Source of the DNA: Lingula anatina
Taxonomy: Eukaryota > Animalia > Brachiopoda
Assembly (NCBI GenBank): GCA_051362555.1
Contig: CM120644.1
Span: 5,526,954-5,590,953 of the forward strand
Direction of reading: 5' to 3'
DNA: 64,000 bases
Shown here piece by piece: positions 1 to 64,000 of the stretch (position 1 is the stretch's first letter; each line of letters opens with the position of its first letter). The notes under the pieces are model-generated. The model ran no database searches. It worked only from the letters and a program-made list of their open reading frames with translations, and was not told where the DNA came from. A program made the translations under genes and the position numbers.

Positions 1-3000
1 AAACCGTAGTTATGATAGCGAAGAGCGTGAAGCCAGCTACGACCCCAAAGTTGACACTGGGCTCTTCTTGTACGAGGACACCTACTGGAACTCCGACAAC
101 AGTCGCCAAGGCAATGATAACCATAGCAAAACCAACCAGACTGCTGTCACCAGTATCTCTCTTCACCGACATCACCCTAGAAAAATAAGAAACTAATGCA
201 AATATTACGTTATATCAAATAGCAGTATAATAATATAAGTAGAACCGAAAGTTGTATCCATGACGTAGGTAGAAACTACAGACCCTATATATACAGGGAA
301 TACAGTAAAAATGTCTGAAAGTAAACTTCAAGCATTATGTCAATAATGTGTTTCCATGTTGTGTCTGACGTGATTCGAAGATTTGAAAGTGTTCTGGATG
401 CGACAGATAGTGTGTTGGATGTTACGGTGTACATATTGGTTCACGTACCAGGTAGGCCAGGCCAAGCAAACAGAGACCAGCAACAGCAGACCTTTGTACA
501 CGATAAACGCAATGGTCCAGCCCATAGCGCTCCCGCTGTGACATTGGCGATAGAAGGTCTGATACCGCACCATCTTGGCACCATCTCTCTAATTTAAAGA
601 AGGAACAGGGGTAATATTATATTCAAGACAAACTGTGAGGCAGCAGCTGAGCTAATGTACTGGTCGCACATGTGCCACCTTTGGTACAATATGAAAAAAA
701 GTACTAAAGCAATGTGACTTTGAAAAAAAGACCAATTACCAACTTGATAAGTAGTTGAGTCTAAAAGCAATATATTCTCTTTCACAAGGTACATATACAT
801 GGTGGAGACCACCAGTATAGGTCAACTTACAATTTCGGGTAAAAGCTTATCTTCCACCACGAGTGGGTCAGTCAACTGCCAGATAAGCAGCATCAAAATA
901 TCAATAACCAACAGTATGGCAACTCCAGACAGCATGCGCAGTTCTACTTGCAGACCCTGGCAGATATATATTGTACATAAAGATCCGAAACTGAAGTCGT
1001 AACATTTTGGTTTGCCACATTAAAGATGAACAACATTCAATGTACGTGGATATATGTGTGGTATACGTATATCTGTGAATATCCGTAAAAATCCATCAGT
1101 CGCCCTGGTAGAGGGTAGGTACAGGTATATGTGAGTGGTTTATGTGTGAAATAGCACGGGCACTGCAGCTGTAATAAAAGCATTTAATGTAGCTTGCTTC
1201 GTTGATAGTTGATGTGTCTGCTTGGGTAATCATTGTATTTGCCTGCAATCCTTTCTATGAGAATGTTTTGGATTTCACGATATGTGACAGTCTGTTGTAC
1301 GTGAGATTTAAGTGGATGCACACAGTACAGCTCATGTGAGACAGAATCAAGAGCTGACCACTACAAGTTTAAGTTAATTTCTTAGTTAGCTAATAACTAT
1401 CGAATTGTGTCCCACATGCAGTGTGCTGAATACGACAATATCATGTATGCGACAATTTAACAGATGTGGCAGTATGCAATATGTTAATAAAACGCTGCGT
1501 TTTACTCAAAGCCAATATTACATTAATAAAAACTCACCCAATCCTGCTGATAACGAAAGAGGCGATACACTCCCCACATCTTTAGAGGCATGGTACCAAA
1601 CGACAGTGTAAACCCAGTCACAAACAGCCAGACAAAGGCATTACATGGTACATTACTGGTCGACGGCAACTCTGTCGCACTGCCTAGAACAAATGATCTG
1701 GTTTTAGAATATAGACCTGTATAGTACGTATAATGCAACTAAAGCCCCTTTCAGAATAGGGGAGTACTTAGTCCGAGGGTCAAATTTGGCCGACCTATTT
1801 CAAAACTTCCCCACGGGATATATATTCAGTGCCTGCTAGCGGATTAGATGACAAGCTTTGTAGTGGGTCACCATCGGACTATGAAAAGGGCCTAAAACAA
1901 ATGTGTTATTTTTTCTTAAATGCAACACGGTAGAAGTCACCAGCAAAGATTAAAAAACGGGTTACTAAAATACACAGAAAGTTAATTAGGTAAGTGGCTT
2001 AATAGCTCTGAATTTAGCCAGTGATTACCCAAGTGAAAATCACACACTGAACACTATCCATATAGCATCATATAGCACTCTCTGAAAATGAACATTTCAT
2101 ACAGAACAGCACTGCTTCCAAAACAGAAAGCAATCACACTGATTTTTCCAACAAAATCTGCACTTCAGTCCTATAAACCTTTGAGAATCAAGTTTGATAA
2201 TCATAAGTAAAATTCATGGCAAATGTGTCCAAGATAAAGTTTTCTTCAATTTTGATTCAACATTACATTATGCTGTTAATTTTTAATAACGAAATAAAAG
2301 CATCATGGATATTCTGAAAATGTGACTTCTTCAAGCCTATGGAAGTTCAAAGTCACACTTTGAAAATGGCGATATGTGGAAATTTTAATTCTTAAAAAAT
2401 AAATAAATAAATAAAAAAATCCAGATAAGTTAACCATTAAGATAAGTCTACCATATAAAGCTGTATTTTAGTCATATGTTACTTTTCTGTAAGTTTAAGA
2501 AGAGCAAGTGACATGGTTTTCCTTTAACGGCGACGACGGCGACGACAGACGCAGGTGATGGCTATATGTTTGGTGACGGCTAGATGTGTCTGTACATAAA
2601 AAGATACACTGAAATCGACTTGCAAGGCTGCTCACCTTGAAGAATGACACTGACAGCCAGGAAGATGCATCCCAGTGCAATGGTGCTGTTCATCAGTGGC
2701 CATGAGTTTTGAATTAACCTTAATATTAAATTATATTGTGTTAGTTGTGATCGTGTATGTCGTTGTGACAGGAATGGTAGTCCTAGGAATGGAAGTCCAG
2801 GCTATAGGGTCCCATATGGTTAGTATATGTTAGGGTGAGTCGTAGTATTGGAGCTAGCATATGGGACGAATGTCATCTGTACAAAGTAATGGGAAATTTA
2901 CTGTCATTCCTGTCACACCGGTGCTTTTGCAGTCAGAAAACATATGAATGACAATTAGTGCAATAAAACTTAAAATATCCTTCCCATGTGAACAAAAATT

Positions 3001-4110
3001 CTTGAAATGGGTTGCTTATTCGCACCTGTCAGATATTGATCTATGATTGATTAAATTTACACACTTTATGACAGTTATATGAACGCATTCCTGCCAGAGC
3101 TGGTTCCAATACGTACTGCGTCTTCCATTTAACAATCGTTATTAAAAGGAACGCAACAGTGATAAGAATTGATATCACAGCGATCACAGTAAAGGCTATT
3201 TTTAGTTCGTCTGCGACAACCAGTACTTTTCGGACCGTCCTGTACCCAGACTGAGGTATGGAGCCACCTATGGAGAGAAAAAAAATATGTCTTACACAGC
3301 TGCTCAGAAGGCATCGGGTGATTACACACTTAGAACTATTTACAAGACAGCTAGTCCACTTGGACGACCCGCCACCCTCCAAATAAATAAATAAATAAAT
3401 ACATAAATAAAGCCCATGCGGAAGCTGCATGGACATCAAAGCCAAACCCAACATGGATTCAACAGATGGTTTCCACTGTGCATCAGCAGGGAAGTTAACA
3501 TTTTAGCTGAAAAAAAAGCACTGTTTCTGTAACTTTCCTTGCCGAAACTGAATGTTTTCCCTATTCTATTTATTTATGACAGGCGTATATAAATAAACGA
3601 AGGCGAAAATATGAGGAGATAGATCTATGAAGTCGACATACTGCTTGGGTTCAGACAATAAAATATTGTTGAATGAATTTTAGTGTTTGGTGATCAGTGC
3701 ACTGAATATTTAGAACACCCGCAGAACGCACCATGAGAATACCACAGGTCATTAATCTTCTCCGACAACGTGATGTTCCGGGATTTCTGGTCATAAATAC
3801 CAAACAATATAGCTGTACCGTCTGAAATCAGAAATAGGATACCAATTTATCATTGATTTCAGGATATAAATTACTTTATACGTAGAGGGCATAGATAAAG
3901 AACTGGATGCATGCATACACCTCTTCTTCTCTATCACACTCACACACTCGAGCAAACGCACACACACGGAAACACAGACGCACACTAAAGCAACTGAATT
4001 GCAATTTATATTTGAAACAATTTTTCCACGGTTGTTGAATGTGTCGGCATGGGCTCACTGGTGTACATATAATGTTTGGTATTGTGTAACTCGTCTGCTT
4101 AATTAAAAAC

Positions 4111-4166
<56 letters not shown>

Positions 4167-7100
4167 TTAACTAGAGAATCAGAGAGGCGATACCTCCTCC
4201 GGGTATTGTACCACCAGCTGTAGCAAGCGCATTCGTATGGATGCACCGCTTACGATGCTGTGCTTGACAAGCTGTACAATGCAGTAAACAAAAGTTCTCA
4301 ATATTTTTGTTGAAGAATACCATTTAAAACAAAATCATGGGTAAAAATAGGTTAATTCCAAATTTGTGAAGTGCGGCTCATGTCGAAAAGTAGGTCAAAG
4401 GTAAATTTAAAGATCACAGTAAGGGTGCCCATTCAAATTCAATAGTAACTATAGGCATAATTCTGCTAGTTTGGGAGACATAACGGATAGAAAAGTTGCA
4501 AAGTCCAGTTCACGGTGAATTAGAGGCCAAAGGTCAATTTCAAGGTCACATTTGGATTGCCAGTATATGACTTCCTATTCAAGTTCAAAGTTATATTTGA
4601 CCTAAATCCAAGAGATGGGTACGTAGGCCCTTATAGTCTAGGAGGAGAAGCGGTAACGGTGACTTGGCGGCTGAGCCGGCGGAACGGCGGGTCGGGACTT
4701 AAACCATGTGTACCGCCAGCGCCTGGTGGTACAATAATATGAGTGTTTGCTTGACTAGTGGCTGTCGGAGAGGAGGTGGTTGTGTGTGGCTTTATTACAT
4801 TACATCTGGATGAATGCTTAAAACCTACTTCTTATTTGCTCCATAGACAGCCAGCTCATTCGACTTCCATGCAGTGAGAAAGACACTGGACCCTTGAAAG
4901 AGAACAAAATGTCATAATGTTACATAAGCAATGACGGGTTTGTGTTTTATTTTTTTATTTATTTATTTTTATTTATTTATTTATTTTTTTTTTTGGGGGG
5001 TGGGGAGGTTAAGCACGTGTTCCTCCCTTACAGTGTAGCTTACAAGTTACTTCTATATATCTCCCATGAAAGTATAACTTTAGATCCGAGTCAAAGTCAG
5101 GCAATGTCCCCTCTCTGTACCCTACAAGTGAAAACCATAGAAAAACATTTTGTCTCTGACCCCACCAAAACTTACGGAATAGTTAATAGAAGAAAACAAT
5201 GAATTCACTTCAAATATGTCTCTCTGGAAATGTGAAAATACATTAAGAGCTATGACTTGCCTACTAGTTTTTAAGACAATAATAGTGAAAACACAAAAAA
5301 AGCCCCATTTCAGAGAATCTTGTCGATTAACTCTTCCCCTGCATTATAAGACATCTGAAAAACCTTGAAATACTTACCGACGCCCCGAAGAAGTTGGTGC
5401 AATTCATTTCTGGCATCAGAGCGTCCGTCACCGTGCTCAGATCGGTGTACCTGAAGTTGGTGATCGCTCTTGGCGGAAGACGAGGCAGACTCTTGTTTAA
5501 GGCCAATGCAGCCGCCCATATGGCGTCATAATTCACTTGATATAGTATTATTCTGGTGTCATCATTGTACCAAGGTTGTTCTTTCATTTCCCTCAAAATT
5601 TCTGCATGATCCTAAAACAATGCGCCCGCGTATATACAGATATCAACAACGTCGCTCATCGACAGAGTTTACTACTCTTTAAGTTCACAAGATTTCCGTA
5701 TTAAAGAGACTATGTATTGTTGATATTACAGCTTGAAATGCCTGCACGATATGTTTGTGTGTGTGTGTGTGTGTGTGTGTGCATGCATGGCCGCTGTGTG
5801 TGTGTCCACATGCGTAAGCGTATAGGTATACAGGTACCTTTACTGTAAATGCCCGTAATGATTCATATCCAACTTCGCTAGCATGTTTAGCGTCAGCACG
5901 GAATATAATGAACTGCCCTTCTGCCGCTTGGACCACCTGCTCTGCGTTACAAGAGAGTTGTCCTTTTTGATTCATGTTGGATGCTAAGTTGCGGTAATCT
6001 TTGACATGTTGCATCAATGTCAGCCAAACATATTTCTTTCCAATCAAGCCATATTTGTATGCCTGTTTGAATAATAATAAAAAAAAAGATAAGCAAACCA
6101 CATCCTATGTCAAATATATGTTCTATGTCATTTTTAAAAAGTGTGGAATATTGTGTTGGATACAGAGCTGCCTTACGCAGATACTGTCATACGGTACATG
6201 TACATGTAACACTCTATCTCCCCTTTGAAAAAGTAAAACTTAATCAAGCACTTTCATCTTTCCAAGGGTTAAACACGACACCTTTTCAGAACCACAGAAC
6301 CAATCTATTAGGGAGAGAAACAAGAGGGTCAATTTGTGTTTGATACAGTCAGTCTCCGCCATTGTCTTGTTTAAGATATATGTTAGCAAATAAAAGCTGA
6401 TAGCAAATAAAAGCAAAGAATGTAAGTACGACTGGAAAATGCCAAAAACTAAATACATAATGGTACTTTTATTGCATTTTCAGTCCCAAGAAGTGTAGCG
6501 TGTAAGCGTAGCCAGTTACACTTCGGATTGGATTGTCGTTGTCTAGCTACCGAAGTGACGGGAAGGCCGCTAGGAACTGTAGGTCGTTTCCAACTACTAA
6601 ATGTACAAGTGACATTCGTCCCATAAACATGTACTAATCCCAAGACTCCGACCAACCAAACCTGTAGTACTCATATGGAAACCCGGACTTCCATTCCTAG
6701 GACTACTAGATTTAGAGGTAAATTAAAGGTTTGCTTTATTTCATTTTATTTTAATATATTACGGTGTTTTTATGTCCCGATAAGCAGTTTATATACATAT
6801 TAATGAAGTAACAAAAACAACACGGTTCCCATAGCTTTTCTTCATTAATTTCATTTTGTGTATTTTTCTTGTAGTAAACGCATATTTTTGCATGTGTTAT
6901 AGATCTACTTAGCCTTCAAATGAGGGGAATATCGCTTTACACAAAACACGGGATCTCCGTTCTTAGATTAATTTTTCGGTTTACACTGAAAGAAATTGAA
7001 AATTGAAAAATAAACCCAAACTCAATGGAAATTTGCTCTTGGATTTAAGGCAAATCAAGACAGTTTAGAATTTGAAATTATATATAATGTCCTGTTATAT

Positions 7101-10100
7101 CCCTTTGGTATTTTGGCGCTTTGGGGCTTAAAAAAAAAACTAGTTGTACATGTAAGTGTAATAATCAAATAATTTAGAATAGTATACATTAAAAACATCA
7201 GTGGGGGTTGGGGGAGGGGAAGGTGATGTCAAAGGTAGGTCTCGAACCCAAGGACGTAACATGGCGATTCAAGAACATTTACCCTGTGGTCTTGCACGTT
7301 AACCACTACACAGACGAGCCGAAGTTGCATATTCATATACATTTATAATTGCATCATTTAACCGTATTGTTGGATAGGGACTTCCATTACTGTCAAAGGT
7401 GTAACAGGAATAAAAGTCCGCCAGTCCTACCTACTATAATTATGAGCCAGGAACCTTAGTCCCAGTAGGACTAGCATTCCCAAGTAATCATTACCAGGAA
7501 CCGAGGTCCTATCCTGGGGAACCTGGATTACTATTACACCGGCAGATAGTGTTTATAAAACTACCGGATTAGCTGTACTTTGGCGGCTCGTTGGTTCAGC
7601 CCATAACAGACAAGTTGTGCGCTATCATTTTAACCTTACCTGACAAAACACATGACAAAGCGATGAGCCGTGTCCGTGAGTGTGATGCATAATTACCCTT
7701 GCGTCCAGTTCCTAGAATGACAGAAAAAACTAGCTAATTTTATATGAAGGATATTGAATGTGTATCAAGTAGGGCAAATATAGGAGAAAGACACCATTGA
7801 ACACAAGGAATGATGCATCTCTCCCATTATATCTTGGATAGCTTAATTCGGCTTCGTTTTAAACCAAGAAATTTGTATTGCAGTTTAAATCCATTCACTT
7901 ATGATTAAAGTCTCGCCTTCAGTTCTTCCATCACTTGGCCCAGCTGCTCTACTCTATAGAATACAGAAGTGACAATTTCTATGCCCGACTGTCTTAGGAG
8001 AATTTCCACTTCTTTCGACATCTACTCGGAAAGAAAAAGCAAACACAGTTGTTCTTTAAAAGAACCCAATATTTCTTCAAACAAATGTATAGGTTTTGCA
8101 TGCAGACATGCAGCAATTTTAATTGCCGCCAAAAGCCGCTAAAATGAAAAAATTCGTTTTACTTATTAATCAAATTCGTTACATGAGCCTAATTTTACAT
8201 TTCATGCGTGATATACAGGCAAATAATAATACTAGATTTCCTTCAGAGGCAAAGAAATATTATGCTGTCAGTCCACTGGAAATGTCAGTATCCACTTTAC
8301 CTCTGTAACCAGCTCCTTGTCCTCCGCAAGCAACGCCACGCGGGTCCAACCGAAGCGCTTGACAAAATCCACTTCTATGGTGATAACGTCTAGCAATGAG
8401 CCGATTGTCCGGTACAAGTATGGGAAGACGAGTCTTTGGGATAGTGTGGAAGACGGGCTACCGGTCGAAATCTGCAATATACACGTATCTATATAAGGAT
8501 CGGTTGGTCCTCCACGTGAAATTTGTGGTGGTGAGCATGCCCCACTTCCACAAAAAAAGAAAAAAAAAAAAAAAAAAAATTCACTACGGATTTGTAAAGT
8601 CTGGCTCAAATCGTTGTGAATGGCCACATTCGCATATCTCACCCTCTCATGTACAGTATAGTGTTACATCACTCTCATGGAAACAGTAGTCAACTTAATA
8701 TTTCTCAGGTAGCTTCCACATGGCGAACGGAGCGGAGATTTAATTACTGTACCCCGCAGGGACGACGTGTGGGGAGGCGTGTGAGAGGCGGAGAGACTAT
8801 TAAAAGATTAGGCGGCATTTCCTTTCATGTACGTCCGCCATATTTAGACCCAGAATGGTAAAGCCTGGCTAAAATCGTTGTGAATGCGGTCTATGACGGA
8901 AGCATTGAGTATCATTCATTTAGCCTACCCCTGACCACAGTGTGCGCTCTAGAAGTCTGCTACAGAATCATTGTACCGCTGATCCTTTAATTTTGTACTA
9001 TTATACCTGTTATCAGAGGGTAAACCTAACTCGAGTTCCACATCCAAATCAATATGAAAGATTAAATACTTTTAAAATTGACCGCACAAATTGGGACACT
9101 GATTTGAATCTTTTATTTAAAGTATGTTTACATTTTGTTTAAGTGAATCATACCTGTATCATTTTCAGTTTCCCCGTGATCTCTCCTATCACATCCGTCT
9201 CAGTGATGCTGCCGTAATGGAGCAGTGCCATGACAGGTGGGTCTGTTTTTGACGTCATCAGATCTTGGAGCTTGGCCACGGCGTTTCCAACATGATATAC
9301 AGATTCGTTTGCAGGCACCTTCAGATAGAAGAAAACAATGGCTTAATTATCAGTGGATTGATTTCTTTTAAAGGGAACTACTAAGTAGCTACTGCAATAA
9401 TGTCACCTGTAAAGAAGCCTATTAGTCCATGAGCCAAAGGCCAAAAAATCCAATTTGGCTGCACCCCCCGTCAGGCAAAGGTTTTAAGATTGATTCCTGT
9501 AGTTTAGAACCTGAATTTTTCATTTCTGCTTGTTTCCGGCTTGAAAAAGTGTCCGTTTGTACCGGAAACAGGCCAAATCCAAGATGGCCGCCAGTAAATT
9601 CATGTGTCAACTGTAAATACAAAAATTGATTTAAAAGTTACTTAACAACTTAATATTATCAAAATTTGCACTGATCACAAGTACTTTGGACTTCTTTGAT
9701 TTTTCAGGCACTTTACATTTTTCAAGATGGCGACTGAATCCAAGATGGCGGCCATTTTCCTTACTTTTCGTGAAAAAATACAAATACCTAAATTTGAATT
9801 TTTTTTTTTTATTAACCAAAAATTAGGAATATTTTACATGTTTTGATGTATTTGAATAAGTTGAAGTCTATATTTTTAATTTTTACCAGTTAATTTATCA
9901 CAAAATTGTACATTTGAACACAGATGGCTCTAATCCAAGATGGCCACCACATAAAATGGGCTTTTTGATTTGATATGTCAACAAGAGTTTCTCAGTATAA
10001 AACATCTCAGACTACTTAATGGAGGATTTATTGTACAGGTCATGGTATGAAATGTATGACTGAATAATTTAAATTGTTTTGATATTTTGTTAAGGGTATA

Positions 10101-13100
10101 AAAATCCAAAATGGCCGCCAATTTCTGGATTCAAAACGTACATTATTTTGATTTGCATGTTAAAAAACATTAAACTGAATAATTAGCAAATTAAAAATAT
10201 TTATTTTTTGATAAATTTATCTATATTGCAATCTCATTTTGCTTCTTGGACACTTTATTCTGTCAAAAAGAGGTTAATTTTTCTTCATTTGTCATGATTC
10301 TAAGTTTGCCATTGATAAAAATGAACTGCACGCTACCCGTATGGACAATACCACATGTTATGAGCCTTACGTAAAAGGCTATTTCTGAGCTTAATTGTTC
10401 AAGTAATGGAATGGAATATATAACTGAATGATTCAAAATGCTTTTAGGCTTGTAGTTTAGGGTTGAAAAGTCCAAAATGGCCGTCAATTTCTGGATTCAA
10501 AACAAACGACATTTTGATTTGCATGTTGAAAAGCATCAAATTGAATGATAGGCAAATGATTAAAGCTATATTTGGATAAACTGCAGTGTCCTTTTACTGT
10601 TTAGAATCTAATTTTTCCAAAAAGTAATTATCTAAGCTCCAATCATCAAAAATATCCAAGATGGCCACCAACAAAAATGAATTTTAGGTAAACATGGATG
10701 AAAACACACTGTTGAGTCGTAATTTTATACATGGATTTATATATATATGCCTGTGCTTAATAAGGTTAAGTGAATGTCAAATGCTTTGCCATTTTCTTGA
10801 ACAGAAATTGATGCATAACACACAAAGGACAGCAATTTTTTTCAGCAGCAACTATATAGGTTAGTAAAATGACAATTTTCAATATTGCAGACAAAATGCA
10901 TGCCCAAAATGCCCTAACAAGAGTGACGTACATCATTTACAACTTAAGGATCAATAGTTTGTTATATGGGGGGTGGGCTGTAAAATTTAATTTTCATATG
11001 ATAGCACTTCTATTGTTACATTTCAAATGGACTTGGGTTGGTAAAATCTTTAATTTATCTGAAAAAAGGGATGGATAACATGCAGCTGTAGCATTATTCT
11101 ACATGTATAAATCCGGGAAGCAATCACTATCATAAACTAAGGGTGCTCTCCCAGAGATTTAGATCGATCTAGAGATTAAGATTTAGATCGACCTAACTCC
11201 CTGGGGGTTCACGCTAAATTGCAGTCAGCCAAGTGGGCACCATAGTTAATTACCCCCTTACAGCTTTTAGTAGGCGGGACAGATGCTTAAGCCAGCCAAG
11301 CTGACAGTAATCTAGTGAGACTCCCCACAGGGATAGATCGATCTAAAAATCTATGGAAATGGGGTGTATGACCAGCAAAGAAGTTGCAAGAAAATGTCTG
11401 GATCTCCAAGAACATCTTTTGTCTCTTTAGAGAACAGTGCTGGATAATAATACATTCAGGGAACTCATGAAGTGATGCTGCAAAGTGAAGTACATTGATG
11501 GTGAATGATGTATGGCACATGTAAGTGACGATGAAGGAGTTCAAGCACAACATGACAAATTATGTTTATGATACAATGTATATATAGGTGCAGGTAATTC
11601 TTGCACTTCACGGATAGGTACTGCTCAATATGTTCCATGAATTCTTTTAAAATCCAACATTATTCTGTTGAGAGGAAAAATATTTGGAGATCCAAACATT
11701 GGAGAAACACAGACTAAAACAAACTTTCTTAATAAACTAATTAACAAATAGATCACCACCAAAATCTACTTACTTTTAGCCTAAAAAATGACCTATCCTG
11801 AACACTTCATTTAAGTCTATCCTGAAATTTTTGAGTTAGGCTGATAACAATCTGAGAAACCATAACAAATGGACAAGCGAAGGTGAAAATGTGACCTTCT
11901 CGGAAGAGGTAATAAAGCATGCATACTAAGCTCCCGCATACATGTGTGTATATGGATCAGAGACCTGAACACAGGGCAAGAGGCTCACTCTCTTAAAACA
12001 AAGGTGTTTGCACACAACCTTTGGCATCATCAGGCAAGCCAGAGTAACTATTACAGAAGTTTTAAAGAGGCATTTCTGTGCTAAAGAAGACTAAGTTGAC
12101 TTGGACATGTGAACTAGATGAATGTTGCATAGCAAAATCCCAAAACAGCTGTCACCTGTACTATTTGACCAATTGGTTTTGGGTAGCAACCTCAGAGGAA
12201 GACCATGGTTGAGACTTAAGGACTGAAACTTGCAAAAGCAGCCTGTTTAATTCCACACAGTGACACACTGGCAAAGGAATAAACATTATCTAGAGCAAAG
12301 TAGAATAAATCTAATTGTCTCTCAAAGAAAGACTAAAAGAAGTCAACAACTCACTACAGCAAAATGAACAGACTTTGAAGCAAAATCACCATGAAATACT
12401 GACATAAACCCTGTAACACCTCCCTTGCTTGTAGATTCTAAAACAGAACTTGCTTATAAAACGTGGAAAAGATGAGCCATGAGAGAATCCGACGTTAGAA
12501 GACTATGGATACCAAATTGAGACATTCATTGCTACATAAGACTCTTAACTTGAGTGGTGACCATATTGAATATTGTAGACATGAAACTGGTTTAAAATAT
12601 AAAAAAATTAAACTTCTTAATAAAGTCTTAACTTTTTAAAATGATGTATTCAAGAAATATTTGATGTAATGATTGTCCCAGCCCCATTATTTGAAAATCA
12701 TTTGCAGTGGCAGCCCATCTTGACTTTATTGATGTTTTTGGCCATTACTTACTAGCAAAAGGAGACTGGAATTCAATCAAATTAATTAAATGTATAACTT
12801 TTTAGAATTAACATTTGATTTCGATTATTTTTACTTTTTTATTTACATGAATGGCTTATGGTAAGAATTCACAGTTAATAGTAGTATTGTTGCCATCTTG
12901 GATATCCTGTCATATTTGAAACATTTGAAATATTTTAAATAGAGAAAGCTTCGAAATCATACCAAAATAGGAAAAAGGAGTCTGCAATATATACAGTTTT
13001 ATCAAAAACATGTACATTACGCATTCTGTATTCATTTTCAATGCAGTTTGATTTTTTCTCATAACGTACAGAGAATTTATGGGCAAAAAATCAGAAGGGA

Positions 13101-16100
13101 TCATTTGTTCAATTCTGTAGCCTTCCAAAAATTTGAACTGAATTAAACAATACTGTAGATGAATTATTGCATGAAAAAGACATTCAATTTGAAATCTAGA
13201 AAGACATAAAGCTTTCGTTCATAATTAACTCACTATAATCAACTCTTTTTCATTGGTAGCCATCATTGATTCATGGCAATCGAGTAAAATATGATGAATT
13301 TAAGGAAATATGAATCGTCAAAGTAGCAAGAAAGGCCCGGATGTTAAAGATACATTAAAGATATACGTCACAGTGGTTTTAAAATAATGTTTCTTTAATT
13401 TCTCTCTCTCTATATATTATTAGTAATGAATCAGATAAATAAGCATATTTAATGTACGTAATAGCAGCCATCTTGAATATTAATTGCAATGTAAAAATAT
13501 GAGAAAGTTTCTTTGAAATAATTCAAAGAAAAAGTTATTTAGGATAAAAAGTAATTTAAAAATGAGTTCAAAAAAGTACAGAAATACTGTGTACGCAATT
13601 TAGTAAGGCTCTCAACGTGGTATTGTCCACACAGGTAGTTGCAGTTCATTTTCAACAATGGCCAACTTGGAATCATGATAAATGAAGCAAAAATAATCAC
13701 TTTTTGACAGAATGAAGTGTCCAAGAAGCAAAATGAGATTGCAATACAGATAAATTTATCAAAAAATAAATATCTTTAATTTGCTAATTATTCAATTTGA
13801 TGTTTTTCAACATGCAAATCAAAATAATGTATGTTTTGGATCCAGAAATTGACGGCCATTTTGGACTTTTCAACCCTAAACTACAAGCCTAAAAGCATTT
13901 TGAATCATTCAGTTATATATTCCATTCCATTACTTGAACAATAAAGCTCAGAAATAGCCTTTTACGTAAGGCTCATAACATGTGGTATTGTCCATACGGG
14001 TAGCGTGCAGTTCATTTTTATCAATGGCAAACTTAGAATCATGATAAATGAAGAAAAGTTAACCACTTTTTGACAGAATAAAGTGTCCAAGAAGCAAAAT
14101 GAGATTGCAATACAGATAAATTTATCAAAAAATAAATATTTTTAATTTGCTAATTATTCAATTTAATGTTTTTTAACATGCAAATCAAAATAATGTACGT
14201 TTTGAATCCAGAAATTGGCGGCCATTTTGGATTTTTATACCCTGAACAAAATCTCAAAACAATTTAAATTATTCAGTCATACATTTCATACCATGACCTG
14301 TACAATAAATCCTCCATTAAGTAGTCTGAGATGTTTTATACTGAGAAACTCTTGTTGACATATCAAAACAAAAAGCCCATTTTATGTGGTGGCCATCTTG
14401 GATTAGAGCCATCTGTGTTCAAATGTACAATTTTGTGATAAATTAACTGGTAAAAATTAAAAATATAGACTTCAACTTATTCAAATACATCAAAACATGT
14501 AAAATATTCCTAATTTTTGGTTAATAAAAAAAAAATTCAAATTTAGGTATTTGTATTTTTTCACAAAAAGTGAGGAAAATGGCCGCCATCTTGGATTCAG
14601 TCGCCATCTTGAAAAATGTAAAGTGCCTGAAAAATCAAAGAAGGCCATAGTACTTGTGATCAGTGTAAATTTTGATAATATTAAGTTGTTAAGTAGCTTT
14701 TAAATCAATTTTTGTATTTACAGTTGACACATGAATTTACTGGCGGCCATCTTGGATTTGGCCTGTTTCCGGTACAAACGGACACTTTTTCAAGCCGGAA
14801 ACAAGCAGAAATGAAAAATTCAGGTTCTAAACTACAAGAATCAATCATAAAACCTTTGCCTGACGGGGGGTGCAGCCAAATCCTTAAATAAGGCCTTTTT
14901 TCAATTTGGCTCATGGACTATATATAGTGTTAACAAGCCTGTATAGTCTATACAACATTGGTCAAAAAGGTTGTCCCACCCCTGTTTCCATGTACTTTTA
15001 TTTACAAATGATCACCTCACAGCTGTAAATTTTTAGAAATAGTGCTTTTTATTACAGATACCGTGTCTAAAATGATTAATGGTTTAAAAAAATACAAAAT
15101 AATGGTGAAAATATACACATTTCTTGTATCCCATCGATGGTCAAAGAGGGTCCATAGATATGTTAAAATGCCTCTTTGAAGGGTGTGTGTAGGATAATAT
15201 TGCCTGAGGTGTTAGGTCAGTCCGCATTTGGAGAACACTCCAAGCCCATGGTATTAGTACATTGTTCCTTTTGGAACAAAACGTAACAGGGACATTTTAT
15301 TGTAACATTCTCAACAGAAATCTCACTCCATTTGCAAGAGGTGACTTCAGGGATGCTACTGGCTTCATTGTGACAACGCACTTGCTCACAGCTCTCTTCT
15401 GGCAAGCGATTTGTTGCAGAAACACAGGGCTCTGAGGATCGGATAACCGTCTTTGAGCCCTGATATTAATCCTACTGAGCACCTGTGGCATGAATTGGAA
15501 TGTGCATTGCAGAGGAGAACCAATTCCCAAATAATTTGACCAATTCCTCCACGATCTTTAGGATGAATGGGACAATATCCCACATAACAGAATTGTTACC
15601 CGTGTTGAAGGCTTGTCGCGCCGACTACAGAAGATAATTGCAGTAAGCGGTAGACGCACACGCTGTTAGGCACGTGATCTTTATCGAGCACACCCTGATG
15701 CTAATTGTGTGTGAATTTGGTGACATTTGATGGCGAATAGAGATTTCTTTACATCTGTAGAAGTTACAGTGAAACAGTGGATTTGAGGGGGTACATGTAC
15801 CTCTTACAAATTTTACTATTTTGTATTTTTTTAACCATTAATCATGTTAGACACGGTATCTGTAATAAAAAGCACCATTTCTAACAATTTACAGCTGTGA
15901 GGTGATCATTTGTAAATAAAGTACGTGGAAATGGGGGTGGGACAACCTTTTTGACCAATGTTGAATAGTGCGGGTAAACAAGCCTATAAAGTGTAAACAT
16001 GTCTATAAAGCCTATATAGTGCGGACCTACGTGCCTTAGCGTTCCTTTCAAACTACAAGAAATACATGGATGAACTATTTACAGTGCTAAAGAAAGGTGA

Positions 16101-16815
16101 ATTGTACATACAACATTAAAGACAGATGGAAACATTTGAAAGATGGCGTCGAGACTAGTCGACTGAGACCCTATTTTTCGAGGAAACATTGTTGGGCCGG
16201 CTCACCGTGAGAGACTAACAACTTAAAAGTTGCAATCATTGAAATATTTGTACTATTACGTGAGAAACTCATCTCAACAGAACCCCCATGCCCGAAGCCC
16301 CATTTTAATTAACACCAGCAAACTTGTGAAAGGGGTAAAAATCCCTGTAGAGTAATAACATTTATTTGCGTCACAAAGTCGACCGGTCCAGTTATGTTTT
16401 AACAACTTAAAAGTTGAAGTAATATTTGTTTATAACATCTAATGTCAAATGAATAGTTTTACAGCTTTTCAAATTGTGCACTTTCTGACATTTTTTTTCT
16501 GCTTTCACATTGAAAATAACAGATTAAAAATACTTCAGACAGACTGAAATTATATTTTTCCTTGATTCATATACCAAAAAGAATGAATTATGGGTTAACT
16601 CCACTCACCGAAGTGTTTTTGATGACGAGACGCAGCGTGTGCCCTGACAGCATTTTGGGATGGTTGTTGATGTCGTTGAGGGCCAGCTGAACAGGGCCAT
16701 ACATTTGCTCGTTGGGCGTGCCAATCGGAGCGAGCATACCGAAGTAAATATCAGCGCCTTCAGTAACACGGAGACACAGGCCCAATAACAGCGCAATGTT
16801 GCCAAACACTTCCAT
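1..16815 (-). CDS. GABA-B-receptor-like class C GPCR, copy A (multi-exon, 3' end outside window)
   Basis: Exons in transcript order: 16609-16815 (MEVFGNIALLLGLCLRVTEGADIYFGML..QLALNDINNHPKMLSGHTLRL), 9154-9318, 8301-8471 (LSQRLVFPYLYRT..FGWTRVALL), 7917-8021, 7640-7711 (ELDARVI..VFCQ), 5838-6062 (AYKYGLIGKKYVW), 5378-5611 (YDAIWAAALALNKS..NFFGAS), 4829-4892 (GPVSF..GSRMSW), 3732-3821, 3117-3267 (TM1), 2636-2718 (TM2, LIQNSWPLMN..LGC), 1538-1683 (TM3), 831-956 (TM4, IWQLTDPL), 449-588 (TM5, YKGLLLL), <1-176 (TM6/7). Phases are compatible throughout. All introns are GT-AG except a GC donor after exon 4. The motifs parallel GABA-B subunits (FPTFFRT, GKKYVW, YDAIWALALALNKT, YKGLLLLLG). Confidence 0.9.
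2764..2921. mobile_element. Short MITE-like element (TIR GTGACAGGAATG...CATTCCTGTCAC)
   Basis: Terminal inverted repeats are visible. A paralogous copy lies at ~30736-30891 and inverted relatives at ~6590-6710 and ~33870-33990. Confidence 0.55.
4112..4166. repeat. (AAT)n microsatellite
   Basis: Read directly. A shorter paralogue lies at ~32065-32094. Confidence 0.95.
4168..4738. mobile_element. Non-autonomous Helitron/Helentron-like insert, copy-A specific
   Basis: Absent at the paralogous site in B (after the (AAT)n at ~32095). It starts AACTAGAG, has a subterminal inverted repeat (ATTGTACCACCAG 4205-4217 / CTGGTGGTACAAT 4723-4735), a GC-rich hairpin near the right end, and AGGTCA/TGACCT motifs. 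Confidence 0.55.
6706..7542 (-). mobile_element. Interspersed repeat with tRNA-like A/B-box segment, copy-A specific in intron 5
   Basis: Not present in the B intron. An inverted homologue lies at ~23738-24850. Confidence 0.55.
9423..14920. mobile_element. 5.5 kb non-autonomous foldback DNA transposon with ~1.1 kb TIRs (TAG...CTA termini, Academ-like)
   Basis: Ends are TAGTCCATGAGCCAAA and TTTGGCTCATGGACTA, flanked by TAT on both sides. Arms 9423-~10560 and ~13780-14920 are reverse complements. It is absent from copy B intron 1 and has no transposase ORF. The superfamily call is tentative, based only on termini and TSD. Confidence 0.85.
11150..11357. mobile_element. Small TIR element nested in the foldback element
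   Basis: Inverted ends ATTTAGATCGATCTA / TAGATCGATCTAAAAAT. Its right half resembles 25628-25730. Confidence 0.45.
14953..15963 (+). mobile_element. Tc1/mariner internally deleted element
   Basis: ~150-bp TIRs starting CAACATTGGTCAAAAAGGTTGTCCCACCCC, a TA target (right copy reads AA), and a transposase relic 'PSLSPDINPTEHLWHEL' at ~15445-15500. Absent from B. Confidence 0.85.
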
Positions 16816-17008
16816 TTTCAAACGCACAAATTCGTATAACAATCTCGTCGTTGCACAGTGTCCGTACGACAGCGTTTACCATCTGATAAACTTCGAAACG
16901 GTAATCTGCAGTTCGAAGATATATCATGGAACTTAAGGATAAAAGTGACTTGTCAATTTGTAGATAATACTTCATTCTACTCAATGCCACTATTTTCACA
17001 AAAACACC

Positions 17009-17291
17009 CCCTCACGAAAATTCAGTGGTATCGAAGTGGCAAAGAAACATTAACGCAGTAGTGGTGTAGAGCATATTTGCAGTAGAAATGCAGTATAGCC
17101 TACTGCAATTCTACTCCAAAAAGTACATAGGTTTGTACAGAGAGGAGCATTATTGCAGTAGATTAGCAGCCTGATAGAAGCATGTTTCAAATTTGCTAAT
17201 TAGCTCCCAAATCGAAGCAGATTTGAAGCATGTTTGCAGTATGATTGCAGGAGTCTACTGCGATGGAGTATCTACTGCGTTTTCATGCGGG
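17009..17291. mobile_element. MITE (TIR CCC(G/T)CACGAAAA)
   Basis: TIRs are visible. The same family occurs at 36667-36949 and, inverted, at 19368-19654. Confidence 0.75.
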
Positions 17292-18359
17292 TATCGATAC
17301 CCGCAATGATCATTATTAAATATGTGTCTGGGATTGTATAACACCAGGCTGGCAGCTCCATTTTCAACTTTTGCATGTTTTTCTCTGGCTAGGGGGTCTT
17401 GATGACCTGATAAAGTGGTTAACTTTGATATCTTTGCTAATTCAACATATATTGAAAATCTGACACCCATTCTTGTTGATACCAAAGAGGGCTATCGAGT
17501 GAAGATGTCTACACATGTTCATTTGTAGTGGACTTCTAGTTTTAAGGGTATAAAGGTCATACTGAGATCACCTATTAAGCGTTATATCTCCTTACGTTCC
17601 GATTACATAATTAAATGAGGATATGAAATAAAAATCAGTTGAAATAAGCTTTCTATCGATATGCAACATGTTGGTATATCTTGGCTGGTTAAGAAGATAG
17701 CCACCCTGTTAATCGGAACCTTAAGCTATTGTTAATCTGTGTTGAAAATCAGAATAACGTAAATAAGACAAAAATCCACAAATATATAATAATTCATGTC
17801 GCCAAAGGTACCGATGAACCTAATAAACAGACCCATTAAAATGATAACATCCATTAATCAATATCATTACATTTTTTAAAAACTTTTTATTAAATATCAA
17901 TTCATTTCATATTTTATATCACAGTATTATTGATTACTTTGTAGAGTTTACTTAACATTTAAATGGATTTTAGACTTTATATATTTAACATTTAATAATT
18001 AATTATTTTAATGTCATTCTTACTTTGATAAGTTTACAACAGATATATACACATTCCTTCTAACTTAATTTATATCATTGTAAAATATTCGCCTCTGTCT
18101 TCCAATACAGTTTGCTGGGGAGCCATGAAGTAAGGGCCCTTTACAATGTATGCTGTAGGTGAGCTATCTCACTTAACTCTATATAATTGACAATAAAGCG
18201 TAACAAAATAACTACAATGTAGACATTTGATAATAGTAAAGTCACACATATGTATTAAGGTGCACAGAAAACTGGATGATATTTCTGCTCATGATGTGAT
18301 CCTGATTGTAAATGTAAATTGGACATTGTACTTATGAAAAGAATGCAGATACAACTTAC

Positions 18360-18490
18360 CTTGCTTGTTCGGCCTGATATCTGATCCAGCAATGAGACGT
18401 CCTAGAACAGGCTTCGCCCACGGATATATTGTCACTATCAATGTCTCTATGGAAACGGAGGTGACTCAAATAAAACTATCCAATCACAAC
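18360..18490 (-). promoter_or_regulatory. Putative non-coding first exon with CCAAT box upstream of GPCR copy A
   Basis: CAAG|GTAAGT donor at 18360/18359, CCAATC at 18480-18485, TGACTCA (AP-1-like) at 18462-18468, and no ATG. Homologous to 38009-38140 and 58437-58565. Confidence 0.55.
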
Positions 18491-18814
18491 CATTCTTAAT
18501 ATAACCATACACTAGTATGTCACTGTTAACGGTATAGCTCTGTGCAAATTAGTCATATACATTACACTACTTGTTTTGGCCAAGGGTTAAGCCATTCTGC
18601 TTGGATTAAATACATTTTTATGGAACACTATGTAGAGTAACGATGGCAAAATAATCAGTGCATCTGATACGCTCTTTCTGCATCTCATTATTGTCGGATT
18701 GGGTTGATTCGGTTTCTTTATAATCTCCTTCTTTCTCTTGCTCTCTTTCTCTCTCTCATCACTTCACCTAGCTACCAATCACCGCTCTCTAATTTTCGCA
18801 CATCATTCTCACAC

Positions 18815-18859
<45 letters not shown>

Positions 18860-19070
18860 GTGACAACACATATTAAACATGTCGAATGCAAATATTTATC
18901 TGTATAGGTTATCTACCACGGAAGATGACAAGTGAAACTATTAGAATAAAAATCCACCAGAATGAGGGCATCACGTTCATAAAAATGTAGTTTAGCTGGC
19001 AATCGCCCATCTTTTTCCTTCTTCCCACTCTCTCATTAGTTTGTCTAACTCAAGCACGACAACCACCCTC

Positions 19071-19109
<39 letters not shown>

Positions 19110-19367
19110 AGTGGTCCATATATTGAAATAAAACATTTACCAATATTCGCAGTTTACCATTATAGATAGGTGAAACATTACAGCGATTGAACGGGAATGA
19201 AGGCAAATGCACTTAATTGTTTAGTCCCATTTCACAATTCTCATCACAGCTGACTTGTGGCCTGACACAAAATATTCAACATTATTTCAATCAGCTATTA
19301 TGAATACATGAGGACAAAATCCCAACAAAAATCTAATTGAGATTATGTGGTAACTCAATTAGGGCAA

Positions 19368-19654
19368 CCCGCACGAAAACGCAGTAGATACTACAGCGCA
19401 GTAGACTAATGCAATCATACGTACTGCAAACATGCCTCAAATCTGCTTCGATTTGGGAGCTAATAAGCATATTTGAAACATGCTTCTATCATGCTGCTAA
19501 TCTACTGTATTAATGCTCCTCTCTGTACAAACCTATGTACTTTTTGGAGTAGAATTGCAGTAGGCTATGCTGCATTTCTACTGCAAATGTGCTCCACACC
19601 ACTGCTGCGTTAATGCTTCTTTGCTACTTCGATACTACTGCATTTTCGTGCGGG
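19368..19654. mobile_element. MITE of the same family, inverted, copy-A specific
   Basis: CCCGCACGAAAA...TTTTCGTGCGGG, the reverse complement of 17009-17291. The site is empty in B at ~38985. Confidence 0.8.
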
Positions 19655-20305
19655 TTAACATAAGCCTTTACCCACTGTAGGACCTATAGGAAACTGGCCA
19701 AAATCCCACTGGGTCCAATGAGACACATATACTAGATCTGAAGGCCGTTTGATAAAATCCCTATAGAGACCTGTGGGTGGTTCTTTTGATCTTCCGATTT
19801 GGACCCTGGAACCCACTACCAAAGATCCATCTACTGCTGTTGCAAAATCGGTTGAAGGTACTTGACCAATATTTGAGACTGCTAACGCAACTCGACAGCA
19901 CCATCCATCCGGCGTCTGTTAGCAAATAGGTGGACCTATTTTCAGAAGCTTCAAAACAATCTCGAAACTAAAAATTGAATGGCAAATTAAATTTCTTGGG
20001 GGATACCCCCTAATATGGTCACAGATTGATTGTCACCAGATATTCACAGATATGTCTTTGGCTTATTCCTGACACAATCTTCCGTCAAAATGTACACCTT
20101 ATTAATCTGTGGCCCTGGTAAAGGGTTCATGGGCAGAAGGATGTTCTCAACCATTGTTTTAAGGCCTGTTCTATAGTCAATTTCAGAAGAATACGAACCT
20201 TTCCCACGTCAACCAAACCACCATCATAGATAATTATTTTTATTATTGTAGTTATTGTCGGATCTTAGTTTGGTTGAAATGACAATTACCGTCACCTCTC
20301 ACCAC

Positions 20306-20355
<50 letters not shown>

Positions 20356-20579
20356 AACGCACGAAGACACAGTGACTCATATCCTAATAAACGTTTACCA
20401 ATATCCCCATTTCATCCTTAAAATGAAGTGAAACTGATGAAAAACAAAACACTAACTGAACAGAAATGAGGGCAAATGCAATTAACTGTCTATTCCCATT
20501 TCACGCTTATCTATACAGCTGACTTGCAACCAGACACAAAATATTAAATAACTATAATCGGCCATTATGTCTATATTGC

Positions 20580-21915
20580 GTTATGGGTGACTTTCATGAC
20601 AAGTTAGGGTTAATAAACAAGTTAATAAACAAGAGCATTACCACAAGGAATGTTGGTAGTGGAGAAAGGAATGGGGGAGGGAAATGTTGATAGAATGGGC
20701 CATGGCAAACAAGATTAAGATCATGAACACCTTCTACAGAAAGAAAAATATAAGAGGATGGACATGGGAAAGTCCAGACGCTAAATAAAATAATGAAATT
20801 GATTACATCATGACAAACAGACCAAACATATTGACTGACGAGAAAGTACTGAACAGACTAAACATCGGTATTGACCTCAGAGCTGTCTTGGGAGTGATTC
20901 GGATCAATGTCAGGAAGGATGGAAGAATGCAAATATGATCATAAGGCGTAACAGAAAAAACATAAAGACTTACAGACCCATCTGCTTATTATCAAACCTG
21001 TATAAGATTTATACCAAGATTTTTGTCTCAAAGGCTAACAAAAGCCTGAATTAATTAGCACAGCCAAAAGGATATGCAGGTTTCAGAACAGATCACATGC
21101 ATATTGTCAACCAGCTGAAGAAAATTTTATGAAGACAACCAGGCTCAACCACCTCATGTTTGCAGGTGACATCATAGTGGTAGCAGATGACCCAAACGAT
21201 CTTCAGACAACACTAGAGACCGTAGCAGATGTAAGCCTCAGGTGTGGGTTAAACATAATACCAGCAAGACTAAAGTAATAGGAGAAATGAGATAAATGCA
21301 ATAGAAGAGTATGTACAGGTATAACTTGGGCAACGTTTCAGCCTCAGCGACAAAACTCTGGATGAAGAAATCCAAAGAAGAATAAACGCAGGATGGGTAG
21401 CGTTAACAAAGCACGAAGATATATTAAAAAGCAGTCCCCCTACCTGTCTGAAAAGGAAAATGTTCAATGCCATCTGTGACCTATAATTTAGAGACGGACA
21501 AATAATGCATCCATGGAACAAAATCTATTAACGGCATGTAAAAAGTTAGAAAGAATTTTGTTAAACCTTAGAGTATGAGATAGGATGGCCATCAAGTGCA
21601 CAAGAGAACAGATCAAAGTGAAGGATGTGCTTCTTATAGTTAAAGAGATGAAATGGAGATGGAAGGACATATCAGTAGAATCAAAGATGGCAGATGGACA
21701 ATAAGGGTGACAGAATGGACACCAAGATATAAATATAGGAAACAAGGGAAGCCTCGTAAGAGATGGATTGATGAATTAGACGAATACTGAAAAAAAAAAA
21801 AAAAACTGGAATTGTGGAGCCCAAGACAAAATACGCTGGATGAAGCATGCAGAGGCTTTTGTCCAACAGTGGAACAATTTAGGCTATGAAAGATGATGAT
21901 GATGATGATGATGAT
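20580..21915 (+). mobile_element. Degenerate RTE-clade LINE
   Basis: Relic motifs WTWESPD..NEIDYIM (APE endonuclease), HLMFAGDIIV (RT) and RKQGKPRKRWIDEL (RTE C-terminus), with a (GAT)n 3' tail. Many stops and frameshifts. Confidence 0.8.
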
Positions 21916-22615
21916 TAAAAATCCAAAAACAATTCTGAAAGATGTTAAATGGTGAATCAATTTTTAAATAGCAGACTAACATGTCCCTTTCCTCACTATG
22001 GACCTATAGGTAATTGGCAAAAATCCTATTAGGCCCTAAGAGACATATATCTTAGAGAGTCTTCTACAAGACGCCCGATAGAATTCCAAAAGAATTTTTT
22101 AATTGAGATTTCTGAAAAGATGTTTTGGTGGTCTCTTGTTTATGAAAGCCTGTATTTAATAACCTTTTGTATTTCCTTTCTTCCTGCAGTGAGAAACCAC
22201 GGCATTAGAGCATGGCTAGAGAATGTGCCAGCCAAAGCTCTTGCAATTCTCTTGTAATTCTCACGACAACTATTCACATGGGTGATTGCAAGCATGCCAT
22301 CTATTCATTAGAATCTCGATTTTCATATAGCTCTTATTGCAACACAGTTAAAGTAGATATGCCATCCAAAACAGTGATATTTTTGTCTTAGAGTTGGAAA
22401 ATCCTGATAGAAAGTCGAATGGTTCTAACTTATGTATCTTAAATGAGTACATGTGTCGGGCTAGGTGTCGGCTGTGTAGAGAAATATGAAATGGGACCAA
22501 ACAATTAATTGCATTGCCCCCATTCCATTTCAGTTCAACAATTTTACCAATGTAAACTGCGAATATTGGTATTTCTTTTCTGCCAAGTGATGTGCCACTG
22601 CGCGCGGGCAATGTT

Positions 22616-22654
<39 letters not shown>

Positions 22655-22931
22655 ATGCATGATTGTGAGAGGGAGAGAGAGAGGGTGGGGAACCATATGA
22701 TTAATAATACTAGCATAACGCCTCAATAAAAATTATAATGAATATTGATATCAATAATGTTGGTCAAGTTGACGCGAGCAAGATACTTTTTAAGCTCGAA
22801 AATTTCTAGTTTATCTTACGAACGGATTGACCCTCTAATAGTGTGCGCTTTGTCAGCGCCGCAGATTATTTACGTGTACCGTAGTTCTTTACTACAGATT
22901 TGTTTCATGAATCAGATGTTTTGTGTCAAGA

Positions 22932-22972
<41 letters not shown>

Positions 22973-23737
22973 AAGGTCTGTGTGTGTGCTGTTATGCTTT
23001 TTATTGTCGACCTAGCAAAAATTGACACATTTCGTGTGGTTAACGGCCTTTAATATTTATTATTTTAGAATATTTTAAACAAAATATATAAACATTATTT
23101 ACACTCGATTATGGAAATGGTCTGAAACGATATCGAGGGACACGTATCTTATAATCTACATGGTATATGGGGTAGAAGATGGCTTGATACTAAACATTGT
23201 CACATTTCTGGACAAATGTAAATACGACCTACTTTCTTTCCTGCAATATGTAAAACAAAGGAGTTAAGCAGAAAATACTAGTGTCTGTGCAAACATCAAT
23301 TTTCAGGACATAATTCAACGACATTCTGCAATATTTCTTCATTAAAATATTTGAAACATTATACATGTACTGATATTTGGTTCAGATAAGTGTCAATCAT
23401 TTGTCATAAGCACTCGTTTAATATGCATGTTAAATTAATTTGATACGCCATGGGCGGAGGTCCTTACATGTAACACTACAGTGTGATGATAGTTTTGTTA
23501 TAATTATTCAACACTGATCAAAACTGAAATCCGCCGCTTGACTTTAAAGTACACGAAGTTAATTAGGACATGAGGTCATAGAAAATATGGTGATAATACG
23601 AATACGTTCGCTGCAGGAGTAGGCATGTTAGTTTGTTAATCTAATCTATTTATCTTTTTCAGCCAAATGTGATCAGATTCAACAACCAATTCGACAGAGG
23701 TATAACATTTTTTTTTAATCCTTCAGCCTATCAAATA

Positions 23738-24850
23738 CCGGTGTAACAGTAATCCAAGTCCCCCAGGAACCGAGGTCCTTCTGTAGGACTAACATTACTT
23801 GGGAATAGTAGTCCTACAGGGACTTAGGTTCCTGGCTCATAATTATAGTAGGTAGGACTTGTATTACTGTCGGACTTTTATTCCTGTTACACCTATGACA
23901 GTAATAAAAGTCCGACCATTTGAAAGTCCTATCCTTAGCAAATAATCCTGTCAAATGATAAAACTATAAATGTATGTGAAATCCTTCTTGTGAGCCATAT
24001 ATGAGAGAAAAAATGAGAGGTTTGCAACTTCAGCTCGTCTGTGTAGTGGTTAGCGTGCAAGACTACAAGGTAATAATTCATGAATCCTTCTGTTGCATCT
24101 ATGGGTTCGAGACCTACCTTTGACATGACCTTACTCCCCCCCTTACCCCTATTTATTACTTGTAGCAAATTGTTTAATGGTGTTTTTAATGTCTAATATG
24201 TGTTTGAAATTCCGTGCTAATTACATTTACAACTTTTTTTTTGTTTTGTCCTTTAAGTGTCAAAGCACCAAAATAGCAAAGGGTTATTACATACTATTAT
24301 ATACATATATTGAAATTTTCAATTTCTAAACTGTCTTGATTTTTCTTAAATCTCAGCCCATACTTTCCAAGAGCAAATTTCCATCGAGTTTGAGAATTTT
24401 TTTAACTTCAGCGAGTGTAAACCGAAAAAAAATCTAAGAACGGAGATCCCGCGTTTTGTGTAAAGTGATTTTTCTCTTAGGAATAAGGTTTTGAAAAAGA
24501 GAGAGATGGAGAAAAAATAAGAATTTCGACGCAAAACACAAAAGGTACACCCCAGTAGAAAAGGACATGAAATAATATACACTTTACACATACCTCAAAG
24601 GATGAAAATAAGAAATGCCTTTGGATGGTGCCTTATTTTGTGAAAAAAAATATCGAGCAAACCAGGCTCATACATATTGTGCAATGAGGGAGGCGTGCGC
24701 CAAAAATATGCGTTAACACGTCAAAATTTGCGTTTACTACATGTAGATGAAAAATGCACATAAACTGCCTATCGGAAAACACTGTAAAATATAAAGATAA
24801 AATGTCATATAAATATAATAAAGCAAACGTTTATTATATCTTTAAAACTA
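23738..24850 (+). mobile_element. Interspersed repeat with tRNA-like head segment (inverted homologue of 6706-7542)
   Basis: GCTCGTCTGTGTAGTGGTTAGCG (A-box-like, ~24033) and GGGTTCGAGACC (B-box-like, ~24103), plus shared CCGGTGTAACAG/ATTACACCGG end motifs. Confidence 0.55.
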
Positions 24851-26858
24851 GTATGTTTCTATTTCTATTTATTTATGTAATTTCTTGGTGTAAACTATAT
24901 AGGACAAGCGTTACTAAAATGTTAGGAACGCACGTCCCATTAGGACGTGTATTACTACACGTAGGACTTGCACTACTTGGGAGCCTTCGTCCTACGGACA
25001 TTGAATCCTAGTAACGTATGTCCTAGGACTTCCATTCCTAACAATGCATGCCTTAGGACTTGCATTCCCAGGACTTAGTGTCCGGGCGGACTTGCGATAC
25101 GAGGACGTGCACTCCTGCCACACCGGCAACTGACTGGCTAATTGGAAGCGCAAGATGCGCACCCTATTTAGGGCCTTCGACGTAAGCAGTGGTTGCTGTA
25201 CAGCAGAAGATATGGAGGTGGCCGGCAGAGATACTGCAGAGTACATGAAACTTGACGGTATATGTATTAATTTTTGTCTAAAAAAATGTTGGATTCGTAT
25301 TTTAATTGTAGGCCTGTTTGGTAATGTAAATGGTACTTACATGTAATGTTTCTTAAACATATTATTATATATTTTTCTAAAACATATTAGAAACCTATTT
25401 TATTTTTGCACAAACATTCCACATGCTTATGTCATTATCAGCGAAAGTCAATAAAAAAATACCAACATTCTCCAGTAGTATTTAAATATGTACATACATT
25501 CATGCATTTTATTTTAAACGTGCAGTACTGTATATACATGTATTTCAGAAGAAATTCTAATTGCTGTCAACCAACCGGCTTAAATGTCTGTCACGCCTAG
25601 TATAGCTGTTAGGGGGTAGTTATCTTTACCCCTAGCTGATTCGGTAGGCGTGACATAGATTTAAGCCTGTTAGTTGACAGCAATTAGTGAGACTCCCCAG
25701 AAAGATAGATCAATCCAAATATCTGTGGGAACCAATGCGTTTACCTAGTTGAGAGGTTTGATTTCTAAAGATTCGACAGGAGAACGTAAAGGCACATAAA
25801 TTGAGGATGAGTTCGTGCAAAATCACCTCATCAGCATGAAAGAAAGCAAGTTCCGAAAAATATGGTTTGATATGCTTTCTTTAAGATTTCAAATGATGGA
25901 TATTGATGTAGATACATTTGTGTCTCTAGATGAACCTGCTTTTTCTACAGTTTCAACATCCCTTCTGAGCATTCAGATAAAATATTTGACATCATGGACA
26001 CTGACAATGACGGCTTCATCTCCAAGAAAGAGTTTGTTCACGCACACACTGAATTTTAGTCTACAGAAAATACTGACAACAAATACAATGAATGCTTTGG
26101 TCCGCTCACTGACATTGAAAATTGAAACGATGCTTTCTATTACCAGTTACCAGATACTTAAAATGATAATTCGGTTCATTAAAAACGCAATATAAACTTA
26201 AATGTGACATGGAATATTACATACCAATGTTCTAGACGAACGTCCTAAATATACTAAATATATGCGATTTATTAAACTAACAGAAACAGTTGATGCCGAA
26301 TAAGTTAAAGCACAAATTGAACAAAGTCATATTTGGATCTCAGTACGTACTGTTGCAACAGAATAAGTATAGAAACTTGGTAACATACAAAATGATTTTA
26401 ACAATTGTTGAGGTTGAGGGTGAAATTTTTGTTGTGAGACGATAACAGCAGTACATAAAATTTATACCATTATATCTTAAAAAAATAAATTTTAACAGTG
26501 ATGTATTTCAAATATTCCATATATATATATTATAGATCTGTGTTTACATGCAGTCACCCGTACCATTGTTATTGAATATACAGGGTATTGTACAGTAAAA
26601 TATGAATTGACAAATTTAACCATTTGTAATATCCTTAACAAATATGTAAAACGGCCAACCATATAAAGTCATCCACGGTGGAATGAGGGGTTGAAAAAAA
26701 TGTCCATTCACTGAGTTAACAACAAAAAGCGTGACAGCACTTTGAACGCAGCCATAATTAAGCCACAGTGTTTAAACAACCTAGATTTGTGCTGTTCTTC
26801 CATCGCCTTGGTTGTCGTCACTTGCATTAGTATCTCCGTTCTCAGTGGCACGAAAAGG

Positions 26859-29800
26859 CTACTTATCACATGCGTCATTGAAGAACTCCTCGACGTAGAG
26901 CCGCAATGGCGACCAAAGCGACGGTTCCATCTCCCCCCTCTTGAGTTTCATGAGCTGTAAGAATCACAAAAATATTTTTAAAAAACACATCCATACCTTG
27001 TTTCAAAGGCTACAGCATTACAAAGAAATTTGGCGTTTGATTGGTTGAAAGCTTGGCGTGATTCTTTGGTTTCATTCTTTCTGAATTAAATTCATAAGAC
27101 AAACAGGCCGCCGGGAATTTTCAGAATTAATCCATACAAAATCATGAAATAGTTTTCACAAGTATATACGTCAACTCACTTGGTGTCCATCCTCAGTATC
27201 TGTATCTTTCTTTCATGGCAAAAAATGAATACTTCGCTGATTTAAATTTTTTGCTTAAATCAAACAGTCAAATAAAAGTGCCATTTTAAAATAGTGTTTT
27301 ACCTTGGGAATCAAAAGCAACAAAACCGTAGTTATAATAGCGAAGAGCGTGAAGCCAGCTACGACTCCAAAGTTGACACTGGGCTCTTCTTGTACGAGGA
27401 CACCTACTGGAACTCCGACAACAGTCGCCAAGGCAATGATAACCATAGCAAAACCAACCAGACTGCTGTCACCAGTATCTGTCTTCACCGTCATCACCCT
27501 AGAAAAATAAGAAACTAATGCAAATATTACGTTATATCAAATAGCAGTATAATAATATAAGTAGAACCGAAAGTTGTATCCATGACGTAGGCAGAAACTA
27601 CAGGCCCTACAGGGAATACAGTAAAAATTTCTGAAAGTAAACTTGAAACATTATGTCAATAATGTGTTTCCATGTTGTGTCTGACATGATTCGAAGGTTT
27701 GAAAGTGTTCTGGATGCGACAGATAGTGTGTTGGATGTTACGGTGTACATATTGGTTCACGTACCAGGTAGGCCAGGCCAAGCAAACAGAGACCAGCAAC
27801 AGCAGACCTTTGTACACGATAAACGCAATGGTCCAGCCCATAGCGCTCCCGCTGTGACATTGGCGATAGAAGGTCTGATACCGCACCATCTTGGCACCAT
27901 CTCTCTAATATTGAGAAGGAACGGGAGTAATATTATATTCAAGACAAACTGTGAGACAGCAGCTGAGCTAATGTACTGGTCGCACATGTGCCACCTTTGG
28001 TACAATATCAAAAAAGTACAAAAGCAATGTGACTTTGAAAAAAAAGACCAATTACCAACCTGATAAGTAGTTGAGTCAAAAAGCAATATCTTCTCTTTCA
28101 CAAAGTACATATACATCGTGGAGACCACCAGTATGGTCAACTTACAATTTCGGGTAAAAGCCTATCTTGCACCACGAGTGGGTCAGTCAACTGCCAGATT
28201 AGCAGCATCAAAATATCAATACCCAACAGTACGGCAACTCCAGACAGCATGCGCAGTTCTACTTGCAGACCCTGGCAAATATATATTGTACATAAAGATC
28301 CGAAAAGAACAACTGCAATCGTAACATTTTAGTTTGCCACATTTAAGATGAACAACATAGGCCTACAATGTACGTGGATATATGTGTGGTATATGTAGGT
28401 ATATATGAGTGGCATATATGTGAAATAGCACGGGCTCTGCAGCTGTAATTAAAGCATTTAATATAGCTTGCTTTGTTGATAGTGGATGTGTCTGCTTGGG
28501 TTAATCCTTGTATTTGCCTGCAATCCTTTCTATGTGAGTGTTTTGGATTTCACGAGATGTGACAGCCTGCTGTTCGTGAGATTTAAGTGGATGCACAGAA
28601 TGAGTTGACCACTAAAAGTCTTAGTCATTTTTAGTTAGCTAATAACTATTGCATTGTGTCCCACATGCAGTGTGCTGAATACGACAATATCATGTATGCG
28701 AGAATTCAACAGCTGTGGCAGCATGCAAGATGTTAATAAAACGCTGCGTTTAACTCAAAGCAAAAAATTACATTAATGAAAACTCACCCAATCCTGCTGA
28801 TAACGAAAGAGTCGATACACTCCCCACATCTTCAGCAGCATGGTACCGAACGACAGTGTAAACCCAGTCACAAACAGCCAGACAAAGGCATTGCATGGCG
28901 ACGACAACTCTGTCGCATTGCCTGGAACAAATCATCTGGTTTTAGAATATATGCCTATGTATAGTATGTAATGCAACTAAGGTACCGTTTAGAATAGGGA
29001 CTAACTAGTCAGGGTCAAATTTGGCCGACCCACTTGAAAACTTCCTGACGGGATTAACTATTCAGTGTCTGTCAGAGGATACGATGACCAGCTTTGTAGT
29101 GGGTCGCCATCAGACTATGTATGGGGCATAAAACAAATGTGATAATTTTTTAATGCAACACGGTAGAAGACACCAACACAGACTAAAAACGGGTTACTAA
29201 AATTCACAGCCCGCACAGAAGTGTGTTTCTTTTAAACAAGGTAGCAAAGCTGTCAAATGTACAGACGAAAAACAGAAAATAAAGATGCAGAAAATAGGTC
29301 ACCTTGTCAATTTTGATACAATAATAAATAATGCTTATAACAGCACAATCAATCAACACTAAAATTTAATTATGTACAAAAGGTAACATGGTCAATAAGA
29401 TTACAGTTTCAAGACCATGAGAGTTCAAATACACATAATGAAAATCTCAATATCTGAAAAATGTTGACAGGCCATACAATAATATTACAAAATGTTTAAA
29501 GACATAAAGAACAATACTGTTGCTTATGTGGAAAAACAGAAAATGTACAAAGCTTCTACTGGATGGGAGTTAAAAGTCACATCTTGAAGATGCCAGTGTT
29601 TGAAAAATAATTTTAAAAAAACATAACAAAAATCTCCAATAAAGCTGTTATTCAAACTTTTAATCTAGCTGTATTAACATGGTATGAACAACCCCATTGA
29701 GTTTGAGAAAAATATGGCACTTTTATTCATTTAAAGCATTAATGTTGGCGTTGCACAAAATAGTTTTTCTTTTGTAAACTTATTTGCAATATTGAACAAC

Positions 29801-30341
29801 ATTTACCTTCATAATTATCATCAATTCCTAATTATGTGACACTGTTAAGTGAGCTAAACCTATGGGAGTTTACAGGGAAATCTCAACATGTGTGTTTTAT
29901 GTAATCTCATTTCTTGGCCATTTGAAAGTTAAGTAGGTAAGTGGCTTAATAGCTCTGAATTTAGACAGTAATTACCCAAGTGAAAATTACACACTGACCA
30001 CTATCCATATAGCATCATACAGCACTCTCTGAAAATGAACCTTTCATACAGAACAGCACTGCTTCCAAAACAGAACATTGATTTTTCCAACAAAAGCTGC
30101 ACTTCAGTCCTATAAACCTTTTCAGTAAGTTTGAGAATCATAAGTAACATCCTGGCAGCTGTGTCCAAAATAAAGTTTTCTTCAATTTTGATGCAACATT
30201 ACATTTTGCTTAACAGCATAATGACAATTAAATTTTAATAATGAAATAAGAGCATCATGGATATTCTGAAAATGTGACTTCTTCAAGCCCATGGAAGTTC
30301 AAAGGCACACTTTGAAAATGGCGATATGTGAAAATTTTAAT

Positions 30342-30389
<48 letters not shown>

Positions 30390-32061
30390 AAAAAATCCAG
30401 ATAAGTTAACCATTAAGATAGGTCTACCATATAAAGCTTTATTTTAGTCATATGTTACTTTTCTGTTTGAGAAGAGCAAGTGACATGGTTTTCCTTTAAC
30501 GACGGCGACGGCGACGACAGACGCAGGTGATGGCTATATGTTTGGTGACGGTTAGATGTGTCTGTACATAAAAAGATACATTGAAATCGACTTGCACGAA
30601 TGCTCACCTTGAAAAATGACACCGACAGCCAGGAAGATGCATCCCAGTGCAATGACGCTGTTCATCAGTGGCCATGAGTTTTGAATTAACCTTAATATTA
30701 AATTGTATTGTGTTAGTTGTGATCGTGTTTGTCGTTGTGACAGGAATGGTAGTCCTGGGAATGGAAGTCCAGGATATAGGGTCCCATATGATCAGTACAT
30801 GTTAGGGTAAGTCGTAGTATTGGAGCTAGAATACGGGACGAATGTCATCTGTACAAAGTAATTGGAAATTTACTGTCATTCCTGTCACACCTGTGCTTCT
30901 GCAGTCAGAAAACATATGAATGACAATTAGTGCAATAAAACTTAAAATATCATTCCCATGTGAACAAAAATTCTTGAAATGGATCGCTTGTTGGATTCAT
31001 TTCAGATATTAATCTATGGTTGATTAAATTTACACACTTAATGACAGTTAGGTGTACGCATTTCTGCCAACACTGGTTCCAATACGTACTGCGTCTTCCA
31101 TTTGACGATCGTTACTAAAAGGAACACAACAGTGATAACAATTGATATCACAGCGATCACAGTAAAGGTTATTTTTAGTTCATCTGTGACAACCAGTACT
31201 TTTCGGACCGTCCTGTACCCAGATTGAGGTATGGAGCCACCTATGGAGAGAAAAAAATAATGCCTTACACAGCTGCTCAGAACACATCGGGTGATTATAC
31301 ACAGAACTATTAACAAGACAGCTAGTCCACTTGGACGACCCGCCACCCTCCAAATAAATAAATAAATAAAGCCCATGCGAAAGCTGCGTGGACATCAAAG
31401 CCAATCCCAACATGGATTCTACAGATGGCTTCCACTGTGCATCAGCAGGGAAGTTAACATTTTAGCTGAAAAAAATCACTGTTTATGTAACTTTCCTTGC
31501 CGAAACGGAATGTTTTTCCCTATTCTGTTAATTAAAGACAGACGCAAATAAATAAACGAAGGCGAAAATATGAGGAGATAGATCTATGAAGTCGACATAC
31601 TGCTTGGGTTCAGACAATAAAATATTGGTGAATGAATTTCAATATAAGTTTGGTAATAAGTGCACTCAATATGTAGAACAACCGCAGAACGCACCATGAG
31701 AATACCACAGGTCACTAATCTTCCCCGACAACGTGATGTTCCGGGATTTCTGGTCATAAATACCAAACAATATAGCTGTACCGTCTGAAATCAGAAATAG
31801 GATACCAATTAATCATTGATTCTAGGATATAAATAACTTTACATGTAGGGGGGCATAGATAAAGAACTAGATGCACGCATGCATCCCTTCTTCTTTATTA
31901 CACTCACACACTCGGGGAAACGCACACACAAACACAGACGCACTAAAGCAACTGAATTCCAATGTATGTTTAAAACAATTTCTCCACGGTTGTTGAATGT
32001 TTCGGCATGGGCTCACTGGTGTACATGTTATTTTTGGTATTGCGTATTTAAGCAATTAAAA

Positions 32062-32095
<34 letters not shown>

Positions 32096-35000
32096 TGAGT
32101 GTTTGTTTGACCGGTGGCAGTCGGGGAGGAGGTGGTTGTGTGTGGTTTTATTACATTACATCTGGATGCGTGCTAAAAACCTACTTCTTATTTGCTCCAT
32201 AGACAGCCAGCTCATTCGACTTCCATGTGGTGAGAAAGACACAGGACCCTTGAAAGAGAAAAAAATGTCATGATGTTACATAAGCAATAACTTTTTTTTT
32301 TTTTTGGGGGGGGGGTAGGGTAGGTTGAGCACGTGTGTCTCCCTTATAGTGTAGCTTACAAGTTACTAATGTAGTACTCCTTCTATATATCTCCCATGAA
32401 AGTATAACTTTCGATCCGAGACAAAGTCAGGCAATGTTCCATCTCTGTGCTCTACAAGTGAAAATCATAGAAAATGATTTTGTCTTTGACCCCACCAGCA
32501 ACTTACGGAATAGTTAATAGAAGTAAACAATGATTTCACTCCAAATATGTCTCTCTGGAATTTGAAAATACATTAAGAGCTATGACTTGCCTACTGTTTT
32601 TTAAAGACGATAATAGCGAAAACACAAAACAAAGCCCCATTTCAGTGAATCTTGTCAACCAACTCTTCACTTACACTATAATACATCTGACAAACCTTGA
32701 AATACTTACCGACGCACCGAAGAAGTTGGTGCGATTCATTTCTGGCACCAGAGCATCCGTCACCGTGCCCAGATCGGTGTACTTGAAGTTGGTGATTACT
32801 CTTGGCGGAATACGAGGAAGACTCTTGTTTAAGGCCAATGCAGCCGCCCATATGGCATCATAATTCACTTGATATAGTATTCTTCTGGTGTCGTCATTGA
32901 ACCAAGCCTGTTCTTTCATTTCCCTCAAAATTTCTGCATGATCCTAAAAAAATACGCGCCCGTGTATATACATATATAAAAAACGTCGCTTGTCGACGGA
33001 ATTTACTACTCTTTAAGTTCATAAGTATTCCATCTTAAAGAGATTATGTTTTGTTCATATTATGGCTTGAAACGCGTGCACGATATGTATATGTTTGTGT
33101 GCGTGCGCGTGCATTGCTTCTGTGTGTACCTTTACTGTAAATGGCCGTATTGGTTCATATCCAACTTCGCTAGCATGTTTAGCTTCAGCACGGAATATAA
33201 TGAACTGCCCTTCTGCCGCTTGGACCACCTGCTCTGCGTTGCAAGAGAGTTGCCCTTTTCGATGCATGTTGGATGCTAAGTTGCGGTAATCTTTGACGTG
33301 TTGCACCAAAGTCAGCCACACATATTTCTTTCCAATCAAACCATATTTGTATGCCTGTTTGAAAAAAAAAACAAAACATGATTAGCAAACCACATACTAT
33401 GTCAAATATATGTTCTATGTCATTTTAAAAGGTGAGGAATATTGTGTTGGATACAGAGCTGCCATATACAGATGCTATCATACGGTACATGTACCCTGTA
33501 TCACTCTATTTCCCCTTTCAAAAAAACAACTTAATCTAACACTTTAATCTTTCCAAAGGTTAGGCACGACTTTCAGGGGGAGACACAAGAGGGTCAATTT
33601 TGGTCTGCTCCAGTCAGTCTCCGCCATTGATTTGATTAAAATATATGTCAGCAACAGCAAATAAAAACTGATAGCAAATAAAAAGAGAAATTGTAAGTAC
33701 AATTGAAAAATGCAAAAAAACTAAATACAATGGCATTTTTATAGCATTTTCATTCCCAAGAAGTGTTGCGTGTAAGCGTAGCCAGTTACACTTCGGATTG
33801 GATTGTCGTTGTCTAGCTACCGAAGTGACGGGAAGTCCGCTAGGAACTGTAGGTCGTTTCCAACTACTAAATGTACAGGTGACATTCGTCCCATTAACAT
33901 GTACTAATCCCAAGACTCCGACCAACCCAAACCTGTAGTAATCATATGGGAGCCCGGACTTCCATTCCTAGGACTACCATTCCTGTCAGACAATCCACTC
34001 AAAAACATATCCATCTGTTCCTAACCCGGCAGACAGTGTTTATAAAACTAGCGGGATATCTGTTATTTGGCGGCTCGTTGGTTCAGTCCATAACACGCAA
34101 GTTGTGCGCTATCATTTTAAACTTACCTGACAAAACACATGGCAAAGCGATGAGCCCTGTTTGTTACTATGATGCATAATTACCCTTGCGTCCAGTTCCT
34201 AGAACGACAGAAAAAACTGGCTAATTTTATATGAAGGCTATTGATTGTGTACCAAGTAGGGCAAATATAGGAGAAAGACACCACTGAACACAAAGAATGA
34301 TGCATCTCTCCCATTATATCTTGGGAAGCTTAATTTGGCTAAGTTTTAAACCAAGAAATTCGTATTGTAGTTAAAATCCATTCACTTAGGCTTAAAGCCT
34401 CACCTTCAGTTTTTCCATCACTTGGCCCAGCTGCTCTACTCTATAGAATACAGAAGTGACAATTTCTATACCCGACTGTCTTAGGAGAATTTCCACTTCT
34501 TTCGACATCTACTCGGAAAAGAAAAAGTAAACACAGTTGTTCTTCAAAAAATCTAATATTTCTTCAAACAAAAGTATAGGTTTTGCATGCAGACAAACAG
34601 CAATTAAGCCGCCAAAATGTAAAATTCGTTTTACTTATTAATAGCATCCGTTACATGAGACTAATTTGACATTTCATGCGTGACACCCAGGCAGATAATA
34701 ATACTTGAATTCCTATAAAGGCAAAGCAATATTATGCTGTCAGTCCGCTGGAAATGTTAGTACCCACTTACCTCTGTAAACGACCTCTTGTCCTCCGCAA
34801 GCAATGCCACGCGGGTCCAACCGAAGCGCTCGACAAAATCCACTTCTATGTTTATAACGTCTAGCAATGCGCCGATTGTCCGGTACAAGTATGGGAAGAC
34901 GAGTCTTTGGGATAGTATGGTAGACGAGCTTCCGGTCGAAATCTGCAATATACATGTATCTATATAAGGATCTATTCAACATGATTTTGGACCTAGGTGT

Positions 35001-36473
35001 ATTCCCAAAGAGGTGGGCGGAGGCAGTTCTCTGTGCTGTTCATAAGCAGGGTCCACAAGATAACATGGACAACTATAGAGGTATACCCATATTGATTGTA
35101 TGTAGCAAAATATTGACCAAAATCATGAACAATAGGATATAAAAATGGGCAGAAAGGTCGGGTAAATTACATGAAAGCCAGTGTGGCTTTAGTACAGGTC
35201 GGTCAACTATTGATCAAATATTTACATTATCCACATCCAGATCAATATGAAAGGTTAAATACTTTTTAAAATTGACCGCACAAATTGGGACACTGTGATT
35301 TTAATCTTAGTCTGTTTACATTTTGTTTAAGTGTATCATACCTGTGTCATTTTCAGTTTCCCCGTGATCTCTCCTATCACATCCGTCTCAGTGATGCTGC
35401 CGTAATGGAGCAGTGCCATGACAGGAGGGTCTGTTTTTGACGTCATCAGATCTTGGAGCTTGGCCACGGCGTTTCCAACATGATATACAGATTCCTTTGC
35501 AGGCACCTTCAGATAAAAGAAAACAATGGCTTAATTATCAGTGCACTAATTTTTTCAAAGGTAACTACTAAGTAGCTACTGCAATAATGTCACCTGTAAA
35601 CAAGCCTATATAGTCTATATAGTGCGGGTAAACAAGCCTTTATAGTGTAAACAAGTCTATAAAGCCTATATAGTGCGGGCCTACGTGCCTTAGCGTTCCT
35701 TTCAAACTACAAGAAATACATGACTGAACTATTTACAGTGCTAAAAAGGGAAAGGTGAATTGTACATACAACATTAAAGACAGATGGAAATGTTTGAAAG
35801 ATGGTGTCGAGTCTAGTCGACTGAGGCCCTATTTTTAGAGAAACATTGTTGGGTCGGTTCGCCGTGAGAGACTTACAACTTAAAAGTTGCAATCATTGAA
35901 ATATTTTTACCATTACGTGAGAAATTCATCTCAACAGAACCCCCACGCCCGACGCCCCATTTTAATTAACAGCAGCAAACTTGTGAAAGGGGTAAAAAAT
36001 CCCTGTAGAGTAATAACATTTAGGTGCGTCACAAAGTCGACCGGTCCAGTTATGTTTTAACAACTTAAAAGTTGAAGTAGTACCTGTTTAAAACATCTAT
36101 TATCAAATGAATAATTTTACAGCTTTTCAAATTGTGCACTTTCTGACATATTTTTTCTGCTTTCATATTGAAAATAACAGATTAAAAATACTTAAGACAG
36201 ACTGAAATTATATTCATCCTTGATTCACATACCAAAAAGAATTAATTATGGGTTAACTCCACTCACCGAAGTGTTTTTGATGACGAGACGCAGCGTGTGC
36301 CCTGACAGCACTTCGGGATGGTTGTTGATGTCGTTGAGGGCCAGCTGAACAGGGCCATACATTTGCTCGTTGGGCGTGCCAATCGGAGTGAGCATACCGA
36401 AGTAAATATCAGCGCCTTCAGTAACACGGAGACACAGGCCCAATAACAGCGCAATGTTGCCAAACACTTCCAT
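26859..36473 (-). CDS. GABA-B-receptor-like class C GPCR, copy B (complete, 16 coding exons, ~752 aa)
   Basis: Exons: 36267-36473, 35342-35506, 34772-34942, 34404-34508, 34127-34198, 33130-33354, 32710-32943, 32185-32248, 31695-31784, 31090-31240, 30608-30690, 28788-28921, 28146-28271, 27765-27904, 27303-27498 (..TTVLLLLIPK), 26859-26954 (LMKLKRGE..DACDK*). They sum to 2259 nt in one open frame with all GT-AG introns. Architecture is signal peptide + Venus flytrap + 7TM with a short C-tail. Confidence 0.9.
34962..35232 (+). mobile_element. LINE reverse-transcriptase fragment in copy B intron 2
   Basis: LFNMILDLGVFPKRWAEAVL..HKQG..DNYRGIPIL..KILTKIMNNRI..ESQCGF..GRSTIDQIFTL is the typical non-LTR RT N-terminal region. 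Confidence 0.8.
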
Positions 36474-36666
36474 TTTCAAACGCACAAATTCGTATAACAA
36501 TCTGGTCGTTGCACAGTGTCCGTACGACAGCGTTTACCATCTGATAAACTTCGAAACGGTAATCTGCAGTTTGAAGATATATCATGGAACTTAAGGATAA
36601 AAGTGACTTGTCAATTTGTAGATAATACTTCATTCTACTCAATGCCACTATTTTCACAAAAACACC

Positions 36667-36949
36667 CCCTCACGAAAATTCAGTAGTATCGAAGTGGCAA
36701 AGAAACATTAACGCAGTAGTGGTGTAGAGCATATTTGCAGTAGAAATGCAGTATAGCCTACTGCAATTCTACTCCAAAAAGTACATAGGTTTGTACAGAG
36801 AGGAGCATTATTACAGTAGATTAGCAGCCTGATAGAAGCATGTTTCAAATATGCTAATTAGCTCCCAAATCGAAGCAGATTTGAAGCATGTTTGCAGTAT
36901 GATTGCAGGAGTCTACTGCGATGGAGTATCTACTGCGTTTTCATGCGGG
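36667..36949. mobile_element. MITE, paralogue of 17009-17291
   Basis: Near-identical sequence at the collinear position. Confidence 0.75.
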
Positions 36950-38008
36950 TATCATTATTAAATATGTGTCTGGGATTGTATAACACCAGGCTGGCAGCTC
37001 CATGTTCAACTTTTGCATGTTTTTCTCTTGCTAGGGGGTCTTGTTGACCTGGTAAACTGGTTAACTTTGATATCTTTGCTAATTCAACACATATTTAAAA
37101 ATTGGAGACCCATTCTTGTTGATACCAAAGAGGGCTATCGAGTGAAGATGTCTACACATGTTCATTTGTAGTGGACTTCTAGTTTTAAGGGTATAAAGGT
37201 CATACTGAGATCACCTATTAAGCGTTATATCTCCTTACGTTCCGATTACATAATTAAATAAGGATATGAAATAAAAATCTGTTGAAATAAGCTTTCTATC
37301 GATATGCAACATGTTGGTATATTTTGGCTGGTTAAGAAGATAGCCACCCTGTTAATCGGAACCTTAAGCTATTGTTAATCGGTGTTGAAAATCAGAATAA
37401 CGTAAATAAGACAAAAATCCACAAATATATAATAATTCATGTCGCCAAAGGTACCGATGAACCTAATGAACAGACCCATTAAAATGATAACATTCATTAA
37501 TCAATATCATTACATTTTTTAAAAACTTTTTATTAAATATCAATTCATTTCATATTTTATATCACAGTATTATTGATTACTTTGTAGAGTTTACTTAACA
37601 TTTAAATGGATTTTAGACTTAATATATTTAACATTTAATAATTAATTATTTCAATGTCATTCTCACTTTGATAAGTTTACAACAGATATATACACATTCC
37701 TTCTCACTTAATTTATATCATTGTAAAATATTCGCCTCTGTCTTCCAATACAGTTTGCTGGGGAGCCATGAAGTAAGGGCCCTTTACAATGTATGCTGTA
37801 GGTGAGCTATCTCACTTAACTCTATATAATTGACAATAAAGCGTAACAAAATAACTACAATGTAGACATTTGATAATAGTAAAGTCACACATATGTATTA
37901 AGGTGCACAGAAAACTGGATGATATTTCTGCTCATGATGTGATCCTGATTGTAAATGTAAATTGGACATTGTACTTATGAAATAATGCTTTATTCGGACA
38001 AAACTTAC

Positions 38009-38140
38009 CTTGTTTGTTCTGCCTGATATCTGATCCAGCAATGAGACGTCTTAGAACAGGTTTCGCCCACGGATATATTGTCACTATCAATGTCTCTATG
38101 GAGACTGAGGTGACACAAATAAAACTATCCAATCACAACC
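38009..38140 (-). promoter_or_regulatory. Putative non-coding first exon with CCAAT box upstream of GPCR copy B
   Basis: CAAG|GTAAGT donor at 38009/38008 and CCAATC near 38129. Homologous to the blocks at 18360 and 58437. Confidence 0.55.
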
Positions 38141-39629
38141 ATTCTTAATATAACCATACACTAGTATGTCACTGTTAACGGTATAGCTCTATGCAAATCA
38201 TGATTTACATTACACTACTTGTTTTGGGCAAGGGTTAAGCAATTCTGCTTGGCTTAAAGACATTTTTATGGCACACTATGTAGAATAACGATGCCAAAAC
38301 AATCATTGCATCTGATAGCTCTATCTACCTCTCTTTAATGTCGGATTGGGTTGATGCGGTTTTTTTATAATCTCCTTCTTTTCTCTTTGCTCTCTCTCAT
38401 CACTTCAGCTAGCTGCCAATCACTCTTATTTTCACACATATCATTCTCACACACGATCTCTCTCTCTCTCTCTCTGTAGAGTGACAACAGATATTAAATA
38501 TATCGACTGCAAATATTTACCAGTATATGTTATTTACTACGGATGATGACAAGTGAAACTATTGGAATAAAAATCCACCAGAATGAGGGCATCACGTTCG
38601 TATACATGAAGTTTAGCTGGCAATTACCCATCTTTTTCCTTCTTCTTGCTCTCTCATTAGTTTGTCTAACTCAAGCACGACCCCGTCCCCTCCATCTGTT
38701 CCTCATTTCTCTCTCTCTCTCACACACACACATTGGTTCATATCTTGAATAAACCATTTACCAATATTCGCAGTTTACCATTATAGATAGGTGAAACATA
38801 ACATTAATCGTACTGGAATGTGGGCAAATGCACTTAATTGTTTAATCCCATTTCACGGGTCTCAGCACAGCTGACTTGTAACCTGACACAAAATATTCAA
38901 CATAATTTAATCGGCCATTATGAATACATGAGGACAAAATCTCAACACAAATCTAATTGAGATTATGTGGTAACTCAATTAGGCGAACATGTGTCTTTCC
39001 CCACTGTAGGACCTATAGGACCTACTGACCAAAATCCCATGGGCTCCAATGAGACATATATCCAAGATATGAAGGACGTTTGATAAAATTCGATTTAGAC
39101 CCTGAAACTCACTACCAGAGATCCATCTACTGCTGCTTTTGCAAAATCGGTTGAAGGTACTTGAGCAATATTTGAGACTGCTAATACAACTCGACGACAT
39201 CATTCATATGGGGTCCGGAAGCAAATAAGACCCTAGCTTCAGAACCCTAGGACCCTAGCTTCAGAAGTTTTAAAACAATCTCGAAATAAAAAGTTGAATG
39301 GCAAATCTACCTTCTTGGTGGATACCCTGTAGTATGGTCCAAGGATGATTTTCACAAGATATTCACAGATATGTCTATGTCTTATTTCTGACACAATCCT
39401 CCGTCATAATGTTCACATAACTAATCTGTGCCCCTGGTAAAGGGTTCATGGTCAGACGGATGTTCTCAACCATTGTCTAAAGGCCTGCATGTCCTACGGT
39501 CAATATCGGAAGCATACCCACGTCAACCAAACCACCATCATAGATAATAATTATTATTTTTTAATTTTTGTAGTTATTGTAGGATCTTAGCTCAGTTGGA
39601 CTGACAATTACCGCCACCTCTCACCACCC

Positions 39630-39684
<55 letters not shown>

Positions 39685-39944
39685 ACACACACACAAACAG
39701 ACATACACACAAACACACGCAGACACACACACACAGTGGCTTATCTTGATAAAGCATTTACCGATATCCCCATTTTATCCTTAAAATGAAGTGAAACTGC
39801 TGAAAACAAAACATTAACTGAACGGAAATGAGGGCAAATGTTATTAATTGTCTACTCCCATTTCACGCTTGTCTATACAGCTGGCTTGCAACCAGATACA
39901 AAATATTACATAATTATAATCGGCCATTATGTATATATAACGTT

Positions 39945-40937
39945 ATGGGTCGGGATAAACCGTGGTAAATAACAGAATTCCACAGGGAATGTTGGTAGTG
40001 GAGAAAAAAAACGAGGGAGTGGAAATGTTGATAGAATGGGCAAGCAAACAACGTGAAGATCATGAACACCTTCTCCAGAAAGAAAACATCAATAAGATGG
40101 ACATGGGAAGGTCCAGATGAAAAAAAAATGAATGAGATTGATTTCCTCATGACAAACAGACCAAACATATTCAGTGATGTGAACGTAATTAACAGACTAA
40201 ATATTGGTAGAGAACACTATAGGCCCTAACAGATGAAAGCCTCAGGTGTGGGTTAAAATGATTCCAGCAATACAAATGTAATGTTTGGACCACTAACCAT
40301 CCCTTGTACAATGAAGGTCAACAACAAGGAGATAGAAGCAGTAGAAGAGTATGTATATCGTTAGCAACGGTTCAGCCTCAGCGATAAAACTCTGGAAAAA
40401 GAAATCCCAAGAATAATAAATGCAGGATGGACAGCGTTTACAAAGCACAAAGATATATTGAGAAGCAATCTCCCTACCTGTCTGAAAAGGAAAGTGTTCA
40501 GTGCCATCTGTCACCTTTGATTTAGAGACATGGACAATGAATACATCCATGGAAAAAAAGCTACAAATGGCACAGAAAAAGATAGAAAGAAGTATGTTAA
40601 ACATTAGAGTATGAGATAGGATGACCATCAAGTGGATAAGAGAACAGACCAAAGTGAAGGATGTGCTTCTTATAGTTAAAGAAATGAAATGGGGATAGGT
40701 AGGACATATCAGTAGAATCAAAGATAACAGATGAATTATAAGGGTGACAGAATGGACACCAAGATATAGACATAGGAAACAAGGGAAGCCTCTGAAAAGA
40801 TGGAGGAATTAATTAGACGAATGCTGGAAAAAATTAACAAACTGGAAGTGTGAAGCCCAAGACAAAATACGCTAGAATGCCTTTGTCAAACAATGAAACA
40901 CTTTTGGCTATGAATGATGATGATGATGATGATGATG
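39945..40937 (+). mobile_element. Degenerate RTE-clade LINE, paralogue of 20580-21915
   Basis: WTWEGPD..NEIDFLM motif, the same 3' region and (GAT)n tail, and a larger internal deletion. Confidence 0.8.
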
Positions 40938-41611
40938 ACAAAAAGTCCCAAAACAATTCTGAGATTTCCGGAATCATGTTTTGGTGTTTTTTTGTTTATC
41001 AAAGCCTGTATTTAATAACCTAAGTTACTTACTTTTTTCCTGCAGTGAAGAACCACGGAATCAGAGCATGGCTAGAGAATGTGCCAGTCAAAGCTCTTGC
41101 AATTCTCTTGTAATTCTCACGATGACTATTAACATGGTGGTTGCAAGCATGTCATCTATTCATTACAACCTTGATTTTCACATAGTCCTGAGGAAGTTGA
41201 TAGGCCAAGAAATTTTACCCAAATTTCTACGTACTTCACCACCCAAAATTATAACAATTGTTACTTTTAACGAATGCAATATTCATTTTCATTGCAACAC
41301 AGTTAAAGTAGATGTGCCATTCCAAAAAAAAAAAAAAAAAAAAATGATAACTTTGTCTTAGATTTGGACAATTTTGAAAGCAAGTCAAATGGTTCAAACC
41401 TTTGTATCTTATATGGCGGGTGATCCCTAATTTCTTTTAGGTATTTGTGTCAGGTCTAGGGTCAATTGTGTGGAGAAATATGAAATGGGACCAAACAGTT
41501 AATTACATTTACCCCCATTCCATTTTATTTCGACATTTCTACCTATGTATAATGGTAAACTGCAAATATTGGCAAATGATTTTGTGTCGGGTTATGTGCC
41601 ACTGTGCGCGC

Positions 41612-41666
<55 letters not shown>

Positions 41667-42089
41667 AGCCAAGTGATGAATAACACTCATTTACTCTCTG
41701 TGTTGCATTAAGTATATAAATTCGTACTTTAATATCACTCTCCCATTCCCTTCATCTCCCCATCTGCCTTCGTCTCGGTGGTGTATGTGAAAAGACAATT
41801 CTAATCTTTGCAAGTAGTTTTTTTTTACAAATAATACAGACCCTTAAACAAAGACTTACGTCCGGAAGAATGTTCAGTTCCAGTCGAAAAATAGTATATA
41901 ACATATGAGAGGTGCTAAGTGTTCGATGAGGTCTGTTGCATCCAGCAGTTACTCTCCAATGTATGTTGAAAAATGATATGATGACATTATCATTCATTTC
42001 AGACAGTCATATCACACGTCATCAGTGCACAGTATACTGTAAAATGGCATTTTATCTGAAACATATATTGGCCGTACAGAAACCTTGTA

Positions 42090-43922
42090 TCAGTGCTGCC
42101 TCTCTGCCTCTCCAGTATCATAAAACCAACGCCTCATGCTAAGAATCTTGGTGTTTTTCAGATAGTAGTCTTGGGTAGTTATAAAGCCTGGTGTACTTAT
42201 AATGTGACTAATGAGTATAAAATCGCTGTGCCATGGAATTGTATTGTTGGTCTTGTACATGTACAGCAAATGTTATTCCTGTCTTCCTCCAATATGGCAA
42301 GATACAGGTAATTATCTAACGATTATAGACGTCGAGTTATTAACCTGAAGAGGCTGAATATATGTCAATGTCAGAATATCGATACAGTTGAATTGTTCAG
42401 TCAGAACTGTGCATAGGGTCTGGTCTCGGTATAGAAACACTGGATCAAGAGACAAATTGCCTCTGATGGGTCGTCCAAGAAAAAACTACTGACCGTGAAG
42501 ACCGACGACAGATTTTGATGTCCAGGTTGTCAAGTTTCGACTTTGCTTGTCAGTTGACAACACAGTGGAACAATTTCGGTTACAATTTCAGTTACATGCT
42601 CAGAGAGTGTACAGCAGAATAGCAAGACTGAAACCTTTTACCTGTATATCGTTACAAAACAGGCAACGTAGAGTGAACTAGGGCCAACTAGGGCCAACAG
42701 GATCTGGAACTGGACAGTCCATGGTCTGACCTCTGATGACAGACGGGTCCGATGCTGGCGAACTGCTGGTAAAGCATTTGAACCACGTGCACTGAACTTT
42801 TCGAACCCGGAGCAGCATATATATCCATCATGGTGTGGGGCTGCATCAGCATCTATGGCGTTGGTGAATTGGTAGTGGTTGATGGAAAAATCAATTACCA
42901 TAAATATATCGATGTTTTGGAGTCAGGCTTGTTACCATCTATTACTAACATGTTTGGTGACAGGAATTATCCATTTGTTAACCAGGATGACAATGCTCCT
43001 TGTCGATCACAGACCCAGAGCAGTTGATGATTGGTATGACCAACAGGACATTCGCAGGGTGATGTGGCCTGCCCAGAGTCCGGATGCAAAAATATTGGAT
43101 AATGTGTGGAATGATATGTCAAAACATTTGACAAATGCCCGTCCAACCAGCAGACAAGCTCTGTTAGATTCAGTGTTTCATGCATGGGCCAGCATAAGCC
43201 CTGAACGCAACATTTTATGAATCCTTGCCTCGCAGGCTGGAAGCTATTATTAGGTCAGGTGGCTATTCCACTAAGTACTAATATTGGACTTGAAACTGCA
43301 TATCTGGTAGAATGTATATTTTGTTCTCATTTTTTTTTTTTTTTTTTGTGAAATTTAATGTTAATAAAATGATACCAGGAGCATATCATTCCACAGTCAT
43401 TTAACGCCCCCATAGTATTGGTTCAGTAGGGGTGACACTTCTATTGTCCAGTGTGTGCAGATTGGATTACTGTAATTCTATTTTATATGGTTGTCAAAAA
43501 AAAAAAAAAAAAAAAAAAAGATTAAAAGACTGCAGCTATTCAGAACATCTCAGCTAGATTATAAACCCGTACATCCATGAGTAACCATATCACCCCAGTT
43601 TTAAAAGAGTTACATTGGCTACCTCTGCAAGCCAGAATTTTATTTAAATTTCTAGTCTTTGTCCATGATGCTTTTTACAAAGTTGGGCCGATATACTTAA
43701 ATGAATTAGTCACTCACTATATTCCAGCAAGAAACCTGCGGTTTGTAGACATTGTTACTTGAGTCGGTTAAAATGTGCCTAAAAACTTATGGTAACATTT
43801 CTTTTAAATCAGCAGGTCCAAAGGAATGGACTTTATTACCAGTGGAAATCCGATCAATTGAGTCTACCAAAAAATTTAAGAAAGAATTGAAGACATACCT
43901 CTTCAGGAAATATTTTGATTAA
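42090..43922 (+). mobile_element. L2/CR1-clade LINE 3' relic interrupted by a Tc1 element
   Basis: HAKNLGVF at ~42135-42160, RLDYCNSILYG at ~43459-43490 and HITPVLKELHWLP at ~43586-43625. Confidence 0.7.
42290..43457 (+). mobile_element. Degenerate Tc1 transposase
   Basis: MVWGCISIYGVG, NQDDNAPC and WPAQSPDAKILDNVW motifs in shifted frames, ending GGYSTKY*. The left TIR was not found. Confidence 0.8.
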
Positions 43923-44270
43923 TCGACTTTTAAATTGATTTTACAAATTTTATAGTAATTGCATTTTTGCACTTTGAGAAATAAAGATGTTCTACTTATA
44001 ATCTTTTCTGTGTGCAAATAAGGCTGTTTCTTTCCTAGAACTGATTGCTTTTTTTTATAAGAAACATATTTTAGTTATGTACTGTATGTGCTTTTATGTG
44101 AGAATCCGTAAATTTTATCGAGAATACTACTAATAATTTTTTTTTTTTTTTGTCGTTAAGTTCTGTAATTTTTCATTTATCTACTCCTAATAATTAACTT
44201 CTTAAGAATTTGTTTTATGTATACGTAAAGTCTTCTGAACATGTTAGTATGGATTTTAAACTCAAAATAA

Positions 44271-44272
<2 letters not shown>

Positions 44273-44322
<50 letters not shown>
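44273..44322. repeat. (ATT)n microsatellite
   Basis: Read directly. Confidence 0.95.
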
Positions 44323-44326
<4 letters not shown>

Positions 44327-45545
44327 GTCATTTAAGTATTATGGTGTGCATACTTTTTTCCTAAAATAAAACTTTCTTTATAATACTAAAATCATATACA
44401 CACGTGCGCACGCGTACTCTCTCTTTTTCGCACAGGGAGGAAGTGTTCTTGTAGTCTGATAGTCTGATGTGAACTAGTTCAGTTGTTTGCTTCAAGTTCA
44501 CAACACATTGCTCACAAAAAATATTTCTAATCTGTCGCAATCAAAGAAAGTATACGCTTTTCTCTCTCATTCTTACAAAGTATAATTTTTGTACCAAACC
44601 AAAAATTTTAAAAGGTGCAATGCTAGGTTGTATTCAAAAGAAATAATGGACCACAGGCAATGCAGTAGTAGAACCGAAGTTGTCTTTAATTGTCCCTTTC
44701 TTGCCTTTTTTAATCTTTTTTGGGTCATGAATGAAAGTCGTGGGGCTCGACTGAAAAAGAATCTAAAAGATGTAACGAAATCACTATTTTTGTCATATAA
44801 AATGACAGGAGATATTTTCCAAAATTTGAGATGTTTTTAAATTAACGTGTAAAATTGAGGAAAAATATGGGGAACATATCCCAAACACGACCAAACCGCA
44901 CGACAATTCATCGCTGCTCTTATATGTGAGCCACTTCTCACAACATCGGGACCATACACTTACATTTTTACGGGATATGCTAAGAGTTACCAAGCAGAGC
45001 AACCATTTCATTTCTTTTCTTGAATGATTTTGTTATAAAATTGGAGAGGGACACAAAAATAAATTTGTTGGCACTGTTAAATACTTGGCATAATTGACTG
45101 TCTGGTTACCTTGTATCAGCTTTTAGGGTTGAGATTTTACTAAAAAAAAAAAGGTGTTTCGGTCTCCGAGGCCTGTCAATCCTTAAAAGCACCCCCCCCC
45201 CTTAAAAAATTCTGGATCCGCTCCTGGGATTATAATAAACGCCAATGAGCTCTGTCTTAATTTGAACGTATTGAAATATAATACCCTTTTGGAATATTCC
45301 ATTATTTTCAACAAGAGTGTTTACATATATTGACTGTATTGGCATGCTTTACAAATTGTACCACGTTTACCTGGGGACCTAACTCCTTTTCACAAGTTCT
45401 GCATAAGCTTGCTTCCTGTTCTTTACTTTCTTTGTAGGAAGTATTGAGCGCAGGTCCTCATATGTGTCTCTCTTACATAGTAAAAGCTACGCGGATGCTC
45501 AGATTTAAGAACACCTTAAAAACTCCACATGCATTGACGAAAATT

Positions 45546-48500
45546 TTTTTTTTTATTCAGTAGCAAATAAATATATAATCTTACATTTTTACATTTTTTG
45601 ACTTATGAATCGCACACAAACACCCACACACACACACACACATTTACATACTTTCTCTCTCAGTAAAAAAAAAAGGTTGTACAGTTACAGTATTGCATAA
45701 ACGGGTAGAGATTGACAGTTCTTGTTGTTAACATTACAATTGAATTCTAAGAGATATATCATCAGCTGGTTGCTTGTCAATTAAGTTGTAATATGCGATC
45801 AATATTTTCCCATTTTCTTTTAACATGTTGTTGTTTTTGGTCGGTATACATATATAAAGAATATAAACAAATATTTCTGTAATAATTAACGTACTGTCTG
45901 GTTCCTTCCCATGTTGGGATTTCTGTTTTCGTTCTACATAAACTAATATATTTCTTAATTATTAAGATAAGTAGATAAAAACCTTTTATGTCATATGATT
46001 ACACAAGCCCGAGTATAAAAATCTCGGGAGATCTCTCAATTACAATGCCTAAATTTTCTTTTACGGAACAAATGACACACGTCCAAACATTCTGTACATG
46101 AGGGCAATCCCAGAACGCGTGAAGAATAGTTTCTCTGGCAGCATTACAAAATCCACACTGTTCTGATTCTTTTTTAGAAATTTTCATAAGATAAACATTT
46201 GTACTAAATATTCTGTGATTTATTCTAAATTGAAGTGTCTGCAGTTTCGTGTCATCTGTTTCTTGGAAGGGGGATCTAAATATTAGTTGCCAATCGTCAT
46301 TATTAAAGGATATTTTAATATTTTCGTGCCATTTACTTTTACTTTTGTTGGGTGATATAGTGTGGCCTTGGAGGAATTTTCTATAGAAGTATCTGGATGG
46401 TTTGGTAACTTTTTTAATCGAGTCAATTATTTCGTGGAACACGGTTTGTAATTTTCTTCCATTAGTGGAGATAGTTTTACGCCATTCAGCTGGTATGCTC
46501 TTTTGAATACTCAAGTATTCCAGAAAGTTTGCGTTTAGGTTGAATTTTTCGTTGAGTTCCTCTAGAGAGAGGAAATTTCCAACATTGTTTATAATATCAT
46601 TAATGTAGAAAATACCATTTTTGCACCATCTTTTATGGAAGATAGTTTTTTCATTTATTTTAATTTTTGAGTTTTTCCATAGTGGTTGTGATAAGATTTC
46701 TTCTGGGGTTATACTGGGGTTTTCCTGAATTTCACTCAAAGAATCAATAACATTTTGCCAAAAGGGGTTATTCGTTGCTTGTAGCGTTTTTAATCCACCT
46801 TTGGTCAAGGTCCATATTTTATTACCCCCGATTTCAGACAGTTCACTGAGAAAGAGCGCTTTCCACTTGCTTTTGTTTTCTTCGTCCAAAAGTCTTTTTA
46901 GCCATGAAAGTTTTAGTGCCTTAGTAAAAAGTTTTATTTGTGGTACCTTAAGCCCTCCATTTTCGTAATCAGACACCATTGTTGCTCGTTTTATTTTGTC
47001 TCTTTTCCCATTCCAGATAAAGTTAAATATGATTGTATCTATAGTTTTAAAGATATGGTCTGAGGGGTTTGATTTCTCAAGGACCAAACTTCCACGATAT
47101 TTTTTATTTTTTCAATTTTTTCTATAAAGTTAATTTCCCAATGGTTACTTTTTTCAATTCGTATTTTATACCAAGCAACTTTAATGCACCTTCATGATTC
47201 CATTTTATTTCTTTTTCAGTTTTGATGTTTTCGTAACATCCTCTTTTGGCCCCAATCCATATTGCTTCTGTTTTTTCGAGATTGGCTCTCAGGCCCGAAC
47301 ATTCAGAGAATGCAGTGATTAAATAGAAGACCCTGTTCAAGGAGAACTCGTCGTCTCCCAGTATAAGAGTTGTATCATCCGCATACGACGTAATAAGAAA
47401 CTCCGTAGTGTTTATATTAATTCCATTTACGTCAGGATCAGTCTTAACTGCGGCCGAGAAAATTTCTAAACAAAGAATAAAAAGATATGGGGACAGGGGG
47501 TCTCCCTGTCGTACACCCCTTTTTACCATAAAGAACTCCGAAAGATGGCCGTTATTTTGTATTGTAGAGGAGATATCAGTGTATAAGGTTTTAACCCACT
47601 GTTCCATTCTAAGGAATCAAATGCTTTTTCGTAATCAAGGAGAAGTATTAATCCGGGAATTTGTTCATTTTCTGTTCTTTCTATTAAATCATATACCAGT
47701 CTGGTGCATTCACCCATGAATCGGCCTTTTACAAACCCAAGCTGTGTGTCACTTATCAGTTTTTTCAAAAAAAGTTTCATACGGTTTGCAATGCAAGCTG
47801 AGGCAATTTTATAGTCGACATTTAGCAGGGAGATTGGTCTCCAGTTATTTAAGTAGTTTTTATCTTTGCCCGCCTTAGGGAGACAAGTTATAAGTCCTTG
47901 CCTCTGGCTTATTGACATACATTGTCTAATGAACGAAACGTTGAATGAGCGTACAATAAATTGTTTCAAGTCGGACCAAAAGAATTTATAGAATTCCACT
48001 GTGTATCCGTCGATACCAGGCGATCGGCCATTCTTCATGTTTTTTTAAAGCATTATGACATTCTAGCGTAGTAATTTCTTTCTCCATATAGTCGCGTTCC
48101 TCATCTGTTAATTTATTAATATGGGGATTGTCATTTCTCATAAATATCTGTCTGTGCACTTCAGTGAGTTCCGTTTTATCTGAAGAATAGAGGCTTTCAT
48201 AGTATCTTTTTTGTTCCTTAATAATATAATTCAATTTTGTCACTTCTGTCTTATCAGCTTTGACTAATTTTGCAATAGTTTTTTCGGTATAATTTCTCTT
48301 TTCTAAATTGCAGAAGTATATATCTACTACTTTTTTCTCCTTCCACTTTCCATCTGGATTTTGTTCTAATAATTATACCCTTTATCTTCTTTTCTCTAAG
48401 TTCTTTCAGTAACATTTCTAATCTACCGATTTCGTCTCTTACACTATCATAGTCCGGATGTTCAAAAAGTTGTTTTAATCGGTTTTCTATTACTTTTTCT

Positions 48501-50468
48501 TGATTATTACGTTCTTTCTTTTTGTAGGCCGAGTATTTTATTGTTTCTCCCCTGATCATTAGCTTCAGTGTTTCTCGTATACATTTTTTTACTATCTTTA
48601 TATATTCTTTGTCTGTAAGAAGGCTGTTATTAAATTTCCATGTTCCTGGTCCGCGTTCTTGGTTTAAAAATTTCAATTCAATCGTTACCGGAGAATGGTC
48701 TGATTTATAAGCAAAATCAATTTCTGCCTTTTTTAAATTATTCTGTAGATCTGAGGATATTAGAAAATAGTCTAGTCTAGCCCGTTTATGAGATGGCCCA
48801 AACCATGTATATCTTTTTTCTAAAGGATGAAGTTCTCTCCACTCATCCGTCAGATCAAAAGGATACATAATATTTTTTATGGCTTCATTCGACTTCGTAT
48901 TATTTTTATGCAGATAATTCAGTGTATCCATTTCATATTCCAAAGGGACATTCCAATCACCTGCAATGATAATTGAAGTATTATCTAAAAACTGTAGTCT
49001 ATTTTGGAGATTTTTAAAGAACGAGGGCTTATCATTGTTAGGTCCATACAAGGCAACTAGCGAGACTCGTGTGCCTTGCATAAGGGTGTCCAAAATAAGA
49101 AAGTTTCCTTCTAGATCTTTTATCTCATTAAATATTTTATATTCAAAGGTGTTTCTGAAAAGAATTGCCACCCCCCTGCTATTTGACTTGTATGAGCAGA
49201 ATCTGACATCTGCGCCCCACTCTTGCCTCCAAAGTATTTCATTATTCCTTGTGCTGTGAGTATCTATTAAGAATGTTACGTCATATTTTTCTCTACTTCT
49301 GACAAAGAAATTCCTTCTTTTAATTGGGTCCGAGGATAAGCCCCTGCAATTCAAGCTACCTACTTTAATCGAGTTCATGTTTAGATATTGAGGACGAAAA
49401 GTGTAGCAGAATGTTTATGTTGGGTCATTTGCTCCGTGCCATCAACCATCCAGACAAACATGTCAAACTTCGGATTTTCTGCCGCATATTTATATCCGGC
49501 AGTAAATATATTACGTTTTACAAAAAGTAGAATTATGTATACACAAATGTTTGATATATACTGTACGGTAGTTGTGCTGATACACATGAGTATCAACCTG
49601 ATTCTCACTGATTCATTTACGTACGCACACCGACTTTCACTCGCATTCTCGTTTTCATACATACACACACCAGTTTGCATCCTCTTCAGACATCTCAATT
49701 CAACGACTTGGTCATTTATCCATCCACAAGGGTTTCCGTCACACATAAATCCATTCAATGTTACATCAGGATGGACTCGATCAAAGACACACATATGTAT
49801 GTACAACTAAACGTGATACATAGCAAAGACAAACATGTCAAGTAGAAGAACATGCATAAAAAGACTAAATACATGTCCCAATTAAGGACACACAACAAAC
49901 AAAAATAGTAATAATAACAATGGACATGTTAGGGTTGGCTATCTTAGTTAGATACAGTCGGCTACTAATACATGCACTTGTATAGAAGACGAACATACAT
50001 TGTACTAAACCAGAAAATAAAAATTAAAAATAAATAAATAATAATAACAATAATAATAATAACAAATGGGTGTACATGTACATTAGTTAGGTTATACTGA
50101 AGTAAGAAAACTTGTAATAATAAAGGTGGATAACATATAATGGTAATCAAATGAAAATGAAATAAACATACTGAAGCTGGACATGTAAGGTAATATTATT
50201 ATATGGCAAGCCAAAAAAAACATAATGAAGGCGGATAACATATGATGGTAATGAACTGAAAATGAAATAAACATAATTAAGCTGGACATATAAGGTAATA
50301 ATAAGGCAAGTCGATTACAATTTTTATACTGTTAATGTCACGTTCACAGGCTAGAGTGAATTATTTACCTAAGAGTTCGGCACTTGCTATCGGGGAAGTC
50401 ATCACACAGCTATGAACCTCAGCTGGTATTTTTCTTACAAGAAAATTATGATAGCAGCGAGTTGTTAT
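45546..50468 (-). mobile_element. 5'-truncated L1/Tx1-clade LINE with frameshifted ORF2
   Basis: APE endonuclease at 48254-49378 (GSLNCRGL, GDWN, ARLDYFLIS, SDHSPV). RT at 47122-48243 (WRPISLLN, GVRQGDPLSPYLF, YADD). C-terminal CxxC..H..C at 45999-47087. AATAAA plus A-tail at ~45544-45557. 12-bp direct repeat TTGACGAAAATT at 45534-45545 and 50469-50480 as TSD. Confidence 0.92.
50060..50305. repeat. ~125-bp tandem repeat in the 5' non-coding part of the L1
   Basis: GGATAACATAT..GGTAAT..TGAAAATGAAATAAACATA..AAGCTGGACAT..AAGGTAATA occurs twice. Confidence 0.6.
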
Positions 50469-50651
50469 TTGACGAAAATTGTTTATTGACATTTTGATAA
50501 ACCGAATGGCTACAGTAAATGCCAATATAATTTCATTGATTCAACTCTTGTTTCAGTATTTGTTACTTTAATAATAACGGCTGCAATTTCATCATAGGTT
50601 ATTTGTGGTCATTTGCGGGAAGATTCCTTTTTGTCCTCTCTTAGGAATTGA

Positions 50652-53600
50652 TTACTGGGCTGGAACAAATGGAAAGATGCCAATTATATACTTACATTGC
50701 CTAACTCCACCACATGGTATGTGTGTATTTAAGTGTAATTTTTTTATATTAAAGAAAACAAGTGGCTTAAAACAAAGTGGTTAAAATTGTAAAGAACAGT
50801 GAAGTGTACATATGTGCTGCACAAGCATGAAAGCTCACACAAACCAACAATCACTTCTGCTTGATCGTTTGAGCTCAGTTTCTACATAATAACTCATATA
50901 CAGTATGGGATTAAATGCTACCCTTTTTTCGTCAGAGTTTGATTTAAAATTGGATACGTTTGGCCTTCTTAGTAGAAATGTGTCCATAAAATCAAACAGG
51001 TGCTGAACAGGTAAAATATTACCCAATTCAATTAATATTTGATGAGGTGTCAGATGCACATTAACATCGGGGCGTAGGTAAGCTCAGCATTTGAGTGTTT
51101 ATGGGCACATTGTAGGAGAAGGCGTAAGCTTAGATATACAGTTAATCCTTGCGCAAATCATTTTAAATGTTCTGAGTGTATGAGAAGCGAAATACCGGTA
51201 CAATGCACCAGAATTACTTTTTCCACTCAACAGCTTGGGAATTCAAAAAAGACTTACCAGTGCAGTTCACATATGGGTTACCTTCGAAGCCATTTTCACA
51301 AATACAAAATTGGTGAGTTTTTTGATTGCATCCATCGTTATTATCAAGCATGTCCTCTAATCCCCATTTTTTTTCAACAACGCATTTCGCATTTCCCCCA
51401 CAAGGCACTGAAAACGTAAAATACCGTTTTGCAGTGAAGAGCCAAATTTATTGTCACTTTGAGTCGACAAAAATAGCATTATCACATGGCGCACTTCACT
51501 TAAATTTATGCCATGACAATAATTGAAATATGTTAGTAATTTTCTGAGGATTATACTAAAACCGATTGACCTAACCTTCTACTGTAGAGCATCTTGCTCG
51601 CATTCATATCAGTTGTATTATTCATTAAAAGCTGTGGCATCCACCTGTAACATCTCATTGTTATACCTGTAAATTTGATTTTTCCGACAAACAACTACAG
51701 CGTACCTTTATTGCAAGTGGGTCCCCATATAGCCCCAGGGCACATGCACTTGAAACTGCCATCACGATTTTTACAGGTACCGTTATTTAGGCAAGGCTGA
51801 TTATTGCACTCGTTGATATCTGGAAAAAAAATTAAATTCGAACCCTTTCCTGGCAGACAACCGTATATACAATTCAAAACCAAACGCATATATCGTTTTA
51901 GCTCATAAACTACAGGGTTACTACTTAATATGGAATATTATTTTTTGGCGAGTTAATTTTCAACAAAATATTTATTATATCTTTAACTACTTTAAATCCA
52001 AAACTGAGGTGTCACTCTATGCGTAGCCGGGTGTGTTACCTTATTACCACACAACTCTCGAAACAATTGATGCATGCAATTGCATGTTCTGTGGTCAGAA
52101 ATGTGAGGGGTGGTCTTTTCGGCAATTTCTGCCCTTGTATAAAAACGCATGGGTTTGACCAATCTTTGGAGTGTATTTAGAGAAGCAACAAAGGGATCGC
52201 TCTGAAACTTGACAGGTACCTTAGAAAAGATACGGTTCGACAGCTAAGCAACGCAGCTTAGTATGGGATTCTTGCTGTCAGAGAAAATGGCCAGAAACGG
52301 ACAGCCATTGCCAGGCAATGCAACATTTATCAGGAACCGTTAGTAAAGTCCTCCAAAGAAATGCTGCAACAGGGGCACCTACTCCAATACCTCGACCAGG
52401 GTGTCCGCGTATCACACCAAGAAGACAGGATTGCCTTCGCCTTAGAGTGCGCCGTGCTGGTCGTACAAAGACAACCAGTGCCCTCAGAAAAGAGTGGCAG
52501 AATGTCATTCAAACGCCCGTTTCAAGGTCCCTCGTGAACAAGAGATTACTGCAAGCCGGTTATTTTGCACAAAGACCAGTAGGGAAACAACTGTTAACAG
52601 CAGGTCATATACAGCGACGTCTGCAATGGGTTGGGGACCACGCGCGTTTGCAGCCAAAACACTGGAATCACGTCGTTTTCGGTGATGAAGCCAGATATGG
52701 AGTTTTTAAGGTTGACGGTCGAATCCGTGTCCGCCGACGTGTACGAGAGGCATAAAACGATGATTGTGTACTGCCTAGGGTGCAAGCAGGGGGTGTTAAC
52801 GTCTCTGTTTGGGGAGCAATTTATGACCAGGCCCAGAACCAGTTGGTTTTTCTAGGAGGCAACCTCAACCAGGGTTCCTACAAAGACATTTTACAGCAAA
52901 CAATGCTTCGATTTGTAAGGGTCATCTTCTGGAACAACTTTGTGTACCAAGACGACTGCGCAACCCCACATCGATCTCGCAGAATCACTGTTTTTCTTCG
53001 AAACCAATGGGTTCAGCAACTGCCCTGGCCTGCAAACTTCCTAAATATATACCCAATTGAAAATCTGTGGGCGGAAGTAACTCACAGAATTAATAGCTAT
53101 GGTCATCGGTAGGTAAATAGTGATGAACTGCGACAGGCAAATATGCGTGGAATGATATCCCCATCCAAACTCTATAAAACTTGTCACAGGGTATGCCATG
53201 TAGGATGAGGGCACTGCAAGCGGCTGCTGGAGGTCATACCCGCTATTGATAACCTTTCATGATTTACTGTAATGAGTTCTTTGACTGTGTAACATATCAC
53301 TGTCCGGAGGCTATCATTTTCTTTGACACCTTAGCTTAAAACTAATACTGACATCAAACTGTTGATATGGTTTTCTGGGGGTGTTCTTTTCTTTTGAATG
53401 ATATCTTATGTCAGATTTGATATTATTGACCAAAGTATCTCACAGCAGAATACTGGATATTTTTATCACTCAATGACATACATACTTTTTTGATGAATCA
53501 AGCCAAAAAGAAATTTAATCAGCACTCAAAAATAACAATGATAAAATTCCATATTAAGTAGTAACCCTGTAGTTACACAAAAAGCTATAGTTCTAAATGG

Positions 53601-56600
53601 GTCTAAGCTTTCAGACAAAAATTTGGTCAAATTCAGTTCAAGATAAATTCACTGTAGTCCACTTTCACGAATAAAGTATAGGCCTTGAGCAATCACATCA
53701 TGTCTCCTGTAATAAAACCAGAGCGCCACTGTTTCATTTATCGGATTTCTTGATTACATCTATCTTTGATTTTTCTTGGATAAAAGAAGCTTTAGACTGA
53801 AAATCAAGGACAAAAGTACTTTTATTGCACAAAACACATACACCAGGTCGACAGCTCACAGTAATGTACCCTGTATTTCACAGTGTTTGGTGAATCTTGT
53901 GCATGAAATACTCATATCCGTAATTTTAACGATTTCATTTGTTCTTTACCATCAGTGCAGATTAAGGTCCATGGATGCCGGATGTTACGACGGCTACTAG
54001 TTATTATTCAATAAAACAAAACCTGATTCAATTTCCTTTTCCTTTTTCTCTTCTTAGTATCTATGGAACTTTAATTTCTTAAGGGTAGGTACGTTATGGA
54101 GTCATCTTCGAAGAAACTTTATGACCATATTTTGAACAAATAAGGCCAAGGAGTGTTTAGAAATACTTAAGGCTTGAGAGTTAGAAAAAAACTTACCAGT
54201 GCAGTTCACATAGGGGTCTCCTTCGAAGCCATTTTCACAAACACAATATTGGTGAAATTTTTGATTACATCCATTGTTATTACGAGGCCTGTCATATACC
54301 ACGCCTCTTTTTTCAACAACGCATTTCGCATTATCCCCACACGGCACTGGAAACGTAAAATACCTTTTTGCAGCGAAGAGAATTTTTTGCGTTTTGACTA
54401 ATTATATAGAGATCGAATAGTGATGATTATTTAAAGGGATAATAACTCTTCGTTTCGGCCAAAAAAAAAAAAAAAAAAAAGAATTTTCCTGGAGTAAACA
54501 ACAATTTTCCTATACTTACCAATGGTTAATGAATCCATTTTAACATTCAAAGTTAGTCCCTGTTTTTTTCTAAAAAAGTTTGGTTTTTTGTTAAAATCTC
54601 TTAAGAGATTTTAACAGAGTATAGCCATCAATGGAGGTCACGTGGTCTAAAGACAAACTCAGATATCAGAATACTAGCTAACTGCCCTTTTTTGTGGTAA
54701 AACAGAATATATTATATTTCTATGAGTTATTCACAATGTTTTTATTGTAAAATATAGATCTCATACGAATAGTTATGATCCCTTTAAGATAAACAATTTT
54801 GGACATCACTGTAACTAAATATCATCTCAGCAACTATGATAGCACCCCCCTGGTTTGTATGCCCCTTTAAGGATTAATGTGCAGTGATCTACTAAACAAT
54901 GGTCTAAAACAGCCCTTTCTTGCTATAAGACATTCGCCAAATTTTATTTTTTAGTTCGTGTGGTACCGATTGATCTTGGGTAATAATGTACTACATGTGT
55001 TTATACAAGGGCGATCCAGGATTATATGAGGGGTGGGGGGAAGGGTTGCGCAGATGCAAAGTCGAACCTTATCTCCCCATGGGATCGGCGCCCGCTGAAG
55101 GGTCCCGAAAATTGTTGGTATTTTAGAGGGCGAACCTTGTTTTTTGATACGGTTTAGAACTATGATTCAGCTAGTCAAAATTATAATTTCAAGAGAAGAT
55201 CATTGGTGAATTATTATTCAGAAATCGAAGGGGCCGCCACTATATATACCCGGTATATTGGTCAACAAGTTGAGACACGCTTTCGGCCTAGAATACTTTT
55301 CTGAAACAGGCTCCATGTTATAGTGCACGAGGTGACATGACCTGGTGGCCAGAAGTGGTGGTAATATGAGCCATTTTTCAGTCAAATGCGTGGGCCAGCT
55401 AGTATTTATGCAGTGGCAATCGCCAGGGAGGAGCAGTACAAACGTAGAACATATTCCGGGTAGTTTGCAGTGTATTTCGAAGGGGAAAATAGCACAAAAT
55501 GTAAGGGTATTGTACATTATAGTTTAACTTATGTAGTTCAGATGTTTTTGTTATATTTAGTTTTGTTTTTCGTATATTTATGTAGTTTATTTATTCGTTC
55601 TAGATTTCTAAAAGTGGGTCCTCATTTCCTTATAAATGTATGTAATTTTAAGTCATCGTGTCATATTATTAACGACATGAATTTTGCCCGGTAACAAACT
55701 GCGTTATTTAAAGACTATTTATTGCGTTTATATATACCGCCAATAAAACGACAACATTTTTATGACTTATAACCTGGTAAGTAATTACAACTGCATATGT
55801 TGTCTACACCCCCGGTATGAAATTTAAAGAGCCACGACCTACCTCTGTTGCAAATGGGTCCGAAGATAGGAGAGGGACAAACGCAATGGAAAGAGTCGCT
55901 TTTTGGATGGCACGTCCCTCCATTTAAGCACGGCTGAGAATCGCAGGGAGCTGGAAAAAATATTTGCTCAAAAAATCCTCTAACACAATTAACTATGGGG
56001 TCCTGCAGGACGTCCCATAGTGCAATTCCGCATGAGGCGGCGTTCAAAATGAATTTGCATGGGGATGTTGCAAGGCTTAGGCTGTTTATTAGGTTTTAAA
56101 ATATGAAGTGAGACAGCCGTTTTGTTTTCCTTTTTAAAGACAAATTTACGTTGTGATTTTTTATCTGATCCCATTCCCATATACACTATTGGACCACGAG
56201 GGTTGCTCCAACTCTGCAGGGGTTAAGTGTAAACAGCGGAATCAGCTTAATTGCCTGACAGATACTCGAGCACCTAGCAGGGGCGTAACCAGGCCTTTTA
56301 AAAGTGTACGCACAGATTTCCAAAATTCCCAGGTAAAGCTTAATGTAGACTTACGCAACAGGTGAAGAGCACTTTAAATTATATGTACCAAATATTATAA
56401 CTTAGATTTCACCAGAAATAAAATTATCACTTTAAGTTAAAAATAGTCTTACAATATAATTAAGTTCCAGTAAATTATTTCACCAAGAGCCAACGCTTTT
56501 TCCAGGATTGGGGTACAGGCCGTCCAAATTTGCCATCTGTAATTTCCTTCAAATTTTCAGGAGGTCAAACATTTTCCAAGTACCGTGAGCGGTAGTGAGG

Positions 56601-58527
56601 GGTAGGGTAAAAATCAAATAAAAAATATTCAAAAATTATAAATTTCATTGGGGAGGGAGGGAGGGTTAAAAACAATCGATAACGATCTCCCGCTGACGCT
56701 CTTTCGCCTTTTTTCGACAAGATTGGAGTTTATGATTTTACCCGACTGGTTGGTTCAAAGGTTGTCCATCTTCTGGCCATGCATAAGCAAAAAGCGCTGC
56801 ATTAGCCCACGTCGGACCATACGGGTCCCATATGGGACCCACGTGGAACACATGGACAGATTCATCTGGGGCCCACATCACAGCCCACACGGGCCACATG
56901 TGGGACCCATCGTTGCGTGCTAACTGGGATAAGTGTTATCATCATCTTTATATGGCAACCCTGAGTCACTGGCTAATGATAAAAGGTATATGTTTGGTAA
57001 AAAATACCAATGAATAGTAATCTAGCTGAGTGAGCTATATGTAGAAAATAGATCACCCGCGTCGTAATTGAGAGAGTATAGGAAACGAGATTAATGTTCG
57101 CTACTTTGTTTTTCTCTGCTTCGACAGCTATAAACAACTGACATCCAATGCATACTGAATAAGTTCATGTCCTGTTATGCATTGGATTATAATTCTAAAT
57201 AACTGAAGATAAAGCAACCAGAAAATACCTATGCATAAATTCTGTCAGCTTTCATCATTGCCTCACCATGCTCTCTCGCTGACCTGCGTTATTTTGGTCC
57301 AGCTGTCCAATTTCCGTCCAATTTCATTTTATTTAATGCTTAACCTAGATGTCCCCCCTTTTTTCTTTTCTTACTTCTGTTTATAAATGTATATCCAATG
57401 GCATTTTCTATGCAACCCCCCTTACTTACAATCTACGGCAGCGTGAATGACAAATGCACACGCCATTAGAGTCAAAACAAGGTGCGGGCTGAACAACACT
57501 TCCATCATAGATTGGCTGATTTGGAAATGTTATGTCTTACTTCGTTGGAAGGAAATATGATTCCCTGAAACAAACGCAATCTTTGAAATTTTACGTCACA
57601 ACAATCAATCTGTTTTAACAACAATAATATTTTAACATGATGTACATGACGTAAACACAGTTTACGTGTCGGCATCAGCAATCTAGCAACTAAAAAGGCC
57701 AAAAAATGTCTAAAACGGTTGGTACAGATAAAAAATAAACAACACCAAAAATTTACCATCTTTATCTGAAATAACGTCAGAATTAATGGGGGATATATTT
57801 TTTTAAAATCAACGTGTTTTAACATTATGAACATGACGTAAACGCAGTACTTGAATTTCCGCATCAGCAATCTAGCAACTAAAAAGGCAAAAAAATGTCT
57901 AAAACGGTTGGTACAGATAAAAAGTAAACAACACCAAGAATCACCATCTTTATCTGAAATAACGTCAGAATTAATGGTGGGTATTTTTATAAATAAACGT
58001 GTTTGGAAAGCAACACATTTTTACCTACTACACCACCACCGCCACTAATAATAATAATAATATTCGCCAGACCTGCTCCTTTTGTGACCTTTTTTGTGGT
58101 GGTGGCACATAAAAGAAGGAGTCTGCAGTAACTATCCCCAAACAATTGATCATGACTTCTCATGATGCAATTAGGTTAATATACGAAGGAAAATCAGATG
58201 TACAATTCCCTTTCAAATGTTAGACAGGGTCGTTACGAACGTCTATGTATAAATTATTTTCACTGCCACGAGCATATCAATAATATTACTTGCTGTTTGA
58301 TGTGTAAATCTGTGTGATTTAATAAAACACACACTACACTAGATAAATCAAACGTGCTCGTTAGAAATATCTGTGGCAAAATAAGAAAATGAGCATTGCA
58401 TTCATTAAAATATTTCTTCATCCAAATAAATCTTACCTTCTTTGTTCGGACTGAAGTCTGATCCAGCAATGAGACGTCCCAGAACAGATCTCGTCCACAT
58501 ATATATTGTCACTGTTAACGTCTCCAT
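50652..58527 (-). CDS. Small EGF-repeat protein (EGF / atypical EGF / Ca-binding-type EGF / atypical EGF), ~206 aa
   Basis: Phase-1 exons: 58437-58527 (METLTVTIYMWTRSVLGRLIAGSDFSPNKE, less certain), 55843-55950 (PCDSQPCLNGGTC..CVCPSPIFGPIC), 54197-54346 (VPCGDNAKC..CVCENGFEGDPYVNC), 51706-51819 (DINECNNQPCLNNGTC..CMCPGAIWGPTC), 51258-51407 (VPCGGNAKC..CICENGFEGNPYVNC), 50652-50659 (AQ*, less certain). AATAAA lies on the minus strand at 50482-50487. The four EGF exons are solid. The terminal exons are inferred from phase and splice signals. Confidence 0.75.
51913..53569 (+). mobile_element. Tc1/mariner element in EGF-gene intron 3
   Basis: TIR CAGGGTTACTACTTAATATGGAAT / ATTCCATATTAAGTAGTAACCCTG with TA TSD in an AACTAGTT target. 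Frameshifted transposase with VFGDEA, VWGAI, QDDCATPH and WPANFLNIYPIENLW. Confidence 0.92.
54435..54783. mobile_element. Non-autonomous DNA element with TTAA TSD (Kolobok-like)
   Basis: TTAA|AGGGATAATAACT ... AGTTATGATCCCT|TTAA. Confidence 0.55.
57620..58005. repeat. Tandem duplication of a ~190-bp unit
   Basis: ACATGACGTAAAC..GCATCAGCAATCTAGCAACTAAAAAGG..AACGTGTTT occurs twice head-to-tail. Confidence 0.8.
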
Positions 58528-59509
58528 TGTGATTGGCGTGACACCAATGAAAATTATCCAATCGCAGACATTCGGGTTATAAACATAAATTCTTTTTTAT
58601 GCTCTTTCTATCTCTCATTAAAGTTGGAATGAATTGATATTGTGCTTTATAATCCCCGTCTTTCACTTGCTTTCTTCATCTGTATTTCACTCATTAATAA
58701 CATGTCTACTTGTTTGGCGCAGTAGGCCTACTCTTTTTACGTCCTGTTTTGCTCTCTCTCTCTCTCCCATTCCCTCTCAAAGTGACAACATATATTAAAC
58801 ATGTCGACAGCAAACAAATACACCGTAACAGTATACGTAATTTACCACGGAAGATAAATGAAATGAAAAACTATTCAAAAATATATCCACCAGAATGAGG
58901 GCATCACTTACAGGTATATGTGATATAACTGACAATTGCAGCTCTCTCTCTCCCTCGCTCCAGTTAGGGTAACTAAATATCACAGCTTCCCTCTTTCTGT
59001 TTCTATCTCATCACTTTATCTAACTTATAATTACTGCATCCTTCCTCCCAGTCAACGACGACGAGATGCCGCTGTCAAACGTTAATTCACCGACCTTCAT
59101 TTTATATAATTCAAGGGATTTTATAGCATCTTTTTGTTTACCGATCACGCATAATTTACGTGTTTTCTCCACCTCATCTCAAATTGCGTGATCACTAGAA
59201 CTTCACTTCTAATTTGCCATTTCGCTATCTAATATTTTATTATGAAACAAAATATCTAAAATATTATTTCCAATACACCATTACTTAGGTAATTCCCAAA
59301 GTCCAGTCTGCAGCTGTTGTACACGTGTTAGAAAATTTTGATTGGGAAAATAACCAATCAACTCAAATTTTATCCGTCTTTTACATGTTTAACCTAATGC
59401 AAACAAATTGTCTTTCACAGCATTCTCCTTTAATCTGCTTCTCACTCTCTCTCATCCTCTCTATCTCTCATCACTCATCAAGGTCTTATAATTAACGCCA
59501 CCTCCCCTA

Positions 59510-59556
<47 letters not shown>

Positions 59557-59831
59557 ACAGACAGACAGTGGCACATAAATTGACACAAATATTTTTCAAT
59601 ATTCGCAAATTACCCTTATGGAAAGGTGAAACTGCTGAAAAACAAGGCATTAATTGAACGAGAATATGGGCAAATGCAATTGGCTGTTATGTCCCACTTC
59701 ATATTTCTCCACACAGCTGATTTGTGACCTGACACAAATATTTCGACAATACTTATGATCGGCCATTTTGAATACATTACGACAGTATTCATCTAATACA
59801 ATACATTTTCTTTCAAAGCATTTTCTTTTAA

Positions 59832-59914
<83 letters not shown>

Positions 59915-60223
59915 TTCTATCTATATCATCCTATCTCCATACTGTATTTCATAACTCAGTCATGGGACTGCTTTTCGGGTCTTACATTTGCTTTGAGAAA
60001 ATAACAATTACAGCCACCACCCCCGTTTCTCGCTCTGTATCTCTGTCTCTCTCTCTCTCACACACACACACACATGGGCGTCCGCAGGGGGTGGTCAGTA
60101 GGGTTACTTAATCCCTCTGGGGTTTCGGAACTGCATTTTTAATGCTGGTAGCCAGCCAATCATTATCTCCCCCTTCAATGTCTTTGACCCTCCACCCGGG
60201 AAAATTTTTCAGCGGACACCCAT

Positions 60224-60261
<38 letters not shown>

Positions 60262-61459
60262 TGACACATAAGCTGTCAAAAATATATTTGATATTCACAA
60301 TTTACCCTTATAGAAAGGTGAAACTGCTGAAAAAAAGTCATTAATAAAATGAACGAGAATATGGGCAAATGCTTTGTCCCACTTCATATTTTTCCACACA
60401 GCTGACTTGTGACCTGACACAAATATTTCAATAATATTTATAATCGGCCATTTTGAATATATTAAGACAAAATTCCAAATAAATCTGAATGAGATTATGG
60501 TATATAGCAGGATAAATATCCCTTTCCCCACTATTCAACCTGTAGGTAATTAGGCAAAATTATACAGCTGTATATGCTACTACGGGACAAATGTCCTAGG
60601 CAGGAATTCCACTGAGCTCTAGAACACATTCTTTATGAAAATTTCGTAAGGAGATCCCCTTTTACTTATGAATAGATTCCGGGAACATGTTACCAGGGGT
60701 CCATCTACCTGCTCCAAAATCGGCTGAAGGGCCTTTGGCAGATTTTGTGGGTGTCAGAACACCTTGACGACATCATCCGTCTGGTCTCTGGTAGAACATA
60801 GGTGGACCTTTGCTTCAAAAGCTTCAAAACAGCCTCCAGACCCAAAGGTGTGTGGCAAGTCCACCTGCTGGGAGCATACATGTACCGTCTAACATGGTAA
60901 CAGAGAGATATTTCACCAGATATTCACAGATTTGTCTAATTCATAACACAATCATATTCCTTAATGCACAGGTACATGTAACTAATGTCCAGTCCTGGAA
61001 GAGGGTACATGGGGGAACAAGCATTCTCAAACACTTTTGATATTTATAATTAAGTACAGTTATGTCCTATTTCTCAGTATCGGCCACGTGTTAACTTGTT
61101 TTTGATACATTATCTTTTTGCGTGATCACCAGAACTTCACCTTGAATTTGTCAATTAACTATCTAAAATTCCTCATAAAACGATCTCTGCCAACCCAGCT
61201 TTGAACTAAATACTGGTATCTAAAATATTATTTCCAATACACCATTAATTTGATAAATAATTAAGTCCAGTCTGCAGCTGTTGTGCACGTGATAAAATTT
61301 TTCGATTGAGAAAATAAACAATCAACTCAAATTTCATCTGACTTAAACACTATTCATCTAACATAATACATTGTCTTTCACAGCATTTTCCTTAATCTCT
61401 CTCTTTATACATATATATATATATATAAAATATCACAGCTATAAAGCTATATATATATA

Positions 61460-62682
61460 CACTGATGCTCATAAGTTAAGCAACACTTTCTTATTTCTCG
61501 AATTTCTCAGCAACCAAAATTTTTATTGAGGCAAAATTTGTACAATAGCTAGATATTTCTCTTGTTTTTACTTTGACTTACTGGACCGTGACATTAGAGT
61601 ACTATTTACTGTTGAACACGATAGAATATGCAATGGGGGTGCCACTTGCGAAAAACACAGTTTGGCCATGCCATGAGGAGCTTCCGGTTTGGCTAGTTTC
61701 ATGGGCACAATTTGTTATTTTGGACCAACCAATGGTTAGAAGAGGACTCAACGAGGTAATCAGATGACAAATAACGGGAAGCCATCGTGCTGGGGTGCCA
61801 AAGAGACAGATTGCAAGGCAACAAAAAAGCAGCACCAAGTCAAGTGTCCAAGCTGGTAGCAAAATGGTCGATTACCAGGACCAGTTCATTTCAGCCAAAC
61901 AATGAAAAATTGCCACCATACGTCATTCAAGGGAGGCGCCCTGATCAACAATACAGAGACGAAATACCATTGGGGTGCATACAATCACACATTCAAGCAA
62001 ACCCAGAAAGAAAAATCATTTTGGACAATGCGCCCATCCAGAAAGCATGGTCCGTGCCAGACGCGCTGCAAGAGCGCGGTATCCCACATTTGGATTGGCC
62101 TGCATATTTACCAATTCTCAATGTAATCGAGCATGCTTAGGATATGATTGACAGGGCAATAAGTGAGAGACAACCTTCAGTTAGAAACATTAGAGAGGTC
62201 CAACAGGCAGTAAATAAAGAATGGAACCGGCTCTCAAAGCAAGATTGGCAGAATTTGGTGGCAAGTTGCAGGAGACAATGTGAAGCTGTTGTTCAAAACC
62301 AGGGAAAGCACACCCGATATTTATTGCATAATAGACGATTAATCATCTATTATCTACAGTCTACTTGTATTAGAACTAATTCTTAGATGATTGAACTTTA
62401 TTTTTTCATAATAAGCTGTTTTAATCAGCACGTACTTTTTGCTGTGTGAGCATACTTTTTTGACACATGGTTTGGCATATTTTAGTACCGTTTGGTTAAT
62501 AAAGTCATTTTGATTATTGCAATAAGCTGTGTGGTGTATTTCTTTGACCGAAATATTCAACTTGAATAAGTTATTTATAAAATATGAAAGAAATATGCAT
62601 AATCCCACCAACAAATGAAATAATGATCATGATAGAAGAAACTTTTGAAAAAATCGGGGTGTTGCTTAACTTATGAGCATCA

Positions 62683-62685
<3 letters not shown>
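61460..62685 (+). mobile_element. Internally deleted Tc1 element inserted in (TA)n
   Basis: TIR CACTGATGCTCATAAGTTAAGCAACAC / GTGTTGCTTAACTTATGAGCATCAGTG, with LDNAPIQ and LDWPAYLPILNVIEHA relics. Confidence 0.9.

Positions 62686-62756
<71 letters not shown>
62686..62756. repeat. (TA)n microsatellite
   Basis: Read directly. It is the target of the Tc1 insertion. Other (CT)n/(CA)n/(TG)n tracts lie at ~18820, 19075, 20308, 22621, 22934, 39633, 41616, 59513, 59838, 60224 and 63070. Confidence 0.95.
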
Positions 62757-62758
<2 letters not shown>

Positions 62759-63078
62759 ATCTTTCTATCTATCTCATTCTATCTCCATATTTCATCACTC
62801 AGTCATGGGACTGCTTTTCGGGTCTTACATTTGCTTTGAGAAAATAATAATTATAGCCACCACCCACGTTTCTCGCTCTGTATCTCTGTCTCTCTCTCTC
62901 ACACACACACACATGGGCGTCTGCAGGGGGCGGGGGTCAATAGGTCACTTAATCCCCCTGGAATTTCGGAACTGCATTTTTATAACTGGTACCCAGCCAA
63001 TAATTATCTCCCCCTTCAATGACTTTGACCCCCCACCCCCCGGGGAAAAATTTCAGTGGACACCGACGCACACACACA

Positions 63079-63121
<43 letters not shown>

Positions 63122-64000
63122 TGACACATAAGTTGACACAAATATATATTTTTTTAATATTCACTATTTACCCTTATAGAAAGGTGAAACTTCTGAAAAC
63201 AAAACATTTATTGCACGTGAATGTGGGCAAATGCACTTAACTATTTAGTTCCTTTTCATGTTTCTCTACTCGGCTGACTTGTGGCCTGTCACAAATATTT
63301 CAGCACTTTATAGCTGGCTTTTTTGAATACATTACAACAAAATCCCCAAACAAATCTGTGTGAAGTTATGGAATAACTCAATTAAAATATAGCAGGATAA
63401 GATATACCCTTCCCCACTATACAACTTACAGGCACCGTAATTGGGCAAAATCCTTTATGGTTCTAAGAGACAAATGTCCTAGGCAGGTATTGCTATAGGC
63501 AGGGGCTGTATAGGACATTTTTTTTTTTTTAATTTTCGTAAGGAGATCTCATTTCACTTACGACGTACGATATTCCAGGGAACTATTACCAGTGGTCCAT
63601 CTACCTGATACAAAATCAGGTGAAGGGCCTTTGGCAGATTTTCTGACTGTTAGCGCACTTTGACGACACCATCCATCTGGTCTCTGGTAGAACATATGTG
63701 GGCCTTAGCTTCAGAGGCTTCAAAACAATCTCAAGACCCAAAGGTTTGTGCAAATCCACCTGCTGGGATTTACCGTTTAAAATGGTCATAGTTCGATTTT
63801 TCACCAGATATTTACAAATTTACCCGTAAAATTCATGACACAGTCATATTCCGTAATGCACACGCACATCTAACTAATATCCGGTCCTGGTACAGGGAGC
63901 ATGGGGAAAGAGGTGTTCTGAACCACTTTTTAAGACCAGTCCCACTAGTAAACTCAAAACGCGTCTTGCTTCGTCAAGAAAACCGCCAACATTGCTAGTT

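What the first reader, a model, noticed from the sequence alone, without database searches (positions are those of the whole stretch)
18360..61040. One promoter/first-exon block drives three genes: coding in the EGF gene, ATG-less in both GPCRs
Seen: three collinear minus-strand blocks (18360-~20170, 38009-~39490, 58437-~61040). Each has the same ~90-130 nt exon ending AAG|GTAAG, a CCAAT box just upstream, and the same ordered upstream modules. In the EGF gene the exon reads ATG GAG ACG..ATG TGG..GAA G| and splices in phase 1 into the first EGF exon. In both receptor copies the equivalent codons are ATA and CCG, so the exon has no ATG, and the receptor keeps its own signal-peptide exon 1.5 kb downstream. 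Inference: promoter capture, in which an unrelated GPCR gene and an EGF gene came to share one cis-regulatory cassette. One interconverted between coding and 5'UTR exon, and the receptor then duplicated. The direction of transfer cannot be read from this window.
Basis: partly seen in the sequence, partly recalled or inferred. Interest (0 to 1): 0.78.

Follow-up and report, generated by a model that had tools for sequence, protein, structure and literature searches.

The report
Receptor genes borrowed an EGF promoter
In the lamp shell Lingula, two receptor genes and an unrelated gene for a small secreted EGF protein carry the same low-copy promoter-type block and leader exon, likely copied from the EGF family onto the receptor and likely driving it, a known kind of promoter capture, although no receptor transcript using it was seen.

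Summary
The shared block is real: exon, AAG|GTAAG donor, a reverse-strand CCAAT 125-126 nt upstream and ordered upstream modules lie before two intact GABA-B-like receptor genes and a four-EGF gene of Lingula anatina. The headline contrast is wrong. In this gene the shared exon would carry a 41-codon upstream ORF. An EGF paralogue (XP_013395596) starts with the same exon, spliced to its signal exon, with both ATGs kept, and one RNA contig fits it. DNA depth suggests about ten copies, against about 2,000 for a neighbouring MITE, so it is not a high-copy transposon. Best reading: duplication plus deletion put an EGF-family promoter and leader exon onto a neighbouring receptor, which then multiplied (LRRC37/Sdic type). 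Use by the receptors is not shown: none of 3 RNA sets covered the receptor-type exon, and two expressed receptor relatives have other 5' ends. The scan's earlier notes hold no look-alike.

The parts
58437..58553 (-). Shared leader exon, EGF copy (C); donor at 58437; ATGs at 58527 and 58500; 5' end inferred from the TATA-like motif
   Evidence: paralogue P0011 starts with the homologous peptide; one X8 contig has a piece ending exactly at 58437
18360..18475 (-). Shared leader exon, receptor copy A; no ATG; 5' end inferred
38009..38124 (-). Shared leader exon, receptor copy B; no ATG; 5' end inferred
   Evidence: no receptor-type RNA over it in 3 of 3 RNA sets
58558..58582 (-). TTATA (58582) and GATTGG (58563): predicted core promoter of C
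   Evidence: function inferred
18480..18504 (-). TTATA (18504) and GATTGG (18485): predicted core promoter of A
   Evidence: function inferred
38129..38153 (-). TTATA (38153) and GATTGG (38134): predicted core promoter of B
   Evidence: function inferred
58597..63940 (-). Upstream modules of C (P1, P2, X, Y; the Y-X unit is tandemly repeated at 62724-63930 beyond a TIR element)
18662..22134 (-). Upstream modules of A (P1, P2, X, MITE insert, Y, X, 1.3-kb insert, Y fragment)
38310..39945 (-). Upstream modules of B (P1, P2, X, Y, X)
   Evidence: DNA depth
57430..57564 (-).
   Evidence: joint 57430/55950 in 2 X8 contigs and 2 X18 reads
50500..55950 (-). Four phase-1 EGF exons (55950-55843, 54346-54197, 51819-51706, 51407-51258) and last exon from 50659; 202-aa secreted protein
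   Evidence: all four joints in X8 contigs
26859..36473 (-). GABA-B-like class C GPCR copy B, 16 coding exons, 750 aa, no internal stop
   Evidence: RefSeq XP_013384646.1
1..16815 (-). GABA-B-like class C GPCR copy A, 15 coding exons in the window, no stop, runs off the window
   Evidence: RefSeq XP_013384647.1

Best explanation
A low-copy block of 2-5 kb ending just after a splice donor stands before a Lingula four-EGF gene and two unrelated GABA-B-like receptor genes; it is likely the promoter and leader exon of the EGF family, likely fused onto a neighbouring receptor's first intron by duplication plus deletion, and likely now starts the receptor transcripts. Shown: the homology, its end about 20 nt into intron 1, each gene's own signal-peptide exon, and the exon at the front of an EGF paralogue's RefSeq model. 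Inferred: transcription starts about 115 nt above the donor and the exon splices to the signal exon in all three genes. In the EGF family the two ATGs give an N-terminal extension (P0011) or a 41-codon upstream ORF (gene C). The receptor lineage lost both ATGs and then multiplied (A, B and at least one more copy), with later homogenisation of intron 1.
For: Homology and breakpoint: profile hits end at 18343, 37986 and 58416; intron 1 plus exon 2 of C vs A and B scores 25 against a shuffle mean of 26. EGF-family use: P0011 (XP_013395596.1) begins with the homologous peptide, then 14 residues, then its signal peptide. An X8 contig (depth 9.23) has a piece ending at donor 58437 plus EGF pieces where C and P0011 agree; 7 X18 reads carry 13 letters that translate to P0011's QEYG. 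Low copy: 772-1053 over the exon, 86-99 for single-locus contigs, about 210,000 over the MITE. Further receptor-type copy: an X1 contig with 32 differences runs 92 nt into the receptor intron and is neither A (13 differences) nor C (68). Direction: the exon is in two EGF paralogues whose proteins are 63% identical, while receptor paralogues are 86-92% identical; both ATGs are shared by C and P0011. Neighbourhood: P0011 and receptor P0004 share a 484,126-nt scaffold. Possible use in receptors: donors and CCAAT spacing intact; exon core more conserved than upstream modules (16/91 vs 278/1000 mismatches, Fisher p=0.036; p=0.059 against proximal modules only); depth-3 RNA contigs inside intron 1 in X8 and X9 but no RNA at 38048-39064 in 3 of 3 sets.
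Against: No joint from 38009 among the 10 listed and no RNA over the receptor-type exon in X8, X9 or X18 (min_share 30). The expressed receptor relative in X8 (945-nt contig, 12 differences) has 166 nt at its 5' end that lie nowhere on 36240-39600; X18 receptor reads (31 at 36477) stop before 36500. The joint 58437->57564 of gene C is not among the 15 of 35 joints shown, and X18 has about 16-fold depth on the signal exon but about 1 on exon C. The peptide tree does not resolve direction: C-A 9/30, C-B 11/30, C-P0011 11/30, A-P0011 13/30; C closest to A/B in only 56% of bootstraps.
Confidence: 0.52

Rival explanations
1. The block before A and B is a silent relic of the 5' end of a deleted EGF paralogue. 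The receptors start from their own promoter or another leader exon, and the block is carried along by tandem duplication.
For: Two expressed receptor relatives have 5' sequence that does not lie on the shared exon, and 0 of 3 RNA sets cover the receptor-type exon. The high A-B identity of the exon (87/91) lies in a tract where intron 1 is 98% identical, so it need not reflect selection.
Against: The test has almost no power for A and B: only one listed RNA piece is B-identical (X9, depth 2, 36264-36383). X18 also barely covers the leader exon of EGF transcripts. Donor, CCAAT spacing and a gap-free exon are kept at about 25% flank divergence. Intron-1 RNA without upstream RNA.
Confidence: 0.26
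2. Reverse direction: the block was the receptor ancestor's promoter and was captured by the ancestor of the EGF genes C and P0011, which gained the ATGs.
For: At least three receptor-type loci carry it. The long EGF module is found only in Lingula proteins (the 3 best of 7 hits; the 3 of the other 4 that I read are unrelated repeats). EGF-domain shuffling is reported as frequent in Lingula (PMC4595640, passages). The tree is unresolved.
Against: Needs two in-frame ATG gains (from ATA and CCG) instead of two losses. The EGF paralogues that share the exon are more diverged than any receptor pair measured. Expressed receptor relatives show other 5' ends. The EGF family has its own conserved signal peptide, also in the 45%-identical P0010.
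Confidence: 0.15
3. One reading: the exon is the coding first exon of gene C and splices directly to EGF exon 1 at 55950.
For: The frame is open and the phases match; the homologous peptide is annotated as coding in P0011.
Against: RefSeq X1 and X2 start in the exon at 57508. The two X8 contigs that join 55950 to 57430 account for all depth in that bin; X18 has 2 exact and 7 variant reads for it. No 58437/55950 joint among 15 of 35 shown. The peptide is weakly hydrophobic (best 11-residue mean 1.03 against 2.78 for the signal exon). Differences from A and B show no codon-position signature (5/3/8 and 6/4/6).
Confidence: 0.03
4. The block is an ordinary dispersed transposon that supplied an exon to all three genes.
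For: Module X ends in a microsatellite and occurs 9 times in the window, twice inverted. A 45-nt piece of module Y (39349-39393) is high-copy (bin depth 8,371), so parts may be old element remnants.
Against: Exon, P1, P2, X and most of Y have depth 118-1053 at 80% likeness against about 210,000 for the MITE. RNA depth is 0-2 over 58222-59400 against hundreds to thousands over a true repeat at 54361-54954. No Pfam hit in two module-Y frames. The exon occurs only 3 times in 64 kb, each time before a signal-peptide exon.
Confidence: 0.04

Closest known systems
Primate LRRC37 family, promoters Cl3 and Cl8 copied from DND1 and BPTF (PMC3371713, abstract and passages)
   Same: A promoter segment of an unrelated gene placed before a gene family by segmental duplication, then spread to further family members; the recipient keeps its own ATG exon and may keep its own promoter.
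   Different: There the donors are conserved single-copy genes, the segments are 0.7 kb at 91-98% identity, and activity was shown by expression assays and luciferase. Here the likely donor is a neighbouring lineage-specific family, identity is 68-82%, the leader exon carries ATGs in one family only, and use by the recipient is not shown.
Drosophila melanogaster Sdic (PMC7475035, passages)
   Same: A duplication spanning two adjacent genes, fused by deletions, followed by tandem expansion and gene conversion: the route proposed here.
   Different: Sdic gained a de novo coding exon; here the recipient protein is unchanged and only the 5' regulatory end differs.
Chimeric structures from tandem duplications in Drosophila yakuba (PMC5460883, abstract only)
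   Same: Shuffling of regulatory elements through tandem duplication is a common source of expression change.
   Different: Those were studied in a population sample; this block is old (about 25% diverged) and present in several paralogues.
GABA-B receptor subunit 1 (PDB 7ca3_A, E 8.5e-74)
   Same: Venus-flytrap domain joined directly to a class C 7TM domain (PF01094, PF00003).
   Different: Several residues recalled as GABA contacts are replaced in P0007; an expanded family of at least 5 RefSeq proteins on 3 scaffolds.

Membership tests
Promoter capture by segmental duplication (LRRC37 type) | Homologous promoter segment before genes whose coding parts are unrelated | tested here: met
   signal exons not significantly alike
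Promoter capture by segmental duplication (LRRC37 type) | Low copy number, not a transposon | tested here: met
   about 10 single-locus units against about 2,000 for a MITE; contig depth is only a rough measure
Promoter capture by segmental duplication (LRRC37 type) | Segment starts transcripts of the donor family | tested here: met
   met for paralogue P0011 (RefSeq model; X8 contig ending at the donor; assignment inferred); not seen for gene C itself
Promoter capture by segmental duplication (LRRC37 type) | Segment starts transcripts of the recipient gene | tested here: inconclusive
Promoter capture by segmental duplication (LRRC37 type) | Outgroup shows the segment at the donor only | not testable with these tools
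   no genome held; 0 metagenome matches to the 23-nt core
Sdic-type fusion of adjacent genes | Donor and recipient adjacent on one strand, junction inside the genes, later tandem expansion | tested here: met
   order C, B, A on the minus strand; homology ends about 20 nt into intron 1; A-B duplication
Sdic-type fusion of adjacent genes | Unfused ancestral arrangement seen in relatives | not testable with these tools
   no relative's genome available
High-copy transposon | Hundreds of dispersed copies | tested here: not met
   (except 45 nt inside module Y)
Coding first exon (signal peptide) of EGF gene C | Splices to EGF exon 1 and encodes a hydrophobic leader | tested here: not met
GABA-B receptor subunit 1 | Venus-flytrap plus 7TM without a cysteine-rich domain | tested here: met
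GABA-B receptor subunit 1 | GABA-contact residues kept (their roles are recalled, not from a call) | tested here: not met
   in the alignment of P0007 the W of GWPG, first S of GCSS, H of RTHP and W of GWY are replaced; GSSS is kept

The most novel reading that the evidence does not exclude
An orphan receptor subfamily was wired to the promoter of a Lingula-specific secreted EGF family, so both are made in the same cells as a lineage-specific signalling module (possibly ligand and receptor). One leader exon would then exist in three translational states: N-terminal extension (P0011), upstream ORF (gene C) and ATG-less 5'UTR (receptors).
Probability: 0.12. Interest if true: 0.72.

Novelty: new member of a known kind. 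Interest (0 to 1): 0.4.

Why it matters
If the receptors use the block, it is a clear invertebrate case of a GPCR family changing its expression by taking the promoter and leader exon of a neighbouring, unrelated family while its protein stays unchanged. Several copies at graded distances make the steps traceable, including loss of upstream ATGs after capture. It predicts shared tissue expression of the two families, which existing Lingula tissue RNA can test. The mechanism itself is known from LRRC37 and Sdic.

Tried and rejected
Signal-exon homology: both signal exons begin with the same 11 letters, but codon-shuffle tests gave 72-402 of 2000 (DNA) and 101-740 of 2000 (protein) at or above the score, and the UTR parts 228 of 1000; not accepted. 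Homology in the first 100 nt of intron 1: 37 of 1000 (C vs B) and 207 of 1000 (C vs A), inconclusive. EGF exons as part of the receptor gene: rejected, the EGF gene ends in its own last exon at 50659. A candidate extra receptor leader exon (40960-41185, 87% like 22104-22330): B has a GTAAGT, A lacks it at that place, no match near C; not followed. Run search: no RNA holder listed; X8 is labelled 'DNA?' but shows spliced joints. No lay was made on A. Metagenome scan for the 23-nt core: 0. Literature: 'Lingula anatina + chimeric gene + promoter' 0 papers; 'Lingula + GABA-B + expansion' 1 paper on glutamate receptors, listing only; supplements of PMC4595640 were not read and may list these genes. 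No complex prediction was run.
Full report
Setting. The window is animal DNA without a held genome. Its proteins match RefSeq entries of the brachiopod Lingula anatina. On the minus strand lie, in order, a four-EGF gene (C) and two GABA-B-like class C receptor genes. B has 16 coding exons and 750 aa without an internal stop; A has 15 coding exons in the window and no stop.

Observation. The three blocks exist. The 91 nt from ATG to donor are 75/91 identical and gap-free between C and each receptor copy, far above chance (score 125, shuffle maximum 26 of 200). The donor AAG|GTAAG, a GATTGG 125-126 nt upstream (CCAAT on the other strand) and a TTATA 19 nt further up are in all three. Upstream modules keep their order at 68-79% identity. 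The exon profile hits 3 places in 64 kb, and homology ends about 20 nt into the intron; intron 1 and exon 2 of C do not align to A or B.

RefSeq XP_013384657.1 starts with a signal peptide encoded by a separate exon, 57564-57430 (acceptor predicted). A model with that exon and a last exon at 50659 matches 198 of 202 residues. In run X8, whose contigs are spliced, two contigs join 57430 to 55950 and explain all depth on EGF exon 1; X18 has 2 exact and 7 variant reads for this joint. No 58437/55950 joint is among the 15 of 35 joints shown. So C has the same layout as the receptors. Spliced to 57564, the exon's first ATG opens 41 codons in the main frame, ended by one TAA 7 codons before the main ATG. 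The exon peptide is weakly hydrophobic (1.03 against 2.78).

Use in the EGF family. Three Lingula EGF loci were found among 10 hits. Paralogue P0011 (XP_013395596.1) begins with the homologous peptide, both methionines kept, and runs in frame through 14 residues into its signal peptide. One X8 contig (depth 9.23) has a piece ending exactly at donor 58437, about 65 nt long by bin arithmetic, plus EGF pieces where C and P0011 agree. Seven X18 reads carry letters that translate to P0011's QEYG. Assigning this contig to P0011 is my inference. For C itself the joint 58437->57564 was not listed, and X18 has about 16-fold depth on the signal exon but about 1 on exon C.

Copy number. In DNA run X1 at 80% likeness, single-locus contigs have depth 86-99. 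Receptor exon 2 has 346-635, the shared exon 772-1053 (10 contigs at 38051), P1, P2 and X 118-1021, and the intronic MITE about 210,000. The tool warns that summed depth is no copy number, but a 200-fold gap excludes a high-copy transposon; only 45 nt inside module Y are repetitive. One contig with 32 differences runs 92 nt into the receptor-type intron and is neither A nor C, so at least a third receptor-type locus has the block. At least 5 receptor proteins lie on 3 scaffolds (5 of 18 candidates), one of which also holds P0011; adjacency there is inferred from scaffold length and accession numbers only.

Use in the receptors: not shown. None of X8, X9 and X18 covers the receptor-type exon. 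The 39-nt signal in X8 equals the depth-9.23 EGF contig; the remainder in X9 would fit a like piece. No joint from 38009 is among the 10 listed. Against the reading, the receptor relative expressed in X8 has 166 nt of 5' sequence that lie nowhere on 36240-39600, and X18 receptor reads stop before 36500. For it, donors and CCAAT spacing are intact, the exon core is somewhat more conserved than its flanks (p=0.036, or 0.059 against proximal modules), and depth-3 contigs lie inside intron 1 while 38048-39064 is empty in all three sets.

Mechanism and direction. The simplest route (inferred) is a duplication of an EGF gene beside a receptor, then a deletion from EGF intron 1 to receptor intron 1, then receptor expansion with conversion (intron 1 is 98% alike between A and B, module Y 86%). 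Direction EGF to receptor is favoured at about 70%. The exon is shared by EGF paralogues 63% identical, more diverged than the receptor pairs measured (86-92%); two ATG losses are simpler than two in-frame gains; expressed receptor relatives have other 5' ends. The peptide tree is unresolved (56% bootstrap). The signal exons are not demonstrably homologous.

Known cases. LRRC37 acquired promoters from DND1 and BPTF by segmental duplication (PMC3371713, abstract and passages). Sdic arose by duplication of two adjacent genes, fusion by deletions and tandem expansion (PMC7475035, passages). Regulatory shuffling by tandem duplication is common in D. yakuba (PMC5460883, abstract). The Lingula genome paper reports family expansion and frequent EGF shuffling (PMC4595640, passages; supplements not read). 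Two searches found no description of this case. The scan's notes have no look-alike or nearby finding; one unchecked note describes another chimeric gene in this genome.

Verdict. A real, low-copy shared promoter-type block; the coding-versus-non-coding headline is largely wrong, and promoter use by the receptors remains to be shown. New member of a known kind; interest 0.4.

Noticed in passing
window 18518-18531 vs 58507-58520: The roughly 150-nt segment found only in A and B above the TATA-like motif holds a 14-nt exact match to the start of exon C (0 of 2000 shuffles reach 14); perhaps an older tandem copy of the exon start.
   Followed up: partly
window 16882 and 36540: An out-of-frame ATG 67 nt above each receptor start opens a 40-codon frame overlapping it; the choice of acceptor would include or skip it.
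   Followed up: no
window 54197-54346 and 51258-51407: A long-loop EGF-like module without a fitting Pfam match; its clear relatives among 1.84 billion representatives are Lingula proteins only. Isoform X2 skips the first of these exons.
   Followed up: partly
window 45700-49400 (-): LINE with endonuclease and zf-RVT matches, broken by frameshifts, between the EGF gene and block B.
   Followed up: no
window 51900-53570, 42000-43200, 61406-62739: Tc1-like transposon remnants (PF01498 at 52225-52752); the last has inverted ends and splits the tandem Y-X units above C.
   Followed up: no
window 54361-54954, 17009-17292, 19367-19654, 36667-36950: Very high-copy short repeats, abundant in RNA and DNA; used as positive controls.
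   Followed up: partly
window 7917 (-): Receptor A uses a predicted GC donor where B has GT.
   Followed up: no
window 9423-10667 / 13659-14920: A 1.25-kb inverted repeat pair (93%) bounds a roughly 5.5-kb insertion in a receptor A intron.
   Followed up: no
window 15965-19363 vs 35619-38983: A and B are 98% alike in intron 1 but 76-86% in distal modules, suggesting gene conversion after duplication.
   Followed up: partly
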